Source: Macrostomum lignano (Eukaryota). Taken from it: a stretch of 64,000 nucleotides of DNA. Both the position numbers and the translations under genes were made by a program. Each line of letters begins with the position of its first letter. Position 1 is the first letter of the stretch. Below, piece after piece: positions 1 to 64,000 of this stretch. The stretch lies in NCBI GenBank assembly GCA_002269645.1, contig NIVC01001313.1, positions 62,001 to 126,000 on the forward strand, written 5' to 3'. Under the pieces are notes generated by a model. That model did no database searches. It was not told where the DNA came from and saw nothing but the letters and a program-made list of their open reading frames with translations.

Positions 1-42
1 GGAGTTCTTCCCCTTTCTCCTCCATCGGAGGAGTTGGCCTCG
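1..42 (+). mobile_element. 3' terminus of a Helitron-like element (unit 0, continues left of window)
   Basis: Hairpin ctcctcc-atc-ggaggag (17-33) then ttggcCTCG; nearly identical to the unit end at ~2785-2826. Confidence 0.65.
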
Positions 43-454
43 TCTCCTAATACTAAAGTTGGTGCGATGATTGTTTGTTTGTTTGTCTGTTTGTTTGTGT
101 GTTGCATAACTCCTCCTAGAATACTTGCAAGTCAGCGTTGAAACTTATATGGGGAAACTGCAAATTTTCCGGGGACTGCAGTGGGCTATTTCAATTTTTT
201 ATTTTCACATTTTAAGATCCCTAAAAAAGCAGAAAACTGATTTCCTAACCTTCTCTGGACACTTTTTCTGCTCGGAGCCGAAAATTTGCATGATTTTGAG
301 CGATTGCGCCACAACTTTCTCCTATCTCTGTAGTGTATTTTCTCGCCAGTGGGGGTTGGTCGCGTTCTCAGTGGCAGCGTGTGTACAAGCGGACCCCGGC
401 TGAAAAATTGAACTGTGTGTATTTCGTGGGGTGGTGGGTAAGTAAGCGCAATTA

Positions 455-1190
455 TATGGCTATTGTGCTGAGATTCAATTGGTTTTATTATCAGCACCTT
501 TCAATTGACTGCCCTGTGCATTGGTTAGACAGTGAAATTCAATGAATAAACTTGCGGGCCTCTTTAGCAGGCAGTGAACGTATGAACGTACACTCAATAT
601 TGCAATGCTATAAATCGGCAAATTTCAAACTCAGACTGTTGCTGGATTTTTTAACTTTGAGAGGAGAGACTTATATTGCTGGAAAGAACTTGCAACGCTG
701 AGTTCGGGGATATAAATTGTTTGCTTTAAATATGAAAACTAAAAGCGCGGGATTCAAAAAACGATTTCCATACTTTTAACTTCCTGCAAAGATTGTAGGA
801 AGATTTTAGTTGAGGGGTTGAGTTAAATTTAATGATTCCCCGAAACGGGGGGTTGGGCTTGGGCTGAGTGTACATAGCTGTTTTAAAAAGATAGAACTGT
901 GCCGAGATTCAATTGGTTTTATTATCGGCCCTGTGTATTAGCTGGGCAGTGAATTTCAATGAATAAACTTGCGAGCTTCTCTAGCAAGCAGTCGGGAAAT
1001 CGGTAAATTTCAAACGCTAACTGTTCCTCGAGTTTTAAACTTTGAGAGGAGAAACTTATATTGCTGGAAAGATCTTGCAACGCTGAGTTCGGGAATATAA
1101 GTTGTTTGCTTTAAATATGAAAAGAAAAAGCACCGCATTTAAAAAACTATTTCCATACTTTTAACTTTCTGCAAAAATTGTACTCAGTTT
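455..1190 (+). repeat. Diverged ~330-bp direct duplication inside unit 1
   Basis: gagattcaattggttttattatc...catacttttaactt at ~470-785 recurs at ~903-1150. Confidence 0.85.
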
Positions 1191-1396
1191 TGCGAGACGT
1201 AATAGATAAAGTTGGGGGAGGGTTCAACTTCTCACTGCTGCTGTGTATTGGAGGGTTGATTTAGATTGCGCAATGTTTTTGTTAACTTTAACTGAGACTG
1301 ATACTGACTGACTGTGAAATCGGTTGCGCAATGAATTGATTCAATTAGTTCAATATTTTTATCAGTGCCTTTTAACACGAAGCTGTGCGTATAGTT

Positions 1397-1426
1397 CTAA
1401 CCCTAACCCTAACCCTAACCCTAACC
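1397..1426 (-). repeat. Interstitial telomeric repeat (CCCTAA)5
   Basis: ctaaccctaaccctaaccctaaccctaacc. Confidence 0.9.
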
Positions 1427-1789
1427 AATGAATCCGGAGAGTTGAGTTGTTTGACGGAAAAAATTCGATTGAGTCCAGTTTAGCGGAGACGATTTCAATG
1501 TTTTAATTTTGACGGAGAGAATTTCTGTTTCGTGGAGAGGATTTCGATGGTGTTCAGTTTCACGGAGAGGATTTCGATCACGTTCATCTTCACAGTGAGG
1601 ATTTCTGTTTCGCGGAGATAATTTATGATTGATTTCTGTTTTATCGAGACGATTTTGATGGATTTAAATTTCAATGAGAGGATTTCGAAGGAGTCCAGTT
1701 TCATGGAGAGGATTTCGATGGTTTTCATTTGAACGGACAGGATTTCTGCTTTGCGGAGAGGATTTTGATGGATTTGGCATCTTCAGTCA

Positions 1790-2670
1790 GTCAGAGAAGA
1801 GAGTAAAGAGAAGAATGAAAAGAGAAGAGAGATGAGATGATAGAAAACAGAGTAGAAATGAGACGAGAGATTAGACATGACAGATGGGAGAAAAGAGGGG
1901 AGTAAGGCGGGAACGAAGGAGAGAGAAGAGAAGAGGAGAGAGGAGACGAGAGGGGAGATATGAGATAGCAGAGGGAGACAAGAGAGATGATAGGAGAGAG
2001 AATAGAGATGAGGGATAAGAGCGTACAGAGGTAATAGAAAAGAGGGGAGAGTAGAGGAGAAAGAAGGAGTGAGATGAGGGATGAGAGATGAGAGAGGAGG
2101 GGAGAGAGAAGAGAGGAGAAAAGAGGGGAGAAATGAGAGATGCGATGAGAAAAGAGATGAGTGAGAACATAAGAGAGAAGAGATTAGAGATTAGAGAAGA
2201 GAGGGGAGAAGATGAAATGAGAAAGGAGAGGAGAGAAGAGAGAATGGAGAGGATAGAAAAGAGAGAAGAGAAGAGATAGGGGATAGTGGTAAGGAGGAAA
2301 GAAAGATGGGAGACAAGAAAGTAGAGTGTGAGAGCGTATATGAGATATGAGAAATGAGAAGCAGATAGGAGAGAAAAGAGAAGAGAGAGAGGGTTAAGAG
2401 AGACGATAGATAAGTAAGAAGAGATGACATATGAGAGAGGAGAGAAGAGGGAGAGATAAGAGAGAAGAGAGGAGACAGGAGACAGAAGTGAAGAGGAGAG
2501 ATATGAGAGAAGAGAGGAGACAAGAGACAGGAGAGGGTACAAACGAAAGACGAGGGAGAAGAGATAAATAAGGGAGTAGGGGTAGAGATGAGATGAGAGA
2601 GAGGAGAGAGAAGAGAGTCACGATAATAGCGAATAGAAGAGAGAGGAGATATGAGAGACGTGAGAGTCTT
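1790..2670 (+). repeat. GA-rich low-complexity polypurine tract
   Basis: Almost entirely G/A; yields spurious Leu/Ser-rich and Arg/Glu-rich ORFs. Confidence 0.95.
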
Positions 2671-3384
2671 TGAGCTATGGTCTTTCAAAGATTTTGTAAA
2701 GAATTTGGAGACGATTTGGAAGATAGGGTTCAAGACATGGAATTTCAGTTGATGGATATTTCAGGGAATGGAATTCCGGTGATGGGAGTTCTTCCCCTTT
2801 CTCCTCCGAAGGAGGAGTTGGCCTCGTCCATATACTAAAAATGGTCTGTCGGTATGTGTGTGTGTGTATGTGTGTGTGTGTGATCGATTTTAGCAAAAAC
2901 GGCTCAACCGATTTTCTTCGAACTTGCACTGTTCGATCAGAAATTTTCCCGTGACAGTACATGCATCGTGGCTAAGAAATTGCTTGATGCTAAAGGGATT
3001 AAATATTCGAAAAACATGCTTTTTTGCAAAGGTCAAGCAGCTCTTTCGACTTGAAATGCATCGTAAGAATGCTAGCAGAAAAAAACTGACTGGTTGAATT
3101 CTGATTCTGAAATAGATTGCATCACAATACACTTTATTTATCGTCTGTGTACTGGCTGAATTTTGACACTGAATTGAATTGCGTCACAGCTTTGAGTGTG
3201 AAAGCATAGCGCAGTACTGAATTTATATTACGTAACCATATTGTAAACTTTCATAGACACTGGTACTGACTTGCCCAAGAAATTGATTATGTCATAACTG
3301 CTTCGTGAGACTTTTTACTCTACCTGACTTGGTGTGAGTGTTGAATTATATAAGTGGTACAACATCACTGATAACTTCGATGAG

Positions 3385-3445
3385 AGCTAGCCTAGAGCTG
3401 AACAGACCAGACTGCTAATGCAGCGACCTAGGTTCGAATCTAAGT
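3385..3445 (+). other. tRNA-like segment (Pol III A/B box) in the Helitron head; homologues at ~8699-8755, ~14073-14130 and ~15125-15180
   Basis: TAGCCTAGAG(C/G) A-box-like and GGTTCGAATC B-box, with gactgctaat resembling a Ser(GCT) anticodon arm; T-tract shortly downstream. No complete cloverleaf. Confidence 0.55.
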
Positions 3446-3510
3446 AGTTTAAAAGTAGTAGTGTAAATTTTTTTATTAAAAGGTTTTATTAAAGGACTAA
3501 ATAAAAACAC

Positions 3511-6500
3511 TTAGATTACTGCACTCGATAAGCCAAGGATTATTGCTATTAATAAACCAAGGACTACTGCACTCGATAAACCAAGGACTATTGCTCTTGG
3601 CAAACCAAGGATTACTGCACTCAAGAAGCCAAGGATTATTGCTATTAATAAACCAAGGATTACTGCACTTGGAAAACCAAGGATTACTGCACTCGATAAA
3701 CCAAGGACTATTGCTCTTGGCAAACCAAGGATTACTGCACTCAAGAAGCCAAGAATTATTGCACTTGGAAAACCAAGGATTACTGCACTCGATAAACCAA
3801 GGACTATTGCTCTTGGCAACAGGGGCGTAGCCAGGATTTTTTTTTGGAGGTATCGGTTAGCTGTTATCAGAAAGCAAGGGCTTGAGATCCACATATCCCC
3901 TTAATGTATTTCTAGTGCATAATACATATAATTACTCTATTTGTTTGTTAATTGTTATTCTTTCGATTTGGATACCTTTCTCTTCCTTAGTTAATGGTCA
4001 CAATTGCAACTGAAAAAAGGAAAAAAAATGTTGCTTTGGAAATTTGGGGGTATCGGCCGATATACCGATACCCCCCTCGCTACGCCCCTGCTTGGCAAAC
4101 CAAGGATTACTGCACTCAAGAAGCCAAGGATTATTGCTATTAATAAACCAAGGATTACTGCACTCGATAAACCAAGGACTATTGCTCTTGGCAAACCAAG
4201 GATTACTGCACTCAAGAAGCCAAGGATTATTGCACTTGGAAAACCAAGGATTACTGCACTCGATAAACCAAGGACTATTGCACTTGATAGGCCAAAGATT
4301 ACTGCGCTTGATAAACCAAGGATTATTGCACTTGATAAACCAAGGATTATTGCACTTGATAAGCCAAGGATTACTGCGCTTGATAAACCAAGGATTATTG
4401 CACTTGATAAACAAAGGATTATTGCACTTGATAAACAAAGGATTATTGCACTTGATAAACAAAGGATTATTGCACTTGATAAACCAAGGATTATTGCACT
4501 TGATAAGCCAAGGATTATTGCACTTGATAAGCCATGGATTATTGCACTTGATAGTAAAGAATGTTGCACTTGATAAGCCAAGGATTAATGCACTGGATTA
4601 TTCAAGGATTATTGATATTAATAAACCAAGGACTACTGCACTCGATAAACCAAGGATTATTGCTCTTAATAAACCAAGGATTACTACACTTGGAAAACTA
4701 AGGATTACTGCACTCGATAAACCAAAGACTATTGCACTTGATAAACCAAGGATTATTGCACTTGATAGGCCAAAGATTACTGCGCTTGATAAACCAAGGA
4801 TTATTGCACTTGATAAACCAAGGATTATTGCACTTGATAAGCCAAGGATTATTGCACTTGATAAACCAAGGATTATTGCAGTTGATAAGCCAAGGATTAT
4901 TGCATCTGATGAACCAAAGATTATTGCTATTAATAAACCAAGGATTACTGCACTTGGAAAACCAAGGATTACTGCACTCGATAAACCAAGGACTATTGCT
5001 CTTGGCAAACCAAGGATTACTGCACTCAAGAAGCCAAGGATTATTGCACTTGGAAAACCAAGGATTACTGCACTCGATAAACCAAGGACTATTGCACTTG
5101 ATAGGCCAAAGATTACTGCGCTTGATAAACCAAGGATTATTGCACTTGATAAACCAATGATTATTGCACTTGATAAGCCAAGGATTACTGCGCTTGATAA
5201 ACCAAGGATTATTGCACTTGATAAACAAAGGATTATTGCACTTGATAAACAAAGGATTATTGCACTTGATAAACAAAGGATTATTGCACTTGATAAACCA
5301 AGGATTATTGCACTTGATAAGCCAAGGATTATTGCACTTGATAAGCCATGGATTATTGCACTTGATAAACAAAGGATTATTGCACTTGATAAACCAAGGA
5401 TTATTGCACTTGATAAGCCAAGGATTATTGCACTTGATAAGCCATGGATTATTGCACTTGATAGTAAAGAATGTTGCACTTGATAAGCCAAGGATTAATG
5501 CACTGGATTATTCAAGGATTATTGATATTAATAAACCAAGGACTACTGCACTCGATAAACCAAGGATTATTGCTCTTAATAAACCAAGGATTACTGCACT
5601 TGGAAAACTAAGGATTACTGCACTCGATAAACCAAAGACTATTGCACTTGATAAACCAAGGATTATTGCACTTGATAGGCCAAGGATTACTGCACTTGAT
5701 AAACCAAGGATTATTGCACTTGATAGGCCAAAGATTACTGCGCTTGATAAACCAAGGATTATTGCACTTGATAAGCCAAGGATTATTGCACTTGATAAAC
5801 CAAGGATTATTGCAGTTGATAAGCCAAGGATTATTGCATCTGATAAACCAAAGATTATTGCACTTGATAAACCAAGGATTATTGCACTTGATAAACCAAG
5901 GATTATTGCACTTGATAGGCCAAAGATTACTGCGCTTGATAAACCAAGGATTATTGCACTTGATAAACCAAGGATTATTGCAGTTGATAAGCCAAGGATT
6001 ATTGCATCTGATAAACCAAGGATTATTGCAGTTGATAAGCCAAGGATTATTGCATCTGATAAACCAAGGATTATTGCACTTGATAAACCAAGGATTATTG
6101 CACTTGATAAACCAAGGATTATTGCTCTTGGCAAACCAAGGATTACTGCACTCGATAAGCCAAGGATTATTGCTCTTAATAAACCAAGGATTACTGCACT
6201 TGGAAAACTAAGGATTACTGCACTCGATAAACTAAGGATTATTGCTCTTGGCAAACCAAGGATTATTGCACTTGATAGGCCAAGGATTACTGCACTTGAT
6301 AAACCAAGGATTATTGCACTTGATAAACCAAGGATTATTGCACTTGATAAGCCAAGGATTATTGCACTTGATAGGCCAAGGATTACTGCGCTTGATAAAC
6401 CAAGGACTATTGCACTTGATAAACCAAGGATTATTGCAGTTGATAAGCCAAGGATTATTGCACTTGATAAACCAAGGATTATTGCACTTGATAAACCAAG

Positions 6501-7440
6501 GATTATTGCACTTGATAAACCAAGGATTATTGCACTTGATAGGCCAAGGATTACTGCACTTGATAAACCAAGGATTATTGCACTTGATAGGCCAAAGATT
6601 ACTGCGCTTGATAAACCAAGGATTATTGCAGTTGATAAGCCAAGGATTATTGCACTTGATAAACCAAGGATTATTTCACTTGATAAACCAAGGATTATTG
6701 CACTTGATAAACAAATATTGCACTTGATAAACCAAGGATTATTGCACCTGATAAGCCAAGGATTACTGCGCTAGATAAACCAAGGATTATTGCACTTGAT
6801 AAACCAAGGATTATTGCACCTAATAAACCAAGAATTATTGCACTTGATAAACCAAGGATTATTGCACTTGATAAACCAAGGATTATTGCACTTGATAAAC
6901 CAAGGATTATTGCACTTGATAGGCCAAGGATTACTGCACTTGATAAACCAAGGATTATTGCACTTGATAGGCCAAAGATTACTGCGCTTGATAAACCAAG
7001 GATTATTGCAGTTGATAAGCCAAGGATTATTGCACTTGATAAACCAAGGATTATTTCACTTGATAAACCAAGGATTATTGCACTTGATAAACAAATATTG
7101 CACTTGATAAACCAAGGATTATTGCACCTGATAAGCCAAGGATTACTGCGCTAGATAAACCAAGGATTATTGCACTTGATAAACCAAGGATTATTGCACT
7201 TAATAAACCAAGAATTATTGCACTTGATAAACCAAGGATTATTGCACTTGATAAACAAAGGATTATTGCACTTGATAAACCAAGGATTATTGCACTTGAT
7301 AAGCCAAAGATTACTGCACTTGATAAACCAAGGATTATTGCACTTGATAAACCAAGGATTATTGCACTTGATTAATCAAGGATTATTGCTATTAATAAAC
7401 CAAGGATTATTGCACTAGCTGAGAAGCTGATTACTGCGCT
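3511..7440 (+). repeat. 24-bp minisatellite array (gataaaccaaggattattgcactt)n
   Basis: About 150 copies; the period is a multiple of 3, giving DKPRIIAL/HLINQGLL pseudo-ORFs. Confidence 0.97.
3820..4090. mobile_element. hAT-like MITE (271 bp) inserted in the 24-bp array
   Basis: TIR CAGGGGCGTAGC...GCTACGCCCCTG; 8-bp TSD cttggcaa at 3812-3819 and 4091-4098. Confidence 0.9.
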
Positions 7441-7549
7441 GTCTAAAAAGAGATTATTGCGCTCGCTGAGACGTGGATTGTTGCACAACCTGAGAAAGCG
7501 ATTATTGCATTAGCGGAAGTAACATTTGCACTAGCTACTTGCTGTCTCG

Positions 7550-7935
7550 TGGATGCTTGCTCTCGAGGGGGGATACTTGCTATTTGGGAGAGGGGGTACT
7601 GGCTACATGCATGGGATTCTTTCTATCCAGGGATGCTTGCTATTCAGGGATTCTTGCTATCTGCAGGATGCTTGCTATTTAGGGATTCTTGCTATCTGCA
7701 GGATGCTTGCTATCTGGGTGGATGCTTCTATAATATCTGGGGGGTGCTTGCTATCTGCAGGATGCTTCTATAATATCTGGGGGTGCTTGATATCTGCAGA
7801 ATGCTTGCTATCTGAGTGGATGCTTGCTATCTGGGTGGATGCTTCTATAATATCTGGGGGTGCTTGCTAATCTGCAGATGCTTGCTATCTGTGGTGATTC
7901 TTGCTATGAGCATTAGAGGATGCTTGCTATCTGCG
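7550..7935 (+). repeat. Subterminal (gatgcttgctatctggg)n array of unit 2; homologous array at 13175-13412 in unit 3
   Basis: 17-20-bp monomer, preceded in both units by gcactagctactt. Confidence 0.9.
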
Positions 7936-8211
7936 ATTGTTCACTTTTGGAGGGGGTTGCTTGCTGTCTTGGGAATATTTTCTATTTAGTGAAACGATAT
8001 TTTGTTGACTGTTTGTTAATTTTAGAGAAAAAGTGATTTTTTAATTTTGCAAACATCTTAGTCCGTGACAATTTTACACGAATAAGGTGATTTTTAAAAT
8101 GTGAAGAAGGAATTAGTGTTTAAGAAAATGTGTTTTTTTATTGTTTTCCATGAACTATTTTTGCTCCTTTCTTATTGGGCGCCCCGAAGGGGGGCCGCAC
8201 TAGATTGCTAG

Positions 8212-11200
8212 TCCTATATACTAAAAATGAGTTGTCTGTGGGTAGGTAGGTAGGTAGGTATGCGATAGATTTCAGAAAAATTGGCTCAACCGATTTTCTT
8301 CAAACTTGCACCATTCATTCAGAAATTTTCCTGGGACGGTACATGCATCTTGGCTAAGAAATTGCTAAATGCTAAAGGGATTAAATATTCGAAAAACATG
8401 CTTTTTTGCAAAGGTCAAGCAAAATTTTCGACTTGAAATGCATTGTAAGAATGCTATAGAAAAAACTGACTGACTGAATTCCGATTGTGATAAAGATTGC
8501 ATCACAACAAGTTGAAAACAGTGCCGAGGAAATGCACATACGACATGATTTAAATTGCGTAACCATATTGCTAACTTGAAGTGAGACTGATACTGGCTGA
8601 CTGAGAAATTGATTATGTCATAACTTTTTACTCCAATTGACTTGCTGTAAGAATTGAATTATAAGGGCCACAATTCATGTTCTCCAATTGAAAAGAAATA
8701 GCCCTGATGCGAACAGACTGGAATGCTAATGTAGCGACCTGGGTTCAAATCTTAGTAGTGCAAAAAGATTTTTTTTATTAAAACACCTTAAAAACACAAC
8801 AAAACTGCTAAACATTAAAGAAGCGCAATGTCAAACATAGAAGAGCCACCATGTCAAACATAAGAGAGCCACCATGTCAAACATAAAAGAGCCACCATTT
8901 CGAACATTAAAGAGCCACCATTTCGAACATTAAAGAGCCACCATTTTGAACATTAAAGAGCCACCATGTCAAACAATTAGGAGCCACCATGTCGAACATA
9001 AAAGAGCTAAAATGTCAGACATTAAAAAGCCACCGTATCAAACATAAAAGAGTTACCCTGTAGAACAAAAAAGATCCACCATGTCGAACATAAAGAGCCA
9101 CCATGTCGAACGTTAAAGTGCCACCATGTGTAACATAAAAGAGCTACATCATGAAGAACATTAAAGAGCCACCATGTTAAACATTAAAGAGCCACCATGT
9201 GAAACATTAAAGAGCCACCATGTCAAACATTTAAGAGCCACCTTGTCGAACATAAAAGAGCCACCATTTCGAACATTAAAGAGCCACCATGTCAAAAATA
9301 AGAGAGCCACCATGTCAAACATTAAAGAGCCACCATTTCGAACATAAGAGAGCCACCATGTCAAACATTAAAGAGCCACCATTTCGAACATTAAAGAGCC
9401 ACCATGTCTAACATTAAAGAGCCACCATGTCAAACATTAAAGAGCCACCATGTCGAACATAAAAGAGCCACCATTTCGAACATTAAACAGCCACCATGTC
9501 GAACATTAAAGAGCCACCATGTCAAAAATTAAAGAGCCACCATGGCAAACAACTAGGAGCCACCATGTCGAACAAAAAAGAGCCACCATTTCGAACATTA
9601 AACAGCCACCATGTAGAATATTAAAGAGCCACCATGTCAAAGATTTGGAAGCCACCATGTCAAATATTTAAGAGCCACCATGTCAAACATTAAAGAGCCA
9701 CCATGTCAAACATAGAAGAACCACCATGTCAGATATTAAAAAACGCCACCATGTCAAACATTTAAGAGCCACCATGTCAAACATATATGTGACTTTATGT
9801 CAAACATATATGTGACTTTATGTCAAACATTAAAGAGCCACCATTTCGAACATTTAAGAGTCACCATGTCGAACATTTAAGAGCCACCATGTCGAACATT
9901 AAAGAGCCACCATGTCAAACATATATGTGACTCCATGTCAAACAGTAAAGAGCCACCATGTCAAGCATAAAAGAGCCACCATGTCGAACATTAAAGAGCC
10001 ACCATGTCGAACATTAAAGAGCCACCATGTCGAACATAAAATAACCACCATGTCCAACATAAAAGAGCCACCATGTCAAACATTAAAGAGCCGCAATGTC
10101 AAACATTAAAGAGCCATCATGTCTAACATTAAAGAGCCACCATGTCTAACATTAAAGAGCCACCATGTCTAACATAAAAGAGCCACCATGTCAAACATTA
10201 AAGAGCCACCATGTCAAACATAAAAGAGCCACCATGTCAAACATAAAAGAGGCACCATGTCAAACATAAAAGAGCCACCATGTCAAACATAAAAGAGCCA
10301 CCATGTCAAACATATATGTGACTCCATGTCAAACAGTAAAGAGCCACCATGTCAAGCATAAAAGAGCCACCATGTCGAACATAAAAGAGCCACCATGTCA
10401 AACATTAAGGAGCCATCATGTCAAACATTAAAGAGCCACCATGTCGAATATTAAAGAGCCACCATGTCAAACATTTAAGAGCCACCATGTCAAACATATA
10501 TGTGACTCCATGTCAAACAGTAAAGAGCCACCATGTCGAACATAAAAGAGCCACCATGTCAAACATTAAAGAGCCGCAATGTAAAACATTAAAGAGCCAT
10601 CATGTCTAACATTAAAGAGCCACCATGTCTAACATTAAAGAGCCACTATGTCTAACATTAAAGAGCCACCATGTCAAACATATATGTGACTCCATGTCAA
10701 ACAGTAAAGAGCCACCATGTCGAACATAAAAGAGCCACCATGTCAAACATTAAAGAGCCGCAATGTAAAACATTAAAGAGCCATCATGTCAAACATTAAA
10801 GAGCCACCATGTCTAACATTAAAGAGCCACTATGTCTAACATTAAAGAGCCACCATGTCGAACATTAAAGAGCCACCATGTCTAACATTAAAGAGCCACC
10901 ATGTCTAACATTAAAGAGCCACCATGTCGAACATTAAAGAGCCACCATGTCCAACATTAAAGAGCCACCATGTAAAACATAAAAAAGCCACCATGTCAAA
11001 CATCAAAGAGCCACCATGTCAAACATTAAAGAGCCACCATGTCAAGCATAAAAGAGCCACCATGTCGAACATAAAAGAGCCACCATGTCAAACATTAAAG
11101 AGCCGCAATGTCAAACATTAAAGAGCCATCATGTCTAACATTAAAGAGCCACCATGTCGAACATTAAAGAGCCACCATGTCGAACATTTAAGAGCCACCA

Positions 11201-13550
11201 TGTCTAACATTATAGAGCCACCATATCGAACAATAACGAGTCACCATGTCAAGTATATTCGTGACTCCATGTCAAACATAAAAGAGCTACCATGAAGAAC
11301 ATTAAAAAGCCACCACGTAAAACATTAAAGAGCCACCATGTCGAACATAAAAGAGCCACCATGTCAAACATATACGTGACTCCATGTCAAACATAAAAGA
11401 GCCATCATGTCAAACATAAAAGAGCCACCATGTCGAACATAAAAGAGCCACCATGTCAAACATTAAAGAGCCGCAATGTAAAACATTAAAGAGCCATCAT
11501 GTCTAACATTAAAGAGCCACCATGTCTAACATTAAAGAGCCACTATGTCTAACATTAAAGAGCCACCATGTCGAACATTAAAGAGCCACCATGTCTAACA
11601 TTAAAGAGCCACCATGTCTAACATTAAAGAGCCACCATGTCGAACATTAAAGAGCCACCATGTCCAACATTAAAGAGCCACCATGTAAAACATAAAAAAG
11701 CCACCATGTCAAACATCAAAGAGCCACCATGTCAAACATTAAAGAGCCACCATGTCAAGCATAAAAGAGCCACCATGTCGAACATAAAAGAGCCACCATG
11801 TCAAACATTAAAGAACCGCAATGTCAAACATTAAAGAGCCATCATGTCTAACATTAAAGAGCCACCATGTCGAACATTAAAGAGCCACCATGTCGAACAT
11901 TTAAGAGCCACCATGTCTAACATTATAGAGCCACCATATCGAACAATAACGAGTCACCATGTCAAGTATATTCGTGACTCCATGTCAAACATAAAAAAGC
12001 TACCATGAAGAACATTAAAAAGCCACCACGTAAAACATTAAAGAGCCACCATGTCGAACATAAAAGAGCCACCATGTCAAATATATACGTGACTCCATGT
12101 CAAACATAAAAGAGCCATCATGTCAAACATAAAAGAGCCACCATGTCGAACATAAAAGAGCCACCATGTCAAACATTAAAGAGACACCATGTCGAACATT
12201 AAAGAGCCACCATGTCAAACATATATGTGACTCCATGTCAAACAGTAAAGAGCCACCATGTCAAGCATAAAAGAGCCACCATGTCTAACATTAAAGAGCC
12301 ACCATGTCAAACATAAAACAGCCACCATGTCAAACATTAAAGAGACACCATGTCGAACATTAAAGAGCCACCATGTCAAACATATATGTGACTCCATGTC
12401 AAACAGTAAAGAGCCACCATGTCAAGCATAAAAGAGCCACCATGTCAAACATTAAAGAGCCATCATGACAAACATTAAAGAGCCACCATGTCTAACATTA
12501 AAGAGCCACCATGTCTAACATTAAAGAGCCACCATGTCGAACAATAACGAGTCACCATGTCAAGTATATTCGTGACTCCATGTCAAACATAAAAGAGCTA
12601 CCATGAAGAACATTAAAGAGCCACCACGTAAAACATTAAAGAGCCACCATGTCAAACATTAAAGAGCCACCATGTCAAACATATACGTGACTCCATGTCA
12701 AACATAAAAGAGCCATCATGTCAAACATAAAAGAGCCACCATGTCAAACATAAAAGAGCCACCATGTCGAACATTAAAGAGCCACCATGTCGAACATTAA
12801 AGAGCCACGATGTCGAACATTAAAAAGCCATCATGTCTAACATTATAGAGCCACCATGTCAAACATTAAAGAGCCACTATGTCTAACATTAAAGAGCCAC
12901 CATGTCAAACATAAAACAGCCACCATGTCAAACATAAAAGAACCACCATGTCAAACATAAAAGAGCCACTATTTCAAACATTAAAAAAACCCCGAATCAA
13001 ACATAAGAGAGCCACCATGTAGAACATAAAAGAGCCACCATGTCAAACATTAAAGAGCCACCATGTCAAACATAAAATTTACACAATTTCAAACGTAAAA
13101 GTAAGCGTCATGCTAATTTTAAAGGAGCCACTATAGCTAAGGAAATTGTAGCACTAGCTACTTATTGTATGGTGGATGCTTACTATTTGGGGATGCTTGC
13201 TATCCGGGGGATGCTTGCTATCCGGGAGGGGGGATGCTTGCAATCTGGGGGATGCTTGCTATCTGGGGGATGCTTGCAATCTGGGGGGTGCTTGCTATCT
13301 GGGGGATGCTTGCAATCTGGGGGTGCTTGCTATCTGGGGGATGCTTGCAATCTGGGGATGCTTGCTATCTGGGGATGCTTGCAATCTGGGGGATGCTTGC
13401 TATCTGGGGGATGATTTCTTTTTGCATTACACTTTTTTTGAGCAGTTTGTCTGTCGTCTTTGTGAAGGCTTTATTTGGCTGTCTTTTTGTTACTTGTAGA
13501 GAACAGAGATTCTATCCAGATGTCCCCCAACGGGGGGCGAAGATTGCTAG
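8212..13550 (+). mobile_element. Non-autonomous Helitron-like element, unit 3 (23-bp minisatellite payload)
   Basis: Starts TCctatatactaaaaatg + (GGTA)n; same head as unit 2; ends ccccc-aac-ggggg hairpin + agattgCTAG. Confidence 0.8.
8815..13075 (+). repeat. 23-bp minisatellite array (acattaaagagccaccatgtcaa)n
   Basis: About 185 copies; higher-order block with a 713-bp offset (10924 vs 11637). Confidence 0.97.
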
Positions 13551-14194
13551 TCCTATATACTAAAAATGGTCTGTCTGTGTCTATCTATCTATCTATCTAT
13601 CTATGTGATCGATTAGAGAAAAAATGGCTGGACCGATTTTGTTCAAACTTGCACTGTTCGATCAGAAATTTTCCCGTGACTGTACATGCATCGCGGCTAA
13701 GAAATTGCTCGATGCTAAAGGCATTAAATATTCGAAAAACATGCTTTTTTGCAAAGGTCAAGCAAACTTTTCGACTTGAAATGCATTGTAAGAATGCTAG
13801 AGAAAAAACTGACTGGTTGAATTCTGGTTCTGAAATAGATTGCATCATCACTGAATTGTAACTCCGACTTGAATTGAAAATGCAGGCTAGTGTGGAAGCG
13901 TAGCACCAGACTTGATTTAAATTGCGTAACCATATTGTTAACTGATACTGACTGACTGAGAAACTGATTATGTCATAACTGCTTCGTGTGATTTACTCTA
14001 TGCTTGGATTTTAAACTGTTGAATTATATATATATATAAGTGCAAAATTTGATGTTATCAAAAAGATGAGAACTAGCCTAGAGGTGAACAGACTGAACTG
14101 CTAAATGCAGCGACGATGGTTCGAATTTTCATAGAGTATAATTTTTTTAATTAAAGCTTTTCAACGTCAGGAAAACTAAAAGACTTTTTAAAAA

Positions 14195-17180
14195 AAAGCG
14201 TCATGTAAAAATCATAGTAGCGTCATGTAAAAAATCGTAGAAGCGTCATATAAAAAATTATAGAAGCGTCATATAAAAATCATAGATGCGTCATTTAAAA
14301 AATCATAGAAGCATCATATAAAAATCATAGATGCGTCATTTAAAAAACCATAGAAGCATCATGTAAACAATCAAAGAAGCGTCATTTAAAAAATCATAGA
14401 AGCATCATATAAAAATCATAGATGCGTCATTTAAAAAATCATAGAAGCATCATGTAAACAATCATAGAAGCGTCATTTAAAAAAATCATAGAAGCGTCAT
14501 ATAAAAATCATAGATGCGTCATTTAAAAAATCATGGAAGCGTCATGTAAACAATCATAGAAGCGTCATGTGAAAATCATAGAAGCGTCACGTAAAGAATC
14601 ATAGAAGCGTCATGTAAACAATCATCTAGAAGCGTCATGTAAACAATCATAGAAGCGTCATGTAAAAAATCATAGAAGCGTCATGTAAACAATTATAGAA
14701 GCGTCATGTAAAAAAATCATAGAAGCGTCATGTAAACAATCATAGAAGCGTCATGTAAACAATCATAGAAGCGTCATGTAAACAATCATAGAAGCGTCAT
14801 GTAAAAAATCGTAGAAGCGTCATTTAAAAAATCATAGAAGCGTCATGTAAACAATTATAGAAGCGTCATGTAAAAAAATCATAGAAGCGTCATGTAAACA
14901 ATCATAGAAGCGTCATGTAAACAATCATAGAAGCGTCATGTAAACAATCATAGAAGCGTCATGTAAAAAATCGTAGAAGCGTCATTTAAAAAATCATAGA
15001 AGCGTCATGCAAAAATCATAGATGCGTCATTTAAAAAATCATGGAAGCGTCATGTAAACAATCATAGAAGCGTCATGTAAAAAATCATAGAAGCGTCATA
15101 TAAAAATCATAGATGCATCATAGATGCCTAGAGGTGAACAGACTGAACTGCTAAATGCAGCGACGATGGTTCGAATTTTCATAGAGTATAATTTTTTTAA
15201 TTAAAGTTTTCAACGTCAGGAAAACTAAAAGACTTTTTAAAAAGAAGCGTCATGTAAAAATCATAGTAGCGTCATGTAAAAAATCGTAGAAGCGTCATAT
15301 AAAAAATTATAGAAGCGTCATATAAAAATCATAGATGCGTCATTTAAAAAATCATAGAAGCATCATATAAAAATCATAGATGCGTCATTTAAAAAACCAT
15401 AGAAGCATCATGTAAACAATCATAGAAGCGTCATTTAAAAAATCATAGAAGCATCATATAAAAATCATAGATGCGTCATTTAAAAAATCATAGAAGCATC
15501 ATGTAAACAATCATAGAAGCGTCATTTAAAAAAATCATAGAAGCGTCATATAAAAATCATAGATGCGTCATTTAAAAAATCATGGAAGCGTCATGTAAAC
15601 AATCATAGAAGCGTCATGTGAAAATCATAGAAGCGTCACGTAAAGAATCATAGAAGCGTCATGTAAACAATCATAGAAGCGTCATGTAAACAATCATAGA
15701 AGCGTCATGTAAAAAATCATAGAAGCGTCATGTAAACAATTATAGAAGCGTCATGTAAAAAATCATAGAAGCGTCATGTAAACAATCATAGAAGCGTCAT
15801 GTAAACAATCATAGAAGCGTCATGTAAACAATCATAGAAGCGTCATGTAAAAAATCGTAGAAGCGTCATTTAAAAAATCATAGAAGCGTCATGCAAAAAT
15901 CATAGATGCGTCATTTAAAAAATCATGGAAGCGTCATGTAAACAATCATAGAAGCGTCATGTAAAAATCATAGAAGCGTCATATAAAAATCATAGATGCA
16001 TCATTTAAAAAAATCATAGAAGCGTCATATAAAAAATCATAGAAGCGTCATGTAAAAATCATAGAAGCGTCATGTAAACAACCATAGAAGCGTCATGTAA
16101 AAAATCATAGAAGAGTCATGTAAACAATCATAGAAGCGTCATGTAAGCAATCATAGAAGCGTCATGTAAACAATCATAGAAGCGTCATGTAAACAATCAT
16201 AGAAGCGTCATGTAAGCAATCATAAAAGCATCATGTAAACAATCATAGAAGCGTCATGTAAACAATCACAGAAGCGTCATGAAAAAATCATAGAAGCGTC
16301 ATGTAAACAATCATAGAAGCGTCATGTAAACAATCATAGAAGCATCATGTAAAAAAATCATAGTAGCGTCATGTAAACAATCATAGAAGCGTCATGTAAA
16401 GAATCATAGAAGCGTCATGTAAAAAAATCATAGATGCGTCATTTAAAAAATCATAGAAGCATCATGTAAACAATCATAGAAGCGTCATTTAAAAAAATCA
16501 TAGAAGCGTCATATAAAAATCATAGATGCGTCATTTAAAAAATCATAGAAGCGTCATGTGAAAATCATAAAAGCGTCACGTAAAGAATCATAGAAGCGTC
16601 ATGTAAACAATCATAGAAGCGTCATGTAAACAATCATAGAAGCGTCATGTAAACAATCATAGAAGCGTCATGTAAAAAATCATAGAAGCGTCATGTAAAC
16701 AATCATAGAAGCGTCATGTAAACAATCATAGAAGCGTCATTTAAAAAATCATAGAAGCGTCATGTAAAAAAATCATAGATGCGTCATTTAAAAAATCATA
16801 GAAGCATCATGTAAACAATCATAGAAGCGTCATTTAAAAAAATCATAGAAGCGTCATATAAAAATCATAGATGCGTCATTTAAAAAATCATAGAAGCGTC
16901 ATGTGAAAATCATAAAAGCGTCACGTAAAGAATCATAGAAGCGTCATGTAAACAATCATAGAAGCGTCATGTAAACAATCATAGAAGCGTCATGTAAACA
17001 ATCATAGAAGCGTCATGTAAAAAATCATAGAAGCGTCATGTAAACAATCATAGAAGCGTCATGTAAACAATCATAGAAGCGTCATTTAAAAAATCATAGA
17101 AGCGTCATGTAAACAATCATAGAAGCGTCATGTAAAAAATCATAGAAGCGTCATGTAAAAATCGTAGAAGCGTCATTTAA
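14195..17180 (+). repeat. 23-bp minisatellite array (atcatagaagcgtcatgtaaaca)n
   Basis: Tandem copies, interrupted at ~15126-15245 by a duplicated head fragment. Confidence 0.97.
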
Positions 17181-18040
17181 AAATCATAGAAAATCATAAA
17201 AATCAAAAATTAAATGCAGCTATAATGCTGTGCTGGGGAGAAAAACTGAGACGTAAAGGCTCTCAGAGAATAACTGCTGAGATTACGGGGGGGGGTTTCT
17301 GAGATGTCAAAGCAAAAGTCAGAAGCTACTTTAAAGTTCATGTACTTTACTCAATTTTTTTATTGCATTCTTTGTTGGCTCGCCACGGGAGGCGCTTATA
17401 GAAGAAGAGTCATGTAAAAAATAAAAGTAGCACTACGAGCGTATGTACGAGCTATACATAAAAGAAAAGTCATGTTCAAGTTAAAAGATTCATTTGGGAA
17501 TTGCTACGATGTCAAAGCTTGGTGGAAATCGTTATAGTGCTGTGATTCTTAAAGAAGGAATCACTAAAATGTCAAGGCTTAGGGGAGAAGAATTGCTGAG
17601 ATTTCAAGGCTTTAGGTTGGGTTAAAGTTAGGTTTAGGTCAGGTGTGGGTTGAGGGTTATATTTTATCGGGTTTCAAGGTTAACAGAATAACAGGGGATT
17701 TTTTAGATTTCAAGGTTTATGGAGGCCATCGCTGACATGTTAAGGCTTACGGGGGGAATAGCTGAGATGTCAAGGCTCACGGGGTATAAATGAGATTTCA
17801 AGGCTAAAGTCAGAAGCTACATGTAGTTTATTGAAAACTTTTTATTACATTATTTGATGCCTCCTCAGGGGAGGGATCGCTGATAAAAAAAGCGTAATGT
17901 AAAAAATAAAAGAAGCTTCATGTCGAAGTTAAGAGATTCATTTGGGAATCCCTACGATGTCGAGGCTTGCAGGAAATCGCTATAATGCTGTAGTAGTGCT
18001 ATAGTGACTCTTAGAGAGAATTACTGAAATTTCAATGTTG

Positions 18041-18097
18041 GTTAGGGTTAGGGTTAGGGTTAGGGCTAGGGTTAGGGTTAGGGTTAGGCTAGGGTTA
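18041..18097 (+). repeat. Interstitial telomeric repeat (TTAGGG)~9
   Basis: gttagggttagggttagggttagggctagggttagggttagggttaggctagggttag. Confidence 0.9.
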
Positions 18098-18950
18098 GAA
18101 GGTTGACAGATATTTTTAGATTTCCAAGGCTTATTGGGGCATTGCTGAGATGTCAAGGGGGGAAGTTGATATGTCAAAGCTTGTGGGGGGGGGGGGAATT
18201 ACTGACATGTCAAGGCTTACAAGGTTTGACAGGAGATTTTTTAAGATTTCAAGGATACATGTAGCTTATTAAAAAAACGTGTATTGCATTTATTTGGCTC
18301 CCCAACGGGGGGCGTAGATTGCTAGTTTCTTCTATTAAATTGCCAATAAACATACAAAGGTTGAATTGACAACATGCACGTGTGTAATTATATAGTTCAT
18401 GGTAGGGCATCCCTAGAAAGACAGGATTCTATAAATTAAATATTTAAGTCTGAACTCTGACTTTGGATAACAAAAGCAAATGTTATCATTCAATGTCTTC
18501 AATTAAAAGTAGAATGCAGAAGTATGTGACTCGATCGTATTCGCGGTTAGTTACATTGCGTACAGTGTGTAAGTTTACAGTGCACATGTAGCATCGTTTT
18601 AAAAAAGCAGCAATATTACTTGACGTACATGCACTGTAAACGTGCTGCATCTGAAAGCATAAAGTACTTTCAGCACGGCCGATAAAACTTAAAACCTGCG
18701 GAAGGTGGAATTAACTATAAAAAAATCAACCCACTCAAATACTTGCGTTAAACTTAAAGGTTAAGTAGCAACAGCTACTGTATTTATGCATGCACACACA
18801 TATATAATATCAGTCAAGTAGTTGCAAAGGAACTTATAGTATCTCTACAATATTATTTACAAAAATTTTATTCGCTATGCTAGCTGCAGTAAAATGAGTA
18901 CATACTTGTAAATATAGGCTTAAAAGGTGTGCGATACATCATTATGCGCA

Positions 18951-19796
18951 TTAGTACTTGACAAGTGGCACGCCCTCTGTTACCTCGTAGATGGAATTGT
19001 ACGTTTTTCCGCCGCAACTTTCGCCAATTTCGCCGGGACACTTGGCTGGACAATAGACCTCCGTGACGCGGCCAAGGCGACCGTAGGAGTTGCCGCAGAA
19101 GCAGGCGTCGGTATCTTGCATGCCAAAGTATTTTGCGCCTCGTAGTAAACAAAAACTGTTGCAAAGATGCTTGCGCATGTGCTGATAGCGGCCAACGTAG
19201 TCGGGTAAGTCGCGCTTTTTCTCACTGTCGGAGTAGCAGCCCAGTGCCGGAATCGAATGGACTGTGACGGGGTCCGGATCGAGTTCTGCAGCAACGGGAG
19301 CAGATTTGTTACGATTAAAAGGTAAGGACTCTGATTCTATCGTTTCAGATAGTAGAATAAAATTAAACCATTCAGAATATTATATTAAGATATTTTGCAA
19401 ACGTTTCAGGAGGCCAGACATTGGACAGATCCTTCAGGATAGGAAGGTCAGACATTGTGGTTAACTAATCACTGCACAAAATAAACCAAATATCGATTAT
19501 TTTTTCTAAATAGGTTTTATTTATAACGAAAAATCCAACACGACAAAAGGTACTTGAATTGGTCACTGCAAATGCTCAACTTTTGTTGGAAGTTTTCAGC
19601 ACACTCGTGTCCAATATCCTAACAAATTGAGCCTACTTGTAGATCAAAATCGCTAAATAAAACAATTAAACTCACTTTTCTTGATAGCAGAGCTACAGCC
19701 TAACACATTTCCGGTAAATTGTGAGAGCAAGAGCACAATAGCTAGCAATACCAGTCTGCAGATTTCGATGATGCTTAATCTACGACCTCGAGTCAT
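18951..19796 (-). CDS. Secreted single-WSC-domain protein (~168 aa; model exons 19796-19676 and 19336-18951)
   Basis: Exon 1 MTRGRRLSIIEICRLVLLAIVLLLSQFTGNVLG is a signal peptide and ends at a GTGAGT donor. The last exon encodes LGCYSD...CNSFC...YFGMQ..ACFCGNSYG...C...CPG...CGG...SIY, a canonical WSC pattern. Phases are compatible; intervening exons are not excluded. Confidence 0.8.
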
Positions 19797-19968
19797 CTCT
19801 TTAGAGTGAAATTCTCGAGTCAAATAAAAAAAGCTATTAAAACATTAACTTGACTAATTTAAACAGCAAATTTCTTGAGTCGCTTAGAGGAAGGCCATAG
19901 ACGACAAAAGAAGAGTTGGTGAGTATACCCGGGTGGCTCTTGAGATAGCATGATGCCTCGTAAATGCT

Positions 19969-19978
19969 ATTTATAGAT
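19969..19978 (-). promoter_or_regulatory. Candidate TATA box of the WSC gene
   Basis: Minus strand CTATAAATAG about 175 bp upstream of the ATG at 19796. Confidence 0.35.
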
Positions 19979-20806
19979 GGTCCTTGTACATTTAAAGGAC
20001 AAAGAGAATGTGAACTTTTTATATTATTTATTAATTTAAAGTCATTAAATTACATATTACTAGGTATTTTAAAGTATCTGCTATACATATTAAAAAAGCA
20101 AAAATAAAATTTAGAAAACGCAGGTCATTTTGCAAGGCTACCATGTCACTCTGCATTCACGATGACACTTTTAAGCATTTTTAAATAATCTACCCCAATC
20201 AAATCATCACAGTAGACTTTTCAGCAAGTCTCTGACACAAATCAATCAATACAATTCGCTATGGTTTATAGGAATTATAGCTATCTTCTAGCTTCCAAAA
20301 TGTCCTGACTGATATTTGATCTATCGAGTTGGACGTCGTTACAAAGACAATCTTGAAATGACGATGAATGTGAGAATCAACGAGTCCAATATTGAGCTCC
20401 TATCAATCGATAAGAACAAATTAAATGTACTTTACAAGAGCGTACCTGACAAATTGTAACAGTTACCGACTAGAATTCTTGCATGCAGTAGCTGTGCACA
20501 CGTAGCAAAACTGAAACAGCGCAAACATTGAAGCAGGGCAAACAATGCTAGACACCTCTCAGCAAAGATAGACTCGTATTTGCGCCGCAGCTTGTGCTTA
20601 TGATTTAATAGAAGAGCAAGCATTCTATACTGTAATGGGAAAGAAAATGCAGAATTCATCGTTTCAGCATCAGTTTAGTCGTTTTCAAGAGTACAATAAA
20701 ATTAGGAACACGTTTTTTTTACGAAAAATGCAATTTTCAAGCGTTAAAACAGTTATAACTGCACAGCAGTCAGTCGCCAAGTCTCCCCCCCAGAAACTAC
20801 CAAGGA

Positions 20807-22516
20807 ATGGACGCCCAGCGCCTACCTCTGTCTGTGATAGTCAAAGAATCCGTGGCCAATACCACAGCTCACGCCATCGGCCGTGTGGCCCCTGCAAGTC
20901 GCGCCATTGTGCTGAGGATCTTCTGGCTTCTGGCTTTCTTGAGCTTCCTGGGCCTTCTGCTTAACACCTGCACCGTCTACATTCGACGCCTGAACAGTCC
21001 GAGCGTAAGGTCCGAGTTCCAAGCGGAAAAGGTTCCATTCGAGTTTCCCGATGTCTACTTTTGCAACAGTCTCCAAGCCGCTGGCTCGTTTATCTACCGA
21101 CTGAACAGGTCAGAGGCGGACCAGGTGAACATGCCGTTCTATGCTGCTCAGACTGCATTCGATGCCGCTCTCGGATCTCTGTATGCGTCGGAGAGTGAAA
21201 ACACAACACTGCGCGAACTTCGGCCAACAAGCTTGATCCAGTCTCAGCCCTACAGAACTCTGGCGGACATTGTGGGTCAGAGAAAGCTGCAGACATTCTA
21301 CGGAAACTACGGAATCTTCAGTGCAGGCTCAGATCGCAGTCTGAATTCCCCGATCGCGGTAGAGACGCTGTTCCACCCGAACCATCTGAAGTGCTTCAAG
21401 CTTGCCCTCACCGATGCTGAGTTATCTCGGATGCAGAATACGAACAACAGATTGCAGCTCGACCTGCTTCTCGATCCTTACTTCTTTGACTTCGATAAGC
21501 TTGGCCTGTTTTCAAACCATACAGACCGGCTTCCAACAATGTCTGTTGTCGTATCTGGTCATCAGATAACATTATATCCATTCGACTGGAACCTGGAAAA
21601 TCCGATTGGGTTCGATAAAGGCAGCGGAATGTATCTCTACCTGACGCCCAGAGGTCACTACCCGTCTCGATTCACCTCTAATGTGATCAGTCTGGGCCCC
21701 GGTCGAGCCTACGACGTCTCCATCGCAATGCAAGATGCCCAGATGACACCGGCGGACTTTCCCGGCCAGTGCGTTGAGAAACACAACGACTCAGTTCTGT
21801 TCTTGAACCCGTACAACGGTGCCGCAGATGCGTTCAGCTACAGCGAGGCTCACTGCTACTATTCGGAGATGGCGAGGGACAGACAGCAGAGGTACAACTG
21901 CAGCCCGACACCTGAGCCTACACCCTGGGAGTTTAGACATCTCCCTCTGTGCCTGAACCTCACAGCGGCTGAAACTGAAGAAGCAATTCATCGAAACATG
22001 AAGGCGTCCGTGAAAGCGCGTCTGGATGTCAATGGCGGCAACAGCACGTGGTACGACTTGTGCTCCGCGAAGCGACTGTGCAAGCGACGCACTTACTCCG
22101 TGACGTCATCTTATGGAATGTGGCCGAACCAAGCGAGTCTCGTTCGTCTGGTGGATAACGTCATTGGCTCTTTGCTGCAACGTGTTGATCGATCGCAGTT
22201 CAGATCACTCGAGACGGGTGTTAAAACACTGAACTTTTTGTATAGAAGCATTAATTTGGTCCCGTTTGAGACCGGAATAGGGCGCTACTTCCGGCGAGCA
22301 GCGGTAAGAGTCACGTTGAGAGCAAAAGCAAGTCGAAGCTCTCTGACAACATTCAGCCCTGACTATCGGCTTGGTCAGTTCATCGCGGACGTTGGCAGCG
22401 CACTTGGTTTGTATCTGGGATGTTCGCTGCTCACTGTGCTGGAGCTGTTTGAACTGTTGCACTACATGCTTATCCGTGCAGCATGCATTGGTCGTCAGCC
22501 CAAACGACTGCTATAG
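20807..22516 (+). CDS. DEG/ENaC (ASIC/degenerin family) channel subunit, intronless, copy 1 (569 aa)
   Basis: TM1 RIFWLLAFLSFLGLLL, FPDVYFCN, HLKCF, Cys-containing thumb, MWPN, and TM2 IADVGSALGLYLGCSLLTVLEL. Confidence 0.93.
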   Translation: MDAQRLPLSVIVKESVANTTAHAIGRVAPASRAIVLRIFWLLAFLSFLGLLLNTCTVYIRRLNSPSVRSEFQAEKVPFEFPDVYFCNSLQAAGSFIYRLNRSEADQVNMPFYAAQTAFDAALGSLYASESENTTLRELRPTSLIQSQPYRTLADIVGQRKLQTFYGNYGIFSAGSDRSLNSPIAVETLFHPNHLKCFKLALTDAELSRMQNTNNRLQLDLLLDPYFFDFDKLGLFSNHTDRLPTMSVVVSGHQITLYPFDWNLENPIGFDKGSGMYLYLTPRGHYPSRFTSNVISLGPGRAYDVSIAMQDAQMTPADFPGQCVEKHNDSVLFLNPYNGAADAFSYSEAHCYYSEMARDRQQRYNCSPTPEPTPWEFRHLPLCLNLTAAETEEAIHRNMKASVKARLDVNGGNSTWYDLCSAKRLCKRRTYSVTSSYGMWPNQASLVRLVDNVIGSLLQRVDRSQFRSLETGVKTLNFLYRSINLVPFETGIGRYFRRAAVRVTLRAKASRSSLTTFSPDYRLGQFIADVGSALGLYLGCSLLTVLELFELLHYMLIRAACIGRQPKRLL

Positions 22517-22875
22517 CGCTCTCAACAATAGCGGTTTGGCACTCTGCATGACGTAGTACAAACTGAACTTTTCTGGAACTGTGGAGTGGTTAGTTAGCTT
22601 TATGATGTCTGTTCCAACTGTATAAAGAAATTACTTTGAACATAATAAACACTCCATTATTCCTACATTCGGTATGACAAAGTACGAGACGCACTTCGCA
22701 AATAGCATTAGGTGTGTTGGTTTGTGACTGGTCTTGACTTGAGTCGATAACCAGTTTTAAATCCCTCTTCTCTGCCCGGCCTTGTCGCCTTGCGTACATT
22801 CTCTCCCTCCTTCTGTCCGCGCTGTGTGGGGGGGGGGGGTGCTTTGGCTCTGCGTGCGTGGGGTGGTGGCCTGGT

Positions 22876-25394
22876 GGAGTCTACGATGTTTGCCTGCCGG
22901 ACGTTTGCCAGCCGACGTTTGCCTGCGGGACGTTTGCCAGCCGACGTTTGCCAGCCGACGTTTGCCAGCCGACGTTGGCCAGCGGGACGTTTGCCAGCCG
23001 ACGTTTGCCTGCGGGACGTTTGCCAGCCGACGTTTGCCAGCCGACGTTGGCCAGCGGGACGTTTGCCAGCCGACGTTTGCCTGCGGGACGTTTGCCAGCC
23101 GACGTTTGCCTGAGGGACGTTTGCCTGCCGACGTTTGCCAGCCGACGTTTGCCAGCCGACGTTTGCCTGCGGGACGTTTGCCTGCCGACGTTTGCCTGCG
23201 GGAAGTTTGCCAGACGACGTTTGCCAGTGGGACGTTTGCCAGCCGACGTTTGCCAGCCGACGTTTGCCAGCGGGACGTTTGCCAGCCGACGTTTGCCAGC
23301 CGACGTTTGCCAGCCGACGTTTGCCTGCGGGACGTTTGCCTGCAGACGTTTGCCTGCGGGACGTTTGCCAGCCGGACAGTCGCAGGCGGCAATTGGTTAA
23401 AGAAGTATGCCCTCTCTAGGCTTACAACTTGCATTTGAAAACTGTGGACATAGCACTAATAATTCCACTTTGCTGCCTGCTATTAAATATACAGGTTACT
23501 ACGCTCGTAACAAACTACTTAGAACTTAGAACGCTCTTCGTCTTATTGATATTTTGGGTAGGTTTTAGTAACATGCATGTATGTACCAAAGCAACTGATG
23601 TAACCAAAACTTTCCGAACTAGCAGAACCAAATCGTCACTGACAATAAAGTCAGTAAGAAGACGAGGCGTCTCAGAACTAAAACACTCAGAGTTGGCAAT
23701 GACACGAAAGTGGTACAGTACTGGTAATTGATTTCAAGTTGTATTTCAGGTTATCCAACTCTTCTACCGCTTGCTAATCAGATCCACTTCGCGATTTCAG
23801 ATAACCTAGCGTGGAGCTGGCGATGGCAACATACTCATGGATGAATGAATAGAATGGATTGCTATTCTGGCTCTGGCTATTTTCGTTTTTGACTCTTTTG
23901 CATCCGGTTCCCCCCCCCGTGCCTTTTCATTGGTTGATGATTGCCATAGACAATTTTCGGCCTTCGCCCCTTTCTTTCGATGCACAAGCGCAAAGAACTG
24001 AGAATTTCAACAAAGTTCAATTTCAACACAAGTAACTTCTATTTACTAACAAGAAAGCGCTTGTGCATCGAAAGAAAGGGGCAAAGGCCGAAAATTGTCT
24101 ATGGCAATCATCAACCAATGAAAAGGCACGGGGGGGAACTGGATGCAAAAGAGTCAAAAACGAAAATAGCCAGAGCCAGAATAGCAATCCATTCTATTCA
24201 TTCATCCATGAACATACTGCACTGTACAACAGTCTAGAACCCCAAGGAAACGGCATCTTCTACTTCTTTCTCGCACTCAAGTCAACTGTGATTCTGAAAA
24301 AGGGTAAGCTGCACTCCGAAGTTTTTAACAAGAAATAACAAAGACATAAAGACAACTGTACGTCCGGACGAAAATATTTTAATAACTAATTAAGAACAAA
24401 CAGCAAATCAATGAATACTAAATATAGCATTAAATAGTTATAGCTCAGACGTTGGCTTCGGCCATAGACATTCAAAGCGTGCAACAATCCGGCTATACCC
24501 CTAAAAACCCCTCCAAAGGAAGAGAAGGCGGCTACAGACATGTCAGTGCATGCTTGTTGTTGGCCATGACAGCGTGCACTTGACAAGGCGCTTGCAGGAA
24601 TTAGTTCGCTTACTTTTGGATCTCCCATGAACTGGGAAATATTCTATTTAAAATTATCGTTCAGCAGTTATTTTATTTGCTCAAAACTTGGCTCGCTGGA
24701 GATTCCCATTCAAATTTGCGTGTCAATTCATTCGCAAATCATGAAATCGCAAATCATGAATTCGCAAATCATGCAAAATCAAACATCTTAAACTGGGAAA
24801 AGCGATACAAAACTGGCAGAAGTAAACTTTATAATCATATTTTTACATTCAAAGATGATGATGAACTGCTAAGTATTAATTAATTTATAGCGTATAGATT
24901 TTGTTTTCGATTTATACATCATGCGAATAAGTTAGCCGTCAATTAAAAAGTTGGACTAAAATTGTTTTTTTCCAAAACAGCTAAACTGCGAATATTTCAG
25001 TATCACATTCACTCCGACTTGTTGTTGGCTGGCAAACGTCGGCTGGCAAACGTCCTGCAGGCAAACGTCCTGCAGGCAAACGTCCTGCAGGCAAACGTCC
25101 CGCAGGCAAACGTCGGCTGGCAAACGTCGGCTGGCAAACGTCGGCTGGCAAATGTCGGCTGGCAAATGTCGGCTGGCAAACGTCGGCTGGCAAACGTCCC
25201 GCAGGCAAACGTCCCGCAGGCAAACGTCGGCTGGCAAACGTCGACTGGCAAACTTCCCGCAGGCAAACGTCGGCTGGCAAACGTCGACTGGCAAACTTCC
25301 TGCAGGCAAACGTCGGCAGGCAAACGTCGACTGGCAAACTTCCCGCAGGCAAACGTCGGCTGGCAAACGTCCCGCAGGCAAACGTCGCTATCCC
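22876..25394. mobile_element. Foldback/MULE-like element with repeat-built TIRs and ~1.6 kb internal sequence
   Basis: (gacgtttgcc-agcc/tgcgg)n at 22880-23375 is mirrored by (ggcaaacgtc)n at 25025-25387. Ends GGAGTCTACGA and TCGCTATCCC; flanks ggcct-ggt and ggcctaggt (imperfect 9-bp TSD). Confidence 0.6.
23836..24210. mobile_element. MITE (375 bp) with CATG termini and ~150-bp near-perfect TIRs
   Basis: CATGGATGAATGAATAGAATGG... vs ...CCATTCTATTCATTCATCCATG; 8-bp TSD aacatact (23828-23835 and 24211-24218). Confidence 0.93.
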
Positions 25395-25684
25395 GGCCTA
25401 GGTGGGGTGGGCTTTAGCCTTTGCGCCGACGCCCCTTTTATTGGCTTCTCGCTCAGTAGGCTCAGCGTTTTTGGCTGCCTGTGTGAGCACAATTTTTTTT
25501 CCAATGTATAAAGAAATTTGAAACATAATAAACACTACATTATTTCTACATTCGGTATGACAAGTCGAGACGCACTTCGCAAATAGCATCAGGCTACATG
25601 TAATGTAGGTATACGAGTAAATCATTCAGACTGCCTTGCGTTGTGAATAGTTTTACTCGCATTGTTTCTAATAAAAATAAGAAC

Positions 25685-25975
25685 TGCAGTAGGGCCGCGG
25701 TCACCCTGGCGCTACGCTTTTAGCGACGTCGTCCCAATACCAGCGCTGAGGCAATTCCGCCCATTCCGCTGACAACTAAGCACATACAAGCGCGCCAATA
25801 CTGTACGCAGGCATGTACACTCTCTTGTGCGTTGGGGATTTTTGAGGGCTTTCATGGATGTGAATTGCACGACAAACCCCGGCCATTTTTACAGCACAGC
25901 ACAGCACAATAAATTGAATCGGGGGTCGTAGCGCAAGAGTCGAACGCGTTTACCTTCGAGCTGTTCTACCCTTTC
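25685..25975 (-). mobile_element. Older tRNA-like SINE sharing its 3' tail with the main SINE family
   Basis: Minus strand cctgcgtac..gcgcgcttgtatg..gcggaatgggc..gtcgctaaaag..gcgccagggtg matches the tail of the 29268/62078 SINEs; different, weakly tRNA-like head at ~25915-25975. Confidence 0.55.
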
Positions 25976-26491
25976 TATTGTCGCTAAATTAGGCAGTAAA
26001 TTGCAAATAAACTGGAATTCTCATTCATCATTTACGAGTATAGAGATTGGCTCGCCCTAGAGACTAGACCGCTTCAAGGTGCTCAGTTGCCCAGCCCACC
26101 CCGCATCCGAAGGCTGGTTACAATTGTAGATAATGCTACGGATGGTATCAATAGCTTAGATAAAAGAAATCGCATCAAACAATAAAACTACACAGCAAAG
26201 AATGAAACCGAACTGTACATACCCACCCTATACGCTGTTGCTTAATCTGCTAATGGCACGCTGACGAAATTTGTTAAATCTCAAAAAAATTCGTCCAGAG
26301 AATAAGCCGAAGCTAGAATGTACTCCAAAGTCCCCTGACTAATTATTTTCCATACCTATTCTAGTGGTGTTTTAAAAATTAGCTCGTAAACGCTAGTGAC
26401 CATAGACCAAATGAAATGATTATTTACATTGTACAAGGCGTTAACATGATCACTGAAGTTTAATTGTTAAAGACGAAGTTCGCTTGAAAAC

Positions 26492-28354
26492 ATGTCCGCG
26501 ATTTCGCAAGGCCGCGGCAGGACCAGTATAAGAGCGATTGTGCTCATTCAGTCATGGTACCGCCGGTACAAGGCCCGCCTAGAGGCAAGACGACGGGCAG
26601 AATGGAAAATTTACGAGAAAATCGAGTACGCCAGCGAACGGAACCGAATTCACTTGCAGAACTTCCTTGAAGATTTACTCGAGCTTGGCGCTGAACTTTC
26701 CGCCGGGGGAATTGACTGTAGCTTTGTTCAACGGCTCCAAGAGTTCAAAAGCGTGTCTATCCAGCCGAAGCAAGATAATATCAGTTTGGCAAGTTTTGAA
26801 GACTTCGATGTAGAAGATTCTTACTCGGGGCCTCGGTTGACCTTCCCTCTGAGCGCCACTCAGGTCCAAACTCTGATAGACCACTTCAGTCAGGGAGGAC
26901 GGCTGCACGCTCGCTACGTCATGCAGCTGCTGCATGAAGTCCGACTGGAACTCAAGACAAGGCCAAACATTTATCGACTCAGCACGAGCATCTCCAAGCA
27001 GGTGACGGTGGTCGGAGACCTACACGGGCAGCTGGAGGATCTGCTGCTCATTTTCTACAAGAACGGCCTGCCGGACGTCACCAACCCGTACGTGTTCAAC
27101 GGAGACATCGTCGACCGTGGCTCAAATTCGGTAGAGGTAGCGCTGCTGCTGTTCGCCTGTCAGCTGGTGTGGCCGACGGCGGTTTTTATCAACCGCGGCA
27201 ACCATGAAGATGCAACCATAAATATAAGGTATGGGTTCACAGACGAAGTTCAGACAAAGTACCAAGACACATTTCCGAAAATCATTGGATTATTTAATGA
27301 GGTGTTCTCGTGGCTTCCCATTGCCACGATGATTGACGGGAGCATCTTTGTAGTTCACGGTGGCATCTCCGACAGTGTGGACCTCGGGCTGCTGGATAAA
27401 CTTGACAGGCACAAGTACTATTCCCTGATTCCTGGTTCTGGAAATAAAGCGGTAAACAAAATGGAACAACAACAGATAATAGACGTTTTGTGGAGTGATC
27501 CTCAACCGGAGCTGGGCTGCCAATTCAACAACGAGCGTAACATCGGATGCTTCTTCGGGCCGGACATCACGGCAAATTTCTTGCAGCGGAACCGATTAAA
27601 TCTGCTAGTTCGCTCTCATCAGGTCCCGATTGATGGCTACTGTTATACTCACTGTGAATGTGTGCTGACGATCTTCTCCGCGTCCAACTACCAGTTCGAG
27701 GGCAGCAATCCCGGTGCCTACGTTAAGTTGGCCAGCAACGGAAAGCCCGAGATTGTGCAGTTCTGTCCCAGCAAGAAAAACCTTAAGCCGCTTGGTCGTC
27801 AAATTTTCTGCGCCGAAGACGCCGCTCTGCGCAGCCTTCGGGCGAAAATCGCCGCAAGCAAGACCGAGCTGGTGGCAACCTTCAGCAAGATGGATCCCCG
27901 CAAGACCGGCTGCGTCACCGTCGCCCAGTGGTGCAGCGCGATGGAGTCGGAGCTGAAGTTTGACCTGCCGTGGAGAATGCTGCGGCCTCATCTTGCGGAG
28001 TTGACAGCAGACAAACGCGTTATGTACATGACGACCTTCCAGAGAGCAACCCTGCAGAATAGTATGGAAAACACATTCTTCCCACTGCCAGATGCTTCAG
28101 TGATGGAGGCCGTTTACAAAAACAAGGAAGAGTTGGAGGCCATCTTCCGCATCATGGACCGCGACAACAGCGGCTACATCAGTCTGGACGAGTTCAAGGA
28201 GTGCTGCCGAGTTCTGGGCCGAGCCACCAAGCGTAACCTGCCTGAAGCCGAGATTGTCGACATGGCCAAAGCGATGGACCTCAACAAGGACGGCAGGATC
28301 GACTTCAACGAGTTTCTCGAGGCCTTTCGAATTGTCGAGTTTAAGAACAAATAA
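26492..28354 (+). CDS. PPEF: Serine/threonine phosphatase with EF-hands (PPEF/rdgC/PP7), intronless, copy 1 (620 aa)
   Basis: IQ motif IQSWYRRYKAR; GDLHG, GDIVDRG, RGNHE, HGG, RSHQ, SASNY; C-terminal EF-hands DRDNSGYISLDE and DLNKDGRIDFNE. Confidence 0.96.
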   Translation: MSAISQGRGRTSIRAIVLIQSWYRRYKARLEARRRAEWKIYEKIEYASERNRIHLQNFLEDLLELGAELSAGGIDCSFVQRLQEFKSVSIQPKQDNISLASFEDFDVEDSYSGPRLTFPLSATQVQTLIDHFSQGGRLHARYVMQLLHEVRLELKTRPNIYRLSTSISKQVTVVGDLHGQLEDLLLIFYKNGLPDVTNPYVFNGDIVDRGSNSVEVALLLFACQLVWPTAVFINRGNHEDATINIRYGFTDEVQTKYQDTFPKIIGLFNEVFSWLPIATMIDGSIFVVHGGISDSVDLGLLDKLDRHKYYSLIPGSGNKAVNKMEQQQIIDVLWSDPQPELGCQFNNERNIGCFFGPDITANFLQRNRLNLLVRSHQVPIDGYCYTHCECVLTIFSASNYQFEGSNPGAYVKLASNGKPEIVQFCPSKKNLKPLGRQIFCAEDAALRSLRAKIAASKTELVATFSKMDPRKTGCVTVAQWCSAMESELKFDLPWRMLRPHLAELTADKRVMYMTTFQRATLQNSMENTFFPLPDASVMEAVYKNKEELEAIFRIMDRDNSGYISLDEFKECCRVLGRATKRNLPEAEIVDMAKAMDLNKDGRIDFNEFLEAFRIVEFKNK

Positions 28355-29267
28355 AGCAAGATCGATTGCGCACTATAGTTCCATCTGGAGTGAAATGTTT
28401 TGTGAGAGCAATTGTCGAGAAAAAATTGAGCTTAACCGTTTAATTAGTGATATCAGTTCTGGAAAAACAATTCTGCGTCTGTTGTTTTATAGCGGGGGAA
28501 ACAATTTATTGCTTTTCAGTTAAAAATCTCAAATACAAGGCATTCCTGTGTTAATTAAATTGATCCTCTGATGCTGCAAAGCCTTGTCTACAGTACAGTA
28601 TAGAGATTGACGAACCCGCGTCCCGTACTTGTTCAACTCGTGTTAAATACTTCGCTCAGAAAAAGCAAACTGATTAGAAAGCAACCTGTAATATCCAGTG
28701 TCAATACTCCATGATCCTCATAGACCAGGGGCATTGCAGCAATCCAGGTATTCTTTAACCGATACCTGGGAGCCTAATAGATCGGATGCGAGATAATAAA
28801 GCTACTTGAACTATGTCTGAACATAAATGACTTTGAATTTGACGAAACGATTATCTTACAACTTAGAGGCACAGCCATGGGACTCGGATATACTCAGTAA
28901 CATTGAAAAGTCGCCACTCTATGCACAAGGAGACAAAGATACGAGAAAACTGATCAGGGGAGCTTTAATCCGTCCAACCCTCGCACACCGCTCCCCCACT
29001 TCATTCCGCAACTCAAGTCTGCCGCGGCGTAGCTGAGTTGCGTCACTCGCAAAGATTGGGAGACTTTACCTGCACTCTCAAAAGTGGCGACCACAGACGG
29101 AATCTTCAGTGATGGCGACTTTTCGATGATGCTGAGTAAATTCACCCAGCTGCCTGTCTCTTCACGAGCCTCTGGGAGGAAACTGCCCAGAGAACTTTTC
29201 TTTATAAGCCAAACATCTACTTCAGGTTCATAGATCACATATTTATTCACTAGGATCACCCGGCTGA

Positions 29268-29633
29268 AAGGCGGGCCGTAGCCCAGCGGTAGCGCAGCTG
29301 CTCTGGTGTGCCAGCGACCCAGGCTCGATTCCAAGTGCAGTCACATTAATTTGGGGCTGAATTGGAATCTCGGCTTGGCTCTGCTCGTGCAATTAACGGC
29401 CTTGAGAGCCAACCCCCCAAGGCGCAGTGAAGTGTACATGCCTAACGATAATATAAAATTAGGGCCGCTGTACACTCCTGTGTGTGTGGGCCTGCGTACG
29501 TATCCGCGCGCTTGTATGCCTGCTCAGGGGAGTCGGCGGAATGGGCAGTAATGCCTCTCGCCGGTTGTGTGTCTATGTCGCTTAAAGTGCGCCAGGGTGC
29601 ACACAACCCCCCTGCCTCTAATAAAAAAAAATA
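29268..29633 (+). mobile_element. tRNA-derived SINE, copy A
   Basis: GGGCCGTAGCCCAGCGGTAGCG A-box, GGCTCGATTCC B-box, A-rich tail; probable TSD acccggctga (29258-29267 and 29634-29643). Confidence 0.85.
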
Positions 29634-31640
29634 ACCCGGCTGAGACTCCGACAGAATTTGTTTGACACGTGAATTCCATCAACCCCAAAATAAAACTAAG
29701 CGTCAGCTCCTCATCGACTGAGGTCAGCTTCCGACGCTTCTGATCAGGAAAGCCGACGATCTATTCACGACACAACTGTTTTATACACAAAATTTTCTGT
29801 TGAATAAACTGACTGGTTAAAAGCCAGGTAGAGCAAGGTAGAACATGTTAATATATGCACATCCTACTCATCTATTTTATCAGACTAACATCAATCATAT
29901 TAAAAAGCAAAATATTCATTCAATTATACGCTTTCTTGGCCTGACGAAGAGCTTAGAGGCTTGAAACCGTCTGTCAATCAATTTATCTATCTATCTACTT
30001 ACCGATCAATCAATCAATTAATCCATCAATCAATTTATCAAATCTATCAACGACTGCACGAGCACTAGGCTGCTAGACTATATTGGATTCTCATATTAAA
30101 AAAATTAGCTAAAACATGCACAACAACGCAGGCTTGCTTTCAGCACAGAGGCAATAGAAAAAAAAGCGTCTTATTGACAAATTCTTTTAATCTTTTTTTA
30201 ATTAATTTTGTCAAAACAATGGAGAATAGTAAATAAATAAATATGTATATATATATTAGAATATAAATATAGTGCGGTTCTATCAAAGTCAAAATAATAA
30301 TTAGCGAGCTAGCATAATGTCAGAGAGAGAAGCTTACCGTATTAGGGCGGAGAGAGAAAAAAGCTAAGAGGGCTCAATACAATAAGAGATAAATATGGCT
30401 ATTATTGACTAATAGCCAATATTAGACATTAGCAGGACTCAGCATAAAACGGGAGGAATATACAATGAAATCGGTGGAACGAGCGGGTTGAGGCTTGAGA
30501 TCTTGATATCTTTGAAAAAAATATTTGCACGCGCTAACTTTTCTACTTACACAAGTAGAAGAGTGCGCGCACTCAAGAGTGTTACAACAAATAAATGATT
30601 CAAATCGCATTAATCGAAATTATTAGAGCAATAAAAGACAAAGTAATTTCTCGTAGGGTTACAGACGGGAGAAAAGAGATTTTGTAAGGCAAAACAGAAT
30701 GAAACATAAACGGTTGTTTTGTTGCTAGGAGGAAAAATTAAATGAATACAAGAATAAACAGGAGAAAATCAATGTGTTTTGCATGTTTAAATCCAACGGC
30801 AGATGGCGCAAGCAGAGGGATCGAGAGAGGGAGAGAGAAGTTGGAGTCGAACATATATATATAAATAAGTACAAGGCACTTCTCTTCATTTTTGTGGAAA
30901 CCGAAAACAATTGATAACATAAACGAATGCCGCAACGCACGCTAACCAGCCAGTACGTATAAAACACATAATTATCCAGTATACGATATTGCTAGTAAAT
31001 GATTACCAGGATAGCCTAGGCAGGTTAGTTATAGATATACTAGATTACGTCAGACCATCTCAATTCACAGCCAGCTGCGATAACAAGTTACTATTAGTAG
31101 TTGACCAAAAATTGGAAACCGTTTCCCCCGCGTGTCGAGATGAAATATATTGTCAATGAAAACAGGTAGCTTAATTTATTAATTAACCAAAAGTAAAATT
31201 TTTATCGCTCAGCCTCGAAAAATGATGCAGCGAAAGTCCAGACGCGCGACAGACGGAGAGAGAAGAGCAGAGCATCAGCAATGCGCTACAGTAGCAGCAG
31301 CAAGTCAGTCAGGAACTGCTGAAAATTGTTTTGCATTTCCAGGTGGTGGATTCTACCACAGATAGCAACTATGCACCAAAACAGACAAAAATTTATACTA
31401 AAAAATCATCTCTTTAGAATAGCATCTGCGGTGTCTACCTATATTTGAAATCTCTTCTTTTGCCAGAACTTCCAGATAAAAATATCATAATTTTCTCTAG
31501 GATAGATTTTCAAAGGTTTTTCATAAATCTTGTACACATATTCGAAAAAAACCCTATATAAATAGTAAATAAATATGTTGACGAATTTTACTCTTTCACT
31601 ATCGAGCAACGCGACTGTTAAAACACGCCTACAGTTCGGT

Positions 31641-31853
31641 TTACTGCTGCTCTGGCTGCGGCTTCATCAGTTTCTCCTGCTGCAGCGGCAGGCCAAGCAT
31701 CAGGGGGTCGCGCAGCCGCCGCAGGTCGGACTGGACGTCGTTGATTCGCTGGCGAAGCTCGTTGTACTGTTCAACATTGAAGCTGCTCTTGTCGGCGTCT
31801 TTGTAGAATTTCTTCAAATACTCGCGGTCCCACACGGCCGGGAAAGTGTACTC
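31641..31853 (-). CDS. MCU: MCU exon 4
   Basis: [59 protein letters not shown]...stop. Confidence 0.94.
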   Translation of the reverse strand, partial: EYTFPAVWDREYLKKFYKDADKSSFNVEQYNELRQRINDVQSDLRRLRDPLMLGLPLQQEKLMKPQPEQQ

Positions 31854-34800
31854 CTGCGTTGGCGGGGCATTGGGGGGGGGGCGGTGGCAACTGAGAGTCC
31901 AAGAGTAGAAGCCTGTTTAGAAGCCTTATCATTATTAATGAGAATTTCCTTTATAAACGACATCCAGGTTTAAGGCACGCCCTTGGACAGGCATCCAGTA
32001 AGGGGATTTCCCAACTGAACTCAAGCATCGAGTACGGGTATTCACCATAAGCAGTCAGCAAGGGGATTCCCCACCGCACTTAAGAATTCAGCAAAAGGGA
32101 TTCCCGACCGCACACAAGCATCCAGCGAAAGGGAATCCTTACGGCACACAAGCATCCAGCATAAGGGATTCCCCACCGCACACAAGCATCCAGCAAAGGG
32201 GATTCCCAACCGCACACAAGCATCCAGCAAGGTGATTCCCTACCGCACTTAAGCATCAACAAGGGGATTCCCCACCGCACACAAGCATCCAGCAAAGGGG
32301 ATTCCCAACCGCACACAAGCATCCAGCAAGGTGATTCCCTACCGCACTTAAGCATCAACAAGGGGATTCCCCACCGCACACAAGCATCCAGCAAAGGGGA
32401 TTCCCAACCGCACACAAGCATCCAGCAAGGTGATTCCCTACCGCACTTAAGCATCAACAAGGGGATTCCCCACCGCACACAAGCATCCAGCAAGGTGATT
32501 CCCTACCGCACTTAAGCATCAAACAAGGTGATTCCCTACCGCACACACGCATCCAGCAAGGCGATTCCCCATCGCACTAAAGCATCCAGCAAAACGGATT
32601 CCCCACCGCACACACGCATCCAGCAAGGCGATTCCCTACCGCACTTAAGCATCCAGCAAGGGGATTCCCCACCGCACACAAGCATCTAGCAAGGGGATTC
32701 CCCATTGCACTTAAGCATCCAGCAAGGGGATTCCCCATTGCACTTAAGCATCCAGCAAGAAGATTCCCCATTGCACTTAAGCATCGAGCAAGGGGATTCT
32801 CCACCGCACTTAAGCATACAGCAAACGGATTCCCCACAGAACTTAAGCATACAGCGAGCTGAAAGTTAGAAAGTACATCGGGCTTAGCGAGAGAGATAAG
32901 GGCCTGGAACATCCGACTCAAGAATTAAGTGGCCGGCATACGTACCGGTATATCAAAGAGCAGAAGAGCAGAGTTCCGAGACGAGACGAATCCAGGGGAT
33001 CTAGCGATGTATAGTAATCCCTAGAGGGGAACGAAATAGATAGAGCCTACTCGTAAGAGGAAGACGAAGATGGAAGCAAGAGAATTTTTTTATTCCCAAA
33101 GAATCAATATCAAGAGAGCCGGACTGCATTATGGCCAGCGAAAAGGGAGTCTTTTACGAGAGTGCGGTGAGAGTTTTGAGATAACAGAGATGATGAATTA
33201 AGTACCGAGGGCAAGTACGCTCGAAGGAATAGGGTGGATAGGAGATCGAGCGATAGCTTAGGGGCTTTAGGGGCGATTCTCAGTGAGGTTTTAGGGGCGA
33301 TTCTCAGTGAGGTTTAGGGGGGATTCTCAGTGAGGTTTAGGGGGGATTCTCAGTGAGGTTTAGGGGCGATTCTCAGTGAGGTTTAGGGGGGATTATCAGT
33401 GAAATTTAGGGGCGATTCTCAGTGAGGTTTAGGGGGATTCTCAGTGAGGTTTAGGGGGATTATCAGTGAAGTTTAGGGGCGATTCTCAGTGAGGTTTAGG
33501 GGGGATTCTCAGTGAGGTTTAGGGGCGATTCTCAGTGAGGTTTAGGGGGGATTATCAGTGAAATTTAGGGGCGATTCTCAGTGAGGTTTAGGGGGATTCT
33601 CAGTGAGGTTTAGGGGGATTATCAGTGAAGTTTAGGGGCGATTCTCAGTGAGGTTTAGGGGGGATTCTCAGTGAGGTTTAGGGGGATTATCAGTGAGGTT
33701 TAGGGGCGATTCTCAGTGAGGTTTAGGGGCGATTCTCTGAGGTTTAGGGGCGATTATCAGTGAGGTTTAGGGGCGATTCTCAGTGAGGTTTAGGGGCGAT
33801 TCTCTGAGGTTTAGGGGCGATTATCAGTGAGGTTTAGGGGCGATTCTCAGTGAGGTTTAGGGGCGATTCTCTGAGGTTTAGGGGCGATTCACAGTGAGGT
33901 TTAGGGGGATTATCAATGAGGTTTAGGGGCGATTCTCAGTGAGGTTTTGGGGCGATTCTCAGTGAGATTTAGGGGCGATTCTCAGTGAAGTTTAGGGGGA
34001 TTCTCAGTGAGGTTTAGGGGCGATTCTCAGTGAGGTTTAGGGGCGCTTCTCAGTGAGGTTTAGGGGCGATTCTCAGTGAGGTTTTGGGGCGATTCTCAGT
34101 GAGATTTAGGGGCGATTCTCAGTGAAGTTTAGGGGGGATTCTCAGTGAGGTTTAGGGGCGATTCTCAGTGAGGTTTAGGGGCGATTCTCAGTGAGGTTTA
34201 GGGGCGATTCTCAGTGAGGTTTAGGGGGGATTCTCAGTGAGGTTAAAGGGCGATTCTCAGTGAGATTTAGGGGCGATTCTCAGTGAGGTTTAGCATTTGA
34301 TGGTAGCTTTGGACGATTCTCGTCCAAGTTTTTACAGAACAATTTTATCTTATAACGTAGCTTCTAAAGACTGCTATCCAAGCAATAAAATGATCCAATC
34401 AACAAAGACCTCTTACCTGCTTAGTGAGCACATAGTAGGCATAGCAGGCTATGGCCGTGCCGTAGCCAACAAAGTACGTGACCGGCTCCATAATATCCCA
34501 GCTGTATTCCCACCAGGTTAGCCGGGCAAGCACGCCGAACTGCACGCCCATGTAGGACAGGCTCAGCCAGGTGAGAATCCTGGTCCGACGGGAGGCCTTC
34601 TCAGCTAGTTGGCCGCGAATCTGAGGAGCGGACGTAGCGAAAAGTGAGGCAAATGTTTTTACAGAACAAAGCCGGACGATGAGCTATTTTTAGAATGTTA
34701 TAGAGAATGACGTCAGCCGCTGAGCTATTTTAAAATAGCATAGAGAATGACGTCAGCCGCTGAGCTATTTTTAAAATAGCATAGAGAATGACGTCAGCCG

Positions 34801-35842
34801 CTGAGCTATTTTTAGAATGTCATAGAGATGACGCCATACGCCGAGCTATTTTTAGAACGCCATAGCGAATGACGTCAGTCGTTAAGCTATTTCTAGAATA
34901 CCTTGGAAAATTACGTAATTCGTCGCTAAGCGCTTTTAAGAATGGCATGTAAGTCTGAAACCTAGGGAAAAATATTTTCTAATCTTTGGTCGCTTCGAGA
35001 CTTGTAAAACTCGCCAGTCTGCTATGCCTGCGTTTCGATTCGTCTAAGAGAAGGCAAACATTTAAGCTCAAATGTTTGCGTTCTCTGGCCCATCCATCCC
35101 ACGAGTCGCTGTGTACTTGTAGGCCTAAAAGCGAATTACGAGCAGGCGAGTTGATGACTGTCAAGAAACCGGAGCAACCAGTTAGTTTAACAGTAACCCC
35201 CTCATTTCCACAGTTGAAGTTGCGATTTTTTCGAGAAAGCACGAACGACTGATGCTGATTACTGCTGCTTGAGAAACGGAGAAGCAGATAGTCTGAGCTT
35301 GACAAGAGAATCTGACTCACTGCAACTGCAACTGGACTGAGCTGACTCGCTCTAATTTATGGATAATTGCGTGCAGCCTAAAGTAAGACAGACACAGCAG
35401 CTGGTTAAAGGACAGACAGTTGAAAGCTTTGCAAATAGACAATCACATATAGGGTTACTCATACAGAAAAGCCAAATCGACAGGCAGAGATACATACAGA
35501 TAGACTAACAGGCAGAGAGTCATCATTAAGTCAGAAAGACGGACGAAACTAAAGCACACAGAGACAGAAACAGACACACAATTATACGAACGTCAGTTTG
35601 GATGGACTGGACATTACCAGAGACGGACAGATAGACACACAGACCGTTCGTAAGTCTCAGTCCGTTCCCTCCCTCCCCCTCTCTCTCTCCCCTGGCTAAT
35701 AATAATATTTCATATAAGCTAGCTCAATAAAATTTGTGATTTTGCCTGTTTCTCTCTCTCTCTCTCATAGCTACGAGTTCGAGCTAACTATTGCTAGCTA
35801 CTCGAATATCTGTTGCCAGCAAAAACTGCGCACGACACACCC

Positions 35843-35897
<55 letters not shown>

Positions 35898-35904
35898 GAC
35901 AGAC

Positions 35905-35983
<79 letters not shown>

Positions 35984-38900
35984 GACAGACAGAAACAGAC
36001 AGACAGACAGACAGACAGACAGAGACAGACAGACAGAAACAGACAGACAGACAGACAGACAGAAACAGACAGACAGACAGACAGAACACTAACGCAGACG
36101 CAGCAACAGACAGCCAGCTACTACTCATATTCATCCGCAGGCAAGCAGTGAAGCGAGTCCGGTGCCGGACAGACAGCCCGGCAACAACTCTAATTAATGT
36201 GAAAGCCTGCAGGCCGATTGTGCAGGGCTTACGAGCTTATTGGCGAAGCAAATCAAAGCTAACCAACATGGAAAGTTTTCTTGTATAGAGAGAGAAAGAG
36301 GAAAGTTCCCTCAAACTATCTAGAGCAGTTACCCACTCAGATCAACTATCGTGGAGATTTGAGCTCTCCATAAAGTCAGTCGAGTCTCTTAGGAAATTCG
36401 AGCAATATCAGGCTTTGGGAAATTTCCCCCATGACTTGCTAGATAATCAGGGAATTTTGTCAGATTTAACCAACTGCACTGCAACACAACTCACCACACT
36501 GACTAATGCCAGTGTTAAACAGAAGGCGCCGCCAACAACTATCTATACTATGCATACTAGTATACTACTTACAACTAATTAGTTTAATATTCTTTACTGT
36601 CCACACGTAGGTCCTCTCAGTAATCCATTTGTAGATGGAAAATGCTATAACATGCTCATTCAATCCGTAAAACTAAGAAAATGTGGATACTTTATTAACT
36701 TCAGAAACGGTCCAATTCAGTACCAATTTTTCTGGGTTCTCAGGGGCGCGCTTCACAATATGGGTGACAGGGGGAGCTGAAATGGGTGACAGGGGGAGCT
36801 GAAATGGGTGACAGGGGGGGCTGAAATGGGTGACAGGGGGAGCTGAAATGGGTGACAGGGGGGAGCTGAAATGGGTGACAGAGGGAGGTGAAATGGGTGA
36901 CAGGGGGAGCTGAAATGGGTGACAGGGGGAGCTGAAATGGGTGACGGGGGGCTGAAATGGGTGACAGGGGGAGCTGAAATGGGTGCCGGAGAGGGAGCTG
37001 AAATGGGTGACAGGGGGAGCTGAAATGGGTGCCGGAGAGGGAGCTGAAATGGGTGACAGGGGGAGCTGAAATGGGTGACGGGGGGAGCTGAAATTGGTGA
37101 CAGGGGGGGCTGAAATGGGTGACGGGGGGCTGAAATGGGTGACAGGGGGGGGCTGAAATGGGTGACGGGGGGCTGAAATGGGTGACAGGGGTGTGAAATG
37201 GGTGACAGGGGGTGTGAAATGGGTGACGGGGAGCTGAAATGGGTGACAGGGGGTGTGAAATGGGTGACAGGGTGCCCAACAACGGTACAACAAAGCCAAA
37301 GGCGCACCTGAAGCGCTCAATGCGCACACGTATACCCATTAAGTGGATGAATGAATTTATAAACATTGTGAAACGGCAACTCACAGCCTCCATGGGTTCC
37401 AGTTGCAACTGCAGATCCTGCAGCTGCTGCATGAGCTCCTTCTCCTTGGCCAGTTGGTATTCAGGCGTGTTCAGAGCGGAGTGCAGCTGGGAAATCATGG
37501 CCTTCAGATCGGCAAGCTGGTCGACGCTCTCATGAGTCACGACAGGCGACTCCGGCACGGTGACGGCGAAGCGCTGGTCGTTAAGCTGGACATCGAAGTC
37601 GCGGCGGAGCAGACTCTCGATGGAGTCGGAGCCCGCGATGCGGAGGCCGTCTGGTATGTGTGACCAGGTTGGAATTTGGGGATCATTTGGGATTAAGAGT
37701 ATATGGGATTTAAGAGGATTATCTGGAATTTTAGAGGATTATTTTTAGGACTTGAGATTATCTGAGATTCGAGAGGATTATTTAGGATTTTAGAGGATTA
37801 TTTGGGATTTGAGAGGATTATTTGGGATTTGATAGGACTATTTGAGATTTGAGAGGATTATTTAGGATTCGAGAGGATTATTTGGGATTTGAGAGGATTA
37901 TTTGGGATTTGAGAGGATTATTTGGGATTTGAGAGGACAATTTGAGATTTCAGAGGATTATTTAGGATTCGAGAGGATTATTTGGGATTTGAGAGGATTA
38001 TTTGGGATTTGAGAGGATTATTTGGGATTTGAGAGGATTATTTGGGATTTGAGAGGATTATTTGGGATTTGAGAGGATTATTTGGGATTTGAGAGGGTTA
38101 TTTGGGATTTGAGAGGATTATATAGGATTTGAGAGGATTATTTGGGATTTGAGAGGATTATTTGAGATTTGAGAGGATTTTTTGGGATTTGAGAGGATTA
38201 TTTGGGATTTGAGAGGATTATTTAGGATTTGAGAGGATTATTTGGGATTTGAGAGGTTTATTCGTGTTGTAATTTGGGATTATTTGGGATTCAAGAGGAA
38301 TATTATAGGACTTTAAGATTATCTGGGATTTGAGAGGATTATTTAGGACCTGGGGATCGAGTCTGGCGTATGGGCATAACGGAATTTTTGAGGGATTTAA
38401 TGAATGCCCACTTCAATATTAACATGACTGCCATATTTAATTCCTACAATAAACCTTGTTGAACGCAATAAAGTAATAAATCAAATAAAAAGAAAAAATC
38501 CCAAAGTGGGAGAAATATGAATAAAAATCAGATATAAATTATGCATCAAGCCGCAAGCTCGTGCTTGCGAGTCGGGTGGGTGCTGCCCAAATTTTGACAT
38601 TGCATCAATTGAATCTCATTTAGAATGCAACTAAGCAGCTATACTCGAGCTCAAGGGAGATTTTCGGGACTCGTCAAAACACCAGTATGCAGAATGGAAA
38701 GCCTTAAAACCCCATGTTCAAACTCTTTGATTTTAAGAAAAAATTGACCACACTGTGCTGTCTTGTCTTTCTCTCCATTTTCTTCCTGATAAATAATTCA
38801 TTAACAACCTTTCAAAGGACGAAAATAAAAAAGAAAAGCATAATTTGCTTTAGCTTTTTGAACAAATTCAGACAAGAGTTTAGAGGAACCTGAACAGATA

Positions 38901-41900
38901 GAATAAACAGATGGACCTGATGCGTTCACCTTACTCATCCTTAGTTCGAGCTAAGAAGAGAAGGGGAGAGAGAGGTAAGTTGAAACAAATTGAATTATGC
39001 TAATCAATCGATATGCATATCGCATACATACAGATAGATTTACGTAGTTTGGCCCCGTTGTGTCCCGCGAGATGAACTAAGCATACTCAACATGCAAACT
39101 GCAACGAGAAATAAATTACCAAAAGTGTAGAAAAAATTTATGTACTTTTGGCTAAGCCAGAGGATTTTGGTGTCATAGCGCGTGTAATGACACATAAACT
39201 TCAGATTTGGCATACATGAATCTGGACCCCGCAGATGCCAAATGGCACTGCGCGCATAAAAAACTGGTTTTTAATGTGTCACTTTTAATTATGCAGCGGC
39301 TTCCTAAGAGCCACGCAGGGACGCAACAAACTAGGGGGAGGGGCAGGAGGGCGGTGCCCCCTCCAGCCCAATAAATTTACTGTCAACTTAGTATATAGCA
39401 CTACGAGTATATTACAGTATAGCTCTGGCACTCTTTTACAGTATAGCTCTAGCGCTCTTTTACAGTATAGCTCTGGCGCTCTTTTACAGCATAGCTCTGG
39501 CGCTCTTTTACAGTATAGCTCTGGCGCTCTTTTACAGCATAGCTCTGGCGCTCTTTTACAGTATAGCTCTGGCGCTCTTTTACAGCATAGCTCTGGCGCT
39601 CTTTTACAGTATAGCTCTAGCGCTCTTTTACAGCATAGCTCTGGCGCTCTTTTACAGTATAGCTCTAGCGCTCTTTTACAGCATAGCATATCTCTGGCGC
39701 TCTTTTACAGTATAGCTCTAGCGCTCTTTTACAGTATAGCTCTGGCGCTCTTTTACAGCATAGCTCTGGTGCCCTCTTAGTATAGCTCTGGCGCTCTTTC
39801 ACAGTATAGCTCTGGCGCTCTTTCACAGTGTAGCTTTGGCGCTCTTTCACAGTATAGCTCTGGCGCTCTTTCACAGTGTAGCTCTGGCGCTCTTTTGCAG
39901 TGTAGCTCTGGCGCCATCTTACAGTGTAGCTCTGGCGCCATCTTACAGTATAGCTCTGGCGCCATCTTACAGTATAGCTCTGGCGCTCTTTTACAGCATA
40001 GCTCTGGTGCCCTCTCCCAGCAAAGAAAGATTCTACATGTAACTAAGCCCCCTGATGCCGTACGACAATTGATAGTACAGTACTTTTGCATGCTCGCGGT
40101 TGGCTTCACGCATTCGCTGTAATTCACCAATGGCAGTTGGTTGATAATTCTGTCTATAGTACTCGTATATTTATAAGTCTAGATACATGTAGCTACTATC
40201 TAGACACGGGCAGAGCGCCATACCACAGGCAAGGTTTGAAGCGTGGCTGGAGAAAAACACACACACGCGTTCTTTTCTTTCTTTCCATTAGTTACAGGCA
40301 TATACGAGGCTTAAAGCACAGCAGGCTTTGAGTAGAATGGACAATGAATCTCTATGGACGTGTGGGCAGTCGCACAAATTCAGCAGAGCATTAGAGTGAG
40401 TCTTTGAGTTGAATTAACGATAAATATATATGTAGTGAGACAGAAACCCCCCCTCTCTCCTGCCTAACCGTCAGTCATTCACTTTTCTTCGCTTGAACTG
40501 TACAGTGCCAGTGTTCTAAAGAAATTGGGGCGCCATTATTTCGTATCTGACTCACCTTAGCTTGACGGAGTGTGTGTGTGCGCGCGTGTGTGTAGAGCAT
40601 CGAGCATTGAGCTCTGCACTCAGGCAAATCTAAATAAAGACTTCAAGAAAAATATATACAGTATTTTTTCTTTAATAAACTCGTTAAGAATGAGAACGGT
40701 TTTATCTGCCTAGAGTGTCATTTGCTGCAGACCTAAAAACCGACTAACATTAAAGTGTGTCCAAGATTACCTCCTACAGCAGGGGTCGGCAAACTATGAC
40801 TGCGGGACAGAGGGAGAAGACAGGAGAGTGAAGACAAGGGGAGGGGAGGAGCGGAGAGGAGAGAGATGCGAGATGAGAGAGGAGATGAGTAAAGATAGGG
40901 GAGAGGAGAACGGAGAGGAGATTAGAGAGAGCTGAGAAGAGACACAAACATCGAGCGGGCCGAATTGCCATTGTGAAGTTTCAAAGGACCCGAGGGCCGG
41001 ATAGAGAGCTTCGCGGGCCGGATTTTGGCGACCCCTGCCTACAGAAACCGGTTGCACAGTTCATCTTAAGTCTCTACTTAGTTCCGTCTATTACTAAGCT
41101 AATCCTAGCATATCTTAAGATGATTTCTAAGAAATTAACACCTTCCCATAGTAAGTATGGTTCTCCTCGACCAGTAGTTGCAATAAAATCCCTTTACAGT
41201 ACAGTAAGACTTTACTTAGAAGCTTTTATACAACACGCACAATTAACATCAACGCTCTATCCGCATACTACGCTCGTAGTAAGACTATTCATCGTTCATC
41301 TAGAGAGAGAATCTGTGCAACACAGGATGCACTTTAAATTGAAGGCTGAAGCCGTGAGGGGAAGAGAAAGGCTACGCAAAAAGTTTTAGACTGGCCAGAC
41401 CGCTCGATGGTTGGCTGGAAGAGTCAACGTGTGTCGCTTGAAGAAAACCGAAAGAGGATGACCGGTTTAAAGTTTCACCACAGGTTCTGCATACCACCTC
41501 TTCTCTTACAAAGATTTTACAGACTCTCTTAGATACAGGTCTTACAATCAGGGTGTCCGCGCAATTTTCATTTTAGATTTCCAGGTTTTAAGTTAATTAA
41601 CTTTTCGTTTTAGGTCGAATTTCAGTTGAAATTTTAACAGAAATTAGAAAAGTAAGAATATACTAAAACTTTCCCATGACCCAAAATTTGAAAATTGAAA
41701 ACTATTGCTGTTCCACATCCCATAATCCCCATCGTGTATTTCAGCTGCACCGCTGCTGTCCCACACCCCATAATCCCCATTGTGTATTTCAATTGCACTG
41801 CTGCTGTCCCACACCCCATAACCCCCATCCCCATGCTGTCCCACACCCCATAATCCCCATTGTGTACGCTCGTATTTCAGCTACACAGCTGCTGTCCGAC

Positions 41901-43875
41901 ATAACGCAGTATGTTCAACGGCCCCATCATAAAATACAAAATATGAATAAAGAAAACAGTTGCTGTATCCAGCAGTACAACAGACTAATTAATTTTACTA
42001 TTTTTGAAGAAAAAAGTTTGTGAGTAGCAACACTCTCAAAGTGCTTCCAGTCCAGTCGCGCCCTGCAACAGTCATCGATCAAATATGTCAGCCACAGCGA
42101 GACCGCCGTTTTTTTTAAAAAGATAAGCCAAGCCTCAGTCCCTTCAGAGCTACAGCGAATATAGGCAAGAAAAAGCGGCGAAAAAAGGCGAGAAGAAATC
42201 GGGTTAGCCAAGAGCAAACTAGACGGAGACAGGTCCAGCAAGACACTGCTCAAGCGAGTCCAATAATAATAAAGTCAATAAATTGGACTCTTCGGATCAA
42301 AGGCTTGAGGATTTAGCAGGACGGAATTGAGACTTTGTTAATCTCATTAAATAAGAGTGCACCGGTACTGCCCGAGTTCGTGTCATTTCGCCTCTTTTTT
42401 TTTACTCCTTCCATGCGGTGGCCAATCGATCCAGATAGATTGACGGCTGGCTACTACTATACTGTGTTTGGTTACCCGACAAAAAAGCAGATAGCAGTTT
42501 TACCAAACAAGCGGAGCTATAGGCATATAGACATGTACATGTGCCGTGGGTGATTCTAAATAGAGTTTTAGGAAGGACTCATTTTATCATAAGCATTACA
42601 ACAGATGCCATCGTGACTGAATTATATTTTATAAATATTATTCCCATGCTTCAAAATGCATGCTAATCATCGTTTTTATGGTGAACTTGGGGTAAAGAAT
42701 AAAATGCGTAAAAATTGTTTGTGGTGGGGAGTCAGTTCGTAGCTGATGGCGAATCAAAGATCGCTGATAGGGAATCAGAGGCACTGATGGGGAATCAGAG
42801 GCACTGATGGGGAATCAGAGGCACTGATGGGGAATCAGAGGCACTGATGGGGAATCAGAGGCACTGATGGGGAATCAAAGAGGCAGCTGATGGGGAGTCA
42901 AAGAGACAGCTGATGAGGAATCAAAGAGACAGCTGATGAGGAATCAAAGAGACAGCTGATGAGGAATCAAAGACAGCTGATGAGGAATCAAAGAGAGCTG
43001 ATGGGGAATCAAAGAGACGGCTGATGGGGAATCAAATAGACAGCTGATGAGGAATCAAAGAGACAGCTGATGAGGAATCAAAGAGAGCTGATGAGGAATC
43101 AAAGAGAGCTGATGGGGAATCAAAGAAACGGCTGATGGGGAATCAAAGACAGCTGATGAGGAATCCAAGACAGCTGATGAGGAATCAAAGAGAGCTGATG
43201 GGGAATCAAAGAGACGGCTGATGGGGAATCAAAGAGAGTTGATGAGGAATCAAAGAGACAGCTGATGAGGAATCAAAGAGAGCTGATGAGGAATCAAAGA
43301 GACAGCTGATGAGGAATCAAAGAGAGCTGATGAGGAATCAAAGAGAGCTGATAGGGAATCAAAGAAACGGCTGATGGGGAATCAAAGACAGCTGATGAGG
43401 AATCAAAGAGACAGCTGATGAGGAATCAAAGAGAGCTGATGGGGAATCAAAGAGACGGCTGATGGGGAATCAAAGAGAGCTGGTGGGGAATCAAAGAGAC
43501 GGCTGATGGGGAATCTGTTTGGAAATAATGTGTCACTGACGAAGAAGAGCCCATGCGAAATGTTAAGGGTTAAGTGCTGTAATACAGTTGAACAGGGGAC
43601 TCACCAGACGTGTAGAAAATAATCTGCTCAACGCCCCGATCCTCATTGCGAATGCTGGCAGTCAGATCGCTAACCGTATTGGTGAGCGGCTTCATGGTGA
43701 ACTGGCACGCCTTGCCCCGGCTAGGCAGGGGAATGCGGAAGCGGGGCAGGCCGTCTTGGTAAACCACACTAGCGGAAGTGGCTACTGAGCACAGGCTGCG
43801 ATGACAGACAGCAATACCTACCGGTCGCCAGGCAACAGTTGCTAGGCGAAAACTAAATTGACTGCCAGCCAGCAT
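31641..43875 (-). CDS. MCU: Mitochondrial calcium uniporter, 4 exons (43875-43605, 37650-37385, 34620-34417, 31853-31641), 317 aa
   Basis: All junctions are GT-AG and in phase (954 nt). Contains YQDGLP..LPSR..CQFT, a coiled coil, [18 protein letters not shown] pore motif and DLRRLRDPL; basic/hydroxylated N-terminus fits a mitochondrial presequence. Alternative start at 43911. Confidence 0.95.
32000..32840. repeat. 33-bp minisatellite (gcatccagcaaggggattccccaccgcacacaa/cttaa)n
   Basis: Tandem copies with an internal GGGGATTCCCC palindrome; no unique spacers. Confidence 0.93.
33275..34295. repeat. 23-bp minisatellite (gattctcagtgaggtttaggggc)n
   Basis: About 44 tandem copies in MCU intron 3. 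Confidence 0.96.
34417..34620 (-). CDS. MCU: MCU exon 3 (TM1-pore-TM2)
   Basis: [68 protein letters not shown]. Confidence 0.97.
34680..34920. repeat. ~41-bp tandem repeat carrying TGACGTCA
   Basis: gagctatttttagaatgttatagagaaTGACGTCAgccgct, 5-6 copies. Confidence 0.9.
35842..36088. repeat. (GACA)n microsatellite
   Basis: Long agac repeat with occasional agagac interruptions. Confidence 0.98.
36762..37272. repeat. 22-bp G-rich minisatellite (gggggagctgaaatgggtgaca)n
   Basis: About 23 copies in MCU intron 2. Confidence 0.96.
37385..37650 (-). CDS. MCU: MCU exon 2
   Basis: [19 protein letters not shown]...[35 protein letters not shown]. Confidence 0.93.
37665..38350. repeat. 20-bp minisatellite (gagaggattatttgggattt)n
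   Basis: Tandem copies abutting the exon 2 acceptor region of MCU. Confidence 0.95.
39415..40016. repeat. 24-bp minisatellite (cagtatagctctggcgctctttta)n
   Basis: About 25 copies. Confidence 0.96.
40780..41037. mobile_element. hAT (Charlie-type)-like MITE with an internal GA-rich tract
   Basis: TIR CAGGGGTCGGCAAA...TTTGGCGACCCCTG; cctacag duplicated on both sides (7 bp). Confidence 0.8.
41700..41865. repeat. ~48-bp tandem repeat
   Basis: ccacaccccataatccccattgtgtatttcaattgcactgctgctgtc, 3-4 copies. Confidence 0.85.
42740..43515. repeat. 21-23-bp minisatellite (gctgatgaggaatcaaagaga[ca])n
   Basis: Tandem copies near the MCU exon 1 donor. Confidence 0.95.
43605..43875 (-). CDS. MCU: MCU exon 1
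   Basis: [17 protein letters not shown]...[27 protein letters not shown]...[13 protein letters not shown]; GTGAGT donor. Confidence 0.92.
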
Positions 43876-45323
43876 GTTGATAAGTAGGACTGGGGTTGAC
43901 GTGTGGCGCATGCGTGTTATTTAAACAGGCTTACTTTTGCTTACATAATTCATGTTCTACAATAATAAAGCATGTTTATTAACAATATGTTTAAAATATC
44001 AAATAATGCAACACTTTTAGTTTAAGAGATTTTACTAATTGCAGTATTAACATTAACAGGCAAACATAAGACATATATGTATCTAATATGTATCAATGAA
44101 AAGCACATTTTAAACAGATTTATCTAATAAATTAGGGATATAAGCACTTGGCAGCTATATTATCCCAAGATCAGAGGGTCACCGTTTTTGTAATTCCACT
44201 GCCCTGAGACAATTTTCTTGCCTTGGGATTATATTACTACTCTATATTAATTGTTGTCTTGTGGCAATTCTTGCTTTTGAGTGGCCTTAACTCTAAAAAA
44301 TGAACAAGCCTATAGAATACTGTGGATAGTTAATTTAACATGAGAACAACTTTATTAGCTTATATCAGAAGAACAAATTTGTAAGCTCACAAGCAAGAGA
44401 TAAGTTGCTCTCCTTTGGCCTTCCCTGACCCTCTATTTATACTATAGTTTTGAAGTAATTTTAAACAAAACAAATATTTTCTAAAACAATGCTGTTTAAA
44501 CAAAGTTAATGGAATTATGAATGTGCAGTTTTCTAAGAAAGTAAATTGTAACAAAATATAAAGTATTAAGTGTGCATAGAAATATTATTATTTATTATAA
44601 TGTACTACCTCAAAAGCCAATATAACAATTATTTTGTTATTCTTAACTAATTATTTGTTTTAGATATACTTCAAATTTTGATAAAATTTATACTGTTTTT
44701 ACTTTTTTAGTAAACTAGCTTTGTTGCTCCTGGTATTTACCTTTAATTCAATCAGCCAGCCATACATTTATTACTTAGTAAAGCCAAGTTTCTAATCTTT
44801 TCTTTCTATGGTAAATTTATACTGCAGAAGTGAAGTCCCTAAAAATACTAATAAATTCAAAATCTCACTTGACTTACTACCCTAGGCCTACTTATAAAAA
44901 TGTATCTACATAAAGTATATTTATGTATTATATCTTTATATAATATAGGAATGGCATAAATACAGAATGCTGATACATATATACTGTATCTTAGTATAAT
45001 AATAAAAAACAAACTTTTTATTACTTCAAATCTAGGCACTCATTATTTACATGGTAGGTACGTATAATAGTGCCAGTGTTATTTACATGGTAACTAAAAT
45101 AAAAACTTGTTTTATATACTGTGTAGCACTTATAGCTATGGTCTAGTAACATTTGACTACCAATCTATCCTTTTTAAGGCAAATCAGTTGCATTCTTGTT
45201 TGTTTGTTTTGAAACACCCTTTGTACCTTGCATTATAAATAGTACAAGCACTACAAGTTAATAAAAAATGCTAGGCTATAAACATATAAATCACAGCTAA
45301 ATTCTATCTACCAACTTTTTTCA

Positions 45324-45676
45324 TTAGAGGCAGGGGGGTTATGTGCACCCTGGTGCACTTTAAGCGACATAGGCATACAACCGGCAAAAGGCATTGCTGC
45401 CCATTCCACCGACTCCCCAAGTAGGCAAACAAACGCGTGGATACATACGTAGGCACACACTCACATAGGAGTGTACAGCAGCCCTAACTTTATATTATCA
45501 TTAGGCATATACATTTCATTGCACCTTAGGGGGTTGGCTTTCAAGGCTGTTAATTGAATGAGCAGAGCCAAGCCAAGATTCCAATTCAGCCCCAAATTAA
45601 TGTGACTGCACTTGGAATCGAGCCTAGGTTACTGGCACACTAGAGCCTGCGCTAGACTGCTAGGCTACGGCTCCCC
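45324..45676 (-). mobile_element. tRNA-derived SINE, copy B (full length)
   Basis: Reverse complement of copies A and D from ggggagccgtagcctagcagtctagcgc to cccctgcctctaa. Confidence 0.88.
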
Positions 45677-46052
45677 ATCTAGGCCTATGGACTTTATTTA
45701 GTTTAAACTCATTATAAAAATAAAAGATACATAGACAAATAGTAGGTAGTCCCTGATAAGATAGGCCTAACTTATCAGTTGATACAGTGAGATTGATTAA
45801 CTGATAGAGTGAGATTGAACACTTGATACAATGAGACTGATTAGCTGATAGAGCATTTAAAAGTTAAATAGGGGCCTATCATATATACTTCTAGAATCCT
45901 CAACAGCAACAACTTCAATAGCCACAGCAGCATCCAAGGCACCAAAGCATTTATAAGGTATTTATTTCAATGACCATATAAATAACACCAGCACTATTTA
46001 CACGGTACCATGCAAATAACAACTACCTCTAATCCATGCTATACCTATACTA

Positions 46053-46095
46053 AATCCTATATACTAAATCCCTAATCTATGTTTGTCTGTCTGTG
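46053..46095 (+). mobile_element. Isolated Helitron-like 5' end
   Basis: tcctatatactaaa followed by gtttgtctgtctgt, as in units 3 and 4; no clear 3' end found. Confidence 0.35.
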
Positions 46096-48487
46096 TAAAA
46101 TGCTCTATAGATTGAAAATCTTGCTTGTATGCATTGCATACTAAATATAATTATTTAATTAGATCACTAACATGACCCACAAGACTGAAAAGGCCTAGGC
46201 CTAACCTACTCTAGTTTAAATTAAGTATAGAACAAAAGTAGGCCAATAGCCTAGTTTTAGAGCTGATTATTCTTATAATCTATATTCCAGCCTTAAGAAT
46301 TCATTTTAAATCGACAATTTTTCTTGTTAAGACTATGACTAAGTCATCTACTCATCTTTATAATATCTGAGCTAAAAATTAATTTAAAATGATAAAATAT
46401 CTGAAAGACAGATATATAAATTTCTATTGGAAACCTGCCATAAATGGACTAAAACTTTAGAGTCAGATAGTGCGAGAAATTCTGAATAAGTTTGTAAGAA
46501 TTTAATTTATGTAAAGTCTAAAGAAGTAAATGTCAATGATTAATTATACATATCGAGCTTAATAATCGCACGATTATAAGTTAAAAAAGTAGCTTTTAAT
46601 TAATTCTACTTACAAAAGTTTTAACCGTATACTCAACTACATACAAAAATAACTTTTTTATATAAACTTTAAAGTAAGAAAAAGGAAATTTATACCTAAA
46701 CTTACGCTAACTTTTGTTTTAAAAAAGATTTTACATCGCCCGGTTTTAACTGTGAAAACAGCTTGGGGCTTTTCACATTACCAATTCCAGAACCAGAATC
46801 GATTCGGATCTTCCAAGAAAAAAAGCAGTATAACTATTTAACTTTGGTGAATGTTTGATTGCCTTACAGCTTCACTTTGCACAATTTTTCACTTTCTTCT
46901 TGGCTATTGCCATTCAATAATCACAACTTTAAAGCACTTATATTCCTCTAGTTTAGGAGACAAAAAGTTATACTTTACAAATTGGATCTGGTTCTAGAAC
47001 CAGAACAAGCAATATGAAAAGGCCCCTTGTAACACGTGTCCTGCTGACGAAAAGGCTTTTGACGAAATATCCTGGAACCGACAAAATGCATTAATTCTAT
47101 TTAAGAGCTACGACTCCTACGAGAGTATCATGTTTGAAAATTGAATCAAAAAAATATTTAAAGCGTAATACTTTACTGTTAAAAGCTTATATACCTACAC
47201 AGACTTAGCGTACATTGACAAATGTCCGTAGGTTGAAAGAGAGGTTGGTTAACGCTGCCGTAATTGTGATCCTTTCGTCTGACAGGAAACCAGAAATATT
47301 AAATTCTTAAGTTTACTTCTCAAGCTTTGAGTCGATCTATAATGTAGGTATAGGCATATGAAGTTTTTACTAAAATAGTATGGTAATTGCACATGTACAT
47401 GCGTGCTTTGTATACACACAGTCATGTATGCAACATTTATTGTACATACAGTACACGTAGGCAAATTTTTTGTCGTACACAGAAAAGCTTATGCAGCACG
47501 TGTATGTATAAAATATTCTTTCATTCAAACGGCGACGGACGAAAGACGGTAAAACATAACGTTTCCGGATTGTTTAATTAGTGTTAAAAAATTAGGTGGG
47601 CTTAGGCTACTACGAATTAAAAGTCTGTATAATAGCTATAGCTCCTAGGTCGTCACTTTTTGAAAAGTAGAAGTGAACCCGATCTATAAGCTTTGTTTCA
47701 CATAATGCAAATACATGAACTACTGTACTTAAATTAATCACTACAGGCATTGAATATTGATTAAGTACAGCAACAACAAAATACGCGACCCTGCATGCAA
47801 AGTCACAGCAGGCACACATGCACTGTACGCTGCGTGAATTTTTTAATTTGTAATGAATCATTATAATGTAATAAGATTCTCTGGTTTCGATCGCCTTCGA
47901 CTGACAGTCAGCAGGTTCGAAAGCCATAAAAACTTATATTTTCGCCCACTTCTGCGCCTTTATAGACACAGACTGACCACAGCCGGCAGGCGGCAGCAAT
48001 CCTTTACAAGCGCGACATATGCCGTGGTCATAGATATATAAAAGGGAACAATAAGCATCTCATGCATGTATGTCCTTTTCCGGCAGCAATTGCAATATTA
48101 AGCTTCAGCCAAAGGGCGTACACATGCTTACAGTGTGACGGCAGGTTTCCGGTGCAGGCAATGGATTTAAAGAAATGTTAGAAACATTAGAAAATATCTA
48201 TTGCATGTAAAATATTTATTTTTTATCGTTGTCATGAATACAATAAAGAGGAATGTAGTACAAATAACAATTAGGTTACATTTAGGGGTTGGACTTATCA
48301 GCACTTAAGAACGACTCTCAGTTCCCATTCATTTACGGGTACATGCACGCTCGTATATCCCCATGACCTATCAAACACTGAGAATTTCAGACAATCTCTG
48401 GTGTCCTAAAAGAAGGTTCCAGAATAGCGGCGGGCACTATGAAGCAGCTGTTCAAATAATTTAACAAAAAATCAGTCTTTACTTTCA

Positions 48488-50188
48488 TCAATTCGACGCC
48501 GGCCTGCAGCAGACAGCAAAAAGAAGCACATTGTGCAGCAGCTCGAACAGCTCCAACACGGTGAGCAGCGAACATCCCAGATACAAACCAAGTGCGCTGC
48601 CAACGTCCGCGATGAACTGACCAAGCCGATAGTCAAGGCTGAATGTTGTCAGAGAGCTTCGACTTGCTTCTGCTCTCAACGTGACTCTCACCGCTGCTCG
48701 CCGGAAGTAGCGCAACGCTCCGTCTTCGAAGTCAATAAGACGCACTGATTTATCGATAAACTGCAATGTTCCAACACCCGTCTCGAGTGATCTGAACTGC
48801 GATCGATCAACACGTTGCAGCAAAGAGCCAATGACGTTATCCACCAGACGAACGAGACTCGCTTGGTTCGGCCACATTCCATAAGATGACGTCACGGAGT
48901 AAGTGCGTCGCTTGCACAGTCGCTTCGCGGAGCACAAGTCGTACCACGTGCTGTTGCCGCCATTGACATCCAGACGCGCCTTTACGGACGCCTTCATGTT
49001 TCGATGAATTTCTTCTTCAGTTTCAGCCGCTGTGAGGTTCAGGCACAGAGGGAGATGTCTAAACTCCCAGGGTGTAGGCTCAGGTGTCGGGCTGCAGTTG
49101 TACCTCTGCTGTCTGTCCCTCGTCATCTCCGAATAGTAGCAGTGAGCCTCGCTGTAGCTGAACGCATCTGCGGCGCCGTTGTACGGGTTCAAGAACAGAA
49201 CTGGGTCGTCGTGTTTCTCAACGCACTGGCCGGGAAAGTCCGCCGGTGTCATCTGGGCATCTTGCATTGCGATGGAGACGTCGTAGGCTCGACCGGGACC
49301 CAGGTTGATCACATTAGAGGTGAATCGAGACGGGTAGTGACCTCTGGGCGTCAGGTAGAGATACATTCCACTGCCTTTATCGAACCCAATCGGATTCTCC
49401 AGGTTCCAGTCGAATGGATATAATGTTATCTGTTGACCAGATACGAAAACAGACATTGTTGGAAGCCGGTCTGTATGGTTTGAAAACAGGCCAAGCTTAT
49501 CGAAGTCAAAGAAGTAAGGATCGAGAAGCAGGTCGAGCTGCAATCTGTTGTTCGTATTCTGCATCCGAGATAACTCAGCATCGGTGAGGGCAAGCTTGAA
49601 GCACTTCAGATGGTTCGGGTGGAACAGCGTCTCTACCGCGATCGGAGAATTCAGACTGCGATCTGAGCCTGCACTGAAGATTCCGTAGTTTCCGTAGAAT
49701 GTCTGCAGTTTTCTCTGACCCACAATGTCCGCCAGAGTTCTGTAGGGCAGAGACTGGATCAAGCTTGTTGGCCGAAGTTCGCGCAGTGTTGTGTTTTCAC
49801 TCTCCGACGCATTCAGAGATCCGAGAGCGGCATCGAATGCAGTCTGAGCAGCATAGAACGGCATGTTCACCTGGTCCGCCTCTGACCTGTTCAGTCGGTA
49901 GATAAACGAGCCAGCGGCTTGGAGACTGTTGCAAAAGTAGACATCGGGAAACTCGAATGGAACCTTTTCCGCTTGGAACTCGGAATTTACGCTCGGACTG
50001 TTCAGGCGTCGAATGTAGACGGTGCAGGTGTTAAGCAGAAGGCCCAGGAAGCTCAAGAAAGCCAGAAGCCAGAAGATCCTCAACACAATGGCGCGACTTG
50101 TAGGGGCCACACGGCCGATGGCGTGAGCTGTGGTATTGGCCACGGATTCTTTGACTATCACGGACAGAGGTAGGCGCTGGGCGTCCAT
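48488..50188 (-). CDS. DEG/ENaC channel subunit, intronless, copy 2 (566 aa)
   Basis: Near-identical paralogue of 20807-22516 with the same motifs. Confidence 0.93.
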   Translation of the reverse strand: MDAQRLPLSVIVKESVANTTAHAIGRVAPTSRAIVLRIFWLLAFLSFLGLLLNTCTVYIRRLNSPSVNSEFQAEKVPFEFPDVYFCNSLQAAGSFIYRLNRSEADQVNMPFYAAQTAFDAALGSLNASESENTTLRELRPTSLIQSLPYRTLADIVGQRKLQTFYGNYGIFSAGSDRSLNSPIAVETLFHPNHLKCFKLALTDAELSRMQNTNNRLQLDLLLDPYFFDFDKLGLFSNHTDRLPTMSVFVSGQQITLYPFDWNLENPIGFDKGSGMYLYLTPRGHYPSRFTSNVINLGPGRAYDVSIAMQDAQMTPADFPGQCVEKHDDPVLFLNPYNGAADAFSYSEAHCYYSEMTRDRQQRYNCSPTPEPTPWEFRHLPLCLNLTAAETEEEIHRNMKASVKARLDVNGGNSTWYDLCSAKRLCKRRTYSVTSSYGMWPNQASLVRLVDNVIGSLLQRVDRSQFRSLETGVGTLQFIDKSVRLIDFEDGALRYFRRAAVRVTLRAEASRSSLTTFSLDYRLGQFIADVGSALGLYLGCSLLTVLELFELLHNVLLFAVCCRPASN

Positions 50189-51427
50189 TCCTTGGTAGTT
50201 TCTGGGGGAGACTTGGCGACTGACTGCTGTGCAGTTATACTCAACTCAACAGAGAGGCAATCAAGGAAATGAATCGATCTGTACCGGCTCAATCATTCCA
50301 ATCAGAAAGCTCCAAGCGCACCTATTTACTTTGGTAACAAATGGAAGTTTCTGACCAATATAAAGCATATATGACTTCCACCTCTCGTTGCTTAGGGCAA
50401 CTCAGCTTTTGGCCCTTCCTATTAACCAAGCAGTTCAGCGACAGTTATAACTGACGAGAATTGCCTTGCATTGTTTGTGCAGCTCAGTTAAACAGAGCGT
50501 GTATTGGTTAGCTAATGCTTTTACAATGTGTATTGTTTGATGAGTGGCCTAGGCTAATAACCTGCCGTGCTAAGCAACTCAAACCTGTCCCAACTGCAGC
50601 AGACAGCTAGGATCCTATGCTTAGCAAAATAATTTCAATTCTGTTTGTTTAGGGGCCAATACCAAATTTTCAATTATGGAACAGGCATTTTAACCATGAT
50701 TTTTAGTTTCCTTCCTTCGCATTTCATTTGTTTGATTTGAGAAACAGCTGAAGTTTTATGTGATTAGACGTTTGTGCTTCCTCCATCTTCCTAGTTTTTG
50801 CTGCCAATAGATGCTTGGGATAAAATCTAATTTTTTATGGACAGGACAGGAAATGCTGGTTAGGGGAAATGGCTATCTTTATAGTGCATTTGGTTCAGGA
50901 AACTGGCCCTTACATGGCTCCATAGAAGAAAACTCTAGAATAAGATTAGTAAACCGAAAATTCAAATTGGCTAATTGTTACTTGCGGAGTTCACTAACGC
51001 TTACACCTCACCATTGAGCATTAGTGAACAGTCATGAATGAGCCCTCATTGTGCAATCACGGAGATGCACTACATTGATTTTTTGCAGTTTTCAAACTTA
51101 GCTTAAAATTCACAGAACGGATTGTCAACCAACGCAATCTCGAACCCCTCAGCCCATTGCAATAAGCGATGCGTTGCTTAATACACGCATATTCTTGTAT
51201 GCAGAGGAAAAGCTACCCTTTCAATCCAACCAATCTGCAATCTGCAAATATCAAACAACCATAAAATACAACGAAAATTTCTTGGTAAATACTTCAGAGG
51301 CGATGAATGCACCGACACTTGTTATCTCAAACCGAAATCGCACACAGGGACACATGGGTAGCAACATCGTTTATGAAACTTAAATTGCGGATTATAGAAA
51401 GTCAAACTTTAACAACTGCACCATGAC

Positions 51428-53299
51428 TTAATTGCTCTTAAACTCGACAATTCGAAAGGCCTCGAGAAACTCGTTGAAGTCGATCCTGCCGTCCTTGTTG
51501 AGGTCCATCGCTTTGGCCATGTCGACAATCTCGGCTTCAGGCAGGTTACGCTTGGTGGCTCGGCCCAGAACTCGGCAGCACTCCTTGAACTCGTCCAGAC
51601 TGATGTAGCCGCTGTTGTCGCGGTCCATGATGCGGAAAATGGTCTCCAGCTCTTCCTTGTTTTTGTAAACGGCTTCCATCACTGAAAAGTCTGGCAACGG
51701 GAAGAATGTGTTTTCCATACTGTTCTGCAGGGTTGCTCTCTGGAAGGTCGTCATGTACATGACACGTTTGTTCGCAGTAAGCTCTGTCAGATGAGGCCGC
51801 AACATTCTCCACGGCAGATTGAACTTCAGCACCGACTCCATCGCGCTGCACCACTGGGCGACGGTGACGCAGCCGGTCTTGCGGGAATCCATTTTGCTGA
51901 AGGCTGCCACCAGCTCGGTCTTACTTGCGGCGATTTTCGCCCGAAGGCTGCGCAGAGCGGCGTCTTCGGCGCAGAAAATTTGACGACCGAGAGGCTTAAT
52001 GTTTTTCTTGTTTGGGCAGAACCGCACAATCTCCGGCTTTCCGTTGCTGTCGAACTTGACGTAGGCACCGGGATTGCTGCCCTCGAACTGGTAGTTGGAC
52101 GCGGAGAAGATCGTCAGCACACATTCGCAGTGAGTATAACAGTATCCATCAATTGGATCCTGGTGAGAGCGAACTAGCAGCTTGAATCGGTTCCGCTGCA
52201 AGAAGTTTGCCGTGATGTCCGGTCCAAAGAGGCAGCCTTTGCCGCGGCTGCTGATTTGGGATCCGTGCTGCCCGTGAGGATCGCTCCACAACAAGTCTCC
52301 CACTTGTTCCCATTCCATTTTATCAACATTTCCATTTTTTGAGTTTGAAAAAAGCGAATAGTACTTGTGCCTGTCAAGTTTATCTAGCAGCTCGAGGTCC
52401 AGGTTTTCCGAGATGCCACCGTGAACTACAAAGATGCTCTCATCAATAATTGTGGCAAGCGGAAGCCATGAAAACACTTCGTTAAATAGATCGACGACTT
52501 TGTGTGATAGTAAATTGTACTTTTTGTGAATCTCTTTGTTGAAGCCGTATTTCTGGTTAATAATGGGGTCTTCATGGTTGCCGCGGTTGATAAAAACCGC
52601 CGTCGGCCACACCAGCTGACAGGCGAACAGCAGCAGCGCTACCTCTACCGAATTTGAGCCACGGTCGACGATGTCTCCGTTGAACACGTACGGGTTGGTG
52701 ACGTCCGGCAGGCCGTTCTTGTAGAAAATGAGCAGCAGATCCTCCAGCTGCCCGTGCAGGTCTCCGACCACCGTCACCTGCTTGGAGATGCTCGTGCTGA
52801 GTCGATAAATGTTTGGCCTTGTCTTGAGTTCCAGTCGGACTTCATGCAGCAGCTGCATGACGTAGCGAGCGTGCAGCCGTCCTCCCTGACTGAAGTGGTC
52901 TATCAGAGTTTGGACCTGAGTGGCGCTCAGAGGGAAGGTCAACCGAGGCCCCGAGTAGGACGTTTCGACGGCGATATCTTCAAAATTTGTCCAACTAGGT
53001 AGTTCCCGCTCCTGCCGGTTGGCGCTCGACTCAATCTCTTGAAGACGCTGAGCAAAACTGCTATCAGCTCCTCCTCCGGACAGTTCGGAGCCAACGTTGA
53101 GTACGTCATTGAAAAAGTTTTGCAAATTAATGCGATTATTCTCACTGGAGTACTCGATGTTCTGGTGGATTCTCCAGGCTACGCGTTTTCTGGCCTCAAG
53201 GCGGGCCCTGTATCGGCGGTACCATTTCTGTATCGACACAATGGCCTTAATCTTGACTTCGCCACCACTGCTCATTAATTTTGTAGTAGCTGTAGCCAT
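51428..53299 (-). CDS. PPEF: PPEF/rdgC phosphatase, intronless, copy 2 (~623 aa from ATG 53299; frame open to 53452)
   Basis: IQKWYRRYRAR IQ motif, all PPP metal-binding motifs and EF-hands; paralogue of 26492-28354. Confidence 0.95.
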   Translation of the reverse strand: MATATTKLMSSGGEVKIKAIVSIQKWYRRYRARLEARKRVAWRIHQNIEYSSENNRINLQNFFNDVLNVGSELSGGGADSSFAQRLQEIESSANRQERELPSWTNFEDIAVETSYSGPRLTFPLSATQVQTLIDHFSQGGRLHARYVMQLLHEVRLELKTRPNIYRLSTSISKQVTVVGDLHGQLEDLLLIFYKNGLPDVTNPYVFNGDIVDRGSNSVEVALLLFACQLVWPTAVFINRGNHEDPIINQKYGFNKEIHKKYNLLSHKVVDLFNEVFSWLPLATIIDESIFVVHGGISENLDLELLDKLDRHKYYSLFSNSKNGNVDKMEWEQVGDLLWSDPHGQHGSQISSRGKGCLFGPDITANFLQRNRFKLLVRSHQDPIDGYCYTHCECVLTIFSASNYQFEGSNPGAYVKFDSNGKPEIVRFCPNKKNIKPLGRQIFCAEDAALRSLRAKIAASKTELVAAFSKMDSRKTGCVTVAQWCSAMESVLKFNLPWRMLRPHLTELTANKRVMYMTTFQRATLQNSMENTFFPLPDFSVMEAVYKNKEELETIFRIMDRDNSGYISLDEFKECCRVLGRATKRNLPEAEIVDMAKAMDLNKDGRIDFNEFLEAFRIVEFKSN

Positions 53300-54874
53300 T
53301 TGCTTTGTCTTGCCGTGTCGAATTTCGCCACTATATTCAGATCGAGATTTAGAGGTGAGCAGTCTGCAGATTAATAGCGACTTTCCGTGGGAAATAAATG
53401 GACACCACCCTTTTATTCGTAGTAGTTTATGGCAGAAGTGTGTAAAAGGCAATAGTCCTCAAGGGAGTAGTCAGTGCCTTTAACGAGTTAAAATTTTGAA
53501 CACAAGGCTTATGTCGAGAGCCTTAAGATCTCTACAAGAAACCGTCAAAATGTTTTCGAGTTTTCGAGTCCACCCGAGTCGCTCTGTCAGTTTTAGGGTT
53601 AGTCCAGCATCCCAACTGCCCGTCATGGAGGCACCAAATGAAGAAAGAAAATCACCGAATGTAAGAAAGTCTGTTGGCTTCTTAAGATACAGATGTTAAA
53701 CAGAAAAAGCATTAGCTATCCCTGATATTAATCTTACTCACAGATACTAGAATGACTAAATGGGCCACTCAGGTATATATATATATATACTTAGCAAAAC
53801 AGCTTTCTACTCTAAGTTCAGTAGCAATGGTAGATTGTATAGTATGTAACTGAGTTGAATAATGGCCAAAACACAAGTGCACGTAGCGCACGAGTGTCTA
53901 TGGCCATTTTTAACAAAGTTACATACTATAAAAGTCCATTGTATTTATACTTTTACACAGCGTCATGTCATTATTCACACTTTGCAGTCATTATTTAACA
54001 CTTTTTGGCTCTGGTGCTATTGTCTGTTTTGCGATTTAGTTTACCATAGACAAAACACACGAGGGCTATACGAGGTCTACCATATACTTAGCTGGGCCAG
54101 AGAAAACAGTTTCCTCAAAGTCAGTCTATGATTATCTTATGCGATTCTCAAAAATTAAAACTCTATCTACAAAGCAACTATGCCTGCGCTTATTAATTGG
54201 AAACATCTTCCGGTGGACTCGCTAAACGGAGTCAAGATGGACGAGTTGCAACTGCTGTCTGAGCTTAGTTCAACGGACCGTCACGATGACCAGGCCTTGC
54301 GGGATTCCATTGATTGGATTGGATTGAACGACCATGGAACTGAAGAGCTGCCGGACCTGCCGGAAGTGCATGGATGGCTTCAGTGAGCAGTTGATCTCAA
54401 CAATGGATAGCGCCGAGCTATAGTCACTTTCGAAATCAACGGTTGAACAGATGAATCGGCTATACAAACTGATGAAGTGTTAAGCTTAATTTAATTATCT
54501 TTTTTCATGCAATTTGGCGTTTTTAACACTGCATTTGTTCGATATCAATATAAGTATACAATATTTCAAGGAAGCCTCTACTGCCAAATGGTTCACGGGT
54601 TTATCTGTTAAAATCATGGAGGAAAGAATAGAATGCAGTGCTAATCTGCGCCAGTTGTTTTTGTCTCGCTCGATTTTCGCTTTTAGCATCCCTTTCCCCC
54701 CGTTCCTTCGTATTGGCCGAAAGCAAATTTTGATGTGAGCTCGTATTGCTTTTGTCATGCTATGTGGAACTGGGGACATCCAAAACGGAACGGCCCATAG
54801 GGCTCTATGGCCCAGCACTTGAATCAACTCGAGACAGCAAGCCATAGACAACTTAATTTGTCATGCAATATGGA

Positions 54875-55437
54875 ACGGTGAGCCAAAATAGAAGGAACGG
54901 TGAGCTAAAATAGAAGGGTGAGCCATAATAGAAGGAACGGTGAGCCAAAATAGAAGGAACGGTGAGCTAAAATAGAAGGAACGGTGAGCTAAAATAGAAG
55001 GGTGAGCCATAATAGAAGGAACGGTGAGCCAAAATAGAAGGAACGGTGAGCTAAAATAGAAGGAACGGTGAGCTAAAATAGAAGGAACGGTGAGCTAAAA
55101 TAGAAGGGTGAGCCATAATAGAAGGAACGGTGAGCCAAAATAGAAGGAACGGTGAGCTAAAATAGAAGGAACGGTGAGCTAAAATAGAAGGAACGGTGAG
55201 CTAAAATAGAAGGAACGGTGAGCTAAAATAGAAGGAACGGTGAGCCAAAATAGAAGGAACGGTCAGCCATAATAGAAGGAACGGTGAGCCAAAATAGAAG
55301 GAACGGTGAGCTAAAATAGAAGGAACGGTGAGCCAAAATAGAAGGAACGGTCAGCCATAATAGAAGGAACGGTGAGCCAAAATAGAAGGAACGGTGAGCC
55401 AAAATAGAAGGAACGGTGAGCCAAAATAGAAGGAACG
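54875..55437. repeat. 22-bp minisatellite (ggaacggtgagccaaaatagaa)n expanded from the inner end of the left TIR
   Basis: A single inverted monomer (ttctattccggctcatcgttcc) sits at the inner end of the right TIR (~56050-56072). Confidence 0.93.
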
Positions 55438-55509
55438 ATTTGAGCTTTTCACAGAGACAAGACGCTTTTGTTTTCTAACGATTTGTCGAGCTAAGTTACG
55501 GCCGTATAG

Positions 55510-55937
55510 ATGGCACCGCAAATTTCTGTACGCGATCGACAGTGTATCATAGCCGCCTTGCATCGTGGACTGTCGATGACGGATGTTTCAGTTTTGTTAG
55601 GACTATCCGAAACTTCTGTTCACCGCATTTGGTCAACATTCGAACAAGCCAGCAGATTGGAAGCTTTGCCTCGTGGAGGACGCAAGGAAGAAAGCTGCAA
55701 AATGGACGCAGAGATGCAATTTTTTGCAACAAGAGGTGCAGCTAAATCCCTTTCTAACGCTAAAGTCAATGGCTGAGAAGCTGGTTGGAAGCTTTCCTGT
55801 CAGGAAAGCCGCACGTGAGCCTTAAAACAATTGATCGAGCAATGGATGGTTTGCTCTTTACGATCAAAATTCCTACCAAGGGGACGGATGTGCGCCAAAA
55901 CACCAACCGAGTCGAAAGCCTCGACGCCAGAAGCTAA
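55510..55937 (+). pseudogene. Frameshifted IS630/Tc1-like transposase N-terminal DNA-binding region (no DDE domain seen)
   Basis: MAPQISVRDRQCIIAALHRGLSMTDVSVLLGLSETSVHRIWSTF...PRGGRK; then, across two 1-nt shifts, NPFLTLKSMAEKLVGSFP..PHVSLKTIDRAMDGLLFTIK. Double HTH pattern. Confidence 0.65.
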
Positions 55938-58597
55938 TACGCTAACGAAGAGTTTACCTTTTTATATTTGATGGTTTCAATTTGTGACTTAAAATTTGCT
56001 TCATTAATGTCTGTTTTTATTGTTTCTGTAAATAAAACTCTAACCGTTCCTTCTATTCCGGCTCATCGTTCCATATTGCATGACAAATCGAGTTGTCTAT
56101 GGCTTGCTTTCCCCGAGTTAATTCAAGCACTTGGCTATAGAATTCTATGGGCCGTTCCGTTTTGCATGCCCACTGTTACACATAGCACGACAAAAGCAAT
56201 ACTATGCTGGGACACACCTTTCAGAGGGGGGGGGGTGAAAACGAAAACGAGACGAAAACGACTTTGTCTATGGCAGTCAGGAGCCAATAGGAAAGAACAG
56301 GGGGAAAGGGATGTTAAAAGCGAAAATCGAACGAGATAAAAACAACTGGCTCAGATTAGCACTCGATTCTATTCTTTCCTCCATGGTTAAAATACACTTA
56401 ATAACAGTTGCGTTATTTCAAATCCTTATGTCTATGGCCTAGAACCTGAAAAGTGTGGAATAATTGCCAAAATATTTTGTTATTGCTTTTGGGTATAAGT
56501 ACAATTAAGCGCCCGAGGTCATAAACTTTTGATGCACGAGTAGCCGTTCTTCACCGATATTGTATGATTTTGAAGGCGTTTGGACCATAGATATTTGAAG
56601 CGTGCAACAATCAGTTTGGGTCAACGCTCGAAGTATCTATGGTCCAAAATAGAAAGTGTAGACATGAAGTTGTAAGTCAATAGCAGAAGGCTCATAAGTC
56701 AATAGCTAGCTAGCTAAAGCTCAACGCGCGACTGCGACCAAAGGCAAATGGGTTTCGTGTTGGATTTAACGATTTAAAAACCGGCACATGTCGCAAGTTG
56801 ACGTTGTTGGGGCTTCGAGTTCCCAGTTGGGCGAACGTGTAAGCTAGAGTCCGCAATGCAATTGGACAATACGCCGGTCTGTTCTAGTGCAAGAAAATTG
56901 GTGCTTCGTAAGTTTAGCGAGGTTTTGTCAAAGCAAGAGCTACTCTTGCGATCCGGCGACAGCCGATATTCAACATCCAGTCACTGGATTCCGCATCTTC
57001 TACGCTCTTCTACGCTTACGCAAGATTGATGGCGGATTGTATACGCCTGCTTCATTGATTACCGCTTGAGCTGGTCCATTCCGCTATCTACTTCGTGTCT
57101 GTGGTATCAATATCATCGAGGATCAACGTTTCGGAAAGGCCAATCTTCAATTCAAACCCACCGCTGCCAATGTTCATCAAGTTATGTGGCTCCGTGAAAC
57201 CGTTCTGTGCTTTGGAGACAGAGGATTTGGAAAAGCAACGCCGCTACTTTGACCGAAGTGATCCCTTCTGGACCGAATAGACCGAAATGATCCATTCTTC
57301 AACAGGAGATGTACTACGTGCTTGCTATCCACTTTTTGTTCGCAGGCCTATTGACTGAGTTGAGATTCTGGCTCGCTTGGATTTTTGCTGAAGTGCTTTG
57401 CTCAATGTGGTTTGGCCATAGACATTTAAAGCGTGCAGCAATTTGGCTTCATTGGTGGACCCCTAAAAACCCGTCCAAAATGATACAATGAAGAATACAT
57501 AAGCTAATTGGTTCAGCCATAATGTAAATTAGCCACTGAAATGTACATGACAGATTTAGGCTGGAACAACCGAGGAAGGTAAAAAAAATTGGGCGGCGGG
57601 CGTAGAGTTCGGTGTGGAGTTGGAGGTTTTAAGCTTGGGCGGGGGTAAGAGCTAATAAATGAGCTTTGGCTTAAAAAACATTAAAATGCTTCAGTTTAAC
57701 TTGCTACTGAACTGAGAGTAGCTTACACGCAAATGTGCTGAGTGGCCCATCTAGTTATTCTAGTATCTGTGTTCTTACCTAAAAGATCAGCCCATTGAGT
57801 CATGGCACCTCAGAAACTCCTTGAGCCTAGGCATTTCAAAAAACTGTTAATTTCCTTAGAGCATTTCATCATTTGTTAAAATCGATTGAAAGTCATCCTA
57901 AACACGATCGCTAATGTTGTTAAATATACAGGGCCAAACAAAGAATGTTAAAGATGTAAAAAACTTCTCTTGCATTTTTCCATGCATAGAAATAGAAAGA
58001 AAGTATAAATGAAAAGAAATTATATTGAGCATTCGAGATAGTGTTTTTATATTTAAGAGTTAAATTAATCCAAACAAATAAACATTTGGAAGATTAAAAC
58101 AAATTTTTCCGTTAGAAATTAAGTAAAAGCAAATAAAATAAGCAACGCAAAGTCGGCAAAGTGTGAAAAAATACTTGATGGAATGAGTTTCATCAAGCTG
58201 AATTTCATACTAAAATTTTGTCAAAGAGTCGAGTCGAGGTGCAGCGCAGACGGAAAGGCAGACGGCATGTGCGCATTTTGTACTGCTTGAAAATATTTAG
58301 AGGTGGCACACAAACAGCATACAGGAAGGCAGACAGGTAGGTGTCTTATGATTGTTATCTGAACACCAGAATAAGCTGCAGTTTCTTGAATAAACCTTTG
58401 GCAAGTCATATTCAATAGTTTGATAAAATATAGAAAAGTAAATAAAATTTTTTTTCAACTGAACGAGTGCGAATTATACTGAAAGTAGCATGCTGTGCAT
58501 TTTCACAAAGCAAAACAAGAAATCTGTAGCGAAAACTGAAAAAATAACTGGATGTATTTCGATATATTTCCAAGCATTATAATCCCTTTATATCTAT

Positions 58598-58895
58598 AGA
58601 TGGGCGCTGATTGGTTGGAAGCTTTTGATATTTTCTTACCCCTGGATGCACGCTGATTAGTTGGAAGCTTTCCTATTCTCTTCCTCTTGGATGCTCGCTG
58701 ATTGGTTGGATGCTTTTCTATTCTCTTCCTCTTGGATGCTCGCTGATTGGTTGGATGCTTTTCTATTCTCTTCCTCTTGGATGCTCGCTGATTGATTGGA
58801 AGCTTTTCTATTCTCTTCCTCTTGGATGCTCGCTGATTGGTTGGATGCTTTTCTATTCTCTTCCTTCTGGAAACCCGCTGATTGGTTGGAAGCTT
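58598..58895. repeat. 45-bp minisatellite with CCAAT-box motif
   Basis: gctgattggttggatgcttttctattctcttcctcttggatgctc, about 7 copies. Confidence 0.93.
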
Positions 58896-59017
58896 TTCTG
58901 TTTATCCTCTAGATGAAAATTCATTATTTGAATAATTCCAAAATTTACATTTATGCGCAACCCAAAGTTCGAAGTGATGCACAAAACAAAAGAAAATAAT
59001 GGCAGAAAAAAACATTT

Positions 59018-61625
59018 CTAAAAGCCCATATCGTCGTGAATTTGGCCAACTAGATGCGTAGCCACAGCGTCAAAGTGGAGCACGGCTCCAGCCACTACAA
59101 ACAGGTGCCAGATAGCGTGCGCGAATGGCAAAATGCCGTCCAGCTTGAAAAAGACTACGCCAAATACGTAGATTGCACCACCCAGAATCAGCTCGAAAAG
59201 GCCGTCAGGATTTTTCTGTAATAGTTGTTAATAATAAGTATTCAGATAACTAGGCTTAAGCATACGGGCAAATAACTTCAGTACTTACCATTCTTAGGCT
59301 GACAAGTACGCCAGGAGCAATTCCGACAACCAAGTAGAGCGAAACTTCCAGCCACTTGTGCCTGAAAGTTATTTATTCACTAGCTGACTAACAAACTTTA
59401 ATTTCCTTTGTTAATTATTACGCCTCAGCTGATTGGCTGGCTAATTTAATTGGCTTTTATACTTCGTTTCAGCTGATTGGCTGGCAATTTTAATTGGTTG
59501 TCATAGCATATATCTACGCTTGAAAGGTACATTTAATGTAATCCATTTAAAAGTGACTCACTTCTCGTGAAACAAAAGTTGATAAGTGATGCCAAGAATA
59601 GCGGCAGTCCAAACGGTATACATACAACTAGTGCCAATATCGTATTCGAAATCGCGCAATACAAGCCTGTGGGATGCAAAACAGTTATTTAAAAGGTTTT
59701 TACCTAGCTTCATGGAATATTGTGCAAAAAAGGGTTCGGAAAACGTTTCTCACCAAGGCGTATAGCTGGCGGCAATAAAAATGTAGATAAACACGCGATC
59801 GCATCTGTGGAAAATCTCTTTTAGTTGGCTGCAAAGAATTAATAAAACAGAGATGCTACTGATCAAACTGCACTACTAATAGTAGAAATAAAAGTGTATA
59901 TAGATATTGCAAATATAAGCTCAACGCTTACCAAGGCCCGCCGCGGAAGGCGAATATGTGAAATAGCGAAGAGATTAAAAACAGGCAGATGCCGGAGGCG
60001 CCGTAGATAAGCGAAGTGATAGTCTGGGCGCTGTCAGCGGATCGGCTCAGCATGGTGTACATGCGGTACAGCGATGCCGGTATCATGAACAGGTGGGATA
60101 GAATGTTTGCGAGATGCTCTTGTCTAGTTGGCACGTAGGGCTGGCCCGGCTGGGCCCGCTGGTTTTTGTACCTTAGGGGGGGGGGGGTGATGAGAAGAAG
60201 TGTCTTAGATTGAAGCAGTCCGGCTTTTAAAGTGCACTATAGTATATATGTCATGGGGTGCCGTAGCCTTATGGTCTAGCGCGGCGCTCTGATGTGCCAG
60301 CGGCCCAGGCTCGATTCCAAGTGCAGTCATATTAATTCGAGGCTAAACTGGAATCTCGGCTTGGCTCTGCTCGTCAAATTAACGGCCTTGAGGGCCAACC
60401 CCCAAAGCACAGTGAAGAGTACATCAGCCTAACGATAAATAAAGTTAGTGCCGCTGTACACATAAGAGAGTGTGTTGTCTGTGCCGGACCAGATTCTAGA
60501 CAGATAATTGGGAGACGCCTGGTATTGATAGACTAGTGAATAACTCTTACGTACGAATAACAATCAATAACCTTAGCAACCATTCAAGGTCATCAGTATC
60601 TAACAATCAACAGTCAAAGGGAGCACGAGAAATGCCCGCAGACGAATTGCCCGCCGAGATTTGCCCGCAGGAGATTTGCCCGTGGAGATTTGCCCGCCGA
60701 GCTTTTCCCGCGGAGATTTGCCCGCAGTGCATTTTGCCCGTGAGCGAATTGCCCGTGGAGATTTGCCCGCCGAGAATTGCCCGCCGAGATTTGCCCGCAA
60801 TGCAATTTTCCCGCGAGTGAATTGCCCGCGAGCGAATTGCCCGCCGAGTTTTTTCCCGCCGAGGTTTGCCCGCGATCCTTTTTTGCAGCGCATTTGGCAG
60901 CTAGATTCTGTCTATACATTGCTACCCCCAAAATATGCATTTGATATGCAGTTACTATCAAAAAGTTTTGATCGTGTAAATCTCTTTATTGAGATTAACA
61001 CGTACTAAGCATGGGAAGGCAATGCAGACAAAATCTGCCGCGTGGCCAAATGCGCTGCAGGAAAAAAGCATTGCGGGCAAACCTCGGCGGGAAAAAACTC
61101 GGCGGGCAATTCGCTCGCGGGCAATTCACTCGCGGGAAAATTGCATTGCGGGCAAATCTCGGCGGGCAATTCTCGGCGGGCAAATCTCCACGGGCAAATC
61201 TCCTGCGGGCAAATCTCGGCGGGCAATTCGTCTGCGGGCAATTCTCATGGACCCACAGTCAAACACAAAAAGATAAACAGCAAAACAAAATTAAGCGAAT
61301 AACTTTTTAAAATCTAAAGCAATCCATAAGTAAAGAAAAGATCATGCATGAGGGACTGTCAGGGACAGCAAAGGTATTTAAGCTAGTCAAAAAATTGTCA
61401 ATTGTCAATTAAAAATCTTACAATGATGATAAAAGTCCATTCGTTTAACAAAACATGATGTCGTTATTAGCTCTGCGGCGAGTTTGCCAGAAGTTTTCCA
61501 GAATTTACAAATAAGTCGTATTGATAGGTCAAACAAATAATAGTTTACATTATTTATTCACTAACTCACTTGCTAAGGTTGAGCTGACTCGCTGATTTAA
61601 CCAGCCGCCTGTGAATGTCTGTCAT
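59018..61625 (-). CDS. MMD: Monocyte-to-macrophage differentiation factor-like PAQR/HlyIII membrane protein, 6 exons (61625-61570, 60171-59932, 59828-59754, 59666-59562, 59361-59289, 59215-59018), 248 aa
   Basis: EHLANILSH, SSLFH, FHRCDRVFIYIFIAASYTPW, LFHEK and FFKLDGILPFAHAIWHLFV; all junctions GT-AG and in phase (747 nt). Exon 1 is the least certain. Confidence 0.92.
60255..60470 (+). mobile_element. tRNA-derived SINE, copy C (3'-truncated), in MMD intron 1
   Basis: gtgccgtagccttatggtctagcg...ggctcgattccaagtgcagtca...ggccttgagggccaacccc. Confidence 0.85.
60619..61254. mobile_element. Foldback/MULE-like MITE with TIRs made of 15-bp repeats
   Basis: GGG...CCC ends, (gagatttgcccgcc)n mirrored by (ggcgggcaaatctc)n, perfect 9-bp TSD acagtcaaa (60610-60618 and 61255-61263). 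Confidence 0.92.
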
Positions 61626-61829
61626 GCTGTTGACAATTTCTTAGTTAGAAATAAGTTAGAAGCAGGCATTTATACAGCACCAGCTCGCTGCTCGCGGCTG
61701 CAACCCGCTGGAACGGAAGACTGTAAAAAACAAAACACAATAAGGCTTTGATAGTTACTATATCGTGGATTGAAAACTGCAAAGGCTTGTGGGATAGGTA
61801 GGAGGAGTGTAAATTGGGGTAGAGGAAAG

Positions 61830-62510
61830 TGTTGGGTCTGGAATAGTGTACATTGGGGTAGGGGGGAGGTCTTTGATCTGGGAGAGTGTACATGGGGGTA
61901 GGGGGAGGTCTTTGATCTGGGAGAGTGTACATGGGGGTAGGGGAAGTGTTAGGGAGGGAGTGTTACATGTTAGGGAGTGTACATTGGGGTAAGGGGGAAG
62001 CGTCGGGTCTGGGAGAGTGTACATTGGGGTAGGGGAAATTTAGGGTCTGGGAGAGTGTACATTGGGGTAAGGGGGAAGCCCAGCGGTCTAGCGCAGGCTC
62101 TGGTGTGCCAGTGACCCAGGCTCGATTCCAAGTGCAGTCACATTAATTTGGGGCTGAATTGGAATCTCGGCTTGGCTCTGCTCGTGCAATTAACGGCCTT
62201 GAGAGCCAACCCCCCAAGGCGCAGTGAAGTGTACATGCCTAACGATAATATAAAGTTAGGGCCGCTGTAAACTCCTGTGAGTGTGTGCCTGCGTACGTAT
62301 CCGCGCGCTTGTATGCCTGCTCAGGGGAGTCGGCGGAATGGGCAGTAATGCCTCTCGCCGGTTGTGTGCCTATGTCGCTTAAAGTGCGCCAGGGTGCACG
62401 CAACCCCCCTGCCTCTATATATATAAGGGGGAAGCGTTGGGTCTGGGAGAGTGTACACTGGGGTAAAGGAAATTGTTTGGTCTTTGAGAGTGTACATCAC
62501 TTACGGACGG
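61830..62510. repeat. ~38-40-bp G-rich minisatellite (gggagagtgtacattggggtaggggg...), interrupted by SINE D
   Basis: Tandem copies on both sides of the SINE. Confidence 0.88.
62078..62423 (+). mobile_element. tRNA-derived SINE, copy D
   Basis: Highly similar to copy A; (TA)n tail; TSD taagggggaagc (62068-62079 and 62424-62435). Confidence 0.9.
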
Positions 62511-62984
62511 GAATAAGTCAAGACAAAAAGTTCTAAAGATCGATAATAACCTTGATAAGATTAGCCAACCGATGGCGCATAACTAAAATGTAATCTTATG
62601 GCTAAACTGTCACAAAAAGTGTAAAAAATGGAATCAATAAGAAGTGCAACTAATTTAAAATAAAATATATTTTAACAGCGTTTTAAAAAAATTAAACATA
62701 ACGACGAACCAATAATTTAACACGAAGACTCTAGGTTACTATGTGAGGATCTAGGAGTAAACGCTGAAGTTAATTGCGTTTCAAGTGCATGCGTACACAC
62801 GTACTACACACGTGTGTATCTGCTAATATTACAAGTCGGGCATCACAAATATTTTTATATCTGCGGAGACACATAGGGTACTCAGGGAAAAATATCAACC
62901 AAAACGTGCGAGAAAAAAGTCCAAACCCTTTTTGAAGAAAAATATGATCATTTGACCTTATATGGTGGCTGGATTGACTGACTG

Positions 62985-63105
62985 ACATTGGGGTGGGGAC
63001 TGGCTGATAAGCGGGAAGTACATTGGGGTGGGGGACTGGCTGATAGGCGGGAGTACATTGGGGTGGGGGACTGGCTGATAGGCGGGAGTACATCGGGGTG
63101 GGTTG
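62985..63105. repeat. 35-bp G-rich tandem repeat
   Basis: gactggctgataggcgggagtacattggggtgggg, about 3.5 copies. Confidence 0.88.
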
Positions 63106-63828
63106 ATAGGAAATGAATGAGACAGCAATCGGTATCGCTGGCTCGGCGCAATTGCAACGAAAATTCCGTATAGAAATATATTAGAACACATACGAGTATT
63201 AAATCTGAAATTGAATTTACGGGGAATGTACTAATTTTACTTAATAAAAAAATCTTTACCACTTGACAACAATCAATTCATGCATTGTAATAATATATTC
63301 AAACTACAGAAATTATATATCGCGGTAGTGTGGAATATTCAATAGTACAATATGAAACTAAATACACAAGTAGGATGAAAATGATTATTTGAGGGGAAAC
63401 AGGCGAGATAGGTTAGTTAACTTAATAAATTATGAATATTTCTGGAAATAGTTGACGCAACGATTAAAGCTGAAAGGCATGCAAGTAAAGTATTTTTACT
63501 TTACGAATATATGCAGGACTCCCTCCTAACGCTCCAAAATAGCCTTGCTTGTTAAACAAATATTGAAATTTGAAATCGTGCCGGAAACGAACAATCCTAA
63601 TAAGGACACCAATAACATAAAAACGCTCTTAAAAGTATTTTAAAAAGCACGAAATTAAACATCAAAATTTATTCAATGAATACAAAACTATAATTGCAAT
63701 CAATAAGAGTTTAAATATAGGTTTGTTCTGATTTAAACAAGCAATCAACACGCTTATGGTCTAGTCTAGTTATAGATATAGATACAGTATGCTTTATCAA
63801 TAATAAATTTGCATCCCGCCAGGCCAGC

Positions 63829-63999
63829 TCAGGTAGCCAGAGCTCGCATCACGGCCGCAGCCAGTTGGCCAACCTGCAGATGCTCGTCCTCCTCCGGCCG
63901 CTGCTGCCCCAGCTCCACCAGTGCTCGCAGAACGCTGTCCAAGCCGCGCCGACCTTCTAGATCATCAGCCGCCGAGAAGCGTCGGGCAAGTCGCCTAGC
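63829..63999 (-). CDS. 3' end of an unidentified gene running off the right edge
   Basis: GC-rich open frame ARRLARRFSAADDLEGRRGLDSVLRALVELGQQRPEEDEHLQVGQLAAAVMRALAT* followed by an AT-rich 3' region. Confidence 0.65.
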   Translation of the reverse strand, partial: ARRLARRFSAADDLEGRRGLDSVLRALVELGQQRPEEDEHLQVGQLAAAVMRALAT

Positions 64000-64000
64000 C

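Follow-up and report, generated by a model that had tools for sequence, protein, structure and literature searches.

The question raised by this locus of Macrostomum lignano is how two copies of a gene pair, an intronless DEG/ENaC-like channel gene and an intronless PPEF phosphatase gene, came to lie in permuted order on both sides of a spliced gene. In the window (the whole stretch of DNA analyzed, 64 000 nt of contig NIVC01001313, assembly Mlig_3_7) we saw the order ENaC1(+), PPEF1(+), MCU(−), ENaC2(−), PPEF2(−), with four uninterrupted ORFs around the multi-exon gene of the mitochondrial calcium uniporter (Table 1). The initial annotation had described exactly such a duplicated, permuted pair, and all four ORFs were found uninterrupted where it had placed them; the neighbours WSC, MCU and MMD, which it took to be spliced, are all multi-exon. 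It was also right in stating that a simple inverted duplication does not fit, as the plus strand reads ENaC then PPEF, while the minus strand reads PPEF then ENaC. The 323 aa of MCU are spread over ∼12.3 kb, so introns must be present; its annotated product has a precomputed PF04678 match and shares 64% identity with a trematode MCU. The MCU introns are full of 20–33-bp satellites.

Table 1. Features of the locus (coordinates within the window)
Feature	Position	Strand	Description
WSC-domain gene	18951..19796	−	151 aa, spliced; left neighbour, collinear in three of three assembly copies
Leader 5′ of ENaC1 ATG	20754..20806	+	53 nt, 96% identical to 50189-50239 (−) 5′ of ENaC2
ENaC1	20807..22516	+	Uninterrupted 569-aa ORF, divergent DEG/ENaC family; no GenBank annotation
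Putative ENaC conversion tract, codons 1–465	20807..22201	+	∼98% nt identical to 50188-48794 (−)
Apparently unconverted ENaC patch	22202..22336	+	Two 30-codon windows across it with nt identities of 90% and 72% to ENaC2
PPEF1 (Mlig032497)	26492..28354	+	Uninterrupted 620-aa ORF; IQ motif, PPP core, two EF-hands; annotated in GenBank
Putative PPEF conversion tract	26852..27211	+	99.4% nt identical to 52927-52568 (−); alignment columns 181–300
Putative older or partial PPEF conversion region	27566..28351	+	93.5% nt identical to 52216-51431 (−)
tRNA-derived SINE	29267..29631	+	Poly-A tail and ∼10 nt target-site duplication
MCU (mitochondrial calcium uniporter)	31641..43893	−	323 aa, multi-exon
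MCU coding pieces	43573-43893; within 36743-37738; 34402-34683; 31644-31916	−	WDIMEP pore motif in 34402-34683
ENaC2	48488..50188	−	Uninterrupted 566-aa ORF; no GenBank annotation; intact in three of three assembly copies
PPEF2 (Mlig002821)	51428..53299	−	Uninterrupted 623-aa ORF
HlyIII/PAQR gene (MMD of the initial annotation)	59018..61625	−	248 aa, spliced; right neighbour

One could ask whether the second pair exists at all or stems from chimeric joining or from a haplotype left uncollapsed, since Mlig_3_7 is known to be redundant (∼700 Mb versus ∼500 Mb measured). We consider the probability of such an artefact negligible: the pairs have no common flanking sequence, they have diverged by 14% (PPEF) and 4% (ENaC), and contigs 458 and 42 carry both pairs each. 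The block WSC–ENaC1–PPEF1–MCU–ENaC2–PPEF2–PAQR is present in three collinear assembly copies, on three contigs; the copies are 96–99% identical, intergenic DNA included, and are set apart by indels of SINEs and satellites. On contig 458 the pairs have the order and orientation seen in the window and are ∼27 kb apart; on contig 42 they have the same neighbour genes and are ∼30 kb apart. The copies of the first pair on these two contigs are 99.7% identical over 7.8 kb, and the two contigs may be not fully independent assemblies. As the arrangement was assembled separately on two further contigs, misassembly and chance can both be dismissed; a haplotype or assembly duplication, which the initial annotation had named as fatal to its own reading, is excluded by this recurrence.

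About 70% of Mlig_3_7 consists of three-copy blocks with ∼2% SNP divergence, and sub-genomes S, L1 and L2 have been described for M. lignano (PMC10733133). The three assembly copies are these sub-genomes, the known neopolyploid state of the species. We saw no unusual difference from the published blocks: the locus lies on three contigs, its copies show 1–4% SNP divergence, large repeat indels and early pseudogenization among redundant copies, and it is thus a typical block.

The two PPEF proteins are 82% identical in amino acids (86% in nucleotides). Both have IQ, PPP5, Metallophos and EF-hand domains in Pfam (E ∼1e-28 for Metallophos, ∼1e-17 for EF-hand_7), the PPP catalytic motifs GDLHG, GDIVDRG, GNHE and HGG, IQ motifs IQSWYR / IQKWYR, and two canonical 12-residue EF-hand loops, DRDNSGYISLDE and DLNKDGRIDFNE. 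The Pfam IQ match of PPEF1 (E = 2.8e-4, 20.8 bits) is slightly over the cut-off of 20.3 bits; that of PPEF2 (E = 8.6e-3, 16.2 bits) is under it. PPEF1 is an exact match to an annotated M. lignano protein, and the 578-aa GenBank model of PPEF2 equals our ORF for aa 1–504, after which a 17-nt gap shifts the frame and the EF-hands are lost. All best matches outside Macrostomum are PPEF/pef-1/rdgC proteins (42–48% aa identity); neighbor joining placed the M. lignano PPEFs in a single clade (100/100), which groups with Schistosoma PPEF among the sampled animal PPEFs. The N-terminal IQ motif, the PPP motifs and the two C-terminal EF-hand loops are those of the PPEF/rdgC/PEF-1 family, from which the M. 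lignano genes differ in their intron-free coding sequence (CDS) and in a Macrostomum-specific expansion, in which each sub-genome has five or more loci, counting both examined and inferred ones. Between assembly copies, the pN/pS of PPEF is 0.05–0.14. Both PPEFs are probably active Ca2+/calmodulin-regulated phosphatases.

The ENaC proteins are closer to each other (95% aa, 96% nt identity) and much farther from anything else. Both match PF00858 (ASC) over its full length (E = 3.5e-32 and 5.2e-32; model positions 3–455 of 455), and two hydrophobic segments, 27–59 and 529–551, flank a large ectodomain with 8 Cys and 7 N-glycosylation sequons, as expected for two-TM channels. Of the motifs conserved in the DEG/ENaC/ASIC family (HG before TM1, FPxVTxCN after TM1, a GxS filter in TM2), the ORFs show FPDVYFCN after TM1, GCS at the selectivity-filter position and LELFE in TM2, and HA at residues 22–23 in place of the HG gating motif. 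The ORFs are very divergent: alignment to solved ASIC and FaNaC structures is confined to TM1 and TM2, and the nearest relatives are all M. lignano proteins, at most 30% identical, plus one 55% partial sequence. The ASIC1 ectodomain has ∼14 Cys, unlike the 8 found here. The pN/pS values between assembly copies, 0.26–0.40, indicate coding constraint despite the absent annotation; the ORFs are predicted to be constrained channel subunits, probably expressed at a low level or in few cells.

Homology between the pairs is confined almost entirely to the genes, the observation that had drawn attention to the CDS edges in the initial annotation and that was confirmed here. The ENaC match extends from 53 nt upstream of the ATG to 45 nt short of the stop codon, and the PPEF match from 37 nt past the ATG to the stop codon. 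When the flanks were searched sensitively, no pair-to-pair homology came up beyond the 53-nt ENaC leader, and no relic ENaC or PPEF copies were found elsewhere in the window. In the ENaC1 leader, a CAG located 16 nt ahead of the ATG comes after a pyrimidine tract, the two together being possibly a splice acceptor.

Within the genes, identity is a mosaic. Third codon positions of ENaC differ at 12 of 465 sites in codons 1–465 and at 20 of 61 in the divergent patches (Fisher p = 7e-13); the second of these divergent stretches is formed by the last ∼20 codons (61.5% nt identity in codons 541–569). In PPEF, 2 of 120 third positions differ in alignment columns 181–300 versus 106 of 235 in the flanking segments (Fisher p = 5e-21), and the segments bordering this tract are only 56–73% identical. 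Third-position identity of the unconverted PPEF1/PPEF2 segments is 53–56%, and comparison with the paralogs on another contig (L002) gave 42–52%; thus synonymous sites in the background of each pair are saturated, and the two PPEFs are about as diverged there as from those paralogs. Whole-gene dS values are unequal, 0.087 for ENaC and 0.375 for PPEF, as would result from differing coverage by conversion and not from a single recent duplication.

We consider it quite likely that old duplicates overwritten by interlocus gene conversion, with the permuted order produced by later rearrangement, explain the locus, the conversion being read from sequence patterns of one assembly. An ancient local duplication would have doubled both a lineage-specific, divergent DEG/ENaC gene and a PPEF gene, probably together or stepwise in the neighbourhood. 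Repeated ectopic conversion between inverted paralogs ∼25 kb apart would then have created the tracts of 98–99.4% identity, which stop at the limits of similarity, on or close to the CDS edges. In this view homology is limited to the CDS because an old duplication was later overlain by conversion, and the pairs have the look of recent duplicates while their flanks share nothing. Recombination between inverted paralogs may also cause inversion, a plausible step to the permuted order, though the exact path to it is no longer recoverable. Conversion evidently went on after the three assembly copies diverged: in the first 790 nt no fixed difference separates ENaC1 from ENaC2 across the six assembled copies, and site patterns at 12 or more ENaC positions (011110 six times, 011100 four times, 011010 twice) are incongruent with both the paralog and the sub-genome splits.

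The initial annotation suggested another possible origin, two retrogenes re-duplicated via a circular intermediate or an inverted tandem array. As in processed retrogenes, the four CDSs are uninterrupted in a genome with ∼5 introns per gene (average 4.9), and the retroposition machinery has been active recently, since the assembly copies differ in the presence of a SINE. This very SINE (29267–29631; absent from its site in the two other copies) can be used as an internal control, showing the marks that recent retroposition leaves in the M. lignano genome: it carries both poly-A and a target-site duplication, whereas remnants of either were found at none of the four genes. A retrocopy is expected to carry the 3′UTR, yet the ENaC match stops before the stop codon and the PPEF match at it; upstream, ENaC homology crosses the pyrimidine-tract/AG element, and mosaic identity with synonymous-saturated segments is not what recent copying of RNA should leave. 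Nor are the missing introns peculiar to these pairs. Every M. lignano PPEF examined (the survey covered those other than P0006 and P0007) has an intron-free CDS, save Mlig022204 with a single intron after codon 3, and paralogs with dS >1 share the property; of two ENaC paralogs, the 30%-identical one has 2 introns, the 26%-identical one none. Intronlessness is therefore older than the duplication of the pair, and far older than the similarity between the two pairs; an intron-free CDS, being common to the examined PPEFs and at least one distant ENaC paralog, is uninformative about how the pair duplicated. The search for an intron-containing parent gene, proposed along with the retrogenes, came back empty among the sampled M. 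lignano PPEFs. Recent RNA-mediated retroposition of the second pair is thus very improbable, and any retroposition must have been ancient and unrelated to the duplication of the pair; the lack of poly-A, target-site duplication, UTR-spanning homology and, among the sampled paralogs, an intron-bearing parent sets these genes apart from processed retrogenes.

The mosaic could also be read in the opposite sense, with the divergent patches being derived: a fairly recent DNA-level duplication followed by patchy replacement from unseen paralogs or by local hypermutation. Possible donors are many among M. lignano PPEF and ENaC paralogs, and the divergent ENaC patches are short (∼65 codons) and could come from an unseen third paralog. 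However, the divergent segments make up ∼40% of PPEF and none of the sampled paralogs comes closer to them (identity to L002a/b there is 59–66%). A recent DNA duplication should moreover have left homology in the flanks, which do not align between the pairs, while the sub-genome copies, at dS ∼0.03, still align through all intergenic DNA. We therefore see very little chance for this explanation, comparable to that for retroposition.

A different matter is whether ENaC and PPEF were kept twice because they work together, as a co-adapted and co-regulated sensory or sperm module of channel and phosphatase with selected linkage. The two genes lie next to each other at two places in the window, an arrangement that each of the three sub-genome copies has kept, PPEF2 and ENaC2 are on the same strand 1.24 kb apart (polycistronic precursors are known in M. 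lignano), and both families show coding constraint; still, adjacency of both copies is a trivial outcome of local segmental duplication. No such adjacency was seen when six loci of more distant ENaC or PPEF paralogs were sampled. There was no ENaC match within 10 kb of three distant PPEF loci (the L002 tandem pair and Mlig022204 in L010–L012), and the neighbourhoods of two distant ENaC paralogs (L004 and L005) had no PPEF. Redundant copies have begun to decay: ENaC1 is a pseudogene in two assembly copies, with two nonsense mutations, next to an intact PPEF1 under strong constraint, and PPEF2 has one nonsense mutation in one of the three copies. Furthermore, both PPEFs but no ENaC copy appear in the transcript-based GenBank annotation, which argues against tight co-expression, and a literature search gave no report tying the two families together in Macrostomum. 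The retained module of the initial annotation is thus very unlikely, and nothing found here links ENaC to PPEF functionally.

Textbook cases of interlocus conversion include primate globin and opsin duplicates, the palindrome arms of the Y chromosome and CYP21A2/CYP21A1P. The M. lignano pairs share with them sharp-edged tracts of near-identity within old duplicates, homogenized synonymous sites, identity that stops with homology, site patterns in conflict with a single tree, and paralogs within tens of kb. They differ in that two unrelated adjoining genes appear to have been converted in parallel, in the permuted gene order and, unlike the palindrome arms, in flanks without any homology. In a neopolyploid with three sub-genomes, exchange between paralogs and exchange between homeologs overlap.

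The process proposed, conversion over old duplicates, is an ordinary evolutionary one and gives no evidence of a new functional module. One could speculate, at long odds, that the ENaC-like channel and PPEF are jointly active in the same sensory, ciliated or sperm cells, their adjacency being kept by selection for co-regulation, possibly with a polycistronic PPEF2–ENaC2 transcript, beside MCU in a ‘calcium-handling’ neighbourhood. Were this so, gene conversion would maintain two interchangeable copies of the ENaC–PPEF module.

The four open reading frames (ORFs), two coding for DEG/ENaC channels and two for PPEF phosphatases, were found uninterrupted in the ORF list and translations, exactly where the initial annotation had placed them. 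Transcription runs from ENaC to PPEF on the left and from PPEF to ENaC on the right, therefore the gene order is permuted, as proposed; the neighbouring WSC, MCU and HlyIII/PAQR genes are indeed spliced, unlike the ENaC and PPEF ORFs. Window coordinates (see table) equal coordinates of the GenBank record (NIVC01001313.1, GCA_002269645.1) minus 62000.

Coordinates of genes, matches, repeats and locus copies (in the window unless a locus is named)
Feature	Coordinates	Strand	Remarks
ENaC1	20807-22516	+	uninterrupted ORF, 569 aa
PPEF1	26492-28354	+	uninterrupted ORF, 620 aa
ENaC2	48488-50188	-	uninterrupted ORF, 566 aa
PPEF2	51428-53299	-	uninterrupted ORF, 623 aa
MCU	31641-43893	-	323 aa, several exons, WDIMEP pore motif; between pairs
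WSC gene	18951-19796	-	spliced; flanks block
HlyIII/PAQR gene	59018-61625	-	spliced; flanks block
ENaC match	20754-22471 / 50239-48524		96.2% identical
PPEF match	26529-28354 / 53249-51428		86.3% identical
ENaC leader	20754-20806 / 50189-50239		5' of ATG
PPEF columns 181-300	26852-27211 / 52927-52568		99.4% identical
Unconverted segments	PPEF1 26498-26851, 27212-27565; ENaC1 22202-22336
tRNA-derived SINE, ~355 bp	29267-29631; 45316-45671 (-); 60253-60475; 62077-62417; L003 12130-12493		tRNA-like head, poly-A tail, ~10-nt target-site duplication
Satellites upstream of locus	4097-7416; 8810-13077; 14196-17191		three arrays, 3-4 kb
Satellites in MCU introns	32049-32855; 33263-34293; 36760-37272; 37700-38348; 39412-40007; 42741-43515
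14/29-bp satellite	22884-23377; 25024-25387		two inverted arrays between ENaC1 and PPEF1
Copy on NIVC01001313 (window)	L001 (pair-1 side); L009 (pair-2 side)
Copy on NIVC01000458	L007 (pair-1 side); L003 (pair-2 side)		ENaC ORFs: L007 6506-8215, L003 13464-15164
Copy on NIVC01000042	L006 (pair-1 side); L008 (pair-2 side)		ENaC ORFs: L006 6506-8215, L008 12671-14371; PPEF2: L008 9560-11431
PPEF tandem, NIVC01000493	L002 10001-11896; 15523-17583		intron-free
Mlig022204, NIVC01000247	L010 10001-17279

Both ENaC ORFs matched the whole of the Pfam model PF00858 (ASC) with E about 4e-32; a motif check and an ASIC alignment showed two transmembrane segments, FPDVYFCN and GCS/LELFE, with HA instead of HG. 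In both PPEFs Pfam detected IQ, PPP5, Metallophos and EF-hand domains, and GDLHG, GDIVDRG, GNHE, HGG and two canonical EF-hand loops were present (motif check). A homolog search with the MCU exons as query matched MCUs of other organisms only; Rfam and tRNA scans across the window gave no matches.

Self-BLAST between the window halves returned the ENaC and PPEF matches only, besides the dispersed ~355-bp element and satellites. PPEF similarity stops at the stop codon and ENaC similarity 45 nt short of it; when 1.2-1.5 kb of each flank was searched with higher sensitivity, just the 53-nt leader 5' of the ENaC ATG emerged, so that homology does end at or near the CDS edges. This leader ends with CTCCCCC(CC)AG, 16 nt 5' of the ATG; by its sequence, it resembles an acceptor for cis-splicing or SL trans-splicing.

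Within the coding sequences, identity was distributed as a mosaic. PPEF columns 181-300 carry 2 third-position differences in 120, compared with 106 in 235 in the adjoining segments (Fisher p = 5e-21), which are 56-73% identical; over the C-terminal 260 codons identity is 93.5%. In ENaC, identity is about 98% over codons 1-465 and drops in two divergent stretches, at codons ~466-510 (72% at the nucleotide level) and over the last ~20 codons (61.5%; 30-codon windows, p = 7e-13). Both pairs being mosaic, the confinement of similarity to the CDS is best explained by gene conversion. Conversion also appears, from site patterns, to have gone on after the assembly copies separated: among six ENaC copies there was no fixed ENaC1/ENaC2 difference in the first 790 nt, and at least 12 ENaC sites had patterns compatible neither with a split by paralog nor with one by sub-genome. 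Whole-gene dS (0.087 for ENaC, 0.375 for PPEF) reflects the converted share of each gene, not duplication age. At third positions of the unconverted PPEF segments, PPEF1 and PPEF2 were 53-56% identical to each other versus 42-52% to the two paralogs in the NIVC01000493 tandem (L002); the underlying duplication is therefore ancient.

The initial annotation had suggested that the pair might be re-duplicated retrogenes and called for a search for intron-containing parents. An intron-free CDS is unusual in M. lignano, since genes of this species have on average 4.9 introns (PMC5730564). However, neither a poly-A remnant nor a target-site duplication was present at any of the four genes, while the SINE at 29267-29631 carries both, its insertion site being empty in the other assembly copies, and served as an internal positive control for retroposition. 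ENaC similarity runs 53 nt 5' of the ATG through a pyrimidine tract plus CAG. Together with the mosaic identity and an intron-free CDS that is older, these observations speak against retrocopying. The two L002 PPEFs have uninterrupted CDS at dS >1 to the window copies, and Mlig022204, from the other M. lignano PPEF clade, has its only intron after codon 3, aa 4-726 all being encoded by one exon; therefore intronlessness predates this duplication, and no intron-bearing parent was found among the PPEFs sampled. Mlig022204 had been considered as a ‘multi-exon parent’ for its gene span of 7-12 kb, and was dropped when tblastn put aa 4-726 in one exon. Its ~5-kb intron 5' of a single large exon is in keeping with intron loss biased towards the 3' end, or with an old retrogene that acquired a 5' exon. 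One of two sampled ENaC paralogs was intron-free, the other having two introns. All M. lignano PPEFs were monophyletic in a neighbour-joining tree (100/100), PPEF1, PPEF2 and the L002 pair making one sub-clade (76/100). The L002 tandem genes are 61-67% identical in amino acids to the window copies; dS between the two tandem genes is about 0.94, and no ENaC gene is nearby.

Another reading, that the second pair is an assembly artefact, was tested by contigs NIVC01000458 and NIVC01000042, found via proteins that cluster with PPEF1 and PPEF2. Gene order on both is that of the window, and their identity with it is 96-99% across genes and intergenic DNA alike. With the locus on three contigs an artefact is excluded, and the order shared by all three means that the arrangement predates the polyploid copies. 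Three copies agree with what has been published on this genome: about 70% of the Mlig_3_7 assembly consists of 3-copy blocks (S, L1 and L2 sub-genomes) that have large indels and diverge by ~2% in SNPs (PMC10733133). The three locus copies are distinguished by SINE and satellite indels; as SINE presence or absence differs among them, this element was active at some time after the whole-genome duplication. Over 7.8 kb spanning ENaC1 and PPEF1 (L006 4393-12194, L007 4401-12194), contigs 42 and 458 share 99.74% identity; beyond it they are ~96% identical, pair 2 being ~1.2% diverged; either sub-genome sequence exchange or an assembly mosaic could account for their near-identity at pair 1. The segment 22877-25680 (2.8 kb) has ~0.6 kb in its place in the other two copies. 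A satellite related to the 14/29-bp one is also present at 60.6-61.3 kb of the window; the upstream and MCU-intron satellites are unrelated sequences, nearly all with a 20-24-bp unit (one of 33 bp).

Several routes to the permuted order were considered. No path by tandem or inverted duplication plus a single inversion gives E>P> ... <E<P. Tandem duplication with two inversions, the second via recombination between the then-inverted PPEF copies, would work; two separate inverted single-gene duplications or excision from a longer array would work as well. A test for a decayed tandem array found no relic ENaC or PPEF fragments, nor other duplicated genes between the flanks, elsewhere in the window. 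Because the flanks have diverged beyond recognition, the data favour none of the three routes.

Could the two genes form a retained channel-plus-phosphatase module, sensory or sperm? The idea is kept alive by PPEF2 and ENaC2 lying 1.24 kb apart on one strand, polycistronic precursors being known in M. lignano (PMC5730564). On the other hand, DNA up to 10 kb from the L002 PPEF pair and from Mlig022204 contained no ENaC-family match, and no PPEF was seen near the ENaC paralogs at two distant loci (L004, L005); ENaC1 decays beside a strongly constrained PPEF1, and the transcript-based annotation includes the PPEFs and omits the ENaC copies. A literature search on the gene IDs, ENaC or PPEF in Macrostomum found nothing specific. 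With no positive evidence for it, we consider a functional module highly improbable; double ENaC-PPEF adjacency is an expected product of any local segmental duplication.

The decay is seen as nonsense substitutions: R159* (AGA>TGA) and S463* (TCG>TAG) in ENaC1 on contigs 42 and 458, and G76* (GGA>TGA) in PPEF2 on contig 42. In redundant sub-genome copies such mutations look like early pseudogenization after whole-genome duplication. Between assembly copies pN/pS was 0.05-0.14 for PPEF and 0.26-0.40 for ENaC, the latter indicating that the ENaC ORFs are now or were recently under coding constraint. All six ENaC ORF copies lack an annotation in GenBank; they probably represent a lineage-specific DEG/ENaC gene that is weakly expressed and was therefore missed. 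A word-indexed homolog search with ENaC1 gave one match, and exhaustive HMMER search was used instead, which yielded only 163 relatives at E <= 0.001. Of the ten best hits that were inspected, all nine named clusters were from M. lignano (25-30% identical); the best hit was a 55%-identical partial sequence from a sequencing run, and another examined hit came from ENA. By these comparisons, ENaC1 and ENaC2 belong to a lineage-specific, fast-evolving DEG/ENaC clade.

The protein collection contained a sequence identical to the PPEF1 product; exact-product look-ups for ENaC1, ENaC2 and PPEF2 gave no record, PPEF2 being annotated as a different, frame-shifted model. This model (ending at 51546; also used on contig 458) has 578 aa, identical to the ORF for aa 1-504, after which the frame is changed via a 17-nt gap and both EF-hands are lost. 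Since the ORF in the genome runs unbroken for 623 aa and is under strong constraint, the annotated PPEF2 is probably a gene-model error.

The locus is best explained by a local duplication of ancient date, gene conversion that made the copies evolve in concert, triplication in the neopolyploid genome and the onset of pseudogenization. Local duplication would have produced two ENaC and two PPEF copies; interlocus conversion would then have overwritten CDS stretches, leaving similarity in the CDS only; triplication would have given three collinear locus copies, the redundant ones beginning to turn into pseudogenes. All these processes are already known, and no new kind of system is involved. For M. 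lignano annotation, the points are an unannotated constrained DEG/ENaC gene, a PPEF2 model without EF-hands and early pseudogenization. More generally, the case shows that, through interlocus gene conversion, an ancient duplication can pass for a recent ‘CDS-only’ copy and mimic a retrogene; dating of duplicates and calling of retrocopies must allow for conversion in genomes that are polyploid and rich in repeats, like that of M. lignano.
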